A DNA stretch of 64,000 bases, from positions 522 through 64,521 of the forward strand of contig CAMBRG010000005.1 in the NCBI GenBank assembly GCA_945869845.1, in the 5' to 3' direction. The notes beneath the pieces are model-generated. The model saw only the letters and a list, made by a program, of their open reading frames with translations, was not told the origin of the DNA and made no database searches. This DNA comes from Opitutus sp. GAS368 (lineage in GTDB: Bacteria > Verrucomicrobiota > Verrucomicrobiia > Opitutales > Opitutaceae). A program made the position numbers and the translations under genes. Below, in pieces: positions 1 through 64,000 of the stretch. Numbering within the stretch: position 1 is the stretch's first letter; the number at the start of each line of letters is the position of its first letter.

Positions 1-75
1 GGCGGCGGTGGCGGGGACGAGCGAGCTCAGCAGCACGATGCCGGCGGCGCAGAGACGGAGGAGGTTGTTTTTCAT
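1..75 (-). CDS. 5' end of a secreted-protein gene running off the window (probably the substrate-binding protein of the adjacent sugar ABC transporter)
   Basis: The reverse complement of 1-75 reads MKNNLLRLCAAGIVLLSSLVPATAA, a typical signal peptide. Its ATG (73-75) overlaps the stop of the upstream permease as ATGA. Function is inferred only from operon position. Confidence 0.4.
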   Translation of the reverse strand, partial: MKNNLLRLCAAGIVLLSSLVPATAA

Positions 76-1145
76 GGGGGGGGAAGAAGGGGTGACGTAG
101 CGGAGGCGCGTGGGCGAAAGCCAGACCAGAGTTGCGGCATACCGCCGACGCTGAGGGCAAAGAGCAGCAAAGCACCGGTGAGCAAGCCGGACATTTCTTC
201 GGCGGCATTCATGCGCATCACGACCGGCAGACAGGCGAGGCCGTTTTTAAGGACCGCGATCGCGGCGACGCCGAGGAGCGTGCCGATTACGGAGCCCTTG
301 CCACCAAAAATACTCGTGCCGCCGAGGACGACGGCGGTGATGGCAAAGAGTTCGTAGCCCGTGCCGGCGTCGGCTTTGGCTTGGCCGAGGCGGGCGGTGT
401 AAATGATGGCGGCGAGGGCGGCGATCGACCCGGCGAGCACGTAAGCAAGGGCGAGGCGGCGGGCGACCGGGATGCCGGCGTAGCGGGCGCCTTCGGGAGA
501 AAACCCGATGGTGCGAAAGGCCCGGCCGAACGTGGTGCGATGCACGAGCACGCCGACGACGATGGCGACGGCGAATAAAATCCAAGCCTGCGTGGGTAGG
601 CCGAGCCAGCGTTCTTGGCCGAGGTAGAGAAAGCTGGCGGGGAAGTCGGTATAGGTAATGGAGCCCCGCGTGAGCGCCTCGGCGAGTCCGCGGAAAAGCG
701 AGTAGGTGCCGAGCGTCACAATTAGCGGTGGAATGCGCAGGGCGGTGATGAGGATGGCGTTAAGTCCGCCGGCGAGGGCGCCGATAACGAGGGTGAGGCC
801 GGCGGCCACCGGAATGGGGAGTCCGCCGTCGTGCCAGAGCTGGCCGAACAGAATCGCGCACAAGCCGAGGAGCGATCCGACCGAGAGATCGATGCCCGCC
901 GTGATGATGATCGGGGTGAGGGCGAGGGCCAGGAGGCCGATTTCGCAGGAGTGGCGAAGGATGTCGAACTGGCGGTCGAGGGTGCCGAAACCCACGGTGA
1001 CGCCGCGGCGGTTGACGGTGGTGCCGGCGAAATAAAAGAACAGCCAAAGAGCAATCAGCACGTAGAACAGCAGCATCTCGTGCGAGAGCAGGCGGGATTT
1101 CCAAGTGCCGGGTCCGGTAGTGGGAGCGGGCGGGGTTGCAGCCAT
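72..1145 (-). CDS. sugar ABC transporter permease (RbsC/AraH-type)
   Basis: ORF 72-1643 trimmed to the internal ATG at 1143-1145 (MAATPPAPTTGPG...). It is a multi-TM protein with the GIDLSVGS motif typical of ribose/xylose-type permeases. The discarded N-terminal part is an Arg/Pro-rich read-through overlapping the next gene. Confidence 0.85.
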   Translation of the reverse strand: MAATPPAPTTGPGTWKSRLLSHEMLLFYVLIALWLFFYFAGTTVNRRGVTVGFGTLDRQFDILRHSCEIGLLALALTPIIITAGIDLSVGSLLGLCAILFGQLWHDGGLPIPVAAGLTLVIGALAGGLNAILITALRIPPLIVTLGTYSLFRGLAEALTRGSITYTDFPASFLYLGQERWLGLPTQAWILFAVAIVVGVLVHRTTFGRAFRTIGFSPEGARYAGIPVARRLALAYVLAGSIAALAAIIYTARLGQAKADAGTGYELFAITAVVLGGTSIFGGKGSVIGTLLGVAAIAVLKNGLACLPVVMRMNAAEEMSGLLTGALLLFALSVGGMPQLWSGFRPRASATSPLLPPP

Positions 1146-1147
1146 GG

Positions 1148-2077
1148 TCAATTCCCTCCTTTGCGGCTGCGCAAGCCGTCGGCGACGACGGCGAGCAAAA
1201 TGATCGTCCCTTGAATGGCCTTTTCCCAATACGCTTCGATCCGGAGGTGGGTGAGCGCCGGTGAGATGCACGCGAGCAGGAGCAGGCCGGCGAACGCACC
1301 CCAAAGGTTGCCCCGACCACCGGAGATCGCCACGCCGCCCACGACGACGGCCGCGATCACTTTGAGTTCGAGCCCGTGGCCGGTGAGCGGTTGGACTTGC
1401 GGCGACTGCGCCAGGTTCATCATGGCGGCGAGTCCGGTCAGGGCGCCGATCGAGACAAAGACAAGAAACGTGACGAGTTGCGGGCGGATGCCGGCGAGCC
1501 GGGCGGCCTCCGCGTCCGTGCCGACCGCGTAAATGAAACGGCCGGCGGCGAGGTGGCGCATCGCGAGCGCGAGAAGGATTAAAATGACGACCGACGAGAT
1601 AACGAGCACGAGTTGACCGGTGGTTTGGCCGAGGCCGAACCATTGGATACCCTCGGGCAGATTCACGAATTCGCCTTGGCGCACGAGGTTCAGGCCTTGG
1701 CGCAGCGTGACCATCGTGGCCAGCGTAACGACGATCGACGGCAGACGCAGCCCGGCGACGAGGACGCCGTTGAAGGCGCCGAATACGGCCCCGAGCGCGA
1801 CGGACGCCGGGAGCACGAGGAGCAAGGGCCAGCCGCGGGCGGCCAACAGCCCGGCGCAGACGCTGCAGACGGAGAAAATTGAGCCGACGGAGATGTCGAT
1901 CTGGCGGCAGACAATCACGAGCGCCACGCCGCAGGCGACGACGAGGGTCGGCGCTTCGCGGGTCAGGAGCGAGAGCAGGGGCTGAGGCTGATAGAACGCG
2001 GGCGCAAAAATCGCTAGTCCGAGGAGGATCGCGCCCAACGCGCCGAGGACGGAGAGTTCGCGGAAGTAGCGTTTCAT
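1148..2077 (-). CDS. sugar ABC transporter permease (RbsC/AraH-type), second copy
   Basis: ORF 1148-2773 trimmed to the ATG at 2075-2077 (MKRYFRELSVLGALG...), which forms an ATGA overlap with the stop of the ATPase gene. It carries the QIDISVGS motif and is hydrophobic throughout. Confidence 0.85.
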   Translation of the reverse strand: MKRYFRELSVLGALGAILLGLAIFAPAFYQPQPLLSLLTREAPTLVVACGVALVIVCRQIDISVGSIFSVCSVCAGLLAARGWPLLLVLPASVALGAVFGAFNGVLVAGLRLPSIVVTLATMVTLRQGLNLVRQGEFVNLPEGIQWFGLGQTTGQLVLVISSVVILILLALAMRHLAAGRFIYAVGTDAEAARLAGIRPQLVTFLVFVSIGALTGLAAMMNLAQSPQVQPLTGHGLELKVIAAVVVGGVAISGGRGNLWGAFAGLLLLACISPALTHLRIEAYWEKAIQGTIILLAVVADGLRSRKGGN

Positions 2078-3570
2078 GCGGTGGTGCCGAGGGCGGCGGC
2101 CATGACGACGTGGGGATCGGAGCCGCCGGGTAAAATCGCGCGCAGGGTGCCGCCGCCCATCACGCCGATGCGGTCGCTCAGGCCGATGACTTCGGGGAGA
2201 TCGCTGGAGATCAAGATGACGGCGAGGCCCTCTTTTGCGAGGCGGCGGACGATCTTGTGGATCTCGCTCTTGGCGCCGACGTCGACGCCTTGAGTGGGCT
2301 CGTCGAGGATCAGGAGCTTGGGCTTGGTCGCGAGCCAGCGGGCGAGGGAAACCTTTTGCTGATTGCCGCCGGAGAGGCTGCCGCCGCGGGCTTCGGGTCC
2401 GGAGCACTTGACGGCGAGGTCGCGAATGTAATCCAAGGTGAGCGCGCGTTCGGCGCCAAAGCGGAGCCACGTCGTGGGGAAGAGGCGGCGGTGGATCGCC
2501 ATCGTCAGGTTGTGCGCGATGGGCAGATCGAGGACGACGCCATGACGCCGGCGATCCTCGGGCACATAGGCGATGCCGTGGGCGACTGCAGCTTGGGGCG
2601 TGCGCAGGGTGAGCGGTTGGCCGCCGAGGGTGATGGTACCGGAGTCGGCCGGGGTGAGGCCGAAGAGGATGCGGGCGAGCTCCGTGCGCCCGGCGCCGAC
2701 GAGACCACCGAGGCCAAAGATTTCGCCGGCGCGGACGTCGAAGGAGACGTTGCTTACGCCGGACGAACGACAACCCAACTGGTTGAGCGAAAGGACCACG
2801 GCGCCGGGGGCGGATTCGGCGGCGGGATAGATCGGCGCGACCTCGCGGCCCACCATCAGGCGAATGAGGCCGGCTTCGTCGATGCCGGCGACGGGATGCG
2901 TGCCGACGCTCTGACCGTCGCGGAGGACGGTGACGCGGTCGGCGAGGGCGAAGATTTCTTCGAGGCGGTGGGAGATGTAGATGACGCCGACGCCGTTTTT
3001 ACGCAGGTCGCGAACGACGCCAAAGAGGAGGTGCTGTTCCTTTTGGGTGAGCGAGGCGGTGGGCTCGTCCATGATGACGATGCGGGCACCGGACCCGAGG
3101 GCGCAGGCAATTTCCACGAGCTGTTGCTCGGGCATCGAGAGCGAGCGGACCTCGGCGTCGGGCGAAATCTCCGCGCCGATGCGGGCGAGGAGCCTCGTCG
3201 CGCGGGCGCGGCAATCCGACCAGCGCATCCGGGCGGCAGGAGACGGGACGTTGAGGCGGAGGGCGAGATTCTCAGCGACGGTGAGATCGGGAAACAGCGC
3301 GGGCTGTTGATAAATACAGGCGATGCCGAGGGCGCGGGCGGTGGCGGGGGTGAGACCGGAAACGGTTTGGCCGGCGAGCGTGATCGTGCCGCCGTTGGGT
3401 GCGTGGGCACCGGTGACGACTTTGATGAGGGTCGATTTGCCCGCGCCGTTTTCACCGAGGAGGGCGTGGACTTCGCCGGCCCGGAGGTCGAAATCAACTC
3501 CCCGCAAAGCTCGAACCCCGCCGTAGTTCTTTACGAGCTGACGAAGTTCGAGGAGCGGAGCGGGTGACAT
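2074..3570 (-). CDS. sugar ABC transporter ATP-binding protein, duplicated ATPase domains (RbsA/MglA/XylG-like)
   Basis: 498 aa. Walker A motifs GENGAGKST and GLVGAGRTE, and the ABC signature LSGGNQQK, indicate two fused nucleotide-binding domains. Confidence 0.9.
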   Translation of the reverse strand: MSPAPLLELRQLVKNYGGVRALRGVDFDLRAGEVHALLGENGAGKSTLIKVVTGAHAPNGGTITLAGQTVSGLTPATARALGIACIYQQPALFPDLTVAENLALRLNVPSPAARMRWSDCRARATRLLARIGAEISPDAEVRSLSMPEQQLVEIACALGSGARIVIMDEPTASLTQKEQHLLFGVVRDLRKNGVGVIYISHRLEEIFALADRVTVLRDGQSVGTHPVAGIDEAGLIRLMVGREVAPIYPAAESAPGAVVLSLNQLGCRSSGVSNVSFDVRAGEIFGLGGLVGAGRTELARILFGLTPADSGTITLGGQPLTLRTPQAAVAHGIAYVPEDRRRHGVVLDLPIAHNLTMAIHRRLFPTTWLRFGAERALTLDYIRDLAVKCSGPEARGGSLSGGNQQKVSLARWLATKPKLLILDEPTQGVDVGAKSEIHKIVRRLAKEGLAVILISSDLPEVIGLSDRIGVMGGGTLRAILPGGSDPHVVMAAALGTTA

Positions 3571-3632
3571 GCGGCGGACGAAAACGATAACGTGTTGGGC
3601 GAGCCCAGCAATTTTTGAGCGCGTGGAAAGCG

Positions 3633-4109
3633 CTAACTTACGCTCGGGCGGTCCCGGAGTGGGGCCAAGTCGGGATCGGTTTCGGCGGCGGCGCGAAAGA
3701 GCGGTTCGAGGGCGATGGCGGCGTCGACGCGGGCGCGGGCTTCAGCGAGGTCGCCGCGTTGGCAGGCATAGCAGCCGAGGTTGAACTGAATCGTAGCCTC
3801 GGCGGGATGACGGAGCTCGGCCTCGCGGAGGATGGCCTCGGCCTCGGTCAGCGACCGGGCGCGGCGAGTCGCGTAGGCGAAGGTGATCCAGGCTCCGGCG
3901 TTGGCGGGCTGGCGGCGGACGAGCTCGGCGGCGACGTTACAGAGCTCGATCCAGTGACCTTGCTCGCGGAGGATAATGAGACGGAGACCGAGGACCTCAT
4001 CGCCGTTAGCCGATCCGGCGGGAAGTTGGTCGAGCTCGGCGGCGGCCTCGGCGAGGAGGCCGAGTTCGATGTAGCCGCGGGCGTGGGAAAGAAGCCAGCG
4101 CGGTTGCAT
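3633..4109 (-). CDS. tetratricopeptide (TPR) repeat protein
   Basis: 158 aa with Ala/Leu-rich helical repeats (...AEAILREAELRHPAEATIQFNLGCYACQRGDLAEARARVDAAIALEP...) typical of TPR. Confidence 0.6.
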   Translation of the reverse strand: MQPRWLLSHARGYIELGLLAEAAAELDQLPAGSANGDEVLGLRLIILREQGHWIELCNVAAELVRRQPANAGAWITFAYATRRARSLTEAEAILREAELRHPAEATIQFNLGCYACQRGDLAEARARVDAAIALEPLFRAAAETDPDLAPLRDRPSVS

Positions 4110-4130
4110 CGAGGCGCGTGGCTGGCGGGC

Positions 4131-4652
4131 TTAGGCGGATTTGAGCAGACAGCACTGCTTGTATTTGCGACCGCTGCCGCAGGAGCAGGGGTCGTTGCGG
4201 CCGGGTTTGACGGCGGCCTTAATCGGAGCGGGACCGGTGCGAACGGGGCGGGTGTAGATCCAACCATCCGCGCGGCGGCGGAATTCGGCGCGCTCCTCGA
4301 GCACGTGCTCGTTGCCCGATTCGACGTAGAAGGCGGAGAATTCGACGAACGAAAGATTGGGCTGCACGTCGGGCTCGTGACGATGGATGACGAGACGAGA
4401 CCAACCGATGGACGGCTCGTCGGGGAGCTCAACGTAAGCCTCGCTGGCGGTGCCGGCGTAGGAGCGATGGAGGTGGACGTAATCGCGCGCGACGTGCGCG
4501 GTGAAGCGCGACCGCATGAGCTCTTCGGCGTTGGCGGCGGGTCGCTTACCGGTAAGGATGGGCTCGCAGCACTCCTCATAAACTTTACCGCTGCCGCAGG
4601 AGCAGGGCTGACCACGTTGCGGGGGCGGAAGAGCGGCGAGTGAGTTCGACAT
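4131..4652 (-). CDS. SEC-C metal-binding motif protein, YchJ/UPF0225-like
   Basis: ORF 4131-4769 trimmed to the ATG at 4650-4652 ([11 protein letters not shown]...). SEC-C motifs occur at both ends ([13 protein letters not shown] and [13 protein letters not shown]), flanking an NTF2-like middle region. Confidence 0.75.
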
Positions 4653-4967
4653 CGCTTGAGAGGTAGGCTTCGGGCGGCGTGCGATGCGAGCCTGAAGCGG
4701 AGTGCGAGGTTCACGCGGCGCGCGTCCCGCTGCGCTTGGCCGGCAATGCGGCGGCGGGCTGGTGGGCACTCAGCTGGGGGCTGAGGCTGAGCACGAGAAA
4801 ATCATGTTGCGGCGCATAGGCGGGCTCGGGCGCGGCGATTTTTGTCCCGGCGGTGAAGCTGAGGATCGGACGACGGGCGGTGAGGGCGGGGTGGGGCTGA
4901 TACGGTTGCATCGGATATGGCGTGTTTTGGTTTTTGAAAACCCGCCCGAGACCGAACCGCAGAGGCT

Positions 4968-5000
4968 AAAAAAAGCCCCTCCGGTGCGGCACCGGAGGGG
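4968..5000 (-). terminator. intrinsic terminator-like hairpin (functional orientation is the minus strand)
   Basis: Perfect hairpin CCCCTCCGGTGC-G-GCACCGGAGGGG at 4976-5000. It is preceded on the + strand by A7 (4968-4974), which is a T7 tail on the minus strand. Confidence 0.6.
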
Positions 5001-5289
5001 CGAAAGTCGTTAAGACAGATCAGGCCCCCCGCGCCGCGCGGCGAATGGATACGGATACGACGGAGCCTACGACCACGGAAGCGTGGGCGAGCGGGGAGGC
5101 CATGATCGTCGTGCCGAGAAGATTCATTTAATTGATGGAAAAAGTTTGAGGGGAGGAATGATGTCAAGGCCGTCTTCGGTCGGCACGATTTGGGCGCACT
5201 ACGCCGGAGTGTGGGACGTTTTGAGGGGCGGCGATGACGGCCGCACCGCTGCCGAATCGGGCGGCACCCAAGTGTAACGGGGGGGGCGC

Positions 5290-5319
5290 TTGACAGCGTT
5301 CGAGTGGCACGAGTATTGC
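5290..5319 (+). promoter_or_regulatory. candidate sigma70-like promoter of the HNH gene
   Basis: TTGACA at 5290-5295, followed 18 nt later by TATTGC (5314-5319). The -10 element is weak. If used, it implies a nearly leaderless mRNA starting just before the ATG at 5331. Confidence 0.3.
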
Positions 5320-5330
5320 GATCATCCCGT

Positions 5331-5951
5331 ATGGACGTTGCTCTCGACCAACCGGTGCTGGTTTTGAATCGCTTGTGGCAAGCCGTGAATGTGATCGGCG
5401 CCCGGAGGGCGTTCGCCTTGCTCTCGCGCGGGCACGCGCACGTGGTGCACCATCACGACGACGATTTCCGGATGTTTTCGATGATGGACTGGATCGATTT
5501 TTCGGCGAGCAACCCACCGGTGGCGGCGATCGAGACGGTGAACACGCCGACGCGCGCGATCCGACTGCCGCGCGTGATTTTGCTCACGTTTTTCGATAAA
5601 CTGCCGTGCAAGGAATTGAAACTGACGCGGGGCAACGTCTTCGACCGCGATAAGAACACGTGCCAGTATTGCTCGCGGATTTTGCCGCGGGAGCAGCTCA
5701 ATCTCGATCACGTGATTCCACGTGATGCGGGTGGGAAGACGACGTGGGAAAACATCGTGTGCTCGTGCATCAAGTGCAATTCACGGAAGGCAAACCGCCT
5801 GCCGCACGACGCGCACATGCGACTCATCCGGAAACCGGTGCGGCCAAAGTGGCGTCCGGTGATCTCGCTCGTGCTGGGCAACCAGAAGCAGCACGAGGTG
5901 TGGAAAGATTTCCTCGACGTGGCGTATTGGAACGTCGAGCTGGAGGACTGA
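5331..5951 (+). CDS. HNH endonuclease
   Basis: HNH motif CQYCSRILPREQLNLDHVIPRDAGGKTTWENIVCSCIKCNSRKAN. The track ORF begins at GTG 5304; the ATG at 5331 (MDVALDQPVLVLNRLW...) is preferred, but the start is uncertain by 27 nt. Confidence 0.8.
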   Translation: MDVALDQPVLVLNRLWQAVNVIGARRAFALLSRGHAHVVHHHDDDFRMFSMMDWIDFSASNPPVAAIETVNTPTRAIRLPRVILLTFFDKLPCKELKLTRGNVFDRDKNTCQYCSRILPREQLNLDHVIPRDAGGKTTWENIVCSCIKCNSRKANRLPHDAHMRLIRKPVRPKWRPVISLVLGNQKQHEVWKDFLDVAYWNVELED

Positions 5952-5957
5952 GGCGTT

Positions 5958-6215
5958 TTACTGCTCCGGCTTGGCGGATTTCTGCCGGACGATGAGGAGA
6001 AGGATGGCCGTGGCGATCAGGTTGACCGAGGCCAAGGCGACGCGGCCGGCCATCGGGATTTTTGGACTCGGCAGGAGCAAAAGCACGATCGAGCACCCGA
6101 CCAGCAATCCACATGCGAGGTAGATGGTGGTGCGTTGACGAGGCGTGGGCGAATAGACCTCGGCCGGGGACGCGGGTGGGGACGGAGGGGAATTGGGTTC
6201 GATGGGGGCGGACAT
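5958..6215 (-). CDS. small membrane protein (two predicted TM helices), unknown function
   Basis: 85 aa with a Pro/Ser-rich N-terminus followed by two hydrophobic stretches (IYLACGLLVGCSIVLLLL and VALASVNLIATAILLLIV). It is convergent with the HNH gene. No recognisable family. Confidence 0.45.
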   Translation of the reverse strand: MSAPIEPNSPPSPPASPAEVYSPTPRQRTTIYLACGLLVGCSIVLLLLPSPKIPMAGRVALASVNLIATAILLLIVRQKSAKPEQ

Positions 6216-6250
6216 GAAGGGAAGTGGAGGTGAGGACGGTGGGAGGGCGA

Positions 6251-7963
6251 TTAAGCGAGCGGAAGCGTAAGGCGCATCGTGGTGCCGGCGGGACTGCTGG
6301 TCACCAGCGTGAGGTCGCCGTAGTGGGAGTTGAGCACGCGTTTGGCGATGGCGAGGCCCAAGCCGGTGCCGCCGGGGCGGCCGGAGAGGAAGGAGTCGAA
6401 GATGCGGTCGCGAATGTTGTCGGGGATGCCCGTGCCGGTGTCGCTGAGTTCGACGACGGCGACGGGACCGGATGCGCGGAGTTGGGCGTCGAGGGTGAGG
6501 GTGATGGTGCCACCGTCGGGCATGGCCTGCATGGAATTGATGATGAGGTTGAGCAGCACCTGTTGAAGCTGACCCTGTTGACCCTCGACCACGAGCGGGC
6601 GGAGCGGGGGCTCGAAGCGGAGATCAATTTTACTTTGGGCGAGTTTCAGGCGGAGCAGGACGAGGGTGTCCTCGATGATTTCCTGCAGCGGGCAACGGGT
6701 GTGGAGACTGTTGGGGGCTTTGGCGAAATTCAGCACGCGGGTGACGATCGCTTCGAGTTGGTCGAGCTTTTCGCCGATGACGCGCATGTCGGTGCGGCGC
6801 GGATCGTCGGGGGCGAAATCGACGCCGAGGCCGCCGTGGAGAAGTTTGAGGACGGTGAGGGGATTGCGAATCTCGTGGGCGATTTCAGCTGCGAGGAGGC
6901 CCAGGGTAGTGAGGCGCTCGTTTTTGCGGAGGGAATCTTCGCTTTGAAAAACGCGGGTGTAGAGGCGGGAGTTTTGCAGGGCGACGGCACCGAGCGAGGC
7001 AAGGGCGGCGAGAAGACGTTTTTCGTCGTTGTCGAAGCGGTGCAGTCGTTCGGTGAAGACGGCGAGCACGCCGAGCACTTCGCCCTCGTAAAGCAAAGGA
7101 GTCGCCAAGACGGAGATTAACGCCGGATCGCCGGGCAGATCGACGAGGTCAAAATAATCGGGTGTGCGAATATTGGCAAAGGAGACGGCGCGGCGGGTGT
7201 GGACGACGGCGGCAAAGGCGCAGGAATCGAGCGGCATGTCACCCGGGGGCAGGGGAGTGGCGACCACGCTGGTCAGGGAGGCGCAGCGCAGGGTGATGCT
7301 GGCGGGGTTGTAGAGGTAGAGGGCGCAGGCGCGGGCGGCGACCACTTGGCGGGCATCGCGCGTGAGCGAGTCGAAGAGGGCCTGCGGTTCGAGTTTGGCG
7401 ACGAGCGATTTGCCGGTGGTGATCAGGGTTTCAAGTTGGCGGGCTTTGGCCTTGAGATGGCCGATTTGCCAAAGACGTTGGAGTACGGCGGTGGCTTCGG
7501 CGGTGAAGCGCACGAGCAAGGCGAGATCGCTGTGGGTAAAGCGGTCCACCGTGTCGTGGTCGATGCAGATGACGCCGATGACCTGACCATGGTCTTCCAT
7601 GGGCACGGCCATTTCCGTAGCGGTGGTGGGGCGGATGCGCACGTAACGCAGGTCACGGCTGACATCGGTCACGAGTTGGGCGCGGGCGTGAAAAGCGGCC
7701 CAGCCGGTCACCCCTTGGCCCAGGCGCAAGGCGACTTCGCGGTAGTCGGCAGGCAGGCCGATCTGAGTTTCAATCTCGAGTCGGCCGGTGTCGGGATTGA
7801 GCAGAGAAATCGTGCCGGCCGAGGCGTTAAAGTGGGTGATGAGTTCGCCGAGAATGCGAGGCAGCACGACGTTGGGTTCATCGCTTTGAAAGCCCAGGGA
7901 CGCGATTCGGCCCAGGGTGGCTTGGTCGGCTAAGGTGAGAGCGAGGACGGATTCCACGATCAA
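6251..7963 (-). CDS. sensor histidine kinase with two GAF domains (GAF-GAF-HisKA-HATPase_c)
   Basis: 570 aa. H-box LAAEIAHEIRNPLT, and a C-terminal ATPase region with DTGTGIP and GGTGLGLAI. The N-terminal two thirds is GAF-like. The start is TTG at 7963, with an alternative GTG at 7957. Confidence 0.85.
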   Translation of the reverse strand: MIVESVLALTLADQATLGRIASLGFQSDEPNVVLPRILGELITHFNASAGTISLLNPDTGRLEIETQIGLPADYREVALRLGQGVTGWAAFHARAQLVTDVSRDLRYVRIRPTTATEMAVPMEDHGQVIGVICIDHDTVDRFTHSDLALLVRFTAEATAVLQRLWQIGHLKAKARQLETLITTGKSLVAKLEPQALFDSLTRDARQVVAARACALYLYNPASITLRCASLTSVVATPLPPGDMPLDSCAFAAVVHTRRAVSFANIRTPDYFDLVDLPGDPALISVLATPLLYEGEVLGVLAVFTERLHRFDNDEKRLLAALASLGAVALQNSRLYTRVFQSEDSLRKNERLTTLGLLAAEIAHEIRNPLTVLKLLHGGLGVDFAPDDPRRTDMRVIGEKLDQLEAIVTRVLNFAKAPNSLHTRCPLQEIIEDTLVLLRLKLAQSKIDLRFEPPLRPLVVEGQQGQLQQVLLNLIINSMQAMPDGGTITLTLDAQLRASGPVAVVELSDTGTGIPDNIRDRIFDSFLSGRPGGTGLGLAIAKRVLNSHYGDLTLVTSSPAGTTMRLTLPLA

Positions 7964-8057
7964 CAGAATTGGCGAAACGACAGGAATGACCAGAATTTCT
8001 GACGGCGCGCCGAACGCGGCAGCCCCGGGAAAACGAACGATCGCAGCGGGCGACGGA

Positions 8058-10868
8058 CTATTTGTCGGCGGTAGGCGTCGGCGCCGGGGTCGCGATGATG
8101 TGGGCGAGCGCGTCCCTCAGCGTGTGCAACCGGGTGGGGTCCTCAATCGGCTTATGATTGGCGCTTTCGATATAGAACGTGTCGATCGCGACGCCGCGCT
8201 CGGTGCCGATGCGGGCAAAGGTGATGTCGAAGCCGTGGTCGGAAATGGTCTTTGCGAGGCGATACAGCAGACCGATCTGATCGCGCGCTTGGATTTCCAC
8301 GATGGTGCGTTCCATCGACAGCTCGTGGTAGACATCCACGGTGGGAGGAAACGAGCTGTGGAGGGCTTCGCCGTTGGAAGCGGCCTGGTAACGGGTGGAA
8401 GCGATCTTTTTAGCTTGGGCGACGATCTCCGGATAAAGGTCTTGGTTTGAAAGCAACGCGGACTCGATGGTCTTGGCAAAGGCCTCCTGGGCGAGGGCAC
8501 TTTGAACGATGCCGCGCCCGGGTTCGACGACGTAAAAGGTATCGATGGCGATGTGGTCGGTGCGGGAAATGACTTTCGCGCCGAGAATACTCAGCCCAGC
8601 GACGCTCAGGGCCCCGGCAAGTTTGTAGAAGAGTCCGGCGCGGTCCCACGTCACGACGTTCACCACCGTGAGGGAGCGATTGAGATCGTCTTTCCAGTCG
8701 ATGACCGGGCGCAGCGTCCCGACGGAATCAGTCGTCGCGATCGAGGTGAATAGTTGGTTCACCATTTGAATGTGCAGCGCGATCTCGGCTCCTTCCGTAT
8801 GCACAAAGTAGCGGTCGGGCAGGAGGCTGAAATGGGCCGTGATCTCATCATTGCTGATGCCGGGGATGCGCTGGGCGATGAGTTCCTGTTGGGTCATGAG
8901 CTTTTGGGCTTCGTGGCGGGCGGCGAGGGTGGGGCCGTGTTTCAGGCGTTCGAGCGTCGCGCGAAAAAGCGTGGTGTGCAGCGTGTCCTTGTAGCTGTTC
9001 CAAAGGTCGACCGTCGTGCCGCGCGCGTCGCAGAACGTATGGACGTAGAGCATCCGCAGGCGCTCGGGGTCGAGCACAAGCTCGGCGAAGGCGGCGGCGG
9101 TGTTGGGATCATCAACATCACGCTTCTGCCAGAATCGTGCCATCGCCAGATGATTTTTGATGACGAAGATGGCAACGGATCGGGATTCCGGGGAGAGCCC
9201 GAAGCGTTCCAGCAGGGGTTCGGCGAGCCGGACCCCGCTTTCGGCATGGCCCTGGATGCCCTCGGCTTTGCCGATGTCGTGGAGCAGGAGGATCAGATAC
9301 AGCTCGGCGGGATCGGTGACCTCGTGAAGGGTCTCACGGTATTTTAGCGTGATGGGTTCGGTGGCAGTGAAAATCCGGTCTAGCTCCCGGATGGCGTTAA
9401 GCGTGTGAACATCGGCGGTGTAGCGATGGTAATACTCGTGCTGCACGAGGCACGTGAGGGCGTCGAATTCCGGGATGAAGCGGCCGAGCACGCCGAGTTC
9501 ATGCATCAAGTTGAGGACCGGATAAACGGCGCCGACTTCCGACAGGATGGCCCGGAAGGAAACGGCGGCGTCGGGCGAGGCTGCGACGGCTGGCGTGAGA
9601 TGAGTCAGAGATTCGCGAATGAGTTCGCGCAAATGGAGGTCGAGGGCGCAGTCGAGTTGCTGGCTGTGGCGGAAGACGCGGATGAGCCGGACGGGGTCGG
9701 CGCTGAAGACCTCGGGTGATTCGGCGGCGAGTTCGCGGCCCCGCACGATGAAGCCGTCGAGGCGCTTGGCCCGGGAGAAGCGGGAAATGCGGAGGGACTC
9801 GCGGATGGAACCGGGGGCGTGGTCCGGCCCGCGGCCGATACTGAGAGCGAGGCGGCTCTCGACGAGTTTGGAAACGCGGAAAATGGTCTGCGCCGCCCGG
9901 TAATAGTCCTGCATGAAACGCTCGAGGCGGAGGAGCATATCCGGCTCGGTGTAGCCGAGATTTTCGGCGATACGCGGCTGAGTATCGAGTGCCAAGGTAT
10001 CGGTCGGCCGTGGGCTCAAGAAGTGGAGTTCGTTCCGCACCCGCAGAAGGAATTCGTAGGCGTTTTGGGCGGCCTCGATATCGGCGGGCTTTAGGTAGCT
10101 CTGCGCCGAGAGATCGGAGAGGGTCGTGATGCCCAATTTAACCCGGGCCATCCAGACGGTATTGTGAAAATCGCGCAGACCGCCCACCCCGTTTTTCACA
10201 TCGGGCTCTTGGTTGAAAACGGTGTCGGCAAACTTCGCGCGCCGGCTGGCTTGGTCGTTGAGGCGCGAGAGGATGTAGGCCTTGGGATCTTCGCTGGTGT
10301 AGAAATTCCGATAGGTCTGGGTAAACGTGTCCGCCAAGGCGGTGGAGCCGGCGATGCCGCGGGCCTCGAGCAGGGCGGTCTTGGTCTGGATTTCTTTGCG
10401 CGCTTCGACGAACACCTCGTCAAGCGTGCGGGTGGAGTGGCCCACCTTGAGCCCGCAATCCCAGAGGAGGTAAAGAATCTCTTGAGTCAGGTGTTCCTGC
10501 AGGGGTTTGGCGGCGGCGGGCTTGGTTTTGGCCGGGAAAAGAAACATGACGTCGATGTCGCTCCAAGGGGCGAGTTCACCGCGGCCATAACCGCCCAGCG
10601 CCAGTAAGGCCACCGGCATGGGCAACGGGCCGTGAGTGCGCGTGAAGGACGCGACGGCGTGATCGAACAGGGTGCGCAACAACTCGTCGATCGAAGCCGA
10701 ACGGGCGCGGGCGACGGTGAGCCCGGTGGCGCCGGCATTGTGGAGGATTCGCAGGGCCGTCAGTTCGGATTTAAGATAGGCTTTGGCGGCTGCGAGTCGC
10801 TCCGCCGCGGGCACATCTCCGGTAAAAGTGAATATCTCACGATCGGTTTCAGGAGTGCGATGCGGCAT
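8058..10868 (-). CDS. glnD: [protein-PII] uridylyltransferase / uridylyl-removing enzyme
   Basis: Nucleotidyltransferase motif GGYGRGELAPWSDIDVMFL, HD domain LLLHDIGKAEG, and two C-terminal ACT-like repeats. The ATG at 10866-10868 (MPHRTPETD...) is preferred over the TTG at 10907. Confidence 0.9.
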   Translation of the reverse strand: MPHRTPETDREIFTFTGDVPAAERLAAAKAYLKSELTALRILHNAGATGLTVARARSASIDELLRTLFDHAVASFTRTHGPLPMPVALLALGGYGRGELAPWSDIDVMFLFPAKTKPAAAKPLQEHLTQEILYLLWDCGLKVGHSTRTLDEVFVEARKEIQTKTALLEARGIAGSTALADTFTQTYRNFYTSEDPKAYILSRLNDQASRRAKFADTVFNQEPDVKNGVGGLRDFHNTVWMARVKLGITTLSDLSAQSYLKPADIEAAQNAYEFLLRVRNELHFLSPRPTDTLALDTQPRIAENLGYTEPDMLLRLERFMQDYYRAAQTIFRVSKLVESRLALSIGRGPDHAPGSIRESLRISRFSRAKRLDGFIVRGRELAAESPEVFSADPVRLIRVFRHSQQLDCALDLHLRELIRESLTHLTPAVAASPDAAVSFRAILSEVGAVYPVLNLMHELGVLGRFIPEFDALTCLVQHEYYHRYTADVHTLNAIRELDRIFTATEPITLKYRETLHEVTDPAELYLILLLHDIGKAEGIQGHAESGVRLAEPLLERFGLSPESRSVAIFVIKNHLAMARFWQKRDVDDPNTAAAFAELVLDPERLRMLYVHTFCDARGTTVDLWNSYKDTLHTTLFRATLERLKHGPTLAARHEAQKLMTQQELIAQRIPGISNDEITAHFSLLPDRYFVHTEGAEIALHIQMVNQLFTSIATTDSVGTLRPVIDWKDDLNRSLTVVNVVTWDRAGLFYKLAGALSVAGLSILGAKVISRTDHIAIDTFYVVEPGRGIVQSALAQEAFAKTIESALLSNQDLYPEIVAQAKKIASTRYQAASNGEALHSSFPPTVDVYHELSMERTIVEIQARDQIGLLYRLAKTISDHGFDITFARIGTERGVAIDTFYIESANHKPIEDPTRLHTLRDALAHIIATPAPTPTADK

Positions 10869-10993
10869 GTGACCGGTGACATTGGGCTGGAAAGTGGGCC
10901 GTCGCAAAGCGCGAAAATCAGGGCTTAAAAAAACGGCATTGCCCGGCCCGGAGGGGACCGACCTTGTAGGGGGTTCTATAACCGCACCGCACC

Positions 10994-13705
10994 ATGGCCG
11001 AAATCACCAAGAGTTACGAATCCCGGGACGTTGAGCAAAAGTGGTATGCCGCCTGGCAGCAGGCGGGCTGCTTCGCGGGCACGGTGACGCCGCATGCCCC
11101 GGCCTACAGCATCGCCATTCCTCCGCCGAATGTCACCGGCGTGCTCACGATGGGTCACGTGCTCAACAACACGATTCAGGACATGCTGATTCGCCGGGCG
11201 CGGCTTGAGGGTCGCTCCGCGATGTGGCTTCCGGGCACCGATCATGCCGGCATCGCCACGCAGACCGTGGTCGAGCGCCAGCTGCGGAAGGAAAAGAAAA
11301 CGCGGCACGATTTTGGCCGCGAAAAATTTCTCGAGAAGGTCTGGGAGTGGCGCGAGGAAAAGGGCGGCATTATCCTCGAGCAGCTTCGCCGGCTCGGTGC
11401 TTCGTGTGATTGGGATCGCACGCAGTTCACGATGGATCCGCATTATTCGCAGGCGGTGCTCGGGGTCTTCGTGCAGCTCTTCGAGCGGGGAAACATTTAC
11501 CGTGGCAAACGCATGGTGAACTGGTGTCCCGCGTCGCAGACGGCCTTATCCGACGAAGAAGTCATCATGAAGCCGGTCAACGGCCTGATCTACCGCGTGC
11601 GCTACGAGCTGACCGAGGCCCCCGGCACATTTATTGAGGTGAAAACGACCCGGCCTGAAACCATCCCGGGCGACGTCGCGATCGCGGTGCATCCGGAGGA
11701 TCCACGTTACACGGCGTTGATCGGAAAAACCGTGTGGCGCCCACTTAATCGAGCCGCAATCCCGATCATCGCGGATGCGGCGGTGGACAAGGAATTCGGT
11801 TCGGGCGCGCTCAAGATCACGCCGGCCCACGACAAAGTCGATTTCGAGGTCGGCACGCGGCACAAGCTGCCGGTGATCGACGTGCTGAACGCCGATGGGT
11901 CGCTCAACGCGCTCGCCGGTCCCGAACTCGCCGGGCTCGACCGTTTTGCCGGTCGCAAGAAAGCGGCGGAAATCCTGAAGGAGTCTGGCGCGCTGCTCGC
12001 CGAGGAAGCCTACGCCAATAACGTCGGTTACTCGGAGCGCGCCGATGTGCCGATCGAACCGCGCCTGACTTGGCAATGGTGGCTGCGCTACCCGCGGGTC
12101 GAGGAGGCGAAGACGGCGGTGCGCGACGGTCACATCAAATTTCACCCCGAGCGGTGGAGCAAAGTCTACCTGCACTGGCTTGAAAACATCCAAGATTGGT
12201 GCATCAGCCGTCAGCTTTGGTGGGGTCATCGCATCCCGGTGTGGTATCGGAAAGGCGTCGATAAAGAGTCGCTCACGGAGGCCGATTTGCGCGACACCGC
12301 CAAGGTCCACATCTCACTGGCCGGTCCGGCCGACCCGGAGAATTGGGTGCAGGAAGACGACGTGCTGGATACGTGGGCGTCATCTTGGCTCTGGCCATTC
12401 GCCACGCTCGGCTGGCCCGACAAAGACAAGATGCGCGCTGCGGGTTACGATTATTTCTATCCCACCAGCACGCTGGTGACCGGGCCGGACATCATTTTCT
12501 TCTGGGTCGCGCGCATGATTATGGCTGGGCTGGAATTCACGCATGAGGGCGAGCCGCTGGAAAAACGGATTCCATTCAAAGACGTTTATTTCACCGGAAT
12601 CATCCGCGACCAGCAGGGCCGCAAGATGTCGAAGTCGCTCGGCAATTCGCCCGACCCGCTCGATCTGATCAACACCTACGGCGCGGACGGCCTGCGCTTC
12701 GGCATTATCTCAATCGCGCCGGCGGGGCAGGACATCCGCTTCCAGGAAGACCGCATCGAAGGCGGAAAGAATTTCTGCAACAAGCTGTGGAACGCCTGCC
12801 GATTCCGGCAGATGAGCGGAGAGATGGGTGATAACTCCTCGACGCGGGCGATTTCATCGCGCCTCGACGAGACGAAGTTCGATGCCGACGACCATGCGAT
12901 CTTGGAGCGACTGTCGGTGACCACGCGCGAGGTGGGCCGCTGCTTCGCCCAATTCGAGTTCAGTGCGGCGGTGCAGGCGTTGTATGGTTTCTTCTGGAAT
13001 GATTTCTGTGACTGGTACGTCGAAGTCTCGAAGTCTAAACTCCTTTCGCCCGAGACGAAACCGAACTGTCTCGCCATCCAAGACCTCGTGCTCCGGCAGA
13101 CCCTGTTGCTCCTGCATCCGGTGATTCCGTTCATCACCGAAGAATTGTGGGCGCTGCTCGGTTACGGTGCGCCCGGCACTTTTTTGATGCGCGATGCCAG
13201 AATCGAAGACGCACCGCACGGCAGGTTGAGCATCGACCAACGTCAGGCTTCGACGGTGGCCAGTGTGAAGATGTTTGTTTCGCAAGCCCGGGCGCTGAAG
13301 GCGGAGCACAACCTCGCCAGCCGCCGCGACGTGCGTTTCCTGGTGAAGACCGGTGACGCCGCGTGGGCGGTTCTTGAGGGGAATCTCGCCAAGCTGATGC
13401 GGATGGCCGGGGCGACGGAGTTTGTCCGGCAAGAAGTGGTGGAGGGCGCGCCCGCGGTGGTGACGACGCTTGGCACGCTCTACCTCGATCTAGCCAGCAC
13501 GGTGGATGCCGCCGCCGAAAAGGTGCGTCTCACTAAGGAAATCGAGGCCATGGCCAAGCATATTGCTGGCACGGAGGCGCGGCTGGGTAACGAAGCGTTC
13601 GTCAGCAAAGCGCCTCCGGCCGTTTTGGAGGGTGCGCGCAAGCAACTCGCTGACCAGAAAGCCAAGCAAGCCGAGCTGGAGCGCCTGCGCGCGGCGCTGG
13701 GTTAA
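10994..13705 (+). CDS. valS: valine--tRNA ligase
   Basis: 903 aa. Class I signature PPPNVTGVLTMGHVLNN and the KMSKS motif (RKMSKSLGN), plus the C-terminal coiled coil typical of ValRS. Confidence 0.95.
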   Translation: MAEITKSYESRDVEQKWYAAWQQAGCFAGTVTPHAPAYSIAIPPPNVTGVLTMGHVLNNTIQDMLIRRARLEGRSAMWLPGTDHAGIATQTVVERQLRKEKKTRHDFGREKFLEKVWEWREEKGGIILEQLRRLGASCDWDRTQFTMDPHYSQAVLGVFVQLFERGNIYRGKRMVNWCPASQTALSDEEVIMKPVNGLIYRVRYELTEAPGTFIEVKTTRPETIPGDVAIAVHPEDPRYTALIGKTVWRPLNRAAIPIIADAAVDKEFGSGALKITPAHDKVDFEVGTRHKLPVIDVLNADGSLNALAGPELAGLDRFAGRKKAAEILKESGALLAEEAYANNVGYSERADVPIEPRLTWQWWLRYPRVEEAKTAVRDGHIKFHPERWSKVYLHWLENIQDWCISRQLWWGHRIPVWYRKGVDKESLTEADLRDTAKVHISLAGPADPENWVQEDDVLDTWASSWLWPFATLGWPDKDKMRAAGYDYFYPTSTLVTGPDIIFFWVARMIMAGLEFTHEGEPLEKRIPFKDVYFTGIIRDQQGRKMSKSLGNSPDPLDLINTYGADGLRFGIISIAPAGQDIRFQEDRIEGGKNFCNKLWNACRFRQMSGEMGDNSSTRAISSRLDETKFDADDHAILERLSVTTREVGRCFAQFEFSAAVQALYGFFWNDFCDWYVEVSKSKLLSPETKPNCLAIQDLVLRQTLLLLHPVIPFITEELWALLGYGAPGTFLMRDARIEDAPHGRLSIDQRQASTVASVKMFVSQARALKAEHNLASRRDVRFLVKTGDAAWAVLEGNLAKLMRMAGATEFVRQEVVEGAPAVVTTLGTLYLDLASTVDAAAEKVRLTKEIEAMAKHIAGTEARLGNEAFVSKAPPAVLEGARKQLADQKAKQAELERLRAALG

Positions 13706-13782
13706 GCGTTACCGTCGCCAAAATCGTTTCCGCCCTTGACCGAGCGGGAGTGAGGAGCAGTGTTTTCTTTCCACTGATTTGA

Positions 13783-13856
13783 TGCCTGATGGTGTAAAGG
13801 TAGCACAGGTGACTTTGACTCACCTAGTCATGGTTCGAATCCATGTCGGGCAGCCA
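13783..13856 (+). tRNA. tRNA-Gln (anticodon UUG), CCA encoded
   Basis: Hand-folded cloverleaf. Acceptor TGCCTGA/TCGGGCA, with the U1-A72 pair typical of bacterial tRNA-Gln. D stem GTGT/GCAC. Anticodon stem GGTGA/TCACC with loop CTTTGAC (anticodon at 13815-13817). T arm CATGG-TTCGAAT-CCATG. Discriminator G followed by CCA. Confidence 0.9.
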
Positions 13857-14652
13857 GTGGTAGATAAGAACTCCGCGCGAGATAAGTCAAAGTTTGTAGA
13901 TCGCTCTAATCCAGTGTTTAAAGGCGAGCTGAAGTTTGACCGGTCGTCGGGAAAGTTCGTCGTTTCATCCACGGCGGTAGACCGTCATGGATGGAATGAC
14001 GAACTTCCTTGAGGCGAGTCAAAGTGACCGGCCGGCATCTACCGGCCACTGATTTCAAGGCGCTTTGAAGCACAGGCGATGCACGGGCGCTTCTGGCAAT
14101 GGCATCGATGGCGCCGAAGTGTCTTGAAATCGGCATCTGATCCGCCATTTTGCGACTCAGAATGGCATTCATTCAGCGAATCTTTATGCCGGGCCGCGAT
14201 CACTTTTTCCTGCTTGGGCCGCGTGGCACGGGCAAGACGCTTTGGTCCACCCATCACTATCCCAAGGCGCTGCGGATTGACCTGCTCGATCCGGAGACAC
14301 TGCGGCTTTTGTCTGCCCGGCCGGAGCGGTTGACCGAATTGGTGGAGGGCAACCGGGACAAGCCCCAGGTCATCATTGATGAAGTGCAAAAACTGCCGGC
14401 CTTGTTGGAGGTCGTGCATCTGTTGATCGAGCGCAAGACCGGTCAGCAATTCATTCTGACAGGATCGAGCGCCCGTAAACTGCGCCGGCAGGGTGTCAAT
14501 CTGCTGGGCGGACGGGCGGCGCAGAAGCACTTGCATCCCTACTTGGCGGCGCAATTGGGCAAACGGTTCTCGCTTGTCAACGCTCGCGAGGAAATGACCC
14601 TGCTTTGCTCGTTCAGAATTGACCCACCCCCGCACGAACAAAAACGAGCGGG

Positions 14653-15471
14653 TTATTGGGACTTGGTGCGCAGACCTCCCTTCGGGTTGTCGGGCAGGGC
14701 GACGGCGCCAGGAAAGAGGCCGGTGAGGCGCTTTTCTTTCATGCGGTAGGAGTCGCCCTTGATGTTGATGACGGTAGCACGGTGGAGGAGACGATCGAGG
14801 GCGGCGGAGGCCATGACGGCGTCTCCGGCGAAGACGTGGCCCCAGTCGGCAAAGGCTTTGTTGGAGGTGATGATTGTGGCAGCCTGTTTTTCGTAGCGGC
14901 TGCAGATGACTTGGAAGAGTAGCGAAGCTTGGTCGTGGTCGAGGCCGAGGTAGCCGACTTCGTCGACGATCAGGAGCTTGGGCGCCGTGAGCATCTTCAG
15001 GTAGTGCGTCATGCGGTTCTGGGCGAAGGCGGTCTTCATCCGGCGGGCCAGTTCCAAGGCGGTGAGGAAGAGCAGGCGCTGGCCGCGCTCGGCACAACTC
15101 AGGCCCAGCGCGATCGCGAGATGGGTTTTACCGACGCCGGGTGGACCTTGGAAGATGACGTTCCTGCCTTCGTCAAGGAAGCGGCCGGTGCCCAATTCCT
15201 CGATCAGGGTGCGGTCGATGGAGGGCTGGAAGGTGAAGTCAAAATCGCCGAGGCGCTTTAGCCACGGCAGTCCGGAGAAGTGGATGCTCGTCTCCACGAC
15301 GCGCTGGCGGCGGGCGGCGATCTCCGGTTCGAGCAGGCGGCCGAGGAAGTGCGAGTAGGACCAGTGGCCGGCGGCGGCTTGTTGGGCGACCGAGTCGAGT
15401 TGGGCGTGAGCGGTGGCGGCGCCGATTTGCAGGAGGCCGTCCTGGGCGAGTTGTTCATAGGGGACGCTCAT
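14653..15471 (-). CDS. istB: IS21-family transposition helper ATPase IstB
   Basis: 272 aa with Walker A GPPGVGKTHLAIALG and an IstB-like C-terminus. Confidence 0.9.
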   Translation of the reverse strand: MSVPYEQLAQDGLLQIGAATAHAQLDSVAQQAAAGHWSYSHFLGRLLEPEIAARRQRVVETSIHFSGLPWLKRLGDFDFTFQPSIDRTLIEELGTGRFLDEGRNVIFQGPPGVGKTHLAIALGLSCAERGQRLLFLTALELARRMKTAFAQNRMTHYLKMLTAPKLLIVDEVGYLGLDHDQASLLFQVICSRYEKQAATIITSNKAFADWGHVFAGDAVMASAALDRLLHRATVINIKGDSYRMKEKRLTGLFPGAVALPDNPKGGLRTKSQ

Positions 15472-16685
15472 GCGGAGACCTCCGCGTAGACGGCCAGGGG
15501 TCGCACCTGCACCGCTTCGTCAAAGGTGATGTGACACCCCTTCGGCGGCGGTGGGACGAGCGTCGGCACGGAGCGCTCCCAGCGTTCGCGCACATGCGCG
15601 GGCGTTTCGATGCGTTGTCCCGCTGCGGTGGCGACGCGGTGCTCGGCGACGATGAGGTCCTTGGCGCGGATCACGATGACGTTGTCGCCGGCGTCGACGG
15701 TGACGCGGGTGCCGACCCAGCGGGCAGGCACCGAGTAATCGCTTTTTTCGTAGCGCACGAGCGCCTCGACGCCGACGGTGCGCGCGGTGCTGTGGGCGAC
15801 CTGATAGGGGTTGAGGCCGGCGCACGGGGTGAGCGTCTCTTCCAGCAGGCGCTCGCAGGGCCTTGCCTTCGTCGTGCCGTGCATGCGGACGTTGGCGACG
15901 CTGCCGAGCCAGTGGCGGCCCTGGGCGTTGAGGTCATCGAGGCCCGCGAAGGTGCGGCCGTTCAGAAAACTGTCGCGCAGATAGGACACGCTGCGCTCGA
16001 CCTTGCCCTTGGTGCGCGGCCGATACGGCCGGCAGCGTTTGACCTCGAAGCCGTGATGGCGGGTGAAGTCGAGGAAGCGCGCGTTGATGTGCTCAGGGCC
16101 GACGACGACCTGGCGCATGTTGTCGTAGAGGATCCGGCGGGGCCAGCCGCCGAAGAAGGCAAAGGCGTTTTGATGGCAGCGAATCAGGGTCGCCAGCGTC
16201 ATCGAGCGCGTGAACTCGACGTAGAGATACCGCGAGTAGCCGAGCACCATGACAAACGCGTAGACGCGGATGCTCGTGCCGTCGGGCTGCGGATACCGGC
16301 CGACCTCGGCCCAGTCGCACTGTGCCTGCTCGCCGGGCGGTGTCTCGAACCGCACGGTGAGTGCCTGGTCGGTGTGGCGCGTGGCCTTGAGCGTCTGCAG
16401 GAAGCGCCGCACGATCTGCGGTGAACCGGCGAAGCCTCGGGCAACGATCTCCGGCAAGAGCCGCACCGCCGACAAGCCATGCGCCTGCCAACGCTCCGTG
16501 AGGTAGGGCTTATAGGGGTCGAGTTTGCTGGCGCGCACCCGTGGGGCGGGCACCGGGGCACGTTTGGCCCGCAGGAGTTTGCGGACCGTGTTGCGAGAGT
16601 GGCCGGTCAACCGCGCGATCTCGCGCACGGAGTGGCCCTGTTTTTGAAGAAAACGAATGTTCATGAACTGATCCAGATTGAGCAT
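15468..16685 (-). CDS. istA: IS21-family transposase IstA
   Basis: HTH N-terminus (MLNLDQFMNIRFLQKQGHSVREIARLTGHSRNTVRK) followed by an rve/DDE core. The ATG at 16683-16685 is preferred over the upstream start at 16727. Confidence 0.9.
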   Translation of the reverse strand: MLNLDQFMNIRFLQKQGHSVREIARLTGHSRNTVRKLLRAKRAPVPAPRVRASKLDPYKPYLTERWQAHGLSAVRLLPEIVARGFAGSPQIVRRFLQTLKATRHTDQALTVRFETPPGEQAQCDWAEVGRYPQPDGTSIRVYAFVMVLGYSRYLYVEFTRSMTLATLIRCHQNAFAFFGGWPRRILYDNMRQVVVGPEHINARFLDFTRHHGFEVKRCRPYRPRTKGKVERSVSYLRDSFLNGRTFAGLDDLNAQGRHWLGSVANVRMHGTTKARPCERLLEETLTPCAGLNPYQVAHSTARTVGVEALVRYEKSDYSVPARWVGTRVTVDAGDNVIVIRAKDLIVAEHRVATAAGQRIETPAHVRERWERSVPTLVPPPPKGCHITFDEAVQVRPLAVYAEVSA

Positions 16686-17704
16686 GGGTGCCTGTGGTTG
16701 AGCGGGGTGCCGCAGGCTATCACGCAAACGCTACGATACGAACTGACGCGCGGAGGACGCTCTCACGGTGGCCGAGCCCCGAGCCGGGCTGCGCTTCGCT
16801 CCGCCCAGCTCGGGGCTCGGCCACCGCTTCTCCTCCGCTTTTACTCCCACAGGGGGTGGGTCAGTTCTAAACGAGCGTTAGTGGGTCAGTTTTACGCAAG
16901 CGTTGATATCGCTGACCGCGGCCTTGCGCCAGGGGATGCTGCCGCTGGTGTGGGCCGCCGACAACCCCGCGGAAATCTTGAGAGTCTACAACGGGCTCTA
17001 TCTTCGGGAGGAAGTGCAGATGGAGGGCCTCGTGCGCAACGTCGGATCGTTCGCGCGGTTCTTGGAGGCGATGAGTTTTTCTCACGGCAGCGTGCTCAAC
17101 CTCAGCAACGTCTCCCGCGACTGCCAAGTGAGCCGGAAGACAGTCGAAGGATACTTGGAAATATTAGAGGATTTATTGCTCGGATTCCGTTTGCCCGTTT
17201 TTGCGAAACGCGCGAAGCGGGAACTGGCGACGCACCCGAAATTTTACTATTTCGACGCCGGTGTGTTCCGGGCCAACCGGCCCAGCGGTCCCTTGGACGC
17301 GCCGCAGGAAATTGACGGTTTGGCGTTGGAGGGACTCGTCGCCCAGCACCTGCGTGCATGGTGCGACTATTCGGCGGGGAATCACCAACTGCACTACTGG
17401 CAGACCCGCTCGCAGGTGGAGGTCGATTTCGTGGTTTACGGCGACTCGGGAATTTATGCGGTGGAGGTGAAGAACTCTACGCAGGTGCGCTCCGATGACT
17501 TGCGGGCGCTTAAGAATTTTGCCGAAGACTATCCTCAAAGCCAGCGCTACCTAGTTTACAGAGGAAAAGAGCGCTTCAAACGCGACGATGTCCTCTGCCT
17601 GCCGGCTGAAGAGTTTCTGTTGGGGCTGCGACCTGGAGAGTTTCAGCCGTAAGGCGCATGCGGGTGGTCTCAGTGTGGTCTCCGACCTTTGGTTGCTTCC
17701 AGCG

Positions 17705-17899
17705 TTTGATTCGCTCCAGAAGTTCGCATCCATGGCGGTTGAAGCGAATGAAGCGAATTGACGACGAGATATTCGGTCACCAGCCCGGCATGACGGCGCC
17801 AAACTTTGACTCATCTTCGATTCTCCCTGCGAGTCTCCCTCTGAAAACGCTCGATTCGCTTCAAAAGTTCGTGGTTTGATCCATGTCGGGCAGCCAGTG
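17705..17899 (+). repeat. att-like composite repeat, copy B: ~175-bp arm plus a 19-bp exact copy of the tRNA-Gln 3' end
   Basis: 17881-17899 (CCATGTCGGGCAGCCAGTG) is identical to tRNA positions 13841-13859. The whole 195 bp is ~90% identical to 19741-19935. It contains an internal direct repeat GATTCGCTYCARAAGTTCG at 17708 and 17852. Confidence 0.85.
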
Positions 17900-18061
17900 A
17901 TCCTTAGGGGTGGCGTGTTCTCCCCTAAGCAGAGGTAGTGCGGACTTTCGTTGGTGCCTCACGTGTATGACCCTGCCGGGCGCGAGCCGACGAAGTTTGG
18001 CGTGGTGAATCTCAGCCAGAGGTAGGCGAGTCTACCTTCTCTGGCCGGATCACCGGATTTT

Positions 18062-18895
18062 TTAGACACCGTCTGAAAAGTCGTCCTCTCGAACTCGCGA
18101 CTCCGGGAAATCAGGCGGTGATTCGACGATTCGGCAGACAGTGTCTGCCGAATCCGAAGTGACCATTCGGCAGGACCGAGGCTGAAGGAGGGGAGTTCTA
18201 TCCGGACAGCCGTTCAGAAAGCCGTCGCCAGTCTGTGTCACGTTCCGAGCCATCTGCTTCATCCATTCACCCTCCGGAGCCAGCGTGATTCCGGCGATGT
18301 TGATTTGGCGCGGAACAATCCGCATGAGCACCAGCGCGTAGTAGGTCATCAGTCCGGCAGCCGTCCACACCTCGGTCGTGAAGAAATCCACGGACGCCAA
18401 CGTTTCCTGATGCGATCGGATAAACTCCCTCCAAAGCATTCTTTTTCCTCGTTCAGGGGCGGGAGCCAAGTCGTGCCGCTTGAGAATGTTCGCCACGGTC
18501 TGGTGGCTGACTTCGTGGCCCAGATTGCTGATGGCACCAACAATCCGCCGGTAGGCCCAACTCCGATTCTCACGGGCAAACTGTAGCACCAATTCTTCGA
18601 CGACCGACGCCGTTGGCGCCCGGCCCACCGCAGATCGGTTCTTCGAACCGTCGAACTTCGTGGCAATGAGTTTACGGTGCCAACCTAGAATGGTCTCGGG
18701 CCGAACAATCTGGGCCACTTCCTCCAGTGCCTTCCTGCTAAGACGCCGACCAATCTCGGCGAGGTTGATTCGCTCCGCATCGGTGAGCTGCAATCGCCCC
18801 TTGATCTGATTTTTGAGAATCCGGTTCTCCGCCGCCAAGTATTCGTTTTGGAGGAGTAGTTCCTCGTCAACCGAACCGGAGATATACGCCAACAT
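18062..18895 (-). pseudogene. truncated IS481/IS3-like integrase-core (rve) transposase
   Basis: HTH plus the start of an rve core (...ASVDFFTTEVWTAAGLMTYYALVLMRIVPRQINIAGITLAPEGEWMKQMARNVT...GFLNG). The sequence then loses similarity before the expected catalytic DDE region. No terminal repeats were recognised. Confidence 0.65.
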
Positions 18896-19097
18896 TCGCT
18901 TCCAATTCGTCGAGGAGAATTAATCCAAGCCATGGCCTGCGCGCAAACGTCAGATCATCTGGCAAATCCTTGAAAATTGGTGGCTTCGAGTTTTTTGACC
19001 ATACGGCGTCGGCGCGTTCGGATTTTCAGACACCACGCGACCGATCTTGACCGGACAACCATTTGTCAGCACTATCATGACAAATCTACACATACTC

Positions 19098-19352
19098 ATG
19101 GCAAAGACACTACAAGTTAGGATTGAAGAAGACCTCCGAACTGAGGCGGACGAGGTGCTTCACGAAATCGGCCTCGACGTTCCTTCTGCCGTCCGGCTGT
19201 TCCTCACCAAGGTTGTCCAAACTCGGAGCATTCCGTTCGAGCTCAAGGCCTCCGGTATGCGCGTCGTGGAACTTGCCGTCGATCCCGACATCCATGCCCG
19301 CATGGACGAGATCGGAACCCTTTGGGCGAAGAAGAAACTTCAAAGGGTGTAA
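19098..19352 (+). CDS. RelB/DinJ-family type II antitoxin
   Basis: MAKTLQVRIEEDLRTEADEVLHEIGLDVPSAVRLFLTKVVQTRSIPFEL fits the ribbon-helix-helix DinJ pattern. The ATG at 19098 is preferred over the track start at 19047. Confidence 0.75.
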   Translation: MAKTLQVRIEEDLRTEADEVLHEIGLDVPSAVRLFLTKVVQTRSIPFELKASGMRVVELAVDPDIHARMDEIGTLWAKKKLQRV

Positions 19353-19355
19353 TCT

Positions 19356-19745
19356 GTGGCGCTCTTCATCTCCGAGCGCATTCGCAAGCGCGAGTTTGGC
19401 CGGGAGATTTCTTCCGCCGACAAGGAAACACTCTTGGAGGGCGCGCGCGTCTGCCTGAGTGCGAGCATCGCCGGTCACGGCTTGCCCAAAGGCACCCGTT
19501 TGCTCAAGGCTTACGCCACAACGAAACAAGGCCCGCGCCGGATCCTCTATCTCCTCGTCGTCCAGGAAAATGACTTCTTTGTGCTTTTTTATCGCCCCAA
19601 ACAAGACGACGTCGGTGCAAACATGAGCCCGAAAAATCCCGTCTTCAGCAGCGCCCTCACGAAGCACCTAGATCTGCTCCGCGTTGACCTGGCCGCCGGC
19701 AGAATCGAGCAAATTACACCCGAAGCAGACGGCGTGCCGGTTTGA
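19356..19745 (+). CDS. putative cognate toxin (distant RelE/HigB-like), unknown family
   Basis: 129 aa with a GTG start 4 nt after the antitoxin stop. The segment RRILYLLVVQENDFFVLFYRPKQDD resembles the RIxY...LLxxFxKK strand pattern of RelE-superfamily toxins. The call rests mainly on position. Confidence 0.45.
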   Translation: MALFISERIRKREFGREISSADKETLLEGARVCLSASIAGHGLPKGTRLLKAYATTKQGPRRILYLLVVQENDFFVLFYRPKQDDVGANMSPKNPVFSSALTKHLDLLRVDLAAGRIEQITPEADGVPV

Positions 19746-19983
19746 TTCGCTCCAGAAGTTCGTATCCACGGCGGTTGAAGCGAATGAAGCGAATCGATGG
19801 TGAGATATCCGGTCACCAGCCCGGCATGACGGCGTCAAACTTTGACCTGCTTTCGATTATCCCTGCGAGCCTCCCTCTGAAAACGCCCGATTCGCTTCAA
19901 AAGTTCGTGGTTTGATCCACGCCGGGGAGCCAGTGGGATACGAACTCCGCGCGAGATAAGTTAAATTTTGTAAATCGCTGTAA
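19741..19983 (+). repeat. att-like composite repeat, copy C: arm, degenerate tRNA 3'-end core, and a copy of the tRNA-downstream flank
   Basis: The core at 19917-19936 (CCACGCCGGGGAGCCAGTGG) matches the tRNA end at 17/20 positions. 19942-19983 matches 13868-13909, the sequence just downstream of the real tRNA, at 38/42 positions. Confidence 0.85.
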
Positions 19984-20257
19984 AACAACATGAAAAGATG
20001 AGCTAAAGGGTTCTCACCGTGCTCATTATTTTTCCGGGTAGGTGCAAATCCCTCGACACTGTCCGCAAATAATCGACCGCGGCCTGCTGGTCCCGGTTGA
20101 GCGAATCGGCCAGGGTTCCAGACCAAAAGTGTGTCGGGAGCTTTGGGATCATCGCCTCTAGATTCTATCTTCTCGCACTTCCGCCAAGATCCGTCGCCGC
20201 GCTTGGATTTCCAGACACCAAGGCGTTCCCCGTCGAATCGCCGGCCCGATTAGGAGG

Positions 20258-21736
20258 TCACGCCAGAATGCCGCGGATCACGTGACCATGCACGTCGGTC
20301 AGGCGGCGCTCGATTCCGCTGTTGTAGAAAGTCAGCCGCTCGTGATCGAGGCCGAGAAGGTGAAGAATCGTGGCGTGGAGATCATAGATCGTCGTGACCT
20401 TGTCCACGGCCTTGAACCCGAGATCGTCGGTGGCGCCGTAGGTGAAACCGGGTTTCACGCCCGCGCCGGCCAACCAGACGGTGAAGCCCTTTTCGTTGTG
20501 GTCGCGGCCATTGGCGCCCTTTTGAAACGTCGGCATGCGGCCGAATTCGGTGACGAATGCCACCAGCGTGTCCTTGAGTAGTCCGCGTTCTTTCAGATCC
20601 CGCAATAGCGCGGCGGCCGGTTGATCGAGGATGGGCGCGTGAGTAGTGTATTGATCGACGATGTGTTTGTGTCCGTCCCAGTTGCCGACGCCCTCGCCCA
20701 TGGCGTAGGCACCGTTGAAGAGCTGCACGAAACGCACGTCGCGCTCCAGAAGCCGACGCGCGAGCAGGCAGTTGCGGGCGAATCCCGCTTTGGTCTTGTT
20801 GCCATCGTTCACCCCGTAGGCCTGCAACGTCTGCAGACTCTCTTTGGCAAAGTCACCGACCTCGGCCGCGGCGAGCTGCATTTTGGCGGCGAGTTCGTAG
20901 GCCGAGATCCGCGCCGCGAGTTCCGTGTCACCGGGATTCTCCGCGAGATGGCGATCATTGAGCAGTTTTAGAAAATCGTAAGTCGCGCGGTCATTCTGCG
21001 CGGTGACACCAGCCGGTCGGTTAAGATGCGGGATCGGTTTGTCGGCGTTGAAGGTGACGCCCTGATATGCTGCGGGCAGAAACCCGGCAGCCCAATGGCG
21101 CGAACCGGTCTGCGGCACGCCGCGTGGATCGGGAATCGCCACGAACGCGGGCAGATTCTGGCATTCGCTGCCGAGCGCATACGTCGCCCACGAACCGATG
21201 CCGGGAAAACCATCGAGGATGAAACCTGTGCTCATCTGATTTTCTGCCGGACCGTGCGCGGCGGACTTCGCGGTCATCGAGTGAATGAAGCACATCTCGT
21301 CGGCGAGTTCCGCGAGATCGGGCAGAAGGTTGGAAACCATCTTGCCACTCTGTCCACGGGGTTTGAATTCCCAGAGCGGTTTGATGACGTTCCCCTGCAT
21401 GCCCTGGCCGGTGATAAGACCTTCGCCGCCCGGCATGGGCTGGTTGTGCAGCCGAATCAGCTCGGGCTTGTAGTCGAAGGTGTCGATGTGGCTGATTGCC
21501 CCGGAGCAGAAGATCATCAACACGCGTTTGGCTTTGGGCTCGAAATGCGGTGGGCGTGGCGCGTAGGGCGTGCGAGAGTTAATCTGCGGACGCCACGGAG
21601 CCCCGGCCGCGCTGAGGCGTTGTTCGGCCAGGAGGGCGGCGAGCGCAATGCCTCCGAGTCCTGTTCCACCCCAGCGAAGGAAATCACGGCGACTGAGGAG
21701 ATGGCGTCCGGCGTGCGAGAGAGGGGAGGGGTTCAT
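20258..21736 (-). CDS. DUF1501 domain protein (sulfatase/alkaline-phosphatase-like fold) with a twin-arginine signal
   Basis: Tat motif SRRDFLRWGG and the conserved GRDHN region (ANGRDHNEKGFTVWLAGAGVKPG). The ATG at 21736 is preferred over the TTG at 21760. Confidence 0.85.
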   Translation of the reverse strand: MNPSPLSHAGRHLLSRRDFLRWGGTGLGGIALAALLAEQRLSAAGAPWRPQINSRTPYAPRPPHFEPKAKRVLMIFCSGAISHIDTFDYKPELIRLHNQPMPGGEGLITGQGMQGNVIKPLWEFKPRGQSGKMVSNLLPDLAELADEMCFIHSMTAKSAAHGPAENQMSTGFILDGFPGIGSWATYALGSECQNLPAFVAIPDPRGVPQTGSRHWAAGFLPAAYQGVTFNADKPIPHLNRPAGVTAQNDRATYDFLKLLNDRHLAENPGDTELAARISAYELAAKMQLAAAEVGDFAKESLQTLQAYGVNDGNKTKAGFARNCLLARRLLERDVRFVQLFNGAYAMGEGVGNWDGHKHIVDQYTTHAPILDQPAAALLRDLKERGLLKDTLVAFVTEFGRMPTFQKGANGRDHNEKGFTVWLAGAGVKPGFTYGATDDLGFKAVDKVTTIYDLHATILHLLGLDHERLTFYNSGIERRLTDVHGHVIRGILA

Positions 21737-21743
21737 GGTCGAA

Positions 21744-24700
21744 TCAGTGAACGTGGACAAATTCGTTCGTGTTGAAGAGCGCGCGGCAGAAAAGCGGCAG
21801 GCCGTGCTCCGCGATCATCGCGACTGCGGCGGTCGTCTCCACCGGCGCCGGCTCGCGACCAAACATCAGTCGAAACGCCAGCCGCACCTGCGCGCCGGCG
21901 GTCGGGCCCGCCTCCCGCTCCAATCGAGCGGCGAGGGCCGTCGTCTGCTGCATCATGAATGGGCTGTTGAGGAGATTGAATGCCTGCAACGGTGTCGTTG
22001 ACCGAGTGCGGCTCGGCGCAATCTGGCCGGCGTCGGGACAGTCGAACGCGCCGAAGACGTCGTCGAGCTGCGCGCGCGGTTTCGTCTGATAAACCATGCG
22101 CCGGAAATCGTCCCCGGAAAAATCAACCTTCGGCACGTAAGTCTGGACGTTGCTCTGGCTGATATTGGCTTCGAACAGGAAGAATCCCGGACCACCCTCG
22201 CGCAGATCCAGCTGGCCAGCCGCGGTGATGATCGCATCACGCAACGGTTCGGCGTCCAAGCGTCGCGGCGGATAGCGCCAGAGGAGCCGCGACGCAGCAT
22301 CAACTTCGAGTCCTTTGGGGTGCGGGCGCGACGACTGCCGGTAAGTGTCAGAAAGCAGGATCAGCCGGTGCATTGATTTCATGCTCCAGCCACGGGCGAC
22401 AAACTCGGTCGCCAGCCAGTCCAGCAGCTCCGGGTGCGTGGGCTTGGCTCCGTTCATTCCGAAGTCGCTCGGGGTGTCCACGAGACCGGTCCCAAAGTGA
22501 TAGTGCCAGATGCGGTTCGCCATGACTCGGGCCGGCAGCGGATTTTCCGAATCAACGAGCCAGTCCGCTAGGGCCAGACGGCGTTTTTGCTCCGGAGCGT
22601 CGCGGGGCAGTTCGAGCTTCTTCCCAAACCGGGCTAGCCCGGCCGGCGCCACTTGCTCGCGGGGTGACAACGTCTCGCCGCGGTGCAGCCGAAACGTCGG
22701 GCCCGGTTCGCGCAACCTGCCCGCGTAGACCGGCGGAAAGTCGATCAGACGCTTCACCTCAGTGCGGAGGGTCCGGCGTTCAGCGACCAGCTGGGCAATT
22801 TCCATTACGCGCGCAGTCGGCACGGAGCTGAGCGTCGGCACGTCTGGCACGCGCTTCCGCCACGCATCGCCTAGACGATCCTGGGACCCAGCCACCTGCG
22901 TCCATGCGCGCCCATCGACCGAGATCTCGATCCGATATCCCGTGACAAGATGGTCGTCCAGTTTGGGCTGACGATCACTACGGTTGCGGCTCCACAGCAT
23001 ACGGTCGATCCGCTCCACTTTCGGAAACTCGATCTGCACGAACCCCGGCCCCTTGGCGGGAGAATTCCAGGCCGCACGCTCGTTGTAGCGGCCATCATTC
23101 ACGTAAAACGGATTGCCGTCCTCGCCGTCGACCACGGGCGAAGTCGCGGTGGCGCCGAATTCCTTTAGGGCGACATTCCGGGGCGACTCGCCGGCAGTAA
23201 AGACCTCGAGTTCGTCGATGTAGCCCTCAGGGGTGTTCGAGGCGAGGACGGTGAAGCGCACGAACTTGGCGTCGATCGGTTCGAAGCGCTCTTCGTTGGT
23301 CTTCACGACCACGGGCGCCCGCAGATGCGGCGTGTGCATGGGAGCCTCGCCCGCGGTGGTTTTCAATTCCTCGAGGAGGACTGCATCGGCGGACAGCATG
23401 CCGCTTCCGACTGCGATAAGCGCGAGCCGGCTTTCGCTCGTCAGCGTGTGGATGTTGGCGTCGTAAAATCCACTCCAGCGTTTCTCGCCGGAGACCGCCG
23501 GTGAGCCATCGGCAAACTTGGCCTGGCTCACCTGTGCGATTTCGCGCCCGTCGAGCGTGACGCGCACCGCCGTCGCGTGCTCCGGTGCCACACCCCACGA
23601 AAGCCAGACGCGGAAGCGGCCGACCGGAAGCGCGCCCCATGGCTGCCACGCCGATGCGCTGTCGCCGCCCGCGGGACGCACGCGGAAGTTCTCATTCAAG
23701 GTCGGTAGCCGCAGCTCGTCGCCCGCGTCGCTTGCCTGGCCGCGGGCCGACCCTGCCGTATAGGCAACAGACTCGCTCGTCTTCTCGGGTGCCAGCGCGA
23801 CCACTCGCTTGGCCCGCACCAGCGGCCGAAACGGTGCGAGCTGAGCGTCGATCGACGCGATACCGCGCCGCGGCGCCGCGGCCTGTGCCATCAACGCGGC
23901 GTGGTTGCGCGGCCGCAACGGACGTTCGCCGTGCTCTACACCTTGGAAAACCGCGACCATCGAATAGTAGTCGGCCTGCGAAATGGGATCGAATTTGTGA
24001 TCGTGACAGCGCGCGCAGCCCACGGTGAGGCCCAAAAACGCACTGCTCGTGGTGCCGACGAACTCGGAGAGTTCGTCCCCGCGTTGGCCGAGGTTAAAAT
24101 AGGGTGGCTCGAAACTTTGCAGGAAGTCGAAGGATCCGCCGACGATGAAGCCCGTCGCTTCGTCGACCCCGAGCGCATCGCCGGCGAGCTGCTCGCGGAC
24201 GAACTGGTCGTAGGGTTTGTCCTCGTTCAAGGCACGGATCACGTAGTCGCGATAGGGCCACGCGTTCGGACGGAGATTGTTGCGCTCGAAACCGTCGCTC
24301 TCGGCAAATTTCACGACGTCAAGCCAGTGCCGCGCCCATCGTTCGCCGTAACGCGGTGACGCGAGCAGCCTCTCGACCAAACGGGCGTAGGCATCCGGGG
24401 ATTTGTCCGCCACAAACGCGTCCACTTCATCCGGCGTGGGCGGCAATCCAATCAGATCAAAACTCAGCCGGCGAATAAGCGTCCGCGCGTCGGCCGGCGG
24501 CGAGAGCGCGAGGCCGTTTTCCTTCAGCTTCACCGCGATGAACGCGTCGATCGGAGTTTTCGCCCCGCCCGGGGGAACAGGCGGCGTTTCTGGACGAGCC
24601 AACGGACGAAACGACCAGTGTGATTTCCATTTCTCCCCGACGGGCGCCCGACCGTCGTCGGGCCAAACGGCTCCTTGGTCGATCCACGCGCGGAGGATTC

Positions 24701-25052
24701 CGATTTGTTCTCCAGTTAACGGGTCGCCCTTGCTTGGCATGAGCATGTCCTCGACTAGGTCGGCAACGTAGTGAATGAGCGGACTCGCCGCGCTCTTTCC
24801 GGCACGAATGTTGGGCGCTGAACTTTCGCCCCCGGCCAGCGCGATGCTTTTGTCGTCAAGCCGGTAGCCGCTGCGTTGTTTTTCCGGGCCATGACACGAG
24901 TAACAGGATTGCTCGAAGATCGGCTGAACATCGCGGGTGAAATCGATCGGTCGCGATGCGGGCGGCGGTAGTTTCGAAGCATCGACGGGTGCGTCGGCAA
25001 ATACAGGGGTGCCCAGAGCGCAGAGGCCAAGTAAGAGCGCAGGCTGTCTCAC
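21744..25052 (-). CDS. PSCyt1-DUF1549-(discoidin-like)-DUF1553 giant protein (PSD1 family)
   Basis: Signal peptide, then the haem c site CYSCHGPEKQRSGYRLD. DUF1549 segment (...LIRRLSFDLIGLPPTPDEVDAFV...), the CARCHDHKFDP motif, and the DUF1553 C-terminus. A middle insert (FVRFTVLASNTPEGYIDELEVF, GYRIEISVDGRAWTQV) looks like an F5/8 type C domain. The GTG start forms a GTGA overlap with the GMC stop. Confidence 0.85.
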   Translation of the reverse strand: MRQPALLLGLCALGTPVFADAPVDASKLPPPASRPIDFTRDVQPIFEQSCYSCHGPEKQRSGYRLDDKSIALAGGESSAPNIRAGKSAASPLIHYVADLVEDMLMPSKGDPLTGEQIGILRAWIDQGAVWPDDGRAPVGEKWKSHWSFRPLARPETPPVPPGGAKTPIDAFIAVKLKENGLALSPPADARTLIRRLSFDLIGLPPTPDEVDAFVADKSPDAYARLVERLLASPRYGERWARHWLDVVKFAESDGFERNNLRPNAWPYRDYVIRALNEDKPYDQFVREQLAGDALGVDEATGFIVGGSFDFLQSFEPPYFNLGQRGDELSEFVGTTSSAFLGLTVGCARCHDHKFDPISQADYYSMVAVFQGVEHGERPLRPRNHAALMAQAAAPRRGIASIDAQLAPFRPLVRAKRVVALAPEKTSESVAYTAGSARGQASDAGDELRLPTLNENFRVRPAGGDSASAWQPWGALPVGRFRVWLSWGVAPEHATAVRVTLDGREIAQVSQAKFADGSPAVSGEKRWSGFYDANIHTLTSESRLALIAVGSGMLSADAVLLEELKTTAGEAPMHTPHLRAPVVVKTNEERFEPIDAKFVRFTVLASNTPEGYIDELEVFTAGESPRNVALKEFGATATSPVVDGEDGNPFYVNDGRYNERAAWNSPAKGPGFVQIEFPKVERIDRMLWSRNRSDRQPKLDDHLVTGYRIEISVDGRAWTQVAGSQDRLGDAWRKRVPDVPTLSSVPTARVMEIAQLVAERRTLRTEVKRLIDFPPVYAGRLREPGPTFRLHRGETLSPREQVAPAGLARFGKKLELPRDAPEQKRRLALADWLVDSENPLPARVMANRIWHYHFGTGLVDTPSDFGMNGAKPTHPELLDWLATEFVARGWSMKSMHRLILLSDTYRQSSRPHPKGLEVDAASRLLWRYPPRRLDAEPLRDAIITAAGQLDLREGGPGFFLFEANISQSNVQTYVPKVDFSGDDFRRMVYQTKPRAQLDDVFGAFDCPDAGQIAPSRTRSTTPLQAFNLLNSPFMMQQTTALAARLEREAGPTAGAQVRLAFRLMFGREPAPVETTAAVAMIAEHGLPLFCRALFNTNEFVHVH

Positions 25053-26851
25053 AGGTTTCCTTTTTTCATTTCGCGGAGCAGGTGGTCGCTCGCGCGCCAG
25101 GCCAGCGCCATGATCGTGAGAGTGGGATTCTTGTCGGCGTTACTCGCGAACGGCGCGCCATCGGCCAGGAAGATATTTTTCACATCCCAGGTCTGACCCC
25201 ATTTGTTGGTGACGGATTTTTTCGGATCGGCGCCCATGATCGCGCCGCCCACCTCGTGGATCACCGCGCCGCCCTGCACGATGGCGCGGCGCCCGTCCGA
25301 ATCAGGCTGACCGCGCACCGTGCCACCCATAGCGACGACCAAATCGGCGAATGTGCGCTGCATGTGCACCACCTGTCGCAGCTCGTGATCTGACCATTGC
25401 CAGTGGAAGCGCAGGACCGGAATTCCCCAACGGTCCTTCACGGCCGGGTCGAGTTCGCAGAAGGACTGCTCGTTCGGGATCATTTCGCCGCGGCCGGTAA
25501 AGCCTACGAACGATCCGTAGTAGCGGCGCATGTCTTCCTTGAATTGCCGCCCGTAGCTTCCGCCTGTCATTGAGACGGTGCCGTTGGCGATGCCCATGCC
25601 CGGCATGCTTCGCCCGGTGCCGAATTCGACGTGGTAGCCGCGGGGAAAGTTAAGTTTGCCCTGCCCTTGTGGTTTGCAAAGCCACCAAGGAATGAAGACG
25701 TGCAAGCCGCCGGCACCGTCCTCGTTGTGCGGAGGTAAATTTTCCAGCCTAGGGATCTGCCCGCCGAGCGAGGCCCCGACGGTATCCATCACGTATTTTC
25801 CAACCAGGCCGCTTGAGTTTGCTAGGCCGTTGGGAAACGACGCCGACTTCGAATTCAGGAGAATTCGGACAGTCTCCGCTGAGCTTGCGGCCAGCACGAT
25901 TACCCGGCCACGCACCCGGCCCTCGTGGCCGGTTTTCTTGTCGATGAAGACTACCCCATTAGCTAAACCAGCAGAATTGAGGGTGACCTCGCGGACCATC
26001 GCGTCCGTCAAAAGGTCGAGTAGCCCGCTCGCCATCGCGGGTGGCAAATGGACGGTCGTTGACTGGTAAGCCGCGCCGATTGAGCAACCGCGATGACAAT
26101 GCGTCGCCCAGAAACATGCCGAGCGTGCCCGCATCGACTCCGCGACGAGACGTTGAGCGCGCAGGTTGCCCGGGTGGAGTTTTACGGGCACGTTTCGATC
26201 ATTAAGCCGCGTGCTGAGTACGGCGCGATGGACGGGGACAACAGGTATTCCTAAAGATTGGGCGTGTTTCCGTGCGAGCTGTTCGCCGGCGCGGGGTTTG
26301 GGCGGTGGGAGCAATACGCCGGGCGGAGAATCGGGCGAGTTCTCGATCCCCTCGCTGTCGCCATACACCCCGACAAGCATCTCAACTTTGTCGTAGTAGG
26401 GCGCGATGTCTTCATAGGCGAGAGGCCAGTCGAAGCCGAGGCCATCCCGGCTGCGGGGCTTGAAATCGTAGGGCCCGTTGCGGAGAGAGATGCGGCCCCA
26501 ATGATTGGTGCGGCCCCCCAGCATGCGTGAGCGCCACCACATGAACTGTTCCTCGGGCTTGCTTGAGGCGTTCGTGTAGGGTTCACCGGGCACCTGCCAA
26601 CCGCCGTCGACCGTGGCATCGTGAAACCCGCGCGGTTTGTCCGGCGTGCCCACGCCTCGGAGGGGAGCGTCGGCGTTGGTTTGAAACATCGCGGTCTCCC
26701 TGACCGGGTCATAGTTTCTGCCCGCTTCGATCATCAACACGCTGGCACCCTCCATTGTTAAGGTGTAGGCGGACTGACCGCCACCGGCGCCCGAACCCAC
26801 GACGATGACATCGTAGGAGTCTTTCAATTCACTTGGATTGATGAGCGCCAT
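25049..26851 (-). CDS. GMC-family FAD-dependent oxidoreductase (gluconate 2-dehydrogenase alpha-subunit-like), no signal peptide
   Basis: 600 aa. N-terminal Rossmann motif DVIVVGSGAGGG and the GMC C-terminal region (...FLADGAPFASNADKNPTLTIMALAWR...). Confidence 0.9.
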   Translation of the reverse strand: MALINPSELKDSYDVIVVGSGAGGGQSAYTLTMEGASVLMIEAGRNYDPVRETAMFQTNADAPLRGVGTPDKPRGFHDATVDGGWQVPGEPYTNASSKPEEQFMWWRSRMLGGRTNHWGRISLRNGPYDFKPRSRDGLGFDWPLAYEDIAPYYDKVEMLVGVYGDSEGIENSPDSPPGVLLPPPKPRAGEQLARKHAQSLGIPVVPVHRAVLSTRLNDRNVPVKLHPGNLRAQRLVAESMRARSACFWATHCHRGCSIGAAYQSTTVHLPPAMASGLLDLLTDAMVREVTLNSAGLANGVVFIDKKTGHEGRVRGRVIVLAASSAETVRILLNSKSASFPNGLANSSGLVGKYVMDTVGASLGGQIPRLENLPPHNEDGAGGLHVFIPWWLCKPQGQGKLNFPRGYHVEFGTGRSMPGMGIANGTVSMTGGSYGRQFKEDMRRYYGSFVGFTGRGEMIPNEQSFCELDPAVKDRWGIPVLRFHWQWSDHELRQVVHMQRTFADLVVAMGGTVRGQPDSDGRRAIVQGGAVIHEVGGAIMGADPKKSVTNKWGQTWDVKNIFLADGAPFASNADKNPTLTIMALAWRASDHLLREMKKGNL

Positions 26852-26891
26852 TTCCGAAAAGCTGCTATCGGTGCCAAGAAATTGGCCCGGA

Positions 26892-28187
26892 TTATTCCGG
26901 GAGCGGCCGCCCCTTGGTTTCTGGTGCGAGCCAGATTACAACTAGTCCAACTACATAGACCAACGTGATGATTGCGCCCGCCCGGGCGTAGCTGCCGTCG
27001 AACACCTTCATGAGTGCCCCCATCTGGATGGCGGCGGCGGCGGCTAGAATCCGTCCGGCGTTGAAGGCTACACCCTGCGCCGTCGCGCGCACGCGAGTGG
27101 GGAAAAGCTCGGGCAGGTAAAGCGGGAGCCAGCCATAGAACGCCGCCGTAGTCGCGCCCACCAAAAATGTCATGGCCAGAAATCCGGAGTTGTAGTGGTC
27201 GAAACCGCGGAAAATCCACGCGCAACTGCCCAGCGAGCCGAGGCAGAGCAGAAAGAACGCGGGACGCCGGCCCAAGCGGCCGCCGATCCAGGCCCCGGCA
27301 AGGCAACCGATGATCGAACCGACCGCCGTCAGCGTTTGCACGAAGGCTTTCGCCCGCGGCTCCCCGGGACCGGCCATCTGGTCCGCCCACAGGGGCAGCC
27401 ACTGCACCGAGCCCCATGAGCCGATCAAGGCGATGCTGGCCAAGAGCGATCCAAGCAAAGTCAGGCGAAGCAGGGGGCGCGAAAGCATTTCTTGAAGCGG
27501 ACGCGCCGGTCCGGCCCGCGCGGCCTCGAGCCAGCGGGGTGACTCCGGCACATAAAGGCGGATGAAAAATGTGAGCAACGCCGGCGCGGCGCCGATCAAC
27601 ATCACCCAACGCCAAGAATCCTGTGTCACCGGAAAGAAGATCCCGATTAGCCCCACGACGGCGAAACCGACGTTGGCTGCCGCTCCGATCACCCCGGCTA
27701 GGAGGGGACGATGTTTCTCCGGCCAGACCTCCATGACCAAGGCCACACCCAGCGACCACTCTCCGCCCATTCCCAGCGCGGCTACGAACCTGAGCGCTCC
27801 GAGTTGCAGCGGGGTCTGGGCAAAATACGTGATCCCCGTGAACAGCGAGTAACAGAGGATTGCCAGGCTCATGGCCCGAACCCGACCGACCCTGTCGCCG
27901 AGCCAACCAAAGACGAGACCGCCGAGCGCAGCGCCGAGCAGGAAAAGCGCCGTAATGATCCCCATCCATTGGCCGATATAGCCATCGCCCACTGTGCCCG
28001 CCGCTTGCTGCATTTCCAGCAGAGCGGGTCGGGCGACCAAAGGGAAAATTCCCATCTCCAAACCGTCGAACATCCAGCCGAGGAAGGCCGCGACAAGAAC
28101 GAGATTTCGCCGGTCGGTCGCGACCGCAACGGGTGGGAGCGGCGAGGGGGAAGCCGGGAGAATTGGAAGGTTAGATTTCGGGGGCAC
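26892..28187 (-). CDS. MFS transporter (paralog of 37630-39009)
   Basis: 431 aa, 12-TM pattern, with motifs GWMFDGLEMG and GWLGDRVGRVRAM. GTG start. Confidence 0.85.
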   Translation of the reverse strand: MPPKSNLPILPASPSPLPPVAVATDRRNLVLVAAFLGWMFDGLEMGIFPLVARPALLEMQQAAGTVGDGYIGQWMGIITALFLLGAALGGLVFGWLGDRVGRVRAMSLAILCYSLFTGITYFAQTPLQLGALRFVAALGMGGEWSLGVALVMEVWPEKHRPLLAGVIGAAANVGFAVVGLIGIFFPVTQDSWRWVMLIGAAPALLTFFIRLYVPESPRWLEAARAGPARPLQEMLSRPLLRLTLLGSLLASIALIGSWGSVQWLPLWADQMAGPGEPRAKAFVQTLTAVGSIIGCLAGAWIGGRLGRRPAFFLLCLGSLGSCAWIFRGFDHYNSGFLAMTFLVGATTAAFYGWLPLYLPELFPTRVRATAQGVAFNAGRILAAAAAIQMGALMKVFDGSYARAGAIITLVYVVGLVVIWLAPETKGRPLPE

Positions 28188-28431
28188 GGCAGCAGTGATT
28201 TTCGGGGAATCGACCAGGCGGGGTTAAAGGCAGAGTCGCCGAAAACAGCGGCGCGCATCGTAAACAGAATCTACAGTGAGGGGGCAGAAATGGGTATCAA
28301 GATCAAAGATCGATGTGATCGATCATTAAGTTATTGACAGCAGATGACGCTAGAATCACCTCAACTGGTGAGCGGTATTCCGGATGCCTCACCTTACCTC
28401 ATCCTCGGGATTCCCCCCCCTTTATCATTCA

Positions 28432-29010
28432 ATGGCACATAAAGTTCTTATAATCGTTGGCGATGCGACCGAGACCGTCGACACGCTGTATCCTTACTAC
28501 CGGCTGCAAGAGGCGGGGTTTATTCCCGTGGTCGCGGCACCCGACAAGCGACGCTACCAAATGGTCCTGCACGAGGTGAAGCCGGGCTGGACGATCACCA
28601 AAGAATGGGAGGGATATACGATCGAGGCGGACATCGCGTTTCGCGACATCAAGCCCGAGGAGTATGTCGGGATATTTTTCAGCGGCGGGCGGGCCCCGGA
28701 ATACATCCGCGACGATCCGGATCTGATCAACATTACCCGTTGGTTCTTTCAACACAACAAACCGATCGCCAGCGTCTGCCACGGCTGCGAAATCCCGGCG
28801 CGCGCCGATTGCATCCGAGGTCGGCGGATCGCGGCCGTGGGCAAATGCCGGTTCGACGTCGAGGTGTGCGGAGGTATTTTTGTGAACGAACCTTGCGTCG
28901 TGGACGGAAATCTCGTCAGCGGTCGCACCTTCCACGACCACGGGAAATACATGGGATCTTGGATGCGCCTGCTCGAAGCCGAACGCCAGCGTCTCGAGGC
29001 GGCGGCTTGA
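28432..29010 (+). CDS. DJ-1/PfpI family protein
   Basis: MAHKVLIIVGDATETVDTLYPYYRLQEAG..., with the nucleophile-elbow cysteine context IASVCHGCEI. Confidence 0.85.
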   Translation: MAHKVLIIVGDATETVDTLYPYYRLQEAGFIPVVAAPDKRRYQMVLHEVKPGWTITKEWEGYTIEADIAFRDIKPEEYVGIFFSGGRAPEYIRDDPDLINITRWFFQHNKPIASVCHGCEIPARADCIRGRRIAAVGKCRFDVEVCGGIFVNEPCVVDGNLVSGRTFHDHGKYMGSWMRLLEAERQRLEAAA

Positions 29011-29048
29011 ATGATCGTCGAAACTCGCAGCCAACTACTGAAATAACG

Positions 29049-29957
29049 ATGACACGGCGCGAATTCATGACGGTCGCGGCGGGTGGAGCCACGGTGGCGG
29101 GTTTGCCAAGGTTGGGCGCGAAGACCGCGCGGAATGACTTCAATCTGGGGTTCAGTCTCTATGGCATGAAAACGCTCCCGCTGGAGCGGGCGTTGGCCGA
29201 ATGCGCGCGGATCGGTTATCGCAACATCGAGCTCGCCCTCATTGCGGGCTTTCCCACGGAGCCGGCGAATCTCACCAAAGAGACACGGACGACGGTGCGG
29301 CGGCAGGTCGCCGCGTCGGGGCTTCCGGTATCAAGCTTACTCATCAATCTCAGTTTGGCCGCCGACGAAAAGGCCCACGCGACCCACCTAGAAAATCTGC
29401 GGATCGCCGCCCTTTTTGCGGCCGAAATCGACCCAGTTAAACCTCCGATCGTGCAAACGGTGATGGGAGGTGCGCCGCAGGACTGGGAGGAGAAAAAAGT
29501 CCTGATGGCGGCGCGTCTGCGCGAGTGGAACGCGATCGGGCGCAGCCATGGGGTTACGGTAGGGGTGAAGGCGCACGTCCAAAGTGCGGTGAATACTCCC
29601 GACAAGTTGCTTTGGATGCTCCAAGAGGCCGGTGGATCGAACCTCGCCGTCGCCTACGACTATAGTCACTACGCGCTCGCCGGGATCTCCCTTGAAGACA
29701 GCCTGCGGCCGCTCGCCTCCCAGATTAAATTCGTGCACATCAAGGATGCACGGCGAGACGGTAACGATGTTCGTTTCTTGCTCCCCGGCGATGGCACGAC
29801 GGACTACGCCGCCTATTTTCAACTGCTCGAGAAATACGGTTATCGCGGCCCAGTGGTGGTCGAAGTAAGCAGCCAAATTTTTAGCCGGCCCGATTACGAT
29901 CCGATTGCCGCCGCCGAGAAAGCGTATGCCGCGCTCACCCGAGCCTTGGAAAAGTAG
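29049..29957 (+). CDS. Tat-exported xylose-isomerase-like TIM-barrel protein (sugar phosphate isomerase/epimerase family)
   Basis: The internal ATG at 29049 gives MTRREFMTVAAGGATVAGLPRLGA, a twin-arginine signal. The body (...ECARIGYRNIELAL...VAYDYSHY...FVHIKD...) fits the AP_endonuc_2/TIM family. Confidence 0.8.
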   Translation: MTRREFMTVAAGGATVAGLPRLGAKTARNDFNLGFSLYGMKTLPLERALAECARIGYRNIELALIAGFPTEPANLTKETRTTVRRQVAASGLPVSSLLINLSLAADEKAHATHLENLRIAALFAAEIDPVKPPIVQTVMGGAPQDWEEKKVLMAARLREWNAIGRSHGVTVGVKAHVQSAVNTPDKLLWMLQEAGGSNLAVAYDYSHYALAGISLEDSLRPLASQIKFVHIKDARRDGNDVRFLLPGDGTTDYAAYFQLLEKYGYRGPVVVEVSSQIFSRPDYDPIAAAEKAYAALTRALEK

Positions 29958-29991
29958 CGTCGCCCACCCCTGTCGTCCCCCATCAAAAATC

Positions 29992-32301
29992 ATGCACATA
30001 CACTCCCAAACCACTCACTCAGTCTTCCGGGCCGTAGGCCTGTTCTTGCTTCCCGTTGCGCTCCTTGCCCAGACCCCTTCGGCGGTGCCCGACCCCGGCG
30101 CAAATCCCGCCGCCGAGAAAATTATTAAGCTGTCTGCGTTCGAAGTCCAAGGTGCCTCGGCAGGCTATGGGGCGCAGTATTCGAGTTCTTCTTCACGTCT
30201 CAATCTGCGTTATATAGACGTCCCTCAATCGGTGGGTGTCGTTACCGCCGAGTTTCTCAACGATGCCTTCGTCTTCGACAGCCGCGAGTTCACGAAATAC
30301 GTGCCCAACGTCCAGCCCCGCTCCAACACGCACCAGCCGGAGATTATGTATATCCGCGGACTGCAAATTTCCAATACCTATGTCGACGGCTATATTGCCC
30401 CGCTAGCGGTCCAACGCGACCGCGGGCTTTACGATCGGATCGAGTATGTAAAAGGACCGGCGTCCGCCGCGATGGGCCGCGGCGAGGCGGGAGGCTTGGT
30501 TAACTTTATTTCGAAATCACCGCTCAATACGAATCGCAACATCGGTGACATTACGCTCGGTTCAGATTCGTTTTACCGAGCTGAGTTTGATCACAACTCG
30601 CGCATCACGCCCAACGGGAGCATGGCTTACCGCATACCCCTTTTCTACGAACAAGGTGATGGCCCGCGCGGCGGAGAATTGATGCGTTCGCGCAAATATG
30701 GCATCGGGCCCTCGTTTCGTTGGGTAATCGGGCCCAAGACCAGCCTGCTGATAAACACATCTTACGCCTACAACCAAAGCGGCGGCCCCGTGGGGGAAGC
30801 CTATTGGCAGAATAATGAACAGTTCCGCCTCCAAGCCTCCTTGGGTCAGATCAATCCCAACAATCCGGCGCAATGGAATCCATTTCGAGGCGATGCTTAC
30901 ATTCCGAAAGAACGCGTCTTCGGCTGGGCCGGCCGGGGACGTGAGAGCGATATCACCACGCTTTCCGCGTTCTTCACCCACAAGTTCAGTGATTCGCTTT
31001 CCATCCGGCAGGGTATCGCGCGTAACGACGTCAAGGAGGAACTCCGGCGCTTCGCGATGTCGCCGACGGCCTTGCGCAACCCCGCCTTTCCTAACGATTT
31101 CCAAGTTGGCCTGAGCTATCTACGGGAGTTTAGGGACATTGATAGCACGCGCGTCCAAGGCGATGTGCTCTATGAGCTCAAATTCGGCTCAACTTCTCAC
31201 CAACTGCTTGCCGGCTACGATGTCGTGCGTGGCAACAACGATACTCGCTCGGGCCAGCAGGGCGGTCTGACCCAGCTTCTGTATAACCCCAACTACACTC
31301 TGCCCGCCGGATTCAATCCGGAAACCTATGTTCAAGTTTATACCACCGACACCAAGAGCAAGAGCGACGGATTCGGCTATTTTTGGCAATACTCCGGCTC
31401 TTTTTTCAACGATAAGCTTAGTGTGATGTATGGCTGGCGGAAGGATAAGAGCGGTATTGAAACGCTCAACCGCCGGACGAACGTCTTGTCCACGCCCGCC
31501 GACCTAACAACCGACGTCCCGCGATACTCGGTCAGCTACAAGCCCGTGGATTGGCTATCCGTCTACTACGTCCATAGCGAGCAGGCCGATCCGCGGGTCA
31601 ATGCGCTCCTTTACGGCAACATTTTGCCCAGTGCCGGAGCGGTCGGCTGGGACCCGAACGATCCGCGGTTGCAGGAGCGCCTCACGTCGCAGGTGAAGGC
31701 CGAGATGGACGAGATCGGGGTGAAAGCGAGCTTGCTCGACAATCAGCTCACTGCGTCCTTTGCGCTCTTCAATATTGTTCGTAACGGATTTATTCTGAAC
31801 GATTTCAAATCTGAGCCAAGCCGTAATGGGGTCGGTTCCGTTTCGTTCAATCGGAACTACATAGCAGACGGCGAAAACGCCCGTGGCTTTGAATTGGAAC
31901 TGAACGGCAAGCTTACAAAACGACTCACTATTCTCACGGGGGCCAACGGTATCACCGGTGAAAAACGCGCCTCCGATGGACGCATCGTGCCAATCGAGGC
32001 GATGATCAACTCTACGATGATCAACGCCCGGTATGATTTACGGGACAACAACCGCAACGGCTTCGAAGTCACCGCCGGCGGAAAGCTGATGTTCAAGGGC
32101 TGGGTCATGGCCCCCGGCACCTACGAGTCTTTCCGTGCCGACCAATACTTGCTCGACGCCGGGGTGAATTACTCGTGGGCCAATGGGCGCTACTCGGTGC
32201 GCTTGCGCTGCAATAACATCATGAACGATCTCGTGTTCATCTCGGGAAACTCGCAATATGCACTGCGCCGGTTCTTCATCTCGGTGCCGATTCGATTTTA
32301 G
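29992..32301 (+). CDS. TonB-dependent receptor
   Basis: Signal peptide MHIHSQTTHSVFRAVGLFLLPVALLAQTP, a plug region (IDVPQSVGVVTAEFLND), a long beta-barrel, and a terminal aromatic residue (...ISVPIRF). Confidence 0.85.
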   Translation: MHIHSQTTHSVFRAVGLFLLPVALLAQTPSAVPDPGANPAAEKIIKLSAFEVQGASAGYGAQYSSSSSRLNLRYIDVPQSVGVVTAEFLNDAFVFDSREFTKYVPNVQPRSNTHQPEIMYIRGLQISNTYVDGYIAPLAVQRDRGLYDRIEYVKGPASAAMGRGEAGGLVNFISKSPLNTNRNIGDITLGSDSFYRAEFDHNSRITPNGSMAYRIPLFYEQGDGPRGGELMRSRKYGIGPSFRWVIGPKTSLLINTSYAYNQSGGPVGEAYWQNNEQFRLQASLGQINPNNPAQWNPFRGDAYIPKERVFGWAGRGRESDITTLSAFFTHKFSDSLSIRQGIARNDVKEELRRFAMSPTALRNPAFPNDFQVGLSYLREFRDIDSTRVQGDVLYELKFGSTSHQLLAGYDVVRGNNDTRSGQQGGLTQLLYNPNYTLPAGFNPETYVQVYTTDTKSKSDGFGYFWQYSGSFFNDKLSVMYGWRKDKSGIETLNRRTNVLSTPADLTTDVPRYSVSYKPVDWLSVYYVHSEQADPRVNALLYGNILPSAGAVGWDPNDPRLQERLTSQVKAEMDEIGVKASLLDNQLTASFALFNIVRNGFILNDFKSEPSRNGVGSVSFNRNYIADGENARGFELELNGKLTKRLTILTGANGITGEKRASDGRIVPIEAMINSTMINARYDLRDNNRNGFEVTAGGKLMFKGWVMAPGTYESFRADQYLLDAGVNYSWANGRYSVRLRCNNIMNDLVFISGNSQYALRRFFISVPIRF

Positions 32302-32312
32302 TCCGTCCATCC

Positions 32313-35300
32313 ATGGTCGCCCGCTGTCCTTGGTCGCTTGTCAGTTGGGTCGTCTGGATGGGAGTGGGAGTCGTGGGCACGGCATTCGCCGCAGACGGCG
32401 GACGCTCGGTCAACCCTCAGTTGACGGGCGAGCCGCTTCCGGCGCGGGAAGCAGTTGGCCGTCTGCACGCGCCGCTCGGATTTAAGATCACGCTCGCGGC
32501 CTCGGAACCCGACGTCCAACAGCCCATCGCGATCGCTTACGATGATCGCGGCCGGCTCTGGGTGGCGGAATGCTACTCCTACGCGGGCTCCAATTTCACC
32601 GACGAGAAGCGGGATCGAATTTTGATCTTCGAAGATACGGACGGCGACGGGATTTTTGATTCGCGGAAAGTCTTTCACGACCGCCTGAACCGGCTGACCG
32701 GCCTAGCGATCGGATTCGGCGGCGTCTGGGTGACCACTGCGCCGACGCTGTCGTTTATTCCAGATCGCAACGGTGACGATGTTCCCGACGGCGAGCCGCT
32801 CGCGCTCCTCGATGGCTGGACGACAAATGCCGAGCATAACACCGTGAACGGTCTGTCCTGGGGTCCCGATGGTTGGCTCTACGGGCGCCACGGCATCAAG
32901 AGCCCGTCGTTAGTTGGGTTACCTGGCGCTTCCACTTCCGGGCGCATCGAGGTGAGCTGCGGCATCTGGCGGTTTCACCCGACTCGGCGCGTATTCGAAG
33001 CAGTCGCCGACGGCACGATCAACCCGTGGGGGTTGGATTTCGACGACTACGGGCAGGGTTTTGTCAGCACCAGTGTCGTCGACCATTTCTGGCACTTGGT
33101 GCCGGGTGCGCGCTGGGAACGATGGAAAGATCGCGGCGGGCACCCGGATCCCTATAGCTACGAGTTGATGTCGCCTGCGAGCGACCATCTGCATTGGAGC
33201 GGCGGAATGTGGGATAAGAACGGCCGGATTGCCGGCACCAACGACCAACTTGGTGGCGGCCATTCGCACAGTGCCGCCATGATTTACCTCGGTGACCGGT
33301 GGCCACAGGAGTTTCGCGGCACCGTTCTCATGAGCAACATCCATGGCCGCCGCATCAATCGCGATGCGATCAGTCGGCGGGCGGGCACCGGCTCCTATGT
33401 GGCAACGCACCGGCCCGACTTTCTAACCGTCGACGATCCTTGGTTCCGAGCGATCTCGCTCCAATATGGACCCGATGGCGATGTTGTGATGACCGATTGG
33501 GCGGATTTCGGTGAATGCCACGACCGAGATGGCGTCCACCGGTCGAGCGGACGGATCTACAAAATTTCCTGGGGTGCTCCTCGCAAGGTGGACGTTAATC
33601 TCGGCCGGGAATCCGATGCCGCGCTCGTTTCTCTTCAACTCCATCGGAACGATTGGTTTGTTCGGCACGCTCGCCGATTGCTTCAGGAACGCGCGGCCGT
33701 CGGAGCCGACATGACGGCGGCGCACGCCGCACTCCGCCAGATCTTCGAAGAGAACTCAGAAGTCACCCGAAAGCTGCGCGCGTTGTGGGCGCTGCACGTA
33801 TCGGGCGGAGCCGATTCGGTTTGGTTAGGCGAGCGGTTGACCCACCCGGACGAGCATATTCGTCACTGGGCGGTGCGGCTGTTGATGGAAAAAGAAGACG
33901 GCTTAAAGCAGGCGGAACCGTTGGCGAGACTCGCCGCCGAAGAGTCTTCCTGGCTGGTGCGCTTGGCGCTGTCGTCGGCTCTCCAGCGTCTCGCGCCGGG
34001 AAGCCGCATCAATTTGGCCCGGGCGCTGATCGCGCGCAGCTCGACCGATATCGATCCGAACTTGGCGCGAATGATCTGGTATGGATTGCAACCAGAGATC
34101 GCGTTGAACCCGGCGGTCAACGGGCCGGTCGGCTTGGACAGTCGCGTTCCGCTGCTTCGCCGCTTCACTGCGCGGCGGCTGGCCGCAGCGATGGCGAAAG
34201 ACGCGGCGGCGGGTGGGGCGTTGTTTGCCGGCCTCAAGTCGGCCAAGGATGAAGACGCCGTTATAGACTTGCTCACCGGCACTTCGGAGGGCCTCAAGGG
34301 CGCGGGCCGAGTGCTAGCTCCCGACGGAGCGCAAGAGCGATTGAGGCAGTTGATGAGAACCGGCGAACCGGGGGTTCGGCGCCCGGCAAATTTACTCGCC
34401 GCGACTTTGGGGGATTCGGAAGCCATCGAAGCGTTGCGTCGTGAAATCAACGACCCCAATGGGGTGCCCGCACTTCGGAAGGAATCATTGAGGAAGCTAA
34501 CCGAGATTCGGCCGAGTTGGTTGCTCGACGACTTGCTTGGTTTGCTCCGCACCGGACAGATCGCGGAGTCGGTCCTTCAGGCGTTATCGGGTTATGGCGA
34601 TCGGCGCGTGCCCGATGCGATTTTCGCCGCAGTTTCGGTTCTGAAACCGGCGGAAATGATCGTCGCGATTGAAACCCTCGCTTCGCGCGCCGATTTCGCG
34701 CGAAAGCTCCTCGACCAGATCTCGCTGGGGAAAATCGACCGAAAGGCGATATCTCCAAGTCAAGCCCGGCAGATTTCTCGATTGGGGGACCCCGCGCTGA
34801 CAGCGCAGTTGGATAAAGTGTGGGGCGCGGTAGGTCGTTCCGCCGCAGTGACGGCGACCACGATTACGCGGCTCAAGCATCAACTGGCTCCCGCCGTTTT
34901 GGCGGAGGCAAATCTGACCAACGGTGCGGCGCTCTTCGAGCAGCGCTGCGCGGTATGTCACCGATTGTTCGGACAGGGCCAGAATATCGGCCCCGATCTT
35001 ACGGGTTCGGGGCGCAAGGATCTCGATTACCTGTTGCTCAATATCATCGATCCCAACGCCTCCGTCCCGGCGGACTATCGAATCACCGTGATAACTCTGC
35101 ATGATGGCCGCGTGCTCACGGGTTCGATCCTGAGCGAGACAGCGGAGGTGGTGACGCTCCAGCTGTCGAACGCCGAGACGAAGCTGAATCGTGCTGAGGT
35201 AAAAACAGTCGAGCGTTTGCCGATGTCTCTCATGCCGGCGGGCTTGTTGGAGTCGATGACCGCGACGGAACTCAGGGATTTTATTGGGTATCTCATTTCG

Positions 35301-35333
35301 GATCCCTCGCCTTCGGGCGGGCAGACGCCTTGA
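32313..35333 (+). CDS. PVC-type membrane-bound-dehydrogenase-like beta-propeller / HEAT repeat / haem c fusion protein
   Basis: N-terminal region FKITLAASEPDVQQPIAIAYDDRGRLWVAECYSY, characteristic of the Pirellula/Verrucomicrobium putative dehydrogenase domain. Central HEAT-like helical repeats. C-terminal haem site CAVCHRLFGQGQNIGPDLTG. Confidence 0.8.
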   Translation: MVARCPWSLVSWVVWMGVGVVGTAFAADGGRSVNPQLTGEPLPAREAVGRLHAPLGFKITLAASEPDVQQPIAIAYDDRGRLWVAECYSYAGSNFTDEKRDRILIFEDTDGDGIFDSRKVFHDRLNRLTGLAIGFGGVWVTTAPTLSFIPDRNGDDVPDGEPLALLDGWTTNAEHNTVNGLSWGPDGWLYGRHGIKSPSLVGLPGASTSGRIEVSCGIWRFHPTRRVFEAVADGTINPWGLDFDDYGQGFVSTSVVDHFWHLVPGARWERWKDRGGHPDPYSYELMSPASDHLHWSGGMWDKNGRIAGTNDQLGGGHSHSAAMIYLGDRWPQEFRGTVLMSNIHGRRINRDAISRRAGTGSYVATHRPDFLTVDDPWFRAISLQYGPDGDVVMTDWADFGECHDRDGVHRSSGRIYKISWGAPRKVDVNLGRESDAALVSLQLHRNDWFVRHARRLLQERAAVGADMTAAHAALRQIFEENSEVTRKLRALWALHVSGGADSVWLGERLTHPDEHIRHWAVRLLMEKEDGLKQAEPLARLAAEESSWLVRLALSSALQRLAPGSRINLARALIARSSTDIDPNLARMIWYGLQPEIALNPAVNGPVGLDSRVPLLRRFTARRLAAAMAKDAAAGGALFAGLKSAKDEDAVIDLLTGTSEGLKGAGRVLAPDGAQERLRQLMRTGEPGVRRPANLLAATLGDSEAIEALRREINDPNGVPALRKESLRKLTEIRPSWLLDDLLGLLRTGQIAESVLQALSGYGDRRVPDAIFAAVSVLKPAEMIVAIETLASRADFARKLLDQISLGKIDRKAISPSQARQISRLGDPALTAQLDKVWGAVGRSAAVTATTITRLKHQLAPAVLAEANLTNGAALFEQRCAVCHRLFGQGQNIGPDLTGSGRKDLDYLLLNIIDPNASVPADYRITVITLHDGRVLTGSILSETAEVVTLQLSNAETKLNRAEVKTVERLPMSLMPAGLLESMTATELRDFIGYLISDPSPSGGQTP

Positions 35334-35443
35334 ATCGAGCCTCGGTTCGTTACGGCCAATAACGCTCTGGCAATTTGAACCGACTGGACAAAAGGTTTTC
35401 TACGACTCCGGTTCCATTCAACGCGGAGCCCAGTTTTTAATCC

Positions 35444-36127
35444 ATGATACCGGCAGACACATTTCAAACGAAGTCCTCGCAAATTTACGCCGCGATCAAG
35501 GCGGACATCACTTCAGGCGCCTACAAACCGGGAACTCACTTGGTGCGGCGAGAAATGATCAAACGGTTCGGCGTGAGCCTCTCCATTGTGAACGAGGCGC
35601 TCGGCCGGCTTGGCAATGACGGTTTGGTCGAGACCAAAGAAATGTATGGCACGCGCGTGATCGCCCTCAGCACTGAAATGCTCCGGGATGAGTTTGTTTT
35701 GCGCGAGGCAATCGAACGACACGTGGTACGCCTGCTTGCGGAGCACGGCTCCGATGAAGTTTTCGAGCAGTTGCTTGAAAGGGCCCGGATGTTGGATGGC
35801 TGGATTGCGGCCAAGGGTTACGACGAAGAGGAGGGTAAGATGATGCACTTGGAATTTCACCTCGGCCTGGTGCGAGCCACGGGCTACGCCTCCCTGGAGG
35901 AAACTCTAAAGAGATCTAGCACGAGGGTGCTGCTAACTACCCGGTGGATCAAAAGCCAACGAGTTCCGCATCCAGTGGATTTTCACGAGCAACTGGTCCG
36001 CTCCTTCATGACCCGTGATCCGATGAAAGCGGATCGGGAGATGCGGAGCCATCTGCACTACACGGTCGATGCGATTGAAGCGGCGACGCGTGCTTTGAAT
36101 TCTTCAATCGTAGCTGGAGGAAGATAA
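35444..36127 (+). CDS. GntR-family transcriptional regulator (FadR/FCD subfamily)
   Basis: N-terminal winged HTH (YAAIKADITSGAYKPGTHLVRREMIKRFGVSLSIVNEALGRLGNDGLV) followed by an all-helical C-terminal domain. Confidence 0.85.
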   Translation: MIPADTFQTKSSQIYAAIKADITSGAYKPGTHLVRREMIKRFGVSLSIVNEALGRLGNDGLVETKEMYGTRVIALSTEMLRDEFVLREAIERHVVRLLAEHGSDEVFEQLLERARMLDGWIAAKGYDEEEGKMMHLEFHLGLVRATGYASLEETLKRSSTRVLLTTRWIKSQRVPHPVDFHEQLVRSFMTRDPMKADREMRSHLHYTVDAIEAATRALNSSIVAGGR

Positions 36128-36308
36128 GGAGCGGTTGGGTCCAAAAGGGATAGAAATTAGGGCAGCTGGGTTCGGTCGGCAGAGCATGAGCGCTACGAGG
36201 GCGTGGTGTTTGATAATTCGAGCGACGGCTAAGCCCCGTCGCGGGAATCTTCTCCCAGTAACTTCACGTCTGCAAACCCGCGGAGATGTTTCACTATGAA
36301 CCCCGCGG

Positions 36309-36400
36309 TTTGATTCGCTTCAATAGTTCGCATCCATGGCGGTTGAAGCGAGTGGAGCGAATTGATGACGATATACCCGGTCTCCGCCCCAGCATGGGAC
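36309..36400 (+). repeat. partial copy (copy D) of the att-like arm; no tRNA core
   Basis: TTTGATTCGCTTCAATAGTTCGCATCCATGGCGGTTGAAGCGAGTGGAGCGAATTGATGACGA... aligns with the first ~95 bp of copies B and C and then diverges. Confidence 0.75.
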
Positions 36401-36467
36401 CCGCTGATCAGAGAGACGCCCGTTTTTCGTCCAAAGAACGGCTTTCTGTATCAAGTACTGCTCGGAA

Positions 36468-37565
36468 TCAAACGCTGCCTTTACCGGCGTCCGCCCCGTG
36501 CCGACCGGGCCAAGTGCAGGGACGATCCCAGAAGGGGCGGCTGCGGTCGCCGTAATACGCGGTCAGGGCGGTGTCCATAACCAGGGATGTCCGGCGCGCG
36601 GAGATTCCTGTACTTGGGCAGTGGTCGCGGCCCAATAAGTCATCGACCACCTGTTGGATTAACGGCTGCTGAACGTGGATTGGATGGGCGATTTCAACCG
36701 ATTCCGTGCCTTTTTCTGTGGTGAGTCGGAGGGGGACGTTATCGAAGGTGGAGTACTCAATGCAGCCCTCGGTCCCGGTGATCCGGCAGATATCGCGGGC
36801 CACGCCGGAGGCAAAATTCCAGGTGGCGGCACCGAGCACGCCGCCGGCGGAGAAATGCAGGGCGACCGAGTCCTCCGCATCTTGGGGCGTGGCGCGGTTG
36901 ACGGCGCGGCCTTGGACGTGCTCCAGCGGGCCAAGAAAAAAGTCGAGCAGATCGAGCGCGTGCGAACCAAGATCGAGAAACAGTCCGGCGCCAGCGGACG
37001 GCACACTCGTTCGCCAACCGGCGTCACTTCGGTGGGCGGAAGACGCAAAGTGATAGTCCACCCCGGTGATTCGGCCGATCGTCCCGGCAGTGATCCATTC
37101 CTTGACTTGGCAAAAGCGAGGTAGGCCACGGCGGTAGTAGGCGACGTAGAGAGGCACTTCACGCTTTTGAAAGGCGGCGACCATGCGGTCGCATTCCGCG
37201 GCGGAGCGCGCCATCGGCTTCTCCACGTACGCCGGTTTGCCAGCGGCGGCGGCTTGCAATGCGTAGGAGAGATGCGAGTCAGGCGGCGTAGCGATGTAGA
37301 TCGCGTCTACCTCCGGGTCGGCGATCAGCTGTTCGGCTCTGTCGTACCAGCGGGGCACGCCGTGACGCCGCGCATAGTCGGCCGCAAGGTCGCGGTTACG
37401 GCGCATGACGGCGACGAGGCGAGAGCGCTCGGCCAAGCGGAAACCCGGACCACTCTTAACCTCGGTTACGTCACCACAACCGATGATGCCCCAGCGCACG
37501 ACCTGAACGTTCGGACGTTGCGGCGTGGAGGGAAAGGCGAACGGAAGTGGAGGAGAAAGTTGCAT
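36468..37565 (-). CDS. Gfo/Idh/MocA-family NAD(P)-dependent oxidoreductase
   Basis: Start at the ATG at 37565 (MQLSPPLP...). Rossmann motif VRWGIIGCGDV and the EKP motif (AYVEKPMA). Confidence 0.85.
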   Translation of the reverse strand: MQLSPPLPFAFPSTPQRPNVQVVRWGIIGCGDVTEVKSGPGFRLAERSRLVAVMRRNRDLAADYARRHGVPRWYDRAEQLIADPEVDAIYIATPPDSHLSYALQAAAAGKPAYVEKPMARSAAECDRMVAAFQKREVPLYVAYYRRGLPRFCQVKEWITAGTIGRITGVDYHFASSAHRSDAGWRTSVPSAGAGLFLDLGSHALDLLDFFLGPLEHVQGRAVNRATPQDAEDSVALHFSAGGVLGAATWNFASGVARDICRITGTEGCIEYSTFDNVPLRLTTEKGTESVEIAHPIHVQQPLIQQVVDDLLGRDHCPSTGISARRTSLVMDTALTAYYGDRSRPFWDRPCTWPGRHGADAGKGSV

Positions 37566-37629
37566 GTCGGAAACTGATTGAGCGGACGCGTCGTCTGAGG
37601 CGAGGGTGCGCTCGGAGCTGAATGCAATG

Positions 37630-39009
37630 TTAGGGCGGCAGCTGCTGACCTCGCGTTTCGGGAGCAAACCAGATCACGACCAGACCGACGAGGTAGATCA
37701 ACGTGATGACCGCTCCGGCTCGGGCGTAGTCGCCATTGAAGTGTTGCATCAGGGAGCCCATCTGCAGGGCGCCGCCAGCCGCGAGGATGCGACCGGCGTT
37801 GAAGGAGAGTCCCTGCCCAGTGGCGCGCACCCGCGTGGGAAATAATTCCGGCAGGTACAGCGGGAACCAACCATAGAAGGCGGCGGTGATGCCGCCGACG
37901 AGAAACGTAATTGCAAGGAAACGGCCGTCGTAGGTGTCAAAGCCGCGGAAGAGCCAAGCGCAGGATCCGAGGGATAGCAGGCAGAGGATGAAATAGCCTT
38001 GCCGCCGGCCGAGCAGGCCTCCCCACCAGCCGCCGAGCAGGCAGCCGACTACCGCGCCCAGCGCCGAGTTGATCTGCGTGTAGGCCTTGGCGTTGTGGTC
38101 TTTCAGTTCACCAGCCCGTTTCACTACGGCGGGGGACAGAGCTTCGCCGGCCCGCAACGCATGGGTTCCCGTCAGGGAGAGTTCGGCGAGCGCTACCTGC
38201 ACGCTCGCCCGCTGGGCCATTTGATCGGCCCAGAGCGGCAGCCATTGCACCGAGCCCCAGGTTCCGATGAGGGCGACCGAAGCCAAGATCATCGCAAGAA
38301 AGGTGGAGCGCAGCAGGGGAGGCCGGAGCACCTCGCGCAAAGGCTCATGACGGTCGGTCGAACGCTGGCTTTCTTGCCAGCGTTCTGATTCCGGCACAAA
38401 GATTCTCACGAAAAAGGTCAGGAGGGCCGGAGCCGCACCCACGAGGGCGATCCAGCGCCATGATTCCGTCGTGACTTGAACAAAAAGCCCGATCACCGCG
38501 ATGAGCGCGAAGCCCACGTTGGCGGCGGCGCCGATCACGCCCGCCAGCCACGGGCGGTGTTTTTCCGGCCACACCTCCATGACCAAGGCGATTCCGAGCG
38601 ACCACTCCCCGCCCATGCCGAGTGCAGCAACGAAACGGGTGATCAGCAGCTGCCAGGGTGATTCGGCGAAATAAACCAAACCAGTGAACAGTGAATAACA
38701 GAGAATGCTGATCGCCATGGCCCGCACGCGGCCGATCCGATCGCCCAGCCATCCGAAGAGCACCCCGCCGCCGGCGGCGCCGATAAGGAACGCGGCGGTG
38801 ATGTAGCCCATCCATTCTCCGACGAATGCGTCCGAAGCCCCCAATCCGAGGGTCTGCTGCATTTGCTGCAAGGCGGGCCGAGCGATCAACGGAAACATCC
38901 CCATTTCCAATCCATCAAACATCCAGCCGAGAAAAGCGGTGATCAACACGATCGCCAATTTCGGCTTGGCCTTTGAGTAGGGAGATGTGGCTGCAGGTGA
39001 AGTAATCAT
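37630..39009 (-). CDS. MFS transporter (paralog of 26892-28187, with a ~46-aa loop insertion)
   Basis: The ATG at 39009 (MITSPAATSPY...) forms an ATGA overlap with the upstream gene. It shares long identical blocks with the other MFS (GWMFDGLEMG, FVAALGMGGEWSLG, VMEVWPEKHRP). Confidence 0.85.
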   Translation of the reverse strand: MITSPAATSPYSKAKPKLAIVLITAFLGWMFDGLEMGMFPLIARPALQQMQQTLGLGASDAFVGEWMGYITAAFLIGAAGGGVLFGWLGDRIGRVRAMAISILCYSLFTGLVYFAESPWQLLITRFVAALGMGGEWSLGIALVMEVWPEKHRPWLAGVIGAAANVGFALIAVIGLFVQVTTESWRWIALVGAAPALLTFFVRIFVPESERWQESQRSTDRHEPLREVLRPPLLRSTFLAMILASVALIGTWGSVQWLPLWADQMAQRASVQVALAELSLTGTHALRAGEALSPAVVKRAGELKDHNAKAYTQINSALGAVVGCLLGGWWGGLLGRRQGYFILCLLSLGSCAWLFRGFDTYDGRFLAITFLVGGITAAFYGWFPLYLPELFPTRVRATGQGLSFNAGRILAAGGALQMGSLMQHFNGDYARAGAVITLIYLVGLVVIWFAPETRGQQLPP

Positions 39010-40433
39010 GGCGAACGGGCAGTTGTGGGAGCGGGAGGGGAGGGGGGGCGAGATTCGGTGTCGGTGCCGAGGTTGGCCCGAAAGGTTTCGGCTCGGATCT
39101 TCGCCTCCAAGGCGGCCATCTCCGTTCGCCAGCGGGCGATTCGGCGGTGATCGGTCTGCTTTTGCCCCAAGCGGGCCGCGGCTTCGGCGCTGACTTGCGT
39201 CTGCCAAAGGTAGAGTGAACGCAGGCGGGGCAAGCTCTCGAGCGCGGACAGGTCCGCGTCGGTCAAGCGCGTGCCGTGGAGATTGAGGGTCTCTAGGTGG
39301 GACAGCCCGGAAAGGGCCCGCAGGCCGGTACCCGTGATGGCGGTGCGGTCCAACTGGAGCCTTCTTAAGTTTTTCATGGCCGCCAGCGCGCCGAGACCCG
39401 CATCGGTGACCCCGGTTTCGCCAAGATCGAGCCAGTACAGCGCGGGTGCGATCGGTGCAAGGGCCGCGAGCTCCGCATCGCCGAACGCCGTTAGCTTCAC
39501 GCGCGCATTCGCGGCCAGCCACGGGCCATCTTGGGTCAAGGGCCGCAACAGGACGCCGAGGCGTTGTTCCAGCGCCGCCGCCGCGGCCAGCACGACGGCG
39601 CGGTCCGGCGTGGGTTCCCGAACCCAGCCGAGCCGGGCGGCCAGTCGTTCAAGGATCAGGGGAGGCACTTCGATGGCGGAGACGCGAACATCGAACGGCG
39701 CACCCACATCGATCCACCATTCCAGCAACGTCAGCTCGTCCTCGGTCAACTGCGGTTTTCCCTTGGGCGGCATGTGTTGTTTGGCTTCGAGCGGCAGGTG
39801 GGCGCGCTTGATCAGCAGGCTGCCGTGGGCGTCGCCCGGCTTGAAGGACAGGCCTGATTTCCCTCCCTGAACGAGGAACTCGCGGGTGTCGTAGCGCAGA
39901 TCTCCCTGGCTCTTGCTGGCACCGTGACACGAAACGCAGCGCTGCTGAAGGATGGGGTGAATAATGTCGTCGAATAGCCGCGTGTCTTCCACTCGGGTGG
40001 GAGCGGGGGAGGCCGCGGCGACGGTGGAAAGCGACAAGTACGACTCGCCGTGGGTGAGAGTGCCCCCGGCGTGTCCGGCGAACCCGAGCAAGGCCACGCT
40101 GACGGTGAGGCCGGCGGCGTAGGCGCCCGGACGGTGGCGGAGGAAATAGAGGACCGCGGTGGTGGCGGCGAAGCCGACGCCCAGCCACCGGTGGCGTTCG
40201 AGGATTGTGTCGTCGTAGTCCCCGGAGCCCGCCAGCAGCCAGCCGAAGCTGGCGGTGGTCGCGGCGCCGAGAAAACCCAGGCTGAGGATCCAGCTCCGCT
40301 GCTGCGCGGTGAGCCGGGGGCCGCCGGGAAAGGCGCCTGCGAGTTCGATTACCGCCAGCAGAATGAATAGTCCGATGGGCAAATGGGCTGCGATCGGATG
40401 CAGGCGGCCGGCCAGTTGGAGCCAAGGTTCCAT
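39006..40433 (-). CDS. membrane protein: DUF2231-like TM domain + PSCyt1 haem c domain + leucine-rich repeats
   Basis: N-terminal 4-TM region, haem site CVSCHGASKSQGDLRYD, LRR block (LRRLQLDRTAITGTGLRALSGLSHLETLNLHGTRLTDADLSALESLPRLRSLYLWQTQV), and a C-terminal coiled segment. Confidence 0.75.
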   Translation of the reverse strand: MEPWLQLAGRLHPIAAHLPIGLFILLAVIELAGAFPGGPRLTAQQRSWILSLGFLGAATTASFGWLLAGSGDYDDTILERHRWLGVGFAATTAVLYFLRHRPGAYAAGLTVSVALLGFAGHAGGTLTHGESYLSLSTVAAASPAPTRVEDTRLFDDIIHPILQQRCVSCHGASKSQGDLRYDTREFLVQGGKSGLSFKPGDAHGSLLIKRAHLPLEAKQHMPPKGKPQLTEDELTLLEWWIDVGAPFDVRVSAIEVPPLILERLAARLGWVREPTPDRAVVLAAAAALEQRLGVLLRPLTQDGPWLAANARVKLTAFGDAELAALAPIAPALYWLDLGETGVTDAGLGALAAMKNLRRLQLDRTAITGTGLRALSGLSHLETLNLHGTRLTDADLSALESLPRLRSLYLWQTQVSAEAAARLGQKQTDHRRIARWRTEMAALEAKIRAETFRANLGTDTESRPPSPPAPTTARSP

Positions 40434-40491
40434 GATCAGGAGGTGCGGAGCGGAAAATCCACCGCCCAGCGGTCCATGGTTGGAGGGAACC

Positions 40492-41961
40492 TCACGTCAG
40501 AATCCCGTGGGCAACGCGGCCGTGGACGTCGGTCAAGCGAAAGTCCCGACCTTGATAGCGGTAGGTCAGGCGCTCGTGGTCGATCCCGAAGGCGGCCAGC
40601 AGGGTGGCGTGCAGGTCGTGCACATGCATGTCTTGGCCGTCCGGCAGGTAGCGGTAGCCAAGTTCGTCGGTCGATCCCCAAGTAATGCCCGGTCGGATAC
40701 CGCCTCCGGCCATCCAGACGGAGAAGGCGTTGATGTGGTGATCTCGGCCGGTGCCTTGTCCCATCGGCGTGCGTCCGAACTCACCTCCCCAGATGACCAA
40801 GGTGTCCTCGAGAAGTCCGCGCTGTTTGAGATCTTTAACGAGGGCGGCGGAAGCCTGATCCACCAGCTTGCAGGCAAGCGGAAGGTTCTTGTCGATTTCC
40901 GAATGGTGGTCCCAGCCGCGGTGATAGAGTTGGACGAAACGAGTACCGCGCTCGATCAGACGCCGGGCGAGGAGGCAGTTGGAGGCGAAAGACCCGTCGC
41001 CCGGTTCCTTGATGCCGTAAAGGTCGAGGGTCGACTGCGGCTCGCGGCGAAGGTCGGCCAATTCCGGCACGCTGGTCTGCATCTTGAACGCCAGTTCGTA
41101 TTGGGCCACGCGGGTCTGGATTTCCGGATCGAGCGTGCGCTCCGCGCAGTAGCCGTTCAATTCAGCCAGCTCATCGATCAATTGCCGCTGTAGGCTCTGG
41201 CAGATGCCATCGGGATTTCCGACGTAATGAACCGGCGTGCCTTTGCTCTGAAACTGCACGCCTTGAAATTTGCTGGGCAGGAAACCGGCGGACCACTGGC
41301 GGGCGGAGATCGGCTGGTCGTTGCCCGGACCGTTGGACATTAGCACCACGTAGCCGGGCAGATTGTCGGCTTCGGCGCCGAGGCCGTAGAGCATCCACGA
41401 GCCGAAGCTGGGCCGGCCCTTGATGATCGAACCGGCGTTCATGAACGCATGCGCCGGGTCGTGATTAATTTGATCGGTGTGCATCGACCGTACGATGCAG
41501 AGGTCGTCCGCGATGGTCTGGGTGTGCGGCAGCAGGTCGCAGATCATCTGTCCGCTTAGGCCGCACCGGGAAAACGTGAAGGGCGAGCCGCGGGCCCGCA
41601 GGCCGCCCCGCTCATGTTGGAGCTGCGCGAGCTGCTGTCCCTCGGTGAAAGCGGCCGGAAACGGCAGGCCGTGCAGGGCGTTCAGCTTCGGCTTGGGGTC
41701 AAACGTCTCCACGTGTGACGGCCCGCCGGCCATGGAGAGCTGGATGATGCGTTTGGCCCGGGGCAGGAAATGGGGCGAGGGCAGGATCCCGCGCCAGCGC
41801 CCATCGTTGACCGGCGGGCCGGCCGCAGCGGAAAGTGCTCGCGGGGTCAGCAGCGAACTCAGGGCCAGCGTGCCGATGGCCTGGGCGGATTTGCCCAGAA
41901 AGGTGCGGCGCGACCACGCAATTTGCCGCTGACGGAGAAAGGAAAGATCGGGCGGTGACAT
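40492..41961 (-). CDS. DUF1501 domain protein with a twin-arginine signal
   Basis: Tat motif SRRTFLGKSAQAIGTLA and the conserved GTGRDHHINAFSVWMAGGGIRPG. Confidence 0.85.
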   Translation of the reverse strand: MSPPDLSFLRQRQIAWSRRTFLGKSAQAIGTLALSSLLTPRALSAAAGPPVNDGRWRGILPSPHFLPRAKRIIQLSMAGGPSHVETFDPKPKLNALHGLPFPAAFTEGQQLAQLQHERGGLRARGSPFTFSRCGLSGQMICDLLPHTQTIADDLCIVRSMHTDQINHDPAHAFMNAGSIIKGRPSFGSWMLYGLGAEADNLPGYVVLMSNGPGNDQPISARQWSAGFLPSKFQGVQFQSKGTPVHYVGNPDGICQSLQRQLIDELAELNGYCAERTLDPEIQTRVAQYELAFKMQTSVPELADLRREPQSTLDLYGIKEPGDGSFASNCLLARRLIERGTRFVQLYHRGWDHHSEIDKNLPLACKLVDQASAALVKDLKQRGLLEDTLVIWGGEFGRTPMGQGTGRDHHINAFSVWMAGGGIRPGITWGSTDELGYRYLPDGQDMHVHDLHATLLAAFGIDHERLTYRYQGRDFRLTDVHGRVAHGILT

Positions 41962-41988
41962 GGGTACGGGGCCTGAGTGCGGACTGGG

Positions 41989-44900
41989 TCAGTAGCGCAT
42001 GATCGTTTCGTTGAGATTGAACAAGACGCGGGTGAGCGCAGCCCAAGCCGCAAGTTCGACGCGGTCGATTCCGGGCGAGACGGAGCTTAGGCCGATCGAG
42101 GTGAAGGCGGCGGCGTCTGCGGGTCGCGCACGGAACACGGAGATTTGCTGATGGTGAAATTGCTCCAACGAGGCCCGTTCCCGGGGCTCGGGTGGGCGGC
42201 CGAGAGTGCGCAAAAACGCCAGATCGAGCCGTTGGGCGGGCGGCACCTGCAGGAGCGACTCGGCGAAGACTCGGGCGGCCTCGACGAAGGACGGATCGTT
42301 GAGCAGGGTCAGCGCTTGCTGCGGCGTGTTGGAGTCGGTGCGAGCTGCGGTGCACTCCTCGCGGGACGGTGCGTCGAAATTCGCCAGCATCGGATGTAGG
42401 AAAGTGCGCTGCCAATGCTGGTAGAGACCACGCCGATACTGACGTTCATCGCGATCCGCCACGTAGTCGCGCAGGGGAAAGTTCAACTGCTCGTAGTAGC
42501 CCGCAGGTTGGTACGGCAGCGCGCTCGGACCGCCGATTTCGCGGTGGAGTAGCCCGGCGACGGAAAGCGCGTGGTCCCGAATGAATTCGGCGTCCAGCCG
42601 GCGCGCGGATTGGTGGGCTAGGAGGCGATTCTGAGGGTCGATTTCGCGCAAGTCCGCGCGTTCGCGGGAGGCCTGGCGGTAGGCGTGGGAGGTCACGATC
42701 AGGCGCACGAGCGCCTTGATATCCCACCCGGAGTCGCGAAAACGAACGGACAGCGCGTCCAATAGTTCCGGGTGGGAGGGGTACTCACCCTGCATGCCGA
42801 GATCCTCGACCGCGGAGGAGAGACCAGTGCCAAAGAAGAGTTTCCACGTCCGGTTGACGAACGTGCGGGCGGTCAGCGGATTGGAAGGCGACATGATCCA
42901 GCGGGCGAGGTCTAGCCGGGTCTGGCGCGGTGCGCCGGGTTCAGAAGGGTGTTCGGTCAGAAAGCGCGGCGGCGCCGGGGTGACGATTTCGCCGGATTCG
43001 TCCTGCCAATTGCCTCGGGCCAGCACCCGGGTCGTGCGAGGCGGTGCCGCCACTGTGACCATCGTGGCCGCGCGCCCCTCGCGGCATTCAAGGATCTCTC
43101 GCAGCAGTTCGGCGGTCCCCGGTTGAGCGAAGGCCTGGGTCGCGTGAAAATAGAGGGCCGCCAGCCGTTCCCGCTGCGCAGCGGAGGGCTTGGGGGCAGA
43201 GAAGGCGGACGCGTCCTCGCCGGACAGGGCCTCGCCCGGCAGCCGGCTGCCGAGGGACGACACCGAGATGCGGATGCGGCCGATCTCGCCGAGGTAATCG
43301 CGCTGGTGGAAATTGACTGGAGCGGTGTGAATCGTGGCGATCAGTCGATCGCCAGATTCGAGCATCAGTGGTTGACGGAGTTGAAAGACCGCTGACTGGC
43401 GAGTGTGTGCGAGCGCTGCGCTTGATCGCCAAAGTGCCCGCAGCGATACGCGCGGCCGACCGTTGAAGAAATTCTCCGTCTCGTTTTCCGCGAACGCCTC
43501 GGCCACCTCGACCGCCTCCGGCTTGGCGGCGCCGGCGCGATGGATGGAGAGCTGGACCGAGATTTCTACATGCAGACGTTGGTCGCGACTGATCAGGCCT
43601 CCGTGGACCTGATCGGGTAGCAACTCCAGGCGCAGGGTCGAAAGGGGAATAGCCGGTGTGGACAGGTGGAGCACATGACGCGTGAGCGGCTGCTTGAAGC
43701 GTTTTTCCGCATAGCCGACGGGATTTTCGAACCGCACGCTACCGTCGGGCAGGAGGATGGCGGTGACTTGGGGATTCGTGTCAACGGTCTCGGGCTTGGC
43801 TGTCACCCACCCGCCGGACGCCATGTCTACGTGCGGTGCGACTTGGCGCACCCATGCATCCACTTCTGCGTTGCCCTCGGGGCGGGCAAGCCGGGAGCGT
43901 CCCCCCTCTAGATGAATCATCTGGAGCTGTTGTCGCAAACGTGCGTCCCGAGCTTTCAGGTAAGAACTTTCGACCTCGATTTCCGGGGGGAACGGGTAGT
44001 CGTCCGTGTGCACGGCAAGTTCCGTTTCCGGGGTGTAGATGAAATGACGATAGACGCCCCATTGCTTTACGTCGGCGAAGTAGGCGGAGAAGGCGTAGAA
44101 GTCACGGATGGTGAAAGGATCGTACTTGTGATCGTGGCACTCGGCGCACGCCAAGGTTGAGCCCAGCCACGCGGTGGAAACGGTGCGCACACGGTCCGAG
44201 GAGTATTTGGCTAGGTATTCCTGCACCTGGGCGCCACCCTCGCGCGTCACCATGTTCAAACGATTGAATCCGCTGGCCACCTGCTGCTCGGTCGTCGCGT
44301 TGGGGAGCAAATCGCCGGCAATTTGTTCGATGGTGAACTGGTCGAAGGGCTTGTTGCGATTGAAGGAGTCGATGACGTAGTCCCGGTAGGGAAAGTTGTT
44401 CAACCGCTGGTCGCCGTGCAGTCCGGTCGAGTCCGCAAATCGGACCAGGTCCAGCCACGGCACCGCCATGCGTTCACCGTAGTGCGGCGAAGCCAGTAGA
44501 CGGTCGACGGCGGCGTGGTAAGCGTCGGGGCGGGAATCGGCGACAAAGGCCTCGATATCGGAGGCGGTTGGCGGCAGTCCGGTCAGGTCTAGGCTCAGGC
44601 GGCGAAAGAGCGTGCGCCGGTCAGCCTCATTGGAGAAGGCAATGCCCCGACGGTCCAGTTCGGCGGCAAGGTATTGATCGATTGGATGCTGAAAGCGGGC
44701 GAGCGCGGGGGAGCCCTTGAGTGGTGGCACCTCGACAGGGGGGCGGTAGGCCCAATGTCCCTGGTAAGCGGCTCCCTGCTCGATCCAGCGGCGCAGGACG
44801 TTTTTTTCCGTCGTCGTGAGTTGGTGCAGAGAGTCTGGCGGCGGCATGACCGTCGTCGCATCTTTTGAAGTGATGCGACGCCATACCTCCGAGTCCTCAG

Positions 44901-45291
44901 GTTTGCCGGGCACCAGGGCCGTGATGGTTCGTCCGCTTTTGTTCCGGTGGGGCGCGTGAGCGAAATTCGCTTGGTCCAGACGCAGACCAGAAGGGCTGCC
45001 CTTCACGTCCGGGCCATGGCACTTCAAGCAGGTGTTCGAAAGGATCCGCCGCACATCGCGGTTGAAGTCGACCCGATCGGGAACGGCGGCCGAGGGAGCC
45101 GCGCCCAGCCCGATGGCAGACACAGCGCCGAGCAAGGCGATTACGCGGATGACGGTGCGGGAAGGACCAAAAGCACAACCCGCGGGCCGGACAAAATCGT
45201 CCGGCCCGCGGGTCGTTGGCACCGTGGCATCCGGACCACCGCGCTGGGCGGGCGGTGGCAGGGATGCAGAACGGTACGGAGTGCTCGCCAA
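41989..45291 (-). CDS. PSCyt1-DUF1549-DUF1553 giant protein (PSD1 family)
   Basis: Haem site CLKCHGPDVKGSPSGLRLD, DUF1549 segment (LFRRLSLDLTGLPPTASDIEAFV), CAECHDHKYDP, and the DUF1553 C-terminus. The start is uncertain: TTG at 45291, or an in-frame GTG about 22 codons downstream, both ahead of the signal peptide VIALLGAVSAIGLGAAPSAA. Confidence 0.85.
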   Translation of the reverse strand: MASTPYRSASLPPPAQRGGPDATVPTTRGPDDFVRPAGCAFGPSRTVIRVIALLGAVSAIGLGAAPSAAVPDRVDFNRDVRRILSNTCLKCHGPDVKGSPSGLRLDQANFAHAPHRNKSGRTITALVPGKPEDSEVWRRITSKDATTVMPPPDSLHQLTTTEKNVLRRWIEQGAAYQGHWAYRPPVEVPPLKGSPALARFQHPIDQYLAAELDRRGIAFSNEADRRTLFRRLSLDLTGLPPTASDIEAFVADSRPDAYHAAVDRLLASPHYGERMAVPWLDLVRFADSTGLHGDQRLNNFPYRDYVIDSFNRNKPFDQFTIEQIAGDLLPNATTEQQVASGFNRLNMVTREGGAQVQEYLAKYSSDRVRTVSTAWLGSTLACAECHDHKYDPFTIRDFYAFSAYFADVKQWGVYRHFIYTPETELAVHTDDYPFPPEIEVESSYLKARDARLRQQLQMIHLEGGRSRLARPEGNAEVDAWVRQVAPHVDMASGGWVTAKPETVDTNPQVTAILLPDGSVRFENPVGYAEKRFKQPLTRHVLHLSTPAIPLSTLRLELLPDQVHGGLISRDQRLHVEISVQLSIHRAGAAKPEAVEVAEAFAENETENFFNGRPRVSLRALWRSSAALAHTRQSAVFQLRQPLMLESGDRLIATIHTAPVNFHQRDYLGEIGRIRISVSSLGSRLPGEALSGEDASAFSAPKPSAAQRERLAALYFHATQAFAQPGTAELLREILECREGRAATMVTVAAPPRTTRVLARGNWQDESGEIVTPAPPRFLTEHPSEPGAPRQTRLDLARWIMSPSNPLTARTFVNRTWKLFFGTGLSSAVEDLGMQGEYPSHPELLDALSVRFRDSGWDIKALVRLIVTSHAYRQASRERADLREIDPQNRLLAHQSARRLDAEFIRDHALSVAGLLHREIGGPSALPYQPAGYYEQLNFPLRDYVADRDERQYRRGLYQHWQRTFLHPMLANFDAPSREECTAARTDSNTPQQALTLLNDPSFVEAARVFAESLLQVPPAQRLDLAFLRTLGRPPEPRERASLEQFHHQQISVFRARPADAAAFTSIGLSSVSPGIDRVELAAWAALTRVLFNLNETIMRY

Positions 45292-45304
45292 GAGGTCTGT
45301 CTCC

Positions 45305-47563
45305 TCAGTACTTCAAAGTGGCTCCGAAGTAAACCGTACGGGGGGCGTCCACCGTGTTCGAACCAGGGGCGATGGTGGACTGCGGGAAGATCACGTTGGT
45401 GAGATTTTCGCAGGTGAGGGCGAAATCCCAGTTGTTGCGTCGGTAGTTGAGCCCCACGTCCCAGCGGGTAGCTCCGGCCACGCGGTAGGTATTCTCGGCG
45501 ATGCCCCAGACAGAGGTTTGGTAGACCACACCGCCGCGAATGGAAAAGCCCGTGGCCTTGGTGCCGACGAAGTCATACTTGCCGAACGCTTGGATTTTGT
45601 GCTTGGGCATGCCTCGAATTTCGCGCGGAGCTATACCGCCTTCCTTGAAGCCGGGTGCCACGGTTTCGGTGAAAGCATAGCCACCGACTATTGCGAAATT
45701 TCGAGTTAAGCTACCGCTAAATTCCACCTCCAAACCCTTAGCGGTGTTCCCACTTTCGATGATGTTTATGGAGCCGCCGGGCACGGTGATGATGTCGTTG
45801 CTCGTGTTAGCGCGAACGTTGTCGACTTGGACGATTTCGAAGTGGGCGACGTTGATGGCGAAGGCGCCGTCCAGCAGGCTGATCTTCGCACCGAACTCGT
45901 TATTGGTGGTTAATGGAGTGGCGGTCTTCAGGATCTGACGTGGATCGGTCAGGGGGATTCCGGGAAAGATCGCGACTTGGCGGCTGGCGGCGCCGGCCTC
46001 GCTGTAAACGGCGTAGGCGGAGAGCCACTTCAGTGGTTTGACCGTGAGGCCGTACATTGGGCTTTCGACCCGGGGTGTTTTCCGGACGTTGGTAAAGGCC
46101 CCGGTGAAGTTGTTGCGCGTCCAAGAAGCTTTGCCTTGGTCACGGCGCAGGCCGCCGGTCAGGATGACACGGTCCTGGAAGCCGGAAATCTGGGCGTTGG
46201 CGAAGTAACCGAAGCTGCCGCCCTTGGAGGTGTTGTCGACCGTCTTGATCATGGGCGTGCGCAGCGGTAGGCCGTAGACCGGACTGCTGATAACATATGC
46301 CTCCATCTGACCCGCGGCGGTGGTGCCAACGCTATCCGAGCGGCCGACGTCGTAGCCCACCAATACGGTGGACCCCAGCTTATCGTCGAACCACTTTTTG
46401 GTTCCAACAACGTCGCCCTGGGCGCGCATGATTTGTGCCTCGCCCGTGTTGCGGGTGGCGTTGCGTTCGTAGAAAATTTCGCCGTTGTTATTGTAGGCAA
46501 AAAAATTGGCGACCGTGCCCCGGTAAGCGCTGGTGGTGCTGTCGAAGTAGGAAACCGCCTGCCGGGCGGCGAAGACGTCGTTGAACTGATGGGTGACGGT
46601 GGCGAAGAGCGAGTAGAGTTCGGCCCGATTTCCCATACCCACTTCACCGCTGGTGTTGACCGACATGGGCGCCCATTGACCGAGGCGGAACTTGGGGATG
46701 ACGCCGGCAGGGATAACGACGGCCTGCGAGGTACTGGTTGTGCCGGTCTGGTTGACTGTATTCACCGGGGCGATGTAGGGCGTGCTAAAGCCGCCCGGTG
46801 TCAGTCCGTCGAAGTACTCCATGTCGACCGAGATTTGGGTCTTCTTGGTCACCTGCCAGAGAAAGGACGGGTAGACGGCGGTCTTACGGATCTTCTCGTT
46901 GTCGCGCCAGCTGTCGGACGTCAGGTGGATGGCGTTCAGCCGGTAGGCCATGTTGGTGCCCGCGATCGGCCCCGTGGCGTCGACCGTGCCGCGCAGGAAA
47001 CTGCGTGAGCCCATGGTGGCGGACGCAACAATCGACTCCTTCATCTGCGGCTTCTTGGTGATGAAATTGACGTACCCGCCCGACTCGGACGAACCGGCGA
47101 TTGAGGCTGAGGGTCCCTTGATGATCTCGATGCGGTCGAGATTGATCATATCGGTCTCGAAGCCCGGGACGAGGAAGCCGTTGCGGTACCGGTTCGAGAC
47201 GATGAAGCCACGGATCACGCTGCCGTTTTGGACGTTTTGCCGCTGGGTTACGCCCGGCGTGTAGCGCACCGCCTGCTCGTAAGAATAGGCAGCCATGTCC
47301 TTCAGCAGCGCCTCATTGATGACACTGATGGACTGCGGCACATTTTCCGCCGGGGTGTTCATGCGGGTGGCGGAGGCTAGATTGGATGAACCGTAGGCGC
47401 GGGCCCGGTTCTCCTTAACCGTAAAAACATCCAGGGTGACTGCCTGCTCGGAGTCTCTCGTTCCGGAGGGGGAGGGCGCTTGTTGGGCCAAGGCCGAGGA
47501 ACCGAGCATCAAAAGAGCGGCCGGAAGACCGCGACAGATACGTTGTGTAGGGGCAGTTTTCAT
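45305..47563 (-). CDS. TonB-dependent receptor
   Basis: Signal peptide, plug (NVPQSISVINEALLKD, IEIIKGPSAS), a beta-barrel, and the terminal ...GATLKY. Confidence 0.85.
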   Translation of the reverse strand: MKTAPTQRICRGLPAALLMLGSSALAQQAPSPSGTRDSEQAVTLDVFTVKENRARAYGSSNLASATRMNTPAENVPQSISVINEALLKDMAAYSYEQAVRYTPGVTQRQNVQNGSVIRGFIVSNRYRNGFLVPGFETDMINLDRIEIIKGPSASIAGSSESGGYVNFITKKPQMKESIVASATMGSRSFLRGTVDATGPIAGTNMAYRLNAIHLTSDSWRDNEKIRKTAVYPSFLWQVTKKTQISVDMEYFDGLTPGGFSTPYIAPVNTVNQTGTTSTSQAVVIPAGVIPKFRLGQWAPMSVNTSGEVGMGNRAELYSLFATVTHQFNDVFAARQAVSYFDSTTSAYRGTVANFFAYNNNGEIFYERNATRNTGEAQIMRAQGDVVGTKKWFDDKLGSTVLVGYDVGRSDSVGTTAAGQMEAYVISSPVYGLPLRTPMIKTVDNTSKGGSFGYFANAQISGFQDRVILTGGLRRDQGKASWTRNNFTGAFTNVRKTPRVESPMYGLTVKPLKWLSAYAVYSEAGAASRQVAIFPGIPLTDPRQILKTATPLTTNNEFGAKISLLDGAFAINVAHFEIVQVDNVRANTSNDIITVPGGSINIIESGNTAKGLEVEFSGSLTRNFAIVGGYAFTETVAPGFKEGGIAPREIRGMPKHKIQAFGKYDFVGTKATGFSIRGGVVYQTSVWGIAENTYRVAGATRWDVGLNYRRNNWDFALTCENLTNVIFPQSTIAPGSNTVDAPRTVYFGATLKY

Positions 47564-47651
47564 AAGAAAGTAAGGGAAGAGGGGCTACGCGTGCACTTCC
47601 GCATGATTTTGCGAAAGCCGGAGGTATGACGGCTCGCCGAGGTTTTGTTTT

Positions 47652-47685
47652 TTGTTAACAATTACGTCAAGTGCATTGTTAACAA
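47652..47685. promoter_or_regulatory. candidate GntR-type operator pair upstream of the TonB receptor/PSD1/DUF1501 operon
   Basis: Two identical 10-bp perfect palindromes TTGTTAACAA (47652-47661 and 47676-47685). They fit the GntR/FadR half-site logic of GT-N-AC within TTGT..ACAA. Confidence 0.45.
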
Positions 47686-47717
47686 AAAGCGTAGATAATC
47701 GCCCGGGGGGCGGCCTT

Positions 47718-48506
47718 TCACTGGGTGGGGGAGAGCCGGGAGCGACGAGCTGCAAAGAAATCCTTGAGGCGGACGGGAGCGTCACCGTCCACTAGGCAGC
47801 GTTTGGAGGCATTGGCCTCAATATCGGCATTCTCCATGATGGTGGTCGTGTCGCACGTGGCGAGAATGGCCTTGGTCTCGCGCAGGGCGGTGCGACTGTT
47901 CGCAGCGACCGCGTCGACGAAGGTCTTAACCGCGGGCTCCAGCTGGTCGACCGGCCCACACCAGGTTGTCAGACCCATGGCCTGAGCCTCGACGCCGTCA
48001 AATATCCTTCCGGTGAAGGCCAGCTCTTTGGCGCGGGCTAGGCCAACGCGCCGTGAAAGTCGGTAGCAGCCGCCCCAGCCCGTCACCAAACCAAGCTTGG
48101 CTTCAGATTGGCCGAAGCGGGCGTCTTTAGCGGCAAAAATCAAGTCGCAGGCCATGGCCAGCTCAAGTCCGCCCCCCATCGCGTAGCCCTGGACGATCGC
48201 GAGGACGGGAAGGGGAAGAGCTTCCAGACGGTTCATTAAAACGTGTCCACGGCGGACCCAGGCGCTGATCGTTTGGGCGCTGATCGTCTCCATCACGTTG
48301 AGATTCGCGCCGGCGCAGAAAAACCTAGGAGAGGCGCTGCGGAGAAGCACGGCGGTCATTGAAGCTGAACGGCTTTCGATTTCTGCGAGGGCGGACTCCA
48401 TGGCATCCATAACGCCATGATCAAGGGTGGGCGGCTTTCCCTCGGGAGCTTTAAGCGTGATCGTTGCAACGGATTCGCTGAATGAAAGGGCGAGGGTCGT
48501 CTGCAT
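47718..48506 (-). CDS. enoyl-CoA hydratase/isomerase (crotonase) family protein
   Basis: 262 aa with crotonase motifs FCAGANL and GYAMGGGLELAMACD. Confidence 0.85.
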   Translation of the reverse strand: MQTTLALSFSESVATITLKAPEGKPPTLDHGVMDAMESALAEIESRSASMTAVLLRSASPRFFCAGANLNVMETISAQTISAWVRRGHVLMNRLEALPLPVLAIVQGYAMGGGLELAMACDLIFAAKDARFGQSEAKLGLVTGWGGCYRLSRRVGLARAKELAFTGRIFDGVEAQAMGLTTWCGPVDQLEPAVKTFVDAVAANSRTALRETKAILATCDTTTIMENADIEANASKRCLVDGDAPVRLKDFFAARRSRLSPTQ

Positions 48507-48572
48507 GGGCTTAGGGAGCGCGGGGTAGGCTCAGGTTGCAATCCGTGCGAGCCGAGTGTTTTTGTCAAACAG

Positions 48573-48584
48573 ATTGTTGACAAT
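48573..48584. promoter_or_regulatory. candidate GntR-type operator in the crotonase / CoA-transferase divergent region
   Basis: ATTGTTGACAAT, identical to 50615-50626. The extended 21-mer (A)GATTGTTGACAATAAACAA differs from the other copy at 2 positions. Confidence 0.45.
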
Positions 48585-48611
48585 AAACAACCCGTGGCTG
48601 GTGGATAGTGC

Positions 48612-49847
48612 ATGATGAATCCAAGTTGCTCCGCACTCTCGGGAATCCGTGTGATCGATTTTACGCACGTCTACCAGGGGCCTGTTGGGACCCAGATTCT
48701 GGCCGATTACGGGGCGGATGTGATCAAGGTGGAGCGGCCGGGTGTGGGGGATTGGAGCCGGCGGTGGGGCCCGTTTGTCCACGGGGTGAGCCTGCCCTTT
48801 GCCGGACTCAATCGTAACAAGCGCAGCGTCGCCATCGATGTGAAGAACCCGCTGGGGCGTCAGGCGGTCTATGACTTGGTGGCGAAGGCGGACGTGGTCG
48901 TGCACAATTTCCGTGCGGGCGTGATGGAGAAGCTGGGGTTTGGATACGAAGAGCTGGCCCGGATTAATCCGCGCATCGTCTACGCTTGGTCAGGTGGCTG
49001 GGGCGATCAGGGGCCGTCGGCCGACCGGGCACGTGGGGGCCATGATCTGATGGCGCGAGCTGAGGCAGGTTGGTTCGTGCAGCCCGACCCGTCGAAACCG
49101 CCGATTCCGGCGGGGATATCGGCCGACTACGCGGCAGGACTGATGCTGATGCAGGGCATTCTGATGGCCTTGTTGGCCCGGGTGCGGACAGGAGTGGGGC
49201 AGCGCGTGACCACGGATTTGTTAAGCGTAGCATTCCATGCCCATTCATGGGAGGGGCCGGCAGAGTTGAACGCCGGCCGAATCACGGAGGTATCCGGCGT
49301 GATCGCGAATGAGAGCATCATCGACAAGTCGTTTGCCACCCAAGATGGCTACATTGAGGTTTCGCCAGTGTTCAGTGACAATTCGTTGAAAGACATCTCG
49401 CTGGCGCTCGGTTTGGACGACCTCTCGCAGCGCGAACGCTTTCTCACCCATGGGCTCCAAGCGGAGAACCGGGCCGAATTGAATGTGATGCTCGCCGCGA
49501 GGTTTCGCGAGAAGACGACCGCACAATGGTTGGTGGAATTGGAGGCCAAGGGCGTGCTGTGCGCTCGGATCAATTCCATCGTCGAGGCGGCGGAGGATCC
49601 GCAAATGAAGGCCAACGCGATGGTGGTCGAGATGGAGCACCCGACCGCCGGGGCCTTTCGGCTGCTCGGAACGCCGGTGCGGTTGCACGGCACGCCGCCC
49701 GAGCCGCGTCGCTTCGCGGCCGAACTGGGCGCTCATACCCGCGAGGTGCTGTTGGAGATTGGTTACGCGGCCGGGACGGTGGACGATTTGGAGGCACGCG
49801 GAGCCGTGGCCGGCGCCCGTCCAGCCAAGGCCGCGGCGGTGTCCTAG
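48612..49847 (+). CDS. family III CoA-transferase (CaiB/BaiF-like)
   Basis: N-terminus GIRVIDFTHVYQGPVGTQILADYGADVIKVERP is diagnostic of the family. 411 aa. Confidence 0.9.
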   Translation: MMNPSCSALSGIRVIDFTHVYQGPVGTQILADYGADVIKVERPGVGDWSRRWGPFVHGVSLPFAGLNRNKRSVAIDVKNPLGRQAVYDLVAKADVVVHNFRAGVMEKLGFGYEELARINPRIVYAWSGGWGDQGPSADRARGGHDLMARAEAGWFVQPDPSKPPIPAGISADYAAGLMLMQGILMALLARVRTGVGQRVTTDLLSVAFHAHSWEGPAELNAGRITEVSGVIANESIIDKSFATQDGYIEVSPVFSDNSLKDISLALGLDDLSQRERFLTHGLQAENRAELNVMLAARFREKTTAQWLVELEAKGVLCARINSIVEAAEDPQMKANAMVVEMEHPTAGAFRLLGTPVRLHGTPPEPRRFAAELGAHTREVLLEIGYAAGTVDDLEARGAVAGARPAKAAAVS

Positions 49848-49960
49848 GAAACTAGGCGGGTCGCGGATCAGGCAGGCGAGACCAAGGGTTCGTCGCCGCC
49901 TCGGCGAGGCCATCTATTATCGCTGGGTATTTCGCGCGGTTTCTTGTTGGCCGGGTCGCC

Positions 49961-50560
49961 TCACACAATGTGCAGCTTCAGGGCTTCGAGGGCTTCCCAC
50001 TCGCGTCCGGCGTGCATGGCCCGGACGATACCGGCGTGCTCGTTGTAACTCTCCATCAGATCGCGATGGCGGGAGTAGCGAAGAAACATGCGCAGCATGA
50101 TCGGCTGCCAGAGGTCCACTAGGCTGCCTTGGTCCGCTGTTTCTACCACTAGGCGGTGAAAAGCCATGTCGAGTTCCACCACTTGGCCCAAATCGCTGCC
50201 GCCGCACGCGTCCTTGTATTGGCTCAGGTTGTCGTCGAGGCGCTTCAGTAGCGCGGGATCGCGGGTCGCGAACCAGGCGGTGACCGCGGAGGCCTCGATT
50301 TCACGTCGCAGATGAACGATGACATGCCGTTTGAAGGCGGAGGGTTCGGCCGCGACGCGCACGCCGACGTTCGGTTTCGCGAGAAGCAGGCCCTCCTTGG
50401 TCAGATGAAGCAGCGCGTCGCGTATGGGACCGCGGCTGATTCCGAACTCCACAGCCAGATTTTGCTCGCGCAGCGGTGTGCCCGGAAGGATTTGGCCGGA
50501 GAGAATTCGCCGGCGCAAGTGGGACGCAACCTGCTCTTGGAGATTAGCGGCAAGCTTCAT
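49961..50560 (-). CDS. GntR-family transcriptional regulator (FCD subfamily)
   Basis: Winged HTH (VASHLRRRILSGQILPGTPLREQNLAVEFGISRGPIRDALLHLTKEGLL) plus a helical effector domain. 199 aa. Confidence 0.85.
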   Translation of the reverse strand: MKLAANLQEQVASHLRRRILSGQILPGTPLREQNLAVEFGISRGPIRDALLHLTKEGLLLAKPNVGVRVAAEPSAFKRHVIVHLRREIEASAVTAWFATRDPALLKRLDDNLSQYKDACGGSDLGQVVELDMAFHRLVVETADQGSLVDLWQPIMLRMFLRYSRHRDLMESYNEHAGIVRAMHAGREWEALEALKLHIV

Positions 50561-50614
50561 GAGCGGAGGTGAGTTGGGAATGGGTTAATTGGCAATGTTG
50601 TTTGAGTTGTTGAA

Positions 50615-50626
50615 ATTGTTGACAAT
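50615..50626. promoter_or_regulatory. candidate GntR-type operator between gntR and the TIM-barrel/cytochrome/TBDR/sulfatase operon
   Basis: ATTGTTGACAAT, embedded in a run of TTGTT repeats (50596-50640). It lies 55 bp upstream of the gntR start, in the divergent promoter region. Confidence 0.45.
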
Positions 50627-50722
50627 AGACAATTGTTGGTGAGGATGCGTTTTATTGCCGGTCGCGCTCTCGCTTGGAAGCGCGTCTCGGTTCCCCTGCC
50701 GGTTGTCTCCCCTGAATTCTGT

Positions 50723-51664
50723 ATGGACCCACATTCTACCCTCACTCGACGAGCCTTTGTTGGCGGGACCGCAGTGACAGCGGCCGGTCTGTTGGGCGGA
50801 CGTGTGCTCTGCGCTGCTACATTGCGGCCCTTCAAGCTTCGTTATGCCGTGGCATCGAGCCTCTATGGCGGACTCTCCCTGACGGAGATTCTGCCGGAGG
50901 TCCCCCTCACGGGGGCGAACGTCATCGACCTTTGGCCACGCAAGCACGGCACCCAGCGGGAGGAGGCGGACGAATGGGGTCGGGCCAGGCTGACCGAGGC
51001 TCTGAAGCGTCACGGGGTGTCCTTGGGCTTGACCACGCGGTTCGACCTCGGGCCGTTTGGGCTCGCGGAAGAGCTGAAGTACGTCGCGGCGATGGGGGGG
51101 AGGATGATCGTCACGGGCGGCAAAGGTGCGGTTGGTCTGGCGGGTCCGGAACTCAAGGAGGAGGTCCGACGCTTCGTCGAGAACATGAAGCCAACCTTGG
51201 CGCTGGCCGGAGAGGCAGGGGTGCAGGTCGCGATCGAGAATCACAGTAATAACCTGATAAATACACCTGACTCGCTGCGCTGGATGCTCGAGTTTTCCAC
51301 GGGGCAGCCGATCGGCGTCGCCTTGGCCCCCTATCATCTACCGCAGGATCCGGCGTTGCTGGCAGGGTTGATCCGCGAACTGGGCCCGCGCCTCCTGCTT
51401 TTCTACGCATGGGAGTACGGTCGCGGCTGCATGAAGCCGATGCCGTTGGAGGAGGAACGAATGCAGATGCCCGGACGCGGTCCGCTCGATTACGCACCGC
51501 TGCTACAGGCCTTGCGGGACATTCGTTTCGACGGATTGACTGAGATTTTCATGCATCCGACCCCTCGGGGTCGGCCCATTTTGGAAACTGCGACCCTCGT
51601 CACGGAGGAGATCAACCGCGCGCGACGTCACCTTGAATCGGTCCTTTCTGGTTTGCCTCGTTAG
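50723..51664 (+). CDS. Tat-exported xylose-isomerase-like TIM-barrel protein
   Basis: The ATG at 50723 gives MDPHSTLTRRAFVGGTAVTAAGLLGG, a twin-arginine signal. The body (...VQVAIENHSNN...) fits the sugar phosphate isomerase/epimerase TIM family. Confidence 0.8.
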   Translation: MDPHSTLTRRAFVGGTAVTAAGLLGGRVLCAATLRPFKLRYAVASSLYGGLSLTEILPEVPLTGANVIDLWPRKHGTQREEADEWGRARLTEALKRHGVSLGLTTRFDLGPFGLAEELKYVAAMGGRMIVTGGKGAVGLAGPELKEEVRRFVENMKPTLALAGEAGVQVAIENHSNNLINTPDSLRWMLEFSTGQPIGVALAPYHLPQDPALLAGLIRELGPRLLLFYAWEYGRGCMKPMPLEEERMQMPGRGPLDYAPLLQALRDIRFDGLTEIFMHPTPRGRPILETATLVTEEINRARRHLESVLSGLPR

Positions 51665-51674
51665 AGTCTCCCTC

Positions 51675-53897
51675 ATGCCCGCCTCCCGCTCTCGTCCCTC
51701 GTGTCTGCGCGGACTAATCCTCTTCGGGTCGCTGGCCGCGGCGACGTTTGCAGCCTCGCCGATGATTCAGGTGTTCGAGCGTTTCCATCGATCCGCTTCT
51801 GATCCGGTCGTTGAGGCGGAAGGCGGTTTGCTGCTGATGACCGAACTCAACTGCATGGGTTGTCACCGCCTTTCGACCTCAGGGCAGACGTCCCAGGCAT
51901 TGGCCGGAAAGCCTCGGCTTTCGCTTGCCGAAGTGGGTTCCCGACTGTCGGAAGAAGCAATCGCGGCGTTCGTGCTGGCTCCGGCCGAGGTCAAGCCAGG
52001 TACGGCGATGCCTGCGGTTGCTACTAGCTCTCGCGAGGCGCAGGCGCTGGCCACCTATTTGGCCTCTTTGGGCTCGCCGGTGGAGCCGGTTCCAAAAGGA
52101 TCGATCGATCAGGGGCGTCGAATTTATCACCAAGTAGGCTGTGTGGCGTGCCATGCTCCCGGGGCGGATGCGCCCTTGCCTGCGATTGCTGGCATTGCAC
52201 CCCCGTCGGCCACGGTTCCCTCGGTGCCTCTAGGCTTGGCAGCCCGTTATGATCACGCGGCGCTCGCCCGGTTCTTAATCGATCCGCTCGCCGTGCGCCC
52301 AGACGGTCGCATGCCTTCTAGCGGATTGAGCATCGAGGAAGCGGCGGACGTGGCGGCCTACCTTCAGCGTGATGACAAGGCGGACCGCGCGCCCAAACGG
52401 AGCGTTGGCCAACCCGCCAAAATTGCCGAAGGCCGATCCCTGTTCCTCTCCCGCGGTTGCGTGGCCTGTCATGTTGCGGATGAACCGGCGGCTCTGCTGA
52501 GTCACACGGCGATGCCGGCTGTTGATCTCGCGACCGCGTCCCTCGACCGCGGTTGCCTCGCTGAAAAGCCAGCGGGTCGTGCCCCAGTCTTTTCATTGGA
52601 TGAGGTCCAGCGCAGCGCGCTCCGGCGGGCGATTCACCAAATACGGGGCGATTCAAATTTTCTGGCTGCCACCCCGCATCGCGAAGTCGAGCGTTTCATG
52701 GCTCGGATGAATTGTTACGCCTGTCACGCCCGGGGAGGGCGCGGAGGCGTCGAACCTGCACGGGCGGGCTATTTCGAGGTGACCGATTCGGGCGCCCATT
52801 CGCTGGGTGACATGGGCAACCTGCCCCCGGCCCTCGAGCATACGGGGCGAAAATTAACCCGTGCGTGGTGGGGAAAATTGCTCTGGGGCGAGGGTGGCGG
52901 GGTGCGCCCGTACATGGCAGCCCGCATGCCCCGGTTCGGTCGCGAAGTTACGGAGCCCGTGTTGGCGGCGTGGGAACAGGCGGACCGCCGGGGCGAGCCC
53001 ATCACCATGGACACCTCAGGCCGGCCTTTCCACCAGCGGTCCGTCTTCGGTCGTGCATTGATGGGAACCCAGGACGGCGGTCTCGGTTGCATCACCTGTC
53101 ACGGTGTCCGTGATCGCAAGTCCCTCGGCATGCCCGTGATTCCCCTAGACCGAACGGTTGACCGTTTGAAACCGGAGTACTTCAAGGAACTGCTCCTCAA
53201 TCCCCAGTCGGTTCAACCGGGCACCCTGATGCCCCCGATGTTGATGGGGCGGCCAAAGGCCGAAATTGAAGTCGAGCAACTGTGGACCTACCTCCGGGAG
53301 GTCGATCAGTTCATGCTCCCTGAGGGCCTTTTGCAGAAGGGCGAGTTCGAACTCAAGCCCGAGACGTCGGGAAAACCGATCGTCTTCCGGACGTTTCTCG
53401 ATGGCGCAGGCTTGCAGGCGGTTGCGCTGGGCACGCCGGTGGGACGACATGCAGCGTTCGACGCGGCCGATGTTCGCTGGGCGTTGACCTGGCAGGGACG
53501 GTTCTTGGACGCGATGACCACGTGGGAAGAGCGGGCGGCGACGCCGGCCCGGCCGCTGGGCGAGGCGATCACGGCCCTGCCTGAGTGGCGCGCGCTGGCC
53601 CGGTTGTCATCCGCGGACGCCCCTTGGCCTCTGCTGAACGCGGAGGGCGCTGAGTATCGGTACAAAGGATTCTCGGTGGGTTCGGATGGGATCCCCTCCT
53701 TCCACTATGAGGTAGGCCCCCTGCGGGTCGACGACACCCTGCGTCCGGACGGACGCTCCGGCGGCTATCGACGCACTGTCGCGCTGCGGGGCGGAACGCC
53801 CGGCTGGTACTTCCGCGGCGCCACCGCCGGATCGGTACCGCGCGAGGTGATTTTCAATCCGGCGGGAGAGGCGACCTTGGAGGAGATATTGCCATGA
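51675..53897 (+). CDS. multihaem c-type cytochrome (five CxxCH motifs)
   Basis: Signal peptide MPASRSRPSCLRGLILFGSLAAATFAASP. Haem sites: CMGCH, CVACH (twice), CYACH and CITCH. Confidence 0.75.
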   Translation: MPASRSRPSCLRGLILFGSLAAATFAASPMIQVFERFHRSASDPVVEAEGGLLLMTELNCMGCHRLSTSGQTSQALAGKPRLSLAEVGSRLSEEAIAAFVLAPAEVKPGTAMPAVATSSREAQALATYLASLGSPVEPVPKGSIDQGRRIYHQVGCVACHAPGADAPLPAIAGIAPPSATVPSVPLGLAARYDHAALARFLIDPLAVRPDGRMPSSGLSIEEAADVAAYLQRDDKADRAPKRSVGQPAKIAEGRSLFLSRGCVACHVADEPAALLSHTAMPAVDLATASLDRGCLAEKPAGRAPVFSLDEVQRSALRRAIHQIRGDSNFLAATPHREVERFMARMNCYACHARGGRGGVEPARAGYFEVTDSGAHSLGDMGNLPPALEHTGRKLTRAWWGKLLWGEGGGVRPYMAARMPRFGREVTEPVLAAWEQADRRGEPITMDTSGRPFHQRSVFGRALMGTQDGGLGCITCHGVRDRKSLGMPVIPLDRTVDRLKPEYFKELLLNPQSVQPGTLMPPMLMGRPKAEIEVEQLWTYLREVDQFMLPEGLLQKGEFELKPETSGKPIVFRTFLDGAGLQAVALGTPVGRHAAFDAADVRWALTWQGRFLDAMTTWEERAATPARPLGEAITALPEWRALARLSSADAPWPLLNAEGAEYRYKGFSVGSDGIPSFHYEVGPLRVDDTLRPDGRSGGYRRTVALRGGTPGWYFRGATAGSVPREVIFNPAGEATLEEILP

Positions 53898-55462
53898 TCA
53901 CCCGATTTCCGTCCTCACACCCGGCTCTCACCGCGGGCGACCGGCGCCGGCATGCTAGCTGGCTTCGGCTCGTGGCGACGAGCCTGGCTGGGGCCGGCCT
54001 CCTTGGAACCGCGCGGTCCGCTGAACCAACCGCGCGTCCGGTGGCATATGAAAGGATACCTTACACGCTGCCGGCCGAGCCCAAGTTTGAAGTCAGTGGA
54101 ATCGCCGTCCTTCCGGACGGACGGGCGGCGCTGACCCTGCGCAAAGGGGAGGTCTGGATTCTGGAGAATCCGCTGGAGGATCCGACGAAGGCCCGCTTTT
54201 CACGTTTTGCCTCGGGACTGCACGAACCGCTTGGCCTGACCCTGCACCAGGGAGCGTTGTACACGACTCAACGGAGCGAAGTGACCCGACTGGAGGATCG
54301 GGATGGCGACGGTGTGGCGGAGACGTACGAAACCGTGGCCAAGGGGTGGGGATTGTCGGGGAACTACCACGAGTATGCCTACGGCCCGGTCTTCGATCCG
54401 GCTGGCAATCTGTGGGTCACTCTCAATGTCACCATCGGCAACCCGGCCAAGCTTTCCGGTCATCGCGGGGGCCCTCCGCTCTGGCGCGGGTGGGCGATGC
54501 GTCAGGAGCCGGGAGGCGATCTCAAACCGGTGGCGGCCGGGTTCCGCTCGCCGTTTGGACTGGGCCTCAACGCCGAAGGGGATGTCTTTGCCACGGACCA
54601 GCAGGGAAACTGGTGGGGTGGCTGTCCGCTGATCCATGTGAAGCCTGGCCGCTTCTACGGTCACGCCGACTCGATTCCCGACACCCGCCGGCCGGAGTCG
54701 CCGGTCCAGGATCCGGGCACCCTCCCGCAGGGCTTGACGGTGGTGGAGGCCGCGGCGCGCGTGCCCGGCCTGACTCCGCCTGCTGTGTGGTTTCCTTATG
54801 TGAAAATGGGGCAGAGCACGACTGGGTTGGTCTGCAATCTCACGGGAGGAGGCTTTGGCCCCTTTGAACGCCAGGTCTTTGTCGGAGACTTCACCTTGTC
54901 GCAGGTCAATCGGGTTTTCCTCGAGAAAGTGGACGGTGAATATCAAGGCGCGTGTTTCCCTTTCATGGACCAGCTCCAGTCCGCCGTGTTGCAGATGGCC
55001 TTTCTGAAAGACGGGTCGATGATCGTGGGTGAGTCGAACCGCGGCTGGAATTCGCTCGGGAATCGTTCGTTCGGCCTAGAGCGGATACGCTGGACTGGAC
55101 GGATTCCGTTCGAGATTTTGACGATGGAGGCAAGGCCGGAGGGCTTCCGGCTCACGTTCACGGAACCGTTGGCGACGCCGTTGTTGGTCCGGCCGGATCA
55201 GTTCCGGTTGAGCAGCTATACGTATTTGTATCACGCGTCCTACGGCAGTCCTGAAACCGATACTAGGCCCGTCGAGGTTCGGTCGGTGAAGGTGTCTGAA
55301 GATGGCCGTCAGGTGGATCTGCAGTGCGCTGGTTTGCGACCCGGCTACGTGCATGAACTCACGTTGGCGCCCTTGAATTCGATCACGGGCCAGGCGTTGA
55401 GGTACGACCGCGCCTACTACACTCTCAATCGGATTCCTCGGCTCGATGCGGTCCGCCCCTAA
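53894..55462 (+). CDS. beta-propeller protein resembling soluble PQQ-type sugar dehydrogenase / PVC putative dehydrogenase domain
   Basis: ATGA overlap with the cytochrome gene. Contains IAVLPDGRAALTLRKGEVWILENP, HEPLGLTLHQGALYTTQRSEVTRLEDRDGDGVAE and GPVFDPAGNLWVTLN. Confidence 0.7.
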   Translation: MITRFPSSHPALTAGDRRRHASWLRLVATSLAGAGLLGTARSAEPTARPVAYERIPYTLPAEPKFEVSGIAVLPDGRAALTLRKGEVWILENPLEDPTKARFSRFASGLHEPLGLTLHQGALYTTQRSEVTRLEDRDGDGVAETYETVAKGWGLSGNYHEYAYGPVFDPAGNLWVTLNVTIGNPAKLSGHRGGPPLWRGWAMRQEPGGDLKPVAAGFRSPFGLGLNAEGDVFATDQQGNWWGGCPLIHVKPGRFYGHADSIPDTRRPESPVQDPGTLPQGLTVVEAAARVPGLTPPAVWFPYVKMGQSTTGLVCNLTGGGFGPFERQVFVGDFTLSQVNRVFLEKVDGEYQGACFPFMDQLQSAVLQMAFLKDGSMIVGESNRGWNSLGNRSFGLERIRWTGRIPFEILTMEARPEGFRLTFTEPLATPLLVRPDQFRLSSYTYLYHASYGSPETDTRPVEVRSVKVSEDGRQVDLQCAGLRPGYVHELTLAPLNSITGQALRYDRAYYTLNRIPRLDAVRP

Positions 55463-55546
55463 GGGCGTGAATGACGACACGTCCTTTCTGGCGACGGCCA
55501 GTAAGATCCCCAGCTTTTTTCTTAGTGCACCCCACCCCACGCGAAC

Positions 55547-58500
55547 ATGCTGACCCCACTTATTTGGCTCTGGAAACGCTACACGCGCATCGTTTCGATC
55601 CGACGTCCATGGATCGCACTCGCGCGGGTCTGGACTTCGTCCTCTGCCGCCAGAACTAAGGCAAGCCCTCGGCCGCCTTTCCTGTGCCTCTCCCTGACCG
55701 GCCTGTGCGTCGCGTTGGCGGCTGTGCTCCTTCTCAACGGCGCGTCCGCCCAGACGAAGGGACCCGGTGCGGCGGCGACCACGGACGCGGCCAAGGCACC
55801 GACCGTGATCCTCCGTCCCTTCGAGGTTACGGCCGATGCCTCAGACACCTATCAGGCGCTCAACACCACGTCGCTCACCGGCACCAACCGCTCGCTTGAT
55901 CGGCTGCCGATCACGGCGGAGATTTTCAACGCCACGATGATGCAGGACCTCGGCACATCAGATGTCGTCGATTTGCTCACCAACCGCATGACAGGCATCG
56001 GCGCGGGCGAGAACGGCGGCGGCTCCTCCGCCGCCAACGGCGCGCTCGCCGGCGATCGATTCAACATGCAGACGTTCAGCGTACGCGGCCTGCAGGCGTT
56101 TCCTCGGCGCAATGGCTTCATGTATCTCGGCAACCTCGCCGAAGGCTTCGCCTACGAGCGCCTCGAGGTCATCCGCGGACCACAGTCGCTTCTCTACGGC
56201 AACAACCCCGCAGGCGGCATTCTCAACGTCGCGACCAAAAAGGCCCAGTTCGGCGGGCGGTTCGCGAGCACCGAATTCAAGACCGACCAGTTCGGCTCGC
56301 TGCGCTACCAGTTCGATGCGAACTTCTCGGGCAAGCTGCTCGACCGCCGCGTCGCGCTGAGACTCGCCGCGCTGAAGTCGGATCAGAATTTCTGGCGCGA
56401 GGTGATCGGGCGGAAGACCACCGGCGGCTACGTCGAGGCCGCGGTGGAGCTGCTGCCCCACTCGAACACCGTGCTGCGCTTCGAGCTCGAGGATCGTTTC
56501 GATACCTCGATCCAAGCGAACCGCCGCATCTTGGTCGCCGGCATCCCTACGCTCGTGCCCAACAACACCCCTCTCGCCGTCCTCCTCGCGCGCCGCGATC
56601 CCGCACTCGCGCAGATCGCCGGTGGGATGATAAACTGGGAAAATGTTGATGTGCTCGGCGGCAATTCCTTCACGCGCCGGCGCTGGGAGCACTTCGAGAC
56701 GGCCACGCTGTCGTCACGCCTCGGACCGTGGCTGCAAGGCCAGATCGTCGGCACGCACCGCTCGGCGTTCAATGATAACATGACCTCGCAGGGCATCGCC
56801 GCGCTCAACGCACCGCTCACCGGCGGCAACCCGCTCAACGCGTGGGCCGTCGCATACCGGCCCGGCGGCTCCGAGGTGCGCGCGACCGAGTGGGGCCTGC
56901 GCGCGACGCTGGAGGCCGAGTTCCGACTCACTCGCTTCACGCAAAATAAGCTCGTGTTCGGCGCCGAGCGCGTGGATTACCCGCACTACCGGCAGAACAT
57001 GAGTTACAGTTTCTTTGAGGTGGATTCCGCGGGTGCATTCATCGTCAACCGCGCGCAGCTCAACACCGCCAACGGCGGCCGCACCGCAATGCCCAACCAA
57101 TGGGTCGATGTGCGCAGCAACCTCGGCGGCTTCGTCGATCCGGGCCGGCCTCGAAGCTACACGTTCGCCGGGCGCACCTACGTCTGGGACTACCAAAAAT
57201 ACCCCAACCCCGCCTTCGTCGCTCCGGGCAATCCCCTCGGCTTCAACGGCGGCTCTGCCGGCGCCAACCAAGACCATGGTAACAGCCGCGGCGCGTTTGC
57301 CGCCCTCTTCACCACATGGCTCGGCGGCAGTGTCGAGACGATCGCAGGGGTGCGACGCGACGAGCTAAAGCAGGTGCTCTACAACACCGGACTCGTCACC
57401 GCCGGCGAAGGCACGACGGGCAACCTCGGCGCGGTGTGGAAATTCTCGTCGCCGGTTTCGCTCTACGTCGGCTACTCGTCGAACTTCACGCCCGGTGGCC
57501 TTAATGCTCAGTCGCGCTACGATGGCGGACCGCTTGAGAACGGCCGCGGCGAGAGCATTGAGGGTGGGTTCAAGCTCAATACCTTCGAGGGCCGCCTGTC
57601 CGGCTCGATCACCCTCTACGAGACCGAGAGCCGCAACCAGTTCACCACCCTCGACGCCGCTACGCAGCAGACAATCGGCCCGACGGGTATCAACGGCAGC
57701 TACTGGGCGACAGTCCGCAGCCCGTCTTACCAGTACGACGCGCGCACACGCGGTCTCGAAGTCACGCTCACCGCGCGGCCTGTGCCCGCGTGGCGCCTGA
57801 TGGGCGGCTACGCGCTCAGCCAGGGCCGCGAGGGCGGGCGGGTCGAGCTTCCGTTCTATTACAACGACGAGTTCAACACCAGCACCGCGGGGCAGGTGCT
57901 GCTCGGCGACGGCACGCCGCTCCTTGTGCCCGTGAACCCGGCCACGCGGGTCGCCGCCGACGGCAAAACCTACGCCGACGGCGTCGCCACGCAGGTTATG
58001 ACCGTCGCGATGCTCCGCAACGGCGATGCCGCCGGCAACTACCGCGCGCAGCTTGGCCGCGACAACGGCGGCATCCTCAACGCCGCCGCGCTCGGCCTTA
58101 CCACTCCCGGAGTCGGCACCGGTCGGCTCGGCCTGCCGATCGCGCAGCACCAGCTCGGGTTCACTCCGCCGACGCCGGTGTTTCTCGCCCGCCGCGGCGG
58201 CGAGCGCACCACCGGCTATCCGCGCCATTCGTTTTCCCTTACGAGTATGTACGATTTCCGCGAGGGCCGGCTCCGCGGCGCGAGCCTCGGCATCAACGGT
58301 CGCGCAGACTTCGACGCTATCCGCTACTATTACAATGACGCCGCGGCCGGCAACCTACGCCGCGCCCTCAAGGGCAATGACATGGCGATACTCAACCTGA
58401 TCGCACGCTACCAATTCAAGCTCGGCCGCCGCTTCGCGTGGTCTACGCAGGTTAACGTGAACAACGTCTTCAACGTGCAGAAGCTCGAGGTCTACCCCAA

Positions 58501-58582
58501 CGCCGCGACCGGCGTGCCCGATAACGCCGGATTCCGCAACGACCCATTCACGTGGGTGTGGACAAACACGCTGAAGTTTTGA
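55547..58582 (+). CDS. TonB-dependent receptor (large, 1011 aa as drawn)
   Basis: Plug region (LDRLPITAEIFNATMMQD, LEVIRGPQSLLYG), a long barrel, and the terminal ...NTLKF. The start is uncertain: about 70 residues precede the apparent cleavage site ASAQT. Confidence 0.8.
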   Translation: MLTPLIWLWKRYTRIVSIRRPWIALARVWTSSSAARTKASPRPPFLCLSLTGLCVALAAVLLLNGASAQTKGPGAAATTDAAKAPTVILRPFEVTADASDTYQALNTTSLTGTNRSLDRLPITAEIFNATMMQDLGTSDVVDLLTNRMTGIGAGENGGGSSAANGALAGDRFNMQTFSVRGLQAFPRRNGFMYLGNLAEGFAYERLEVIRGPQSLLYGNNPAGGILNVATKKAQFGGRFASTEFKTDQFGSLRYQFDANFSGKLLDRRVALRLAALKSDQNFWREVIGRKTTGGYVEAAVELLPHSNTVLRFELEDRFDTSIQANRRILVAGIPTLVPNNTPLAVLLARRDPALAQIAGGMINWENVDVLGGNSFTRRRWEHFETATLSSRLGPWLQGQIVGTHRSAFNDNMTSQGIAALNAPLTGGNPLNAWAVAYRPGGSEVRATEWGLRATLEAEFRLTRFTQNKLVFGAERVDYPHYRQNMSYSFFEVDSAGAFIVNRAQLNTANGGRTAMPNQWVDVRSNLGGFVDPGRPRSYTFAGRTYVWDYQKYPNPAFVAPGNPLGFNGGSAGANQDHGNSRGAFAALFTTWLGGSVETIAGVRRDELKQVLYNTGLVTAGEGTTGNLGAVWKFSSPVSLYVGYSSNFTPGGLNAQSRYDGGPLENGRGESIEGGFKLNTFEGRLSGSITLYETESRNQFTTLDAATQQTIGPTGINGSYWATVRSPSYQYDARTRGLEVTLTARPVPAWRLMGGYALSQGREGGRVELPFYYNDEFNTSTAGQVLLGDGTPLLVPVNPATRVAADGKTYADGVATQVMTVAMLRNGDAAGNYRAQLGRDNGGILNAAALGLTTPGVGTGRLGLPIAQHQLGFTPPTPVFLARRGGERTTGYPRHSFSLTSMYDFREGRLRGASLGINGRADFDAIRYYYNDAAAGNLRRALKGNDMAILNLIARYQFKLGRRFAWSTQVNVNNVFNVQKLEVYPNAATGVPDNAGFRNDPFTWVWTNTLKF

Positions 58583-58769
58583 TGCCAACCCAGTCGACAG
58601 GGCTCTAAGAACGCGTTTTTGAATGTTTTCTCACCGGCATAACAATGACACGCCAGAGCTTTTGCCATAAGCTTGGCGCTTGGTGCCAACAACGTCATGT
58701 CATCCGAGGTGCCGAGGTCTGGCATCTGGCGGGGTCAAACCGGCGGGCCGGAACACCCCTCTCCGATTT

Positions 58770-60455
58770 ATGAGAAGAGCCATCTTCCGATTCGACCCCA
58801 CCGCCGCACGGCTCGCGATCAGGCTCATGGTTGGCTTGCTCATGTCACCGTTCGCCGCGTTCGGCGCGGTCGAGGGCGCAAGCCGGCCCAACATCCTCTT
58901 CATCCTCGCCGACGATCTCGGCTGGGGCGACTTGCGGTGCTATGGCAATCCTCACGTCGATACGCCCGCGCTCGACGCGCTGGCGCAGAGGGGCGTTCGC
59001 TTAACGGACCATTACACGCCGTCGCCGCTCTGCGCGCCGGCCCGCGCAAGCTATCTCACCGGCCGTTACAATCACCGCACCGGCGCCGTGGACGTGCCGA
59101 GCAACCGTGGACTCGACCGGCTCGATCCTGCAGAGAAGACGTTTGGCGATTACTTCCGCCACGCCGGCTACGCCACCGCGCTCATCGGCAAATGGCACAA
59201 CGGACTCTATCATCGGGACCATCTGCCGCACCGACGCGGGTTCGACTTGTTTTATGGGTTTCCAAACGGCGGACAGGATTACTGGAAATGGAATCTTCTG
59301 CGCAACGACGACGCGGCGCCGCATGACGGCCGCTATCTCTCCGATGCGTTGAACGACGAAGCCATCGCCTTCATCCGGCGGCGCACCGGGCGGCCCTTCG
59401 CCTTGTTCCTCGCGCATCACGCCCCGCACAGTCCGCTGCAGGCCCCGGCGGCGCTCGTCAAAAAGTACCGCGAACGCCTCGGCCCGGACGCGGCGGAGGC
59501 CGTGGTCGTTACCTATGCGATGATCGAGGCGATGGATACAGGCCTGGCGCGTGTGTTTCAGACGCTCAAGGACGAAGGCTTGTGGGAACAAACGATCATT
59601 GTCTTCACCAGCGACAATGGTCCGGTGTTGCGGCGCGATCCGGAACTCGGCTCGCAGCTGCGTTTCAATGGCGTTTTCTCCGGAGAAAAAGAGTCGACGT
59701 TGGAAGGCGGCATCCGCGTCCCTGGTATTGTCGCCTGGCCCGGACGCATCCCGAGTGGTCGCGTCGTGACCACGCCGGTGCACGGCTGCGACTGGCTGCC
59801 TACCCTTTACAGCCTCGCGGGAAAGTGTGCGCCGGCCGGGGCCAAACCGTTCGATGGCTCGAATCTCATGCCGCTGCTGGAGGGAAAACTCGTGCCCGCA
59901 CTCGCCGAGCGCCCGCTGCTGTTTCAACGCAACCGCTACGCTCCCGTGCGGCACGCCAACGCCGCCATCCGCGAGGGTCGGTGGAAACTGTACTGGCCGG
60001 GCGACAAGGCGGCGCTGGTCAAGGACAGCGGCCGCGACAATCCCTCGTATCGGCGCGGCCTGGTGCTCCCGCATTGGGAAATGCCGCTCGATGTCCAACT
60101 CGCCGCTCCGACGTCCGCGCCGCAGCCGGCTCCGCGCCTCTACGATCTCGGGGCCGATCCGGGTGAGCAGCGCGACCTAGCCGCGGCGCAGCCCGACATT
60201 GTCGCCGCCCTGGCCCGCAAACATGATGCGTGGTTCGGTGAAGTGCAGGCCGAATGGATGCAGTCGCGGGCGCGCATCGTGGCGGATGACCGTGCCGCCT
60301 GGCAGGGTTGGGCCGCCCCGAACCCCGCGGCGTTGTTCAGGGATTTCTGGCAATGGAACAGCGCGCCCAAGGGCACCGATTCCAATTCGGCCGATCCGCT
60401 GAAAGTTTTTCCCGGGTACTGGAGCACCAGGGCCGCGAACCAAGAAGTCCCATGA
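58770..60455 (+). CDS. Cys-type sulfatase
   Basis: Start at the ATG at 58770 (MRRAIFRF...). PNILFILADDLGWGD and the formylglycine motif CAPARASYLTGR. Confidence 0.9.
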   Translation: MRRAIFRFDPTAARLAIRLMVGLLMSPFAAFGAVEGASRPNILFILADDLGWGDLRCYGNPHVDTPALDALAQRGVRLTDHYTPSPLCAPARASYLTGRYNHRTGAVDVPSNRGLDRLDPAEKTFGDYFRHAGYATALIGKWHNGLYHRDHLPHRRGFDLFYGFPNGGQDYWKWNLLRNDDAAPHDGRYLSDALNDEAIAFIRRRTGRPFALFLAHHAPHSPLQAPAALVKKYRERLGPDAAEAVVVTYAMIEAMDTGLARVFQTLKDEGLWEQTIIVFTSDNGPVLRRDPELGSQLRFNGVFSGEKESTLEGGIRVPGIVAWPGRIPSGRVVTTPVHGCDWLPTLYSLAGKCAPAGAKPFDGSNLMPLLEGKLVPALAERPLLFQRNRYAPVRHANAAIREGRWKLYWPGDKAALVKDSGRDNPSYRRGLVLPHWEMPLDVQLAAPTSAPQPAPRLYDLGADPGEQRDLAAAQPDIVAALARKHDAWFGEVQAEWMQSRARIVADDRAAWQGWAAPNPAALFRDFWQWNSAPKGTDSNSADPLKVFPGYWSTRAANQEVP

Positions 60456-62266
60456 AAACACCGCGTCTGCTTCGTCTTGCCCTGAGTCCGATCGCTCGCC
60501 TGCCGCTGCTCGTTTGGGCAACCGGGTGTTTTCTTTATGGGTCGGAGCCAGCTGCAGCGAGCCAACCCAATCTCCTCGTCGTCATGACCGACGACCAAGG
60601 CGAATGGGATCTCGGCAGCACGGGCAACCCGCATATCGAGACGCCGAACATGGATGCGCTCGCTCAGAGCGGCGTGCGTTTTTCCCGCTACTACGCGGCG
60701 CCGGTGTGCTCGCCCACGCGCGCGGGCATGATGACGGGCCGCTACGCCTTTCGCACGGGAATCTACAACACGCGCTTCGGCGGCGATTCGCTGGCGCTTG
60801 GCGAAATCACGGTCGCGCAACTGCTCAAGGGAGCGGGCTACCGCACCGGGCTTTTCGGCAAATGGCACCTCGGACGCTACCACGGCTACCAGCCGCAGCA
60901 GCGCGGTTTCGACGAGTTTCTCGGTCACTACCAAGGTCACATCGAGCGCTACGAATACGCGGACCAGTTCGTGCACAACGGGCGGCCGGTCGAATCGCGC
61001 GGCTATGTCACCGAACTCGTCACGGATGCGGCGATCGACTTCATCGACGAATCGAAACGCCGCGCCCCCGCCGCGCCGTTCTTCTGCTACTTAGCCTATA
61101 GCGCGCCGCATTCGCCGTTTCAGATGGACACCTCGCACGCCCACCAGCCGAAGGGCGACGCGATGATCGAAAAATATCTCAAGAAAGGGCTCCCGCTGAT
61201 GCAGGCGCGGATCTACGCGATGGTCGAGCGGGTCGATCAGAACCTCGGCCGCCTGCTTGCGCATCTCGAAACAAGCGGGCTGGCCAAAAACACAGTAGTA
61301 TTTTTCATGAGCGACAACGGCGGAGTCAGCAAACACTGGACGGGCGATTTGCGCGGCTTCAAGGCGCAGGTCTACGAAGGCGGGGTGCGCTCGCCGCTGT
61401 TTGTCCGCTGGCCGGAAAAATTTCCCGCCGGAGGAGTAGTAAGTGGCCAGGCCTCGCACGTGGACCTGTTGCCCACGCTGTGCGAACTCGCTGGAGCGAA
61501 AGTTCCGGGCGATCGCGAGATCGACGGTCGCAGCCTCGTACCGCTGCTGCGCGCTGGCACAGGCGACCGGCATCACGAGTATGTCTATCACTCGTGGAAC
61601 CGAATGCTGCCCACGCCGGATGCCAATTGGGGCATCAGCGATCAACGTTTCAAGTTGGTCGGGCCCGGCGGTGGCGCGCGGACGAAGGAAGGCGAGACTA
61701 ACTGGGGCCTGTTCGATCTCGAAAATGATCCAGGCGAAAAGAAAAATCTCGCGACCGAGCAACCGGCCAAGGTGAAAGCGCTGCGGGGAGAATTCCTGCG
61801 CTGGTATGGCGACGTCACCCGCGGGATGAACTATGCGCCGGTGCCGATTCCCGTGGGCCACGCCGACGAGAATCCCGTCGAGCTCCAGCCGAGCTGGGCC
61901 AAAACGAGCGGCGAGAACACGAAGTATGTTTTCGAGGCCTACGATTGGGACACGATCGAGGGTTGGTTTAAACCGGGGGAGGCGGCCGAGTGGAAAATCG
62001 TCGTCGCGCAAGGCGGCCGCTACGAGCTCGCGCTCGACTATGGGTGCGCCGGCGCGAACGTCGGGGGCCGCCTGAAGATCGGCATCGGGTCCGCGAGTGT
62101 GGAGTTCACGCCGGCCCGCACCGGCACGTCCAATGTGTTCAAGCGTGCGGTCGCCGGCATCCTGACCCTACCCTCGGGTCCTGCCACGCTGCGGGCCGAG
62201 GTCGCAGCTGCGCCTGCCGGTGAAGTATTGCGCCTTAACCGCATCTGGGTCCGCCGCCTCGAATGA
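60452..62266 (+). CDS. Cys-type sulfatase with a C-terminal beta-sandwich (carbohydrate-binding-like) extension
   Basis: ATGA overlap with the previous sulfatase gene. PNLLVVMTDDQGEWD and the motif CSPTRAGMMTGR. The last ~120 aa (GWFKPGEAAEWKIVVAQGGRYELALDYG...) look like a CBM-type domain. Confidence 0.9.
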   Translation: MKTPRLLRLALSPIARLPLLVWATGCFLYGSEPAAASQPNLLVVMTDDQGEWDLGSTGNPHIETPNMDALAQSGVRFSRYYAAPVCSPTRAGMMTGRYAFRTGIYNTRFGGDSLALGEITVAQLLKGAGYRTGLFGKWHLGRYHGYQPQQRGFDEFLGHYQGHIERYEYADQFVHNGRPVESRGYVTELVTDAAIDFIDESKRRAPAAPFFCYLAYSAPHSPFQMDTSHAHQPKGDAMIEKYLKKGLPLMQARIYAMVERVDQNLGRLLAHLETSGLAKNTVVFFMSDNGGVSKHWTGDLRGFKAQVYEGGVRSPLFVRWPEKFPAGGVVSGQASHVDLLPTLCELAGAKVPGDREIDGRSLVPLLRAGTGDRHHEYVYHSWNRMLPTPDANWGISDQRFKLVGPGGGARTKEGETNWGLFDLENDPGEKKNLATEQPAKVKALRGEFLRWYGDVTRGMNYAPVPIPVGHADENPVELQPSWAKTSGENTKYVFEAYDWDTIEGWFKPGEAAEWKIVVAQGGRYELALDYGCAGANVGGRLKIGIGSASVEFTPARTGTSNVFKRAVAGILTLPSGPATLRAEVAAAPAGEVLRLNRIWVRRLE

Positions 62267-62465
62267 GTTCGCTCCCTAGCTCCGCACCTTGATACCGGCG
62301 GACTCAGACCTGATACCCGGGCCACAAAACGGGAGTGAATTGAACCCGAACGCCGAAGTTGCGCGCGAGGCATGAGGTGGCACCTCGGCCAAGACGTTAG
62401 GGGCTGGCGCCAGCCGGCACTGTTGCGGGTAGCACGCAATCCAACTTCGGCGAAGTGGGAGGCAT

Positions 62466-62790
62466 TCATTGCAAGATGGAGTCCAAAAGCGGCCAATGCT
62501 TCGCGAGGCCACCCCAGGCCTGCAATAATTTGAGGGCGACCTGCTTGCTGACGAGTCCGAGGATCGCCCCGGCGACGAAGACCTGGCTGCGCAAGGTGGC
62601 CGGTTGCCGATATGGGCACGCGGGGTCGAGTTGGCGTTGGTAGAGGCCGAGCAGGATGAAGGCGAAGAGCACGCTCAGAAACGCCGCCTCGTTGACGCCG
62701 AAAAACTCGCGCACACAAAAGTTCCCCTCCGAGAGGTCGCACTTGAGTTCCTCGATGCGCTGTTCGATTAACGTGCTTCCTGCATTTTGA
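62466..62790 (-). pseudogene. C-terminal fragment of a DDE transposase (IS1380/IS4-like)
   Basis: ...IEELKCDLSEGNFCVREFFGVNEAAFLSVLFAFILLGLYQRQL... matches the conserved C-terminal block of IS4/IS1380-type transposases. The upstream coding sequence is replaced at ~62790 by att-like repeat copy E. Confidence 0.55.
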
Positions 62791-62836
62791 TTCACTTCAA
62801 AAGTTCGTGGTTTGATCCATGTCGGGCAGCCAGTGG
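62786..62836 (+). repeat. att-like repeat, copy E: distal part of the arm plus a 20-bp exact copy of the tRNA-Gln 3' end
   Basis: GATTCACTTCAAAAGTTCGTGGTTTGATCCATGTCGGGCAGCCAGTGG. Positions 62817-62836 are identical to 13841-13860. Confidence 0.85.
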
Positions 62837-62885
62837 GATGGAAAGGCTGCGAAAATCGACTTAGGGAAGCGAAGCCTTTACGGCA

Positions 62886-62919
62886 CAAAAAAGCCGGCGG
62901 GCAGAAAGCGCGCCGGCCT
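62886..62919 (-). terminator. intrinsic terminator of fba
   Basis: On the minus strand, a GGCCGGCG ... CGCCGGC stem followed by TTTTTT, about 30 nt after the fba stop. Confidence 0.6.
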
Positions 62920-62946
62920 GTTCCGATGGCGAGGTGACGCGTCGGT

Positions 62947-63897
62947 TTACTTAGCCAAGGAGGCGCGGAGGCTTTCGAGTTGGCCGGCGCTGCCGAGGAG
63001 GACGTTGCGGCTGGCGATGAATTTCGCGTATTCCTCGATGAAGATTTTGCCGGGTGGGCGGAAATCGAAATCACCGGGCTTGTCGCGGAAGTATTCGCGA
63101 TGGACGCGGGTCCAGACGAGGCGGCCGTCGGTGTCGATGTTGACCTTCGTGACCCCACGTTTGGCGGCGGGAAGGTATTCGTTTACATCGACGCCCATGG
63201 AGCCGGCGATCTGGCCGCCGGCGGCGTTGATGCGGGCGACTTCGTCCTGCGGGACCGAGGACGAACCATGCATGACGAGCGGGTAACCGGGGAGGCGCGC
63301 TTTGATCTTTTCCAAAACGTCGAAGTGGAGGGATTGTTTGCCCTTGAATTTAAAAGCGCCGTGCGAGGTGCCGATGGCGCAGGCCAAGGAATCGCAGCCG
63401 GTCTTTTTGACGAAGTCTTCGGCCTCAACGGGGTCGGTGAGGCAGGCATTACCTTCCTCAACTTTGATGTCTTCTTCGACGCCGCCGAGCATACCGAGTT
63501 CGGCCTCGACCGAGATGCCTTTGGCGTGCGCCCGATCGACGACGCGTTTGGTGATCGCGACGTTCTCGTCGAACGGATCGTGCGAGGCGTCGATCATGAC
63601 GGAACTGAAAAAGCCGGAATCGATGCATTCGTAGCAGGTCTGCTCGTCGCCGTGATCAAGATGGACGGCAAAAATAGCTTCGGGAAAGATTTCTGCAGCC
63701 GAGCGGATGATCGCTTCGAGCATGCGCTTGTCGGTGTATTTCCGGGCACCTTTGGAAATCTGGATGATGAACGGAGCCTTGGAATCAATGGCGCCCTTGA
63801 AGAGGCCCATCGCCTGCTCGGCGTTGTTAATATTGTAGGCGCCGACGGCGTATTGACCGTAAGCGTGTTTAAAGAGCTGGGCAGTAGTGACGATCAT
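62947..63897 (-). CDS. fba: class II fructose-bisphosphate aldolase
   Basis: 316 aa. MIVTTAQLFKHAYGQYAVGAYNINNAEQ..., the metal-binding context AVHLDHG, and SVEAELG / LVMHGSS, all typical of class II FBA. Confidence 0.95.
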   Translation of the reverse strand: MIVTTAQLFKHAYGQYAVGAYNINNAEQAMGLFKGAIDSKAPFIIQISKGARKYTDKRMLEAIIRSAAEIFPEAIFAVHLDHGDEQTCYECIDSGFFSSVMIDASHDPFDENVAITKRVVDRAHAKGISVEAELGMLGGVEEDIKVEEGNACLTDPVEAEDFVKKTGCDSLACAIGTSHGAFKFKGKQSLHFDVLEKIKARLPGYPLVMHGSSSVPQDEVARINAAGGQIAGSMGVDVNEYLPAAKRGVTKVNIDTDGRLVWTRVHREYFRDKPGDFDFRPPGKIFIEEYAKFIASRNVLLGSAGQLESLRASLAK

Positions 63898-64000
63898 GGG
63901 CGTGTTGGATGAAGAGAATCGCCGACACCGTGCCGACCGGAAAATTATGCGACAAGGGAAATTTCCGCGGAAGACGCGGGCCGGGTCCCGGGGGACGCCG

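Follow-up and report, generated by a model that had tools for sequence, protein, structure and literature searches.

The 3′ end of tRNA-Gln(UUG) as a probable attachment site for small nonautonomous cassettes in Opitutaceae

Results and Discussion

In Opitutaceae, the 3′ end of tRNA-Gln(UUG) probably serves as the attachment site of small, nonautonomous integrative cassettes. Two of these, cassette A (segment 1, 13857-17896) and cassette B (segment 2, 17897-19932), lie in tandem downstream of the tRNA gene in the window (the 64,000-nt stretch of DNA analyzed here), and both are genuine members of a family that recurs across related genomes. A third segment, ∼43 kb in size and ending next to fba, is chromosomal DNA bracketed by remnants of att sites and is not a cassette. 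The features, in order, are as follows.

13783-13856, + strand: tRNA-Gln(UUG), the probable attachment target (ARAGORN; Rfam tRNA, 60.8 bits)
13840-13860, + strand: core copy 1, the last 17 nt of tRNA-Gln plus GTGG (pattern search)
13857-13960, + strand: P′1, left end of cassette A (..GATAAGAACTCCGCGCGAGATAAGTCAAAG..)
14150-14574, + strand: 5′ part of an AAA_14/DUF4143 ATPase gene, cargo of cassette A, cut by IS21 (Pfam AAA_14, 1.2e-17)
14575-16908, − strand: IS21-family insertion sequence, with istA at 15468-16727 and istB at 14653-15471 (Pfam rve, IstB_IS21)
16909-17652, + strand: 3′ part of the ATPase gene, DUF4143 domain (Pfam DUF4143, 3.4e-32)
17704-17899, + strand: long arm and core copy 2, attR-like right end of cassette A
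17897-18208, + strand: P′2, left end of cassette B (ATCCTTAGGGGTGGCGTGTTCTCCCCTAAG..)
18062-18895, − strand: IS481-like DDE transposase remnant at the junction of the cassette B halves (Pfam HTH_32 and HTH_Tnp_Tc3_2, below the curated cut-off)
19047-19352, + strand: RelB antitoxin gene (Pfam RelB, 9.7e-12)
19356-19745, + strand: putative toxin gene adjoining relB
19740-19936, + strand: long arm and core copy 3 (3 mismatches), right end of cassette B
19933-20030, + strand: P′1 remnant, left end of a former third cassette (alignment with loci L069 and L121 and with cassette A)
20031-36244, no strand: native chromosomal block, part 1 (Pfam, tetranucleotides, collinearity)
36308-36396, + strand: arm fragment, positions 1-89 of the long arm, lacking a core, in the GntR/GFO intergenic region (85% identity)
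36456-62742, no strand: native chromosomal block, part 2 (Pfam, tetranucleotides, collinearity)
62789-62836, + strand: short arm (last ∼28 nt) and exact core copy 4, directly before the fba terminator
62837-63897, − strand: B′ flank and fba, conserved right border of the variable region
62947-63897, − strand: fba, class II fructose-bisphosphate aldolase (Pfam F_bP_aldolase, 4.9e-81)

Copies of the tRNA 3′ end and the arm

Downstream of an intact tRNA-Gln, the last 17-20 nt of the gene recur three times as direct repeats, an arrangement also found in nine other loci. A pattern search of the window located CCATGTCGGGCAGCCAGTGG at 13841 (no mismatches), 17881 (one), 19917 (three), and 62817 (none), confirming the three downstream copies reported in the initial annotation. 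All four are on the + strand, shuffled sequences give zero expected matches, and upstream of the 20-mer the likeness of the copies to the tRNA runs on into the T arm. The locus has what is expected of a tRNA island, namely insertion at a tRNA 3′ end, a regenerated tRNA, and a far direct repeat.

The same arm precedes every core outside of the tRNA, as had been claimed. The 196-nt units of arm and core at 17704-17899 and 19740-19935 are 90% identical, and 62789-62839 matches the last ∼50 nt of this unit. Arms come in a long form of ∼180-200 nt and a short form of ∼28 nt. The unit at 17704-17899 is 70-98% identical to long copies in related loci, and short-arm ends equivalent to the one before fba close cassettes in L014, L018, L025, L045, and L078. 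The arm repeats its end internally over ∼37 nt and contains ATTCGCTTC/GAAGCGAAT four times; it also has the inverted repeats ATTCGCTTCAA and TTGAAGCGAAT plus an internal direct repeat. A central CTTTGACTCACC is identical to the anticodon loop and stem of tRNA-Gln. Across 49 diverged copies, the ends of the arm are at least 90% conserved and its center is variable. A fourth arm copy in the window, the core-less fragment at 36308-36396, had not been listed in the initial annotation; truncated arms are also present in L013, L016, and L035.

Sequences immediately past the core, here called P′, recur as well. The reported likeness between the DNA following the tRNA (after 13860) and that following core copy 3 (after 19936) holds at 39 of 43 positions (13863-13905 vs. 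19937-19979), and identity is 79% over 13863-13934 versus 19937-20008.

A cassette family in Opitutaceae

Related loci, referred to by L-numbers, were collected from species-representative genomes and metagenomes. There are ∼100 of them in at least 25 species, with arm and core in the same orientation. A 22-mer of the arm identified 32 stretches in 27 species-representative genomes, nearly all of them Opitutaceae MAGs, with one to four per genome, and the metagenome scan added ∼75 arm-bearing loci. In total, 93 arm-type sites, long or short, were collected, 80 of which are distinct. In 10 of 10 loci that hold both, the arms are downstream of tRNA-Gln and in the same orientation, and none of the collected loci has arms on both strands. 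The arm is therefore not scattered, since copies are few per genome and always share one orientation within a locus. Inverted repeats and an internal direct repeat are also what a MITE- or REP-like dispersed repeat, a structured RNA, or an attC-like site unrelated to tRNA integration would have. Nevertheless, such an identity is highly improbable: the one to four arms per genome end in the tRNA 3′ end and are downstream of tRNA-Gln wherever the contig includes it, RNAalifold predicts 21 pairs with no compensatory changes, the tRNA itself is the sole Rfam match with none for the arm, and no integron integrase was found.

Outside of the window, 20 distinct complete core-to-core units range from 1.1 to 7.1 kb in size. 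Their cargo, as identified with Pfam and PADLOC, includes the PDC-S01 ATPase, IetA/IetS, SoFic with an AEP-TOTE helicase, Schlafen/HATPase_c_4, TPR-PIN, HipA, and RelB. Other Opitutaceae carry units of the window at 84-97% nucleotide identity, differently ordered and with different neighbors. The order is X, P′2-Schlafen, P′1-ATPase in L080; tRNA, P′1-TOTE, P′2-Schlafen in L121; and tRNA, P′1-ATPase, P′1-TOTE in L069. P′ left ends fall into several recurrent types, many with a common GAAC...GTCAAA, and of 68 distinct non-B′ flanks, 16 have GTCAAA 29-35 nt past the core, versus 1.2 expected. All P′ types are found in both contexts, behind a true tRNA and behind an arm core, depending on the locus. 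P′1 (∼80-95 nt) follows the tRNA in the window, L069, and L121, and arm cores in L012, L036, L059, L069, L080, and at 19933 of the window. P′2, which elsewhere is the left end of Schlafen/HATPase_c_4 cassettes, follows the tRNA in L034 and arm cores in L023, L025, L080, L115, L118, and L121.

Cassette A is a DUF4143 ATPase cassette that later received an IS21 insertion. The IS21 copy has terminal inverted repeats and a 5-bp target duplication (TCGCT) and is missing from L069 and at least 15 other copies of the ATPase cassette. The intact ATPase orthologue of L069 matches the PADLOC candidate PDC-S01 (1.3e-47). The 3′ part of the gene is 95-98% identical in amino acids to copies in seven loci of the genome scan, and the C-terminal part of the protein has a weak NERD-like nuclease match.

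Cassette B had been described as a single element. It is instead a mosaic in which a Schlafen-type left end is fused to a RelB/toxin right end across an IS remnant. The remnant is 46% identical to a full-length HTH_32+rve protein of L035, and L012, L032, L035, L052, L056, L072, and L112 share the RelB/toxin pair and its arm at 82-90% nucleotide identity. The initial annotation had also proposed that the segment nearest to the tRNA is the most recent, an order that the data do not require. L069 has cassette A but not B, so either the entry of B took place at an internal core or L069 has since lost it.

Recombinases and a proposed mechanism

The block between tRNA-Gln and fba had been said to encode no tyrosine or serine recombinase, and two screens agree: no such domain was found by Pfam in the 45 long ORFs (≥90 aa) of the window that were scanned or by a local HMM screen of all its reading frames ≥80 aa. 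The transposases of the window, IS21 IstA and the IS481-like remnant, are of the DDE type. Likewise, when 2,247 ORFs from 121 loci were screened locally with HMMs, no Phage_integrase or Resolvase was detected in arm-bearing loci; recombinase matches were confined to three loci, all without an arm. The element-encoded integrase of tRNA islands, usually next to attL, was thus not found. Queries were approximate XerD and lambda Int sequences, with Pfam on subsets, such that a very divergent recombinase could escape, and because most contigs are 2-15 kb, an integrase-bearing member could lie outside of them.

Since no integrase was found anywhere, we infer site-specific recombination, and with it the type of recombinase and any current mobility, from the anatomy of the units. 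A cassette consists of a P′ left end, one to few defense or toxin-antitoxin (TA) genes, and an arm ending in the last 17-20 nt of the tRNA. The recombinase would be encoded elsewhere, most likely as the tyrosine integrase of an autonomous relative. A circular cassette (arm-core-P′) is predicted to recombine either with the end of the tRNA or with any core that the array already contains, and each integration would regenerate the tRNA and stack cassettes head to tail. Recombination from core to core would remove or reshuffle cassettes. Putative protein-binding sites are the repeated ATTCGCTTC/GAAGCGAAT motifs and, on either side of the core, the pair CTTTGAC/GTCAAAG.

The units might instead be dead relics of integrase-bearing islands that are reshuffled only by deletion and by homologous recombination between arms. 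A recombinase found in none of ∼100 loci fits this reading, as do evident deletions and fusions (the loss of 37130-62845 in L069, the mosaic of cassette B, and truncated arms), and arms of 200 bp offer enough homology for exchange. We nonetheless consider it unlikely. Cargo genes are mostly intact and compact, and no fragments of integrase, excisionase, or transfer genes were seen inside cassettes. The identical cassette type can adjoin the tRNA in one genome and lie far inside the array in another. Furthermore, the ends of arms and the P′ motifs are at least 90% conserved in at least 25 species while the center of the arm drifts, which argues for selection on the sites. Cassettes integrating site specifically remain our preferred reading, even if homologous recombination between the 200-bp arms after DNA uptake could shuffle them today without a dedicated recombinase.

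The 43-kb segment

The initial annotation interpreted the 49 kb between tRNA-Gln and fba as a tandem accretion of three integrase-less elements. Segments 1 and 2 fit this interpretation, given the recurring units, their varied order, P′ sequences after both the tRNA and arm cores, and the lack of a recombinase; segment 3 does not. Composition divides them in the same way. Cassettes A (GC 0.57, tetranucleotide r 0.77) and B (GC 0.56, r 0.73) are foreign relative to a control minimum r of 0.89, and both parts of the 43-kb block are native-like, with an r of 0.96 versus the flank. Part 1 encodes DUF1501, PSCyt/PSD1, a GMC oxidoreductase, MFS, a sugar-isomerase-like protein, a TonB receptor, DUF7133 cytochrome c, and GntR. 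Part 2 encodes a GFO oxidoreductase, MFS, LRR/PSCyt1, DUF1501, PSD1, TonB receptors, a CoA-transferase, an enoyl-CoA hydratase, GntR, cytochromes, and two sulfatases.

Relatives without the full 49 kb, which the initial annotation had anticipated, were found. Across conspecific contigs, the distance from tRNA-Gln to fba is 2.8 kb in L001, where the same fba flank comes directly after a full arm and core, ∼7 kb in L069, which lacks 37130-62845, and 49 kb in the window. Over the 20.7 kb retrieved, L122 and the window are 100% identical. Neither a truly empty site (tRNA then fba flank) nor a circular junction was seen for the species of the window. The region has the presence/absence polymorphism and the atypical composition of an island, except for composition in its 43-kb part.

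Were the whole 49 kb a stack of three mobile elements, segment 3 would be a large metabolic island belonging to the cassette family. In its favor, the 43 kb is bracketed by a genuine P′1 (19933-20030) and by a short arm with an exact core (62789-62836), it is missing from the conspecific L001 and L069, and the literature on accretion describes cis-mobilization and capture of genes between att sites (PMC5704250). But this is distinctly improbable. At 42.9 kb, segment 3 is six times the size of the largest complete unit elsewhere (7.1 kb), native-like, and split by the core-less arm fragment at 36308. Part 1 is collinear with L123 (93% nucleotide identity), L124, L125, and L126. Collinearity with L123, a contig of a sister lineage, spans 26813-45337 at 93% (93.6% over 36456-45337), and its GntR/GFO intergenic region lacks the arm fragment. 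In L124, locus 1 of the block is syntenic and adjoins TIM-PGK-GAPDH, and in L125 and L126 the left end of the block abuts ordinary genes and not a tRNA-Gln array. Length, native composition, collinearity, and the split by an arm all speak against segment 3 being an element of the same kind.

Homology to P′1 at the left border of segment 3 stops ∼80-95 nt past the core; in L069, P′1 leads into a TOTE helicase and SoFic cassette. L069 shares the arm fragment at 36308-36396, together with the junction downstream of it, at 98% identity; in that locus, the fragment comes after the TOTE/SoFic cassette. The 43 kb may have been captured between att sites or may be ancestral at this location, in which case deletions, core-to-core and other, would have removed it from L001 and L069.

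Comparison with known systems

Tandem integration at tRNA genes is known, and the array represents a variant of it that extends across the family. Tandem accretion at att sites of ICEs and IMEs is exemplified by ICESt1/ICESt3 of Streptococcus thermophilus (reviewed in PMC5704250). Like CIMEs, cassettes A and B are bounded by attL and attR from the 3′ end of a gene and hold only cargo and IS genes, with no integration or transfer genes; stacking at a resident att, possible cis-mobilization, and capture of adjacent DNA are further likenesses (PMC5704250). Unlike CIMEs, Opitutaceae cassettes are many, small (1-7 kb), and family-wide, share a 200-bp arm with tRNA-derived pieces, and have a tRNA gene as their target instead of fda or a ribosomal-protein gene. 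A CIME-like, decayed origin is possible; the cassettes showed no traces of ICE or IME genes, and no integrase-bearing partner element, which for a CIME would be integrated alongside, was found in the available loci.

Dehalococcoides islands are arranged in tandem downstream of one small-RNA gene, ssrA, with 20-bp direct repeats of its 3′ end (PMC3146451). Also shared are a conserved motif immediately preceding the repeat, the presence of units that lack an integration module, and a syntenic "fixed" region beyond the repeats (PMC3146451). In contrast to the Opitutaceae cassettes, most carry a six-gene module with the serine recombinase DsiB next to attL, and their cargo is reductive dehalogenases rather than defense systems (PMC3146451). 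In Prochlorococcus, tRNA 3′ ends are likewise island-specific hot spots where newer integrations push older ones inward, with scattered partial tRNAs, defense cargo, and most DNA not belonging to an active element (bioRxiv 10.1101/2020.12.28.424599). The defining features of tycheposons are an inward-facing site-specific integrase and replication genes (bioRxiv 10.1101/2020.12.28.424599), neither of which is present in Opitutaceae cassettes, which are smaller and share a long conserved arm. Membership among tycheposons was rejected, as no integrase was found and the AEP primase-helicase belongs to the TOTE conflict system family PF22548. MITEs are numerous at unrelated loci, occur in both orientations, and have terminal inverted repeats and target duplications; membership among them was rejected on the basis of few copies, one orientation per locus, and linkage to tRNA-Gln.

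Similar to integron cassettes and CALINs, the arrays comprise units of one to few genes with a 3′ closing site, a recombinase that is not encoded by the cassette, and frequent TA and defense cargo. The attC site of integrons is an imperfect palindrome with R″/R′ core sites that is conserved in structure, not sequence. The Opitutaceae arm, however, is conserved in sequence and lacks covariation, and the array begins with a tRNA gene in place of an attI beside intI. Membership was rejected because the junction is a tRNA 3′ end, not GTTRRRY, and no IntI was seen. Relative to Xer-dependent modules (IMEX and dif modules, with 28-bp dif-like XerC/XerD sites), a tRNA 3′ end with a long arm is, by eye, unlike dif.

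A bolder proposal, to which we assign a small chance, is that of an integron-like platform, with the tRNA-Gln 3′ end acting as attI for 1-7 kb cassettes and the recombinase encoded away from the array. If so, the platform would insert, excise, and exchange defense and toxin cassettes that are closed by a sequence-conserved, tRNA-derived arm. Its recombinase would be chromosomal or of an unrecognized type, with the DUF4143 ATPase, which is very common and has a nuclease-like C-terminus, as a long-shot candidate. Such a platform could occasionally bracket and move tens of kilobases of ordinary chromosome.

Repeats of the tRNA-Gln 3' End in the Window

Copies of the tRNA-Gln 3' end, preceded by a conserved arm, subdivide the region between tRNA-Gln and fba. 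A 20-mer spanning the tRNA 3' end recurs at 17881 (one mismatch), 19917 (three mismatches), and 62817 (exact), on the + strand throughout, where chance predicts none. We call these copies of the last 17-20 nt cores, the ~200-bp unit preceding non-tRNA cores the arm, and the sequence directly after a core, which is the left end of a cassette, P' (types P'1, P'2, P'3, and P'5). Two arm units of 196 nt, which end at 17899 and 19935, share 90% identity, the last ~50 nt of the unit are found again at 62789-62839, and the ~70 nt downstream of the tRNA are 79% identical to those downstream of the third core. The repeats and preceding arms described in the initial annotation are thus confirmed. They also extend further than had been noticed: tRNA similarity of the core copies continues into the T arm, and a further, core-less arm fragment at 36308-36396 covers arm positions 1-89.

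Features of the window
Upstream of tRNA-Gln: valS, flanking gene
13783-13856, + strand: tRNA-Gln(UUG), predicted by ARAGORN, sole tRNA in the window
13857-17896: cassette A; AAA_14/DUF4143 ATPase gene, its only gene, split by IS21
14575-16908: IS21-family element (istA/istB) inside the ATPase gene, target duplication TCGCT (5 bp)
17897-19932: cassette B; IS481-like transposase remnant, RelB antitoxin gene, and adjoining putative toxin gene
17897-18208: cassette B, left end of a Schlafen cassette
18205-19006: cassette B, IS remnant
19038-19936: cassette B, RelB/toxin cassette and its arm
20-62.7 kb: PVC-type catabolic and transport genes (DUF1501, PSCyt/PSD1, GMC and GFO oxidoreductases, MFS, TonB receptors, GntR, CoA-transferase, sulfatases)
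Downstream: fba, flanking gene

The IS21 element has imperfect terminal inverted repeats of 55 nt. Its insertion into the ATPase gene is recent because it is missing in the conspecific contig L069 and in every other copy of the ATPase cassette. Just within its right end, upstream of istA, is a near-perfect 29-nt inverted repeat (16766-16826; 90% complementary, 3-nt loop) that gave weak, spurious miRNA matches in Rfam. Cassette B is a mosaic of a Schlafen-type left end, an IS remnant, and a RelB/toxin cassette. Neither the putative toxin (19356-19745) nor a 234-aa ORF at 62038-62742 has a match in NCBIfam or Pfam.

Internal structure of the arm had been overlooked: its end is duplicated internally over ~37 nt, ATTCGCTTC/GAAGCGAAT motifs occur four times, and the center contains CTTTGACTCACC, the same sequence as in the tRNA-Gln anticodon loop and stem. 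In 49 diverged copies, the center drifts and conservation at both ends is at least 90%. In RNAalifold predictions, pairing is confined to the conserved inverted repeats (21 pairs, 0 compensatory changes), and Rfam matches the tRNA itself and no other family. This pattern fits a set of protein-binding sites, which would be analogous to the arm of a phage-type attP, and it does not fit folding of the arm as structured RNA or as an attC-like site. A short form of the arm (~28 nt and core) ends some cassettes (L014, L018, L025, L045, and L078), as it does the last copy in the window.

Distribution of the Arm and Diversity of Cassettes

The arm is distributed across the family. An arm-interior 22-mer is present in 32 stretches of 27 species-representative genomes, nearly all of them Opitutaceae MAGs, and an arm-end 19-mer in 84 metagenome stretches, ~75 of which have a true arm and ~9 of which are chance matches without one (including L043, L089, L109, and L060). 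Long arm and core copies elsewhere are 70-98% identical to those of the window. An ordinary dispersed repeat, the refuting case named in the initial annotation, does not apply, since there are only one to four copies per genome, orientation is uniform within each locus, and in 10 of 10 loci with both arms and tRNA-Gln the arms are downstream on the same strand. The arm was not found in phage, plasmid, or IMG/VR collections, the only IMG/VR match (L128) being a chance match within a gene. Arm-bearing contigs are also in MAGs labeled Akkermansia muciniphila (L032) and Acidobacteria (L035); these are probably mis-binned, given the 85-88% identity of their cassettes to those of the window. In L012, an array stops close to a tRNA-Pro(GGG) gene encoded on the other strand (5008-5084). 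In other Opitutaceae genera, the repeat runs ~60 nt beyond the CCA end (TTCGACGCGG..CTTGCTCATGGCCTGCGGCC; L018 487-560 and 2679-2750; after the tRNA in L004, L005, and L011), and a minus-strand gene that each element restores may begin with CTTGCTCAT.

Outside the window, 20 distinct intervals are bounded by two cores; they span 1.1-7.1 kb and most are ~2 kb. The commonest cargo is the DUF4143 ATPase (PADLOC candidate PDC-S01). Others carry Schlafen-AlbA_2/HATPase_c_4 proteins, IetA and IetS, an AEP-TOTE helicase and SoFic, a TPR-PIN protein, HipA, RelB and a putative toxin, GIY-YIG, or two-ORF units without annotation; the small ORFs of 1.1-kb cassettes have no match in NCBIfam or Pfam. The order of cassettes differs between loci.

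Cassette order in four loci
L080: X; P'2-Schlafen; P'1-ATPase
L121: tRNA; P'1-TOTE/Fic; P'2-Schlafen
L069: tRNA; P'1-ATPase; P'1-TOTE
Window: tRNA; P'1-ATPase::IS21; P'2-IS remnant-RelB/toxin; P'1 remnant

Sequences after cores fall into recurrent types, and each type is behind the true tRNA in some loci and behind an arm core in others, as predicted for site-specific integration at any available core. Many P' types have GAAC...GTCAAA in common. Of 68 distinct flanks, 16 have GTCAAA 29-35 nt past the core (1.2 expected). GTCAAA is the complement of CTTTGAC, which is present in the tRNA anticodon loop and the arm. The P'5 left ends have iteron-like GTAGTGG repeats (GTAGTGGTCGAGTAGCGGAGTAGTAGTGGCAAAGTAGTGG..; L022 1248-1330, L027 55-1, L030 4236-4320, L023, and L033 5357) and a second type has CGGTGAT..ATCGTTGGTGC repeats (L010 and L034); both could be protein-binding arrays.

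No tyrosine or serine recombinase domain was found in the window (ORFs scanned; local HMM screen of every reading frame of at least 80 aa), and for 85 neighboring ORFs no integrase family is among the Pfam matches listed (best 25 families). In phmmer and HMM screens of all ORFs of at least 100 aa from 121 loci, run on short contigs with XerD and lambda Int (both sequences approximate) and the L001 resolvase as queries, such that a divergent enzyme could be missed, matches were only in loci without an arm: tyrosine recombinases in L043, L089, and L109 and a resolvase in L060, all 19-mer metagenome loci. No circular contigs were found. The lack of a recombinase in arm-bearing loci suggests that the enzyme acts in trans.

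Haplotypes at tRNA-Gln

ValS places the window in Opitutaceae. Searches for exact matches to its ValS, DUF1501, and TonB receptor proteins returned none, probably reflecting start-codon or strain differences, and the protein encoded at 53894-55462 matched only the window's own contig. Three conspecific contigs are informative. Contig L001 (98% identity in ValS, 97% in DNA) has, in order, valS, tRNA-Gln, 2.7 kb with a truncated AEP-TOTE gene and a Fic gene, a full arm and core, and fba. Contig L069 (97-98% identity) has the tRNA, P'1, an uninterrupted ATPase gene, and arm-core, followed by P'1, genes for TOTE helicase and Fic, arm positions 1-89, the equivalent of window 36397-37129, and, after 73 nt, the fba flank; it is without IS21, cassette B, 19993-36307, and 37130-62845. 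Contig L122, from another sample of the study that yielded L001, is 100% identical to window 25444-46127. These layouts indicate that one species has at least three haplotypes at this site, with tRNA-to-fba distances of 2.8 kb, ~7 kb, and 49 kb. The haplotypes of L001 and the window are found together in samples of the ERZ272802xx-ERZ272803xx series.

A lineage with an fba product of 99.4% amino acid identity (L028 461-2402; L092) has a HipA/HipB-like cassette between an arm and core and fba, with no terminal core ahead of the fba flank. The last core is also lost in L069, and from these two cases deletions at the fba-side junction seem recurrent. A degenerate remnant resembling a short arm and core (..CAGAAGTTCGTGGTTTGCTCCACGCCGGGG..), with no CCA end, is ~100 nt past the true tRNA-Gln and behind P'3 (L001 11100-11135, L002 12986-13014, and L003 9246-9274). 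Lineages whose ValS is 91% and 98% identical to that of the window both retain it, and it may be a scar left behind by an older mini-cassette.

The left flank is variable as well. Upstream of valS, the window has an HNH endonuclease gene and an adjoining 342-aa ORF without a Pfam match (5304-5951 and 3615-4643); the position of the ORF is taken in L001 and L002 by a SEC-C/YchJ-like gene. A resolvase gene is ~10 kb upstream of valS in L001 (132-818), where the window has ABC-transporter genes.

Origin of the 43-kb Block

The initial annotation interpreted the 49 kb as three integrase-less elements added in tandem. The two small segments and the hot spot at tRNA-Gln are upheld, but the third segment, the 43-kb block between the cores at 19917 and 62817, is not a cassette of this family. 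It is six times the length of the largest complete unit elsewhere, and its tetranucleotide usage correlates with that of the housekeeping flank (r = 0.96), versus 0.77 and 0.73 for cassettes A and B, for which all size-matched controls are higher (minimum 0.89). Synteny also argues for native chromosome. The sister lineage L123 (93% DNA identity) is collinear with 26813-36244 and 36456-45337 and has no arm in the GntR-GFO intergenic region, and in L124 (70% amino acid identity) the equivalent of 21468-36001 is collinear and adjoins TIM-PGK-GAPDH. In L125 and L126, homology to the block ends at the stop codon of the DUF1501 gene of its left end, which is followed by ordinary genes rather than a tRNA-Gln array.

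The block is nonetheless flanked on one side by a genuine P'1 remnant and on the other by a short arm and exact core, and the junction of arm position 89 with the GFO side is common to the window and L069 (98% identity). Chromosomal DNA may have been captured between att sites; cis-mobilization and gene capture have been reported for accretion (PMC5704250). Alternatively, the block may be in its ancestral position and have been deleted from L001 and L069. No single parsimonious history of the block emerged that joins L001, L069, and the window. Each half of the block has one of two paralogous MFS sugar-transporter genes (27372-28102 and 38215-38951; ~70% DNA identity), and pairs of DUF1501 and PSD1 genes are also present twice (20258-25052 and 40492-45291).

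Relation to Known Systems and Implications

Three known systems are similar. CIMEs are tandemly accreted, att-flanked units without integrases (PMC5704250). In Dehalococcoides, tandem islands are delimited by 20-bp repeats of the 3' end of ssrA; they also have a further conserved motif, and past the repeats comes a fixed region that is syntenic (PMC3146451). Tycheposon islands are tRNA-linked; elements are stacked in them and partial tRNAs are scattered (10.1101/2020.12.28.424599). Unlike these, the Opitutaceae cassettes are very small and family-wide, carry mostly defense genes, and have in common a long tRNA-derived arm conserved in sequence; no integrase was found in ~100 loci and ICE or IME remnants were not seen. 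The layout is like that of integron cassette arrays, but the sites are not of the attC kind and no IntI was seen. Our literature search found no description of the system for Opitutaceae.

The 43 kb of ordinary chromosome in this window cautions that DNA bracketed by att sites need not be an element. The ~200-bp arm and core provide a sequence handle for mining cassettes, finding the recombinase, and tracking gain and loss at the strain level in metagenomes of mixed haplotypes. Mobile elements of Verrucomicrobia are little studied, and tRNA-Gln emerges as a family-wide hot spot of antiphage and toxin-antitoxin systems in this phylum, including IetAS, SoFic/TOTE, PDC-S01, Schlafen-like, HipA, and RelB. 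Should the recombinase prove to be encoded by the host, the system would be a natural exchanger of cassettes, possibly usable for site-specific integration in Verrucomicrobia.

Follow-up and report, generated by a model that had tools for sequence, protein, structure and literature searches.

FAD-dependent dehydrogenases with a GMC-type catalytic alpha subunit normally require a small Tat-signal gamma subunit that carries alpha across the membrane. The described enzymes closest to the one considered here are the FAD-dependent glucose dehydrogenase (FAD-GDH) of Burkholderia cepacia, a gamma-alpha-beta complex (PDB 6A2U/8GRJ), and the fructose dehydrogenase (FDH) of Gluconobacter (PDB 7W2J). In the B. 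cepacia enzyme (BcGDH), Cys212, Cys218 and Cys222 ligate a surface 3Fe-4S cluster and His105 is linked to FAD; in this enzyme class the 3Fe-4S triad marks the route to a periplasmic cytochrome (PMC6719666). Caulobacter LacABC, whose GMC-type dehydrogenase is encoded in a cluster with IolE-like genes and genes for sugar uptake (PMC8121099), represents, like the Agrobacterium-type glucoside 3-dehydrogenase, a periplasmic, cytochrome c-dependent 3-ketoglycoside route. From Planctomycetota and Verrucomicrobiota, a module of a PSCyt1/PSCyt2/PSD1 protein and a DUF1501 protein has been described without a defined redox partner (Kamneva et al. 2012, PMC3542564; He et al. 2017, PMC5615132).

We analysed a 64-kb stretch of DNA, hereafter the window, taken from a 65.6-kb MAG contig of a freshwater Opitutaceae bacterium. 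In it, four genes on the minus strand form one operon:

26892-28187, minus strand: MFS transporter, 431 aa, operon gene 1
25049-26851, minus strand: GMC flavoprotein, 600 aa, Pfam GMC_oxred_N/C
25049-25052, minus strand: GTGA stop/start overlap from GMC to PSD1 (ctGTGAgac, read directly)
21744-25052, minus strand: PSCyt/PSD1 protein (PSD1), 1102 aa
20258-21736, minus strand: DUF1501 protein, 492 aa from its ATG, last operon gene

The gene order and spacing given by the first-pass annotation, which was made from the sequence alone, are borne out when the sequence is read directly. The TAA of the MFS gene ends at 26892 and the GMC ATG lies at 26851, leaving a 40-nt gap; the GMC and PSD1 genes share the GTGA; and the TGA of PSD1 ends at 21744, 7 nt before the DUF1501 ATG at 21736. 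An alternative TTG start at 21760 would lengthen DUF1501 to 500 aa and turn that gap into a 17-nt overlap. The MFS protein (Pfam MFS_1 2e-43, Sugar_tr 4e-33) has an uncertain start, either the GTG at 28187 or an ATG at 28073; gene callers on the identical contig started the protein at residue 39, an ATG, for a length of 393 aa.

Homology identifies the GMC protein as the catalytic alpha subunit of a DET-type FAD-dependent enzyme of the FAD-GDH, fructose dehydrogenase and glucoside 3-dehydrogenase class. In addition to Pfam GMC_oxred_C (9e-23) and GMC_oxred_N, it matches the alpha subunits of both solved enzymes, 6a2u_B at 8e-44 and 7w2j_A at 8e-40 (residues 12-598). It shares with them a signal-less alpha, the C-x5-C-x3-C ligands and the FAD-linked histidine (PMC6719666). 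Judged by eye, its N-terminus, MALINPSELKDSYDVIVVGSGAGGG, has no signal peptide and runs straight into GxGxxG. Cys246, Cys252 and Cys256 align with Cys212, Cys218 and Cys222 of BcGDH, and the triad is invariant (86 of 86 sequences). His117, aligned with His105, is present in 85 of 85. A surface 3Fe-4S cluster and covalently bound FAD may therefore be expected in the protein, and the earlier assignment of a signal-less flavoprotein to the gluconate 2-dehydrogenase, fructose dehydrogenase and FAD-GDH class stands. In the window's protein a Phe stands in place of BcGDH Cys213, the residue that is disulfide-bonded to gamma.

The Tat-signal Gluconate_2-dh3 gamma subunit of FAD-GDH occurs in the window's close relatives and is absent from the window itself. 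Searching all six reading frames of the window at maximum sensitivity with a profile of 62 Gluconate_2-dh3 sequences gave no gamma gene: the best E was 0.47, and positive controls reached about 290 bits. This agrees with the first-pass annotation, which had seen none accompanying the GMC gene. Nor was a gamma gene found in the fetched flanks of the seven other gamma-less loci. The sister subclade (L015, L165, L166 and L170) does have gamma, as do 66 of the 80 GMC relatives. The subclade without gamma and the one retaining it are both recovered in 200/200 bootstrap replicates, and their sister grouping in 195/200; gamma was deleted from the operon once, in the window's subclade. It shares an operon with both PSD1 and DUF1501 in L015 and in the more distant relatives L031, L171 and L173, and with PSD1 in L165, L166 and L170, whose contigs stop short of DUF1501. 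Because the three genes are co-operonic in these relatives, DUF1501 does not appear to be a replacement for gamma by origin.

An alpha subunit without a gamma gene beside it is found elsewhere in the family. Sharing of gamma is common: in L017, L023 and L030 each gamma is arrayed with two or three alpha genes, and L003, L013 and L045 hold orphan alphas without an adjacent gamma; L003 and L013 also have neither PSD1 nor DUF1501. The nearest outgroup to the window's GMC protein, found in L031, lacks its own gamma and lies 2.4 kb from a GMC-gamma-PSD1-DUF1501 cluster. Most probably, the alpha subunit of the window's subclade draws on a gamma gene at another site in the genome. Counting against this, both alpha loci recovered in MAG CANJIU01 (L006 and L013) are without an adjacent gamma. 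Across 273 conserved alpha columns we saw no relaxed constraint or remodelling after gamma loss: 261 are kept in gamma-less alphas versus 254 in their gamma-retaining sisters. The only fixed substitution specific to gamma-less alphas is A495V, which argues against a remodelled alpha surface.

The three-haem membrane cytochrome beta of FAD-GDH and FDH is also absent. In its place the translationally coupled gene encodes a PSCyt1/PSCyt2/CBM/PSD1 protein of 1102 aa that carries two CxxCH motifs, and DUF1501 comes next. Pfam recognizes PSCyt1, PSCyt2, F5_F8_type_C and PSD1 (2e-87), arranged as PSCyt1-PSCyt2-(two beta-sandwich/CBM-like domains)-PSD1. The N-terminus, MRQPALLLGLCALGTPVFA|DA, has a Sec-like signal as judged by eye. 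The first-pass annotation was right about the Sec-type signal and the haem site, and its single CxxCH is in fact two, C50YSCH and C346ARCH, the second extended as CxxCHDHKxDP; both are invariant in 65 homologues. The discoidin insert resembles the CBM32 of NagH/NagJ (6e-5). In searches with the AF2 model (pLDDT 84.7), structural neighbours were found for the beta-sandwich region only, with glycosidase-CBM neighbours for the second beta-sandwich and no solved relative of the helical domains. No conventional cytochrome gene was found near GMC in the window or in 78 related loci: within -4/+5 kb of the 78 GMC-orthogroup loci, PSD1 is the only CxxCH gene except for isolated single-motif ORFs in L034, L044 and L074. 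PSD1 is the sole haem-c protein beside the GMC of this orthogroup, so the proposal that it accepts the electrons is a reasonable one.

The window's pair is identical in architecture to the published module, down to the optional F5_F8_type_C insert and a twin-arginine DUF1501 gene directly downstream, a layout also seen in most of the 80 PSD1 loci of our reverse survey. The DUF1501 protein (Pfam 1.5e-143) carries the motif SRRDFLR, judged by eye, and the twin-arginine signal reported earlier is thus confirmed, though not as a feature linked to GMC. It is found on 69 of 71 DUF1501 proteins whether or not a GMC gene is nearby, and is intact in seven of the eight GMC-linked ones; in L084, a gamma-less locus on a single metagenome contig, the arginine pair is broken (SRHDFLR). 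The Tat signal is thus a property of the DUF1501 family and not specific to GMC. Faint matches point to alkaline-phosphatase-superfamily enzymes (LtaS 0.068, sulfatases, Pfam DUF229 0.002); the monomer prediction gave no usable model (pLDDT 36.8). No conserved gene was found downstream of DUF1501.

The operon is enclosed in a conserved locus of about 16 kb, which includes a divergent operon and the control region between the two:

28305-28327, no strand: palindrome in the divergent control region, from a repeat search
28384-29010, plus strand: DJ-1/PfpI family protein (Pfam 2e-30), divergent operon gene 1
29040-29957, plus strand: Tat-signal (TRREFM) xylose-isomerase-fold enzyme, AP_endonuc_2 (Pfam 3e-24), IolE-like
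29905-32301, plus strand: TonB-dependent outer-membrane receptor (Plug domain 2e-11), syntenic
32313-35333, plus strand: DUF7133-HEAT-cytochrome c protein (Pfam DUF7133 7e-65, Cytochrom_C 1e-5)
35444-36127, plus strand: GntR/FCD transcription regulator (Pfam GntR 2e-15, FCD 6e-13)

Within the palindrome, a perfect 10-bp palindrome, TGATCGATCA (about 28316-28325), recurs in the corresponding intergenic regions of L004, L001, L015, L084 and L165 and is a candidate shared operator. An MFS gene also lies upstream of GMC in L001, L004, L005, L015, L055, L084, L085, L165 and L166. The DJ-1/PfpI gene is syntenic in L001, L004, L005, L015, L055, L084 and L165, the DUF7133-cytochrome c gene, which encodes a putative PVC-type dehydrogenase with its own haem domain, in L001, L004, L005, L015 and L055, and the GntR/FCD gene, whose product likely regulates the locus, in L001, L004, L006, L015, L031, L055 and L165. 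The AP_endonuc_2 gene is syntenic in every PSD1-linked GMC locus, and L031, L045, L171 and L173 have a homologue as the gene immediately upstream of GMC; the enzyme is a likely keto-sugar-processing partner of the dehydrogenase. This syntenic Tat-signal protein gives the locus an IolE-like gene, as in LacABC. Unlike in LacABC, the haem partner is of the PSCyt/PSD1 type. A keto-glycoside context is suggested by (i) the syntenic or adjacent AP_endonuc_2 gene, (ii) PF06439, a 3-keto-disaccharide hydrolase family, which adjoins paralogous GMC-gamma loci, (iii) the LacABC precedent (PMC8121099) and (iv) the CBM32-like insert of PSD1. No DUF1080 gene was found in the window's locus.

The first-pass annotation had named uniqueness to this genome as a test of the adjacency. 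We found the adjacency in multiple related loci, retained in four gene orders, three of which include gamma:

MFS-GMC-PSD1-DUF1501: window, L001, L004, L006, L055, L084, L085
MFS-gamma-GMC-PSD1: L015, L165, L166, L170
APendo-GMC-gamma-PSD1-DUF1501 in L173; GMC-gamma-PSD1-DUF1501 in L031
GMC-gamma-amidohydrolase-PSD1-DUF1501: L171

An (A/G)TGA overlap of GMC with PSD1 recurs in 12 of 12 PSD1-linked loci from both subclades, and the 7-nt gap between PSD1 and DUF1501 in 8 of 8; on these counts the arrangement is beyond chance. In the more distant L173 it is gamma that overlaps PSD1. Outside this lineage the pair keeps other company. Neither GMC nor gamma flanks 78 of the 80 nearest PSD1 relatives, which were drawn from metagenomes, and L172 and L174 are likewise pairs without a dehydrogenase. 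Upstream partners are heterogeneous, the commonest being sulfatases (5/38), then lectin-like domains. The window itself holds a second PSD1-DUF1501 pair, 40% identical and located after a TonB-dependent receptor.

The explanation we favour, at a probability of roughly 45%, is an ancestral system built from gamma, alpha, PSD1 and DUF1501 as its four components; the PSD1 haems would stand in for the absent cytochrome, and gamma would now act in trans. In this lineage, translation of alpha has long been coupled to that of a dihaem PSCyt/PSD1 protein, whose DUF1501 partner is obligate. Substrate would enter through the TonB-dependent receptor and be oxidized in the periplasm by alpha, probably to a keto-sugar or keto-glycoside. 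Electrons would pass from FAD through the 3Fe-4S cluster to the PSCyt haem or haems of PSD1, which would fill the place of the beta cytochrome otherwise missing from this GMC subfamily. The keto product would be processed by the Tat-exported TIM-barrel enzyme and the processed product imported by the MFS transporter. DUF1501 would partner PSD1, as in every other PSD1-DUF1501 pair, and would not replace gamma.

It is possible, though we find it doubtful, that the dehydrogenase and the pair share a pathway and not a complex. PSD1-DUF1501 would then be a self-contained periplasmic module that acts on the dehydrogenase's own glycan or glycoside, binding or modifying it through its CBM-like domains and an alkaline-phosphatase-superfamily-like enzyme, and GMC would use a generic periplasmic acceptor. 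In 66 of the 80 related loci GMC is simply paired with gamma and has no cytochrome gene in the neighbourhood, so alpha generally needs no dedicated haem partner. The many unrelated contexts of the pair, sulfatases foremost, agree with such a module, as do the receptor preceding the window's second pair, the CBM-like domains of PSD1 and the amidohydrolase gene inserted between gamma and PSD1 in L171. However, the strict overlap of GMC, or of gamma in L173, with PSD1 points to matched expression of the kind typical for subunits; the linkage endures four rearrangements; and the invariant haem motifs indicate that PSD1 is a redox protein needing a donor or acceptor. The three-component dehydrogenase of the first-pass annotation, in which DUF1501 would bind folded GMC, complete with FAD and Fe-S, in the cytoplasm and carry it through Tat, with PSD1 as the haem acceptor, now seems unlikely. 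The missing gamma gene, in the window and in the flanks of the seven other gamma-less loci, would be explained, and the retained Fe-S ligands, with no sign of decay, suggest that GMC is presumably still periplasmic and in need of an escort. The operon encodes no Tat-signal protein other than DUF1501, and neither alpha locus of CANJIU01 offers an adjacent gamma. Yet gamma and DUF1501 are not mutually exclusive, occurring together in L015, L031, L171 and L173; the Tat signal is present regardless of a GMC neighbour and broken in GMC-linked L084; A495V is the lone fixed change in gamma-less alphas; and the orphan alphas L003 and L013 indicate that alphas can lack a neighbouring gamma outside the context of the pair as well.

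In its stricter form, with the PSD1 haems as a dedicated acceptor and DUF1501 carrying folded alpha through Tat after gamma loss, the escort is quite unlikely. If it were true, alpha, PSD1 and DUF1501 would form a three-component periplasmic complex, the first biochemical role for any PSD1-DUF1501 pair. Very improbable, in our view, is a GMC protein turned cytoplasmic in the gamma-less lineage, its substrate imported by the MFS transporter and its adjacency to PSD1-DUF1501 an inherited order now without function. The absence of a signal peptide, and of gamma from operon and window, would allow this, as would the importer-type MFS gene directly upstream, but the same gene is equally present in gamma-containing L015, L165 and L166 and thus has no cytoplasmic implication. 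The invariant 3Fe-4S triad, in this class the route to a periplasmic cytochrome (PMC6719666), points the other way, as do the unrelaxed constraint on alpha and the overlap with a Sec-exported haem protein, kept in all eight gamma-less loci.

The first-pass annotation had hoped for a role general to all PSD1-DUF1501 pairs, and the GMC-free surroundings of 78 of the 80 nearest PSD1 relatives speak against it; the link is restricted to the window's Opitutaceae lineage. Only there, in the loci compared, is the module translationally coupled to a predicted flavo-iron-sulfur dehydrogenase subunit, and this conserved link offers a rare handle on a gene pair that has long been unexplained.

The four minus-strand open reading frames that the first-pass annotation had read as a transporter and three candidate components of a periplasmic dehydrogenase lie at 20258-28187, in agreement with it at every coordinate and with clear-cut Pfam assignments:

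26892-28187, minus strand: MFS transporter (Pfam MFS_1, 2e-43), start uncertain
25049-26851, minus strand: GMC oxidoreductase, 600 aa (Pfam GMC_oxred_C, 9e-23)
21744-25052, minus strand: PSCyt1/PSCyt2/F5_F8_type_C/PSD1 protein, 1102 aa, here called PSD1 (Pfam PSD1, 2e-87; PSCyt2, 3e-82)
20258-21736, counted from ATG, minus strand: DUF1501 protein (Pfam DUF1501, 1.5e-143)

The junctions read from the sequence are likewise those described: a 40-nt gap between the MFS and GMC genes, a stop/start overlap of GMC and PSD1 at 25049-25052 (ctGTGAgac), and a 7-nt gap between PSD1 and DUF1501, which becomes a 17-nt overlap with the TTG start. The (A/G)TGA overlap of GMC and PSD1 is found in 12/12 loci from both clades discussed below, and the 7-nt gap in 8/8 loci. 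Downstream genes vary from locus to locus, with no conserved fifth gene 3' of DUF1501. Promoter and terminator scans of 19600-29100 gave the same counts as shuffled sequence, and operon boundaries therefore could not be drawn from them. A 6-bp G+C-rich hairpin, CCCGGAATAATCCGGG (26886-26901, minus strand), covers the MFS stop codon in the 40-nt gap ahead of GMC. It has a weak T-tail, and the region is no richer in terminator-like sites than shuffled sequence. Mobile-element debris occupies 14150-19745, directly downstream of DUF1501, and consists of an IS21 element (IstA 15468-16727, IstB 14653-15471) that seems to interrupt an AAA/DUF4143 ATPase gene, the halves of which lie at 14150-14749 and 16903-17652, a transposase fragment (18062-18895) and a RelB-type antitoxin pair (19047-19745). 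The sole Rfam match in the window is a tRNA gene at 13783-13853 (plus strand).

The GMC protein had been assigned to the membrane-associated FAD dehydrogenases, correctly so because of its structural relatives and cofactor sites. Its nearest solved structure is 6a2u_B, the alpha subunit of Burkholderia FAD-glucose dehydrogenase (8e-44), and it aligns end to end with 7w2j_A, the large subunit of Gluconobacter fructose dehydrogenase (8e-40). Cys246, Cys252 and Cys256 (C-x5-C-x3-C), invariant in 86/86 relatives, align to Cys212/218/222 of the Burkholderia cepacia enzyme (BcGDH), the ligands of a surface 3Fe-4S cluster that feeds electrons to the cytochrome subunit (PMC6719666), and His117, found in 85/85, aligns to the FAD-linked His105. 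The N-terminus leads directly into GxGxxG, in keeping with the reported lack of a signal peptide; signal calls for GMC, PSD1 and DUF1501 were made by eye. The published gamma-contact residues of BcGDH could not be transferred to this protein: Leu172-Phe176 fall in a poorly aligned stretch with an 18-residue insertion, and the stretch corresponding to Leu333-Met342 is unaligned in the window GMC. A clade-specific substitution test over the whole alignment was used instead.

PSD1 begins with a Sec-like signal, MRQPALLLGLCALGTPVFA/DA, as had been proposed, and it does carry CxxCH, in two motifs (C50 and C346) rather than the single one claimed. The second (residues 346-356) reads CxxCHDHKxDP, closes PSCyt2, and is invariant across 65 homologues, the window's own 33%-identical paralogue among them. 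The AlphaFold2 model, a confident one (65 homologues; pLDDT 84.7, pTM 0.76), is helical in its N-terminal third, where both haem motifs lie, and again in its C-terminal third, with two beta-sandwiches in between. A PDB fold search with it returned weak matches of the beta-sandwiches only, to CBM-like domains of glycosidases (TM-score normalised to query at most 0.10); the helical PSCyt2 and PSD1 domains matched no PDB structure. The search gave no basis for transferring a function.

The reported absence of a gene for gamma, the small Tat-signal Gluconate_2-dh3 (PF13618) subunit, was upheld throughout the window: when all six translated frames of the 64 kb were searched with a 62-sequence Gluconate_2-dh3 profile and every filter disabled, the best E was 0.47, with positive controls at ~290 bits. 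We surveyed 80 loci with GMC relatives (46-99% identity) in species-representative genomes, classifying neighbours by phmmer. A gamma gene adjoins GMC in 66; four loci are cut by a contig end, four are orphans, and six, which all come from Opitutaceae (75-99% identity), show PSD1-DUF1501 downstream or a truncated version of the same layout. CxxCH-bearing genes other than PSD1 occur within -4/+5 kb of GMC in almost no surveyed locus. The subfamily is normally a two-gene unit of alpha (the GMC flavoprotein) and gamma without a dedicated cytochrome. Sharing of gamma is normal in the family, because tandem arrays exist in which a single gamma accompanies two or three alpha genes (L017, L023, L030). 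One metagenome-assembled genome, CANJIU01, contains a gamma-less PSD1-linked GMC (L006, 85% identical) and an orphan GMC behind a TonB-dependent receptor (L013, 71%), neither with an adjacent gamma.

Gamma and PSD1-DUF1501 also occur together. At locus L015 (GMC 74% identical) the order is MFS-gamma-GMC-PSD1-DUF1501 with full divergent synteny, the small ORF being a true Gluconate_2-dh3 protein (2e-24) with an RR signal. A search with this gamma and context look-ups gave three further such operons (L165, L166, L170), in each of which the gene overlapping the GMC stop was confirmed as PSD1. The nearest relatives of the L015-type gamma, inspected for a relocated copy, all adjoin a GMC gene, with no orphan among them. 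A PSD1 search added relatives at 58-60% identity in still other gene orders. L173 reads TBDR-AP_endonuc_2-GMC-gamma-PSD1-DUF1501, L171 has the same order plus an inserted amidohydrolase, and L031 has GMC-gamma-PSD1-DUF1501 and, 2.4 kb away, a second GMC that lacks gamma and is the nearest outgroup to the window's clade. In neighbour-joining trees (200 bootstrap replicates), all gamma-less PSD1-linked GMCs (window, L004, L005, L006, L001, L055, L084, L085) form one clade, and its sister clade unites all GMCs of the gamma-retaining MFS-gamma-GMC-PSD1 type; each clade is supported in 200/200 replicates and the two joined in 195/200. PSD1 linkage is therefore older than the loss of gamma, which was a single event, and the PSD1-DUF1501-linked system was built while gamma was present.

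These relationships bear on the suggestion that DUF1501, which carries SRRDFLR, escorts the signal-less GMC protein through the Tat system in place of gamma. Gamma coexists with PSD1-DUF1501 in the sister operons, and the Tat signal is a trait of the DUF1501 family: the RR motif is present on 69/71 full-length DUF1501 ORFs from all fetched loci, nearly all without GMC nearby. In the gamma-less, GMC-linked L084 locus the DUF1501 protein (8869-10380) has SRHDFLR for SRRDFLR, which breaks the twin arginine, on a single metagenome contig (an error or a real variant). Across 273 alignment columns at least 90% conserved in 37 gamma-linked relatives, the eight gamma-less sequences keep 261 and L015/L038 keep 254, with A495V the only substitution fixed specifically in the gamma-less clade; judged by these columns, alpha was not remodelled after gamma loss. 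Orphan alphas with neither PSD1 nor DUF1501 exist (e.g., L003, L013). At L045:9001-9996, L031:9032-9970, L171:2462-3361 and L173:3576-4478 the gene directly upstream of GMC encodes a Tat-signal xylose-isomerase-fold (AP_endonuc_2) protein, with adjacent gamma absent in two cases (L045 and L031 GMC-B); such a gene is also syntenic in the window. DUF1501 is thus not the sole Tat protein available, and the AP_endonuc_2 protein may be a partner in the pathway or serve as another Tat escort. Escort by DUF1501 in the gamma-less clade keeps a low probability, its main argument being removed, and DUF1501 as a gamma substitute is neither demonstrated nor favoured. The DUF1501 sequence has faint similarity only, to alkaline-phosphatase-superfamily enzymes, and a structure model from the window's two paralogues (pLDDT 36.8) was discarded.

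The proposed role had also been extended to PSD1-DUF1501 pairs in general. The GMC link recurs beyond the window, but 78 of the 80 nearest relatives of the window PSD1 in JGI metagenomes are without it. The two with a GMC neighbour are the closest (77% and 73% identity), both MFS-GMC-PSD1-DUF1501 without gamma. The flanks of the other 78 contain no GMC or gamma ORF, upstream sequence exceeding 300 nt in 68 and 2 kb in 49. Same-strand upstream genes of these relatives vary (sulfatases 5/38, Laminin_G_3 3, radical SAM 2, FecR 2, GntR and others), and L172 (Chthoniobacter, 57%) and L174 (55%) are GntR-flanked pairs without GMC. As an internal control we used the second pair in the window, ~40% identical to the first, near which (39006-47563, minus strand) there is no GMC gene:

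45305-47563, minus strand: TonB-dependent receptor, ahead of the pair
41989-45291, minus strand: second PSCyt/PSD1 protein, paralogue of the first
40492-41961, minus strand: second Tat-signal DUF1501 protein
39006-40433, minus strand: DUF2231-PSCyt1-LRR protein, after the pair

The GMC/PSD1-DUF1501 association is real and lineage-restricted, not general, and thus cannot define the role of the whole family. Elsewhere in the window, a second periplasmic redox cluster (50633-55462, plus strand) encodes a Tat-signal AP_endonuc_2 protein (50633-51664), a 754-aa cytochrome c protein (51633-53897) and a DUF7133 protein (53894-55462).

On the divergent side, which is conserved along with the operon in both subclades, are genes for DJ-1/PfpI, the Tat-signal AP_endonuc_2 enzyme, a TonB-dependent receptor, a DUF7133-HEAT-cytochrome c protein and a GntR/FCD regulator. 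Within the MFS/DJ-1 divergent control region a perfect 10-bp palindrome, TGATCGATCA (within 28305-28327), is kept in 6/6 syntenic loci examined (window, L004, L001, L015, L084, L165), with -35-like TTGACA/TTGATA hexamers beside it; the GntR/FCD regulator of the locus may use this palindrome as its operator. Paralogous GMC-gamma loci, L167 (1650-2456), L168 and L169, have a divergently adjacent PF06439 (3-keto-disaccharide hydrolase, DUF1080) gene, which supports 3-keto-glycoside chemistry for the GMC subfamily. Caulobacter LacABC, a homologous glucoside 3-dehydrogenase, clusters with IolE-like genes (PMC8121099). The PF06439 neighbours, the LacABC analogy and a CBM32-like insert in PSD1 suggest that a sugar or glycoside is oxidised in the periplasm to a keto intermediate.

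What stands of the three-component idea is a conserved, translationally coupled GMC/PSD1-DUF1501 association; DUF1501 as a stand-in for gamma is not favoured, and a general role for the pair is not supported. As a dedicated haem partner of the dehydrogenase only PSD1 is plausible, and the state in the window's organism is most likely alpha with a putative trans-encoded gamma, PSD1 and DUF1501.

PSCyt/PSD1-DUF1501 pairs, of which this 64-kb window has two, belong to the most expanded gene families of Planctomycetota and Verrucomicrobiota. The searchable literature assigns them no function since their first description (PMC3542564, PMC5615132), and a search for the function of DUF1501, DUF1549 or DUF1553 gave only the 2012 and 2017 descriptions. 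Restricted as it is to one lineage, the GMC link alone cannot explain the family at large. The locus couples one pair translationally to an enzyme with well-understood chemistry and an electron-output site, the surface 3Fe-4S cluster, and the haem role of PSCyt thereby becomes a concrete question: is PSD1 reduced by an alpha(gamma) dehydrogenase? The sister operons with and without gamma offer a natural comparison for the periplasmic delivery of a signal-less, cofactor-bearing enzyme.
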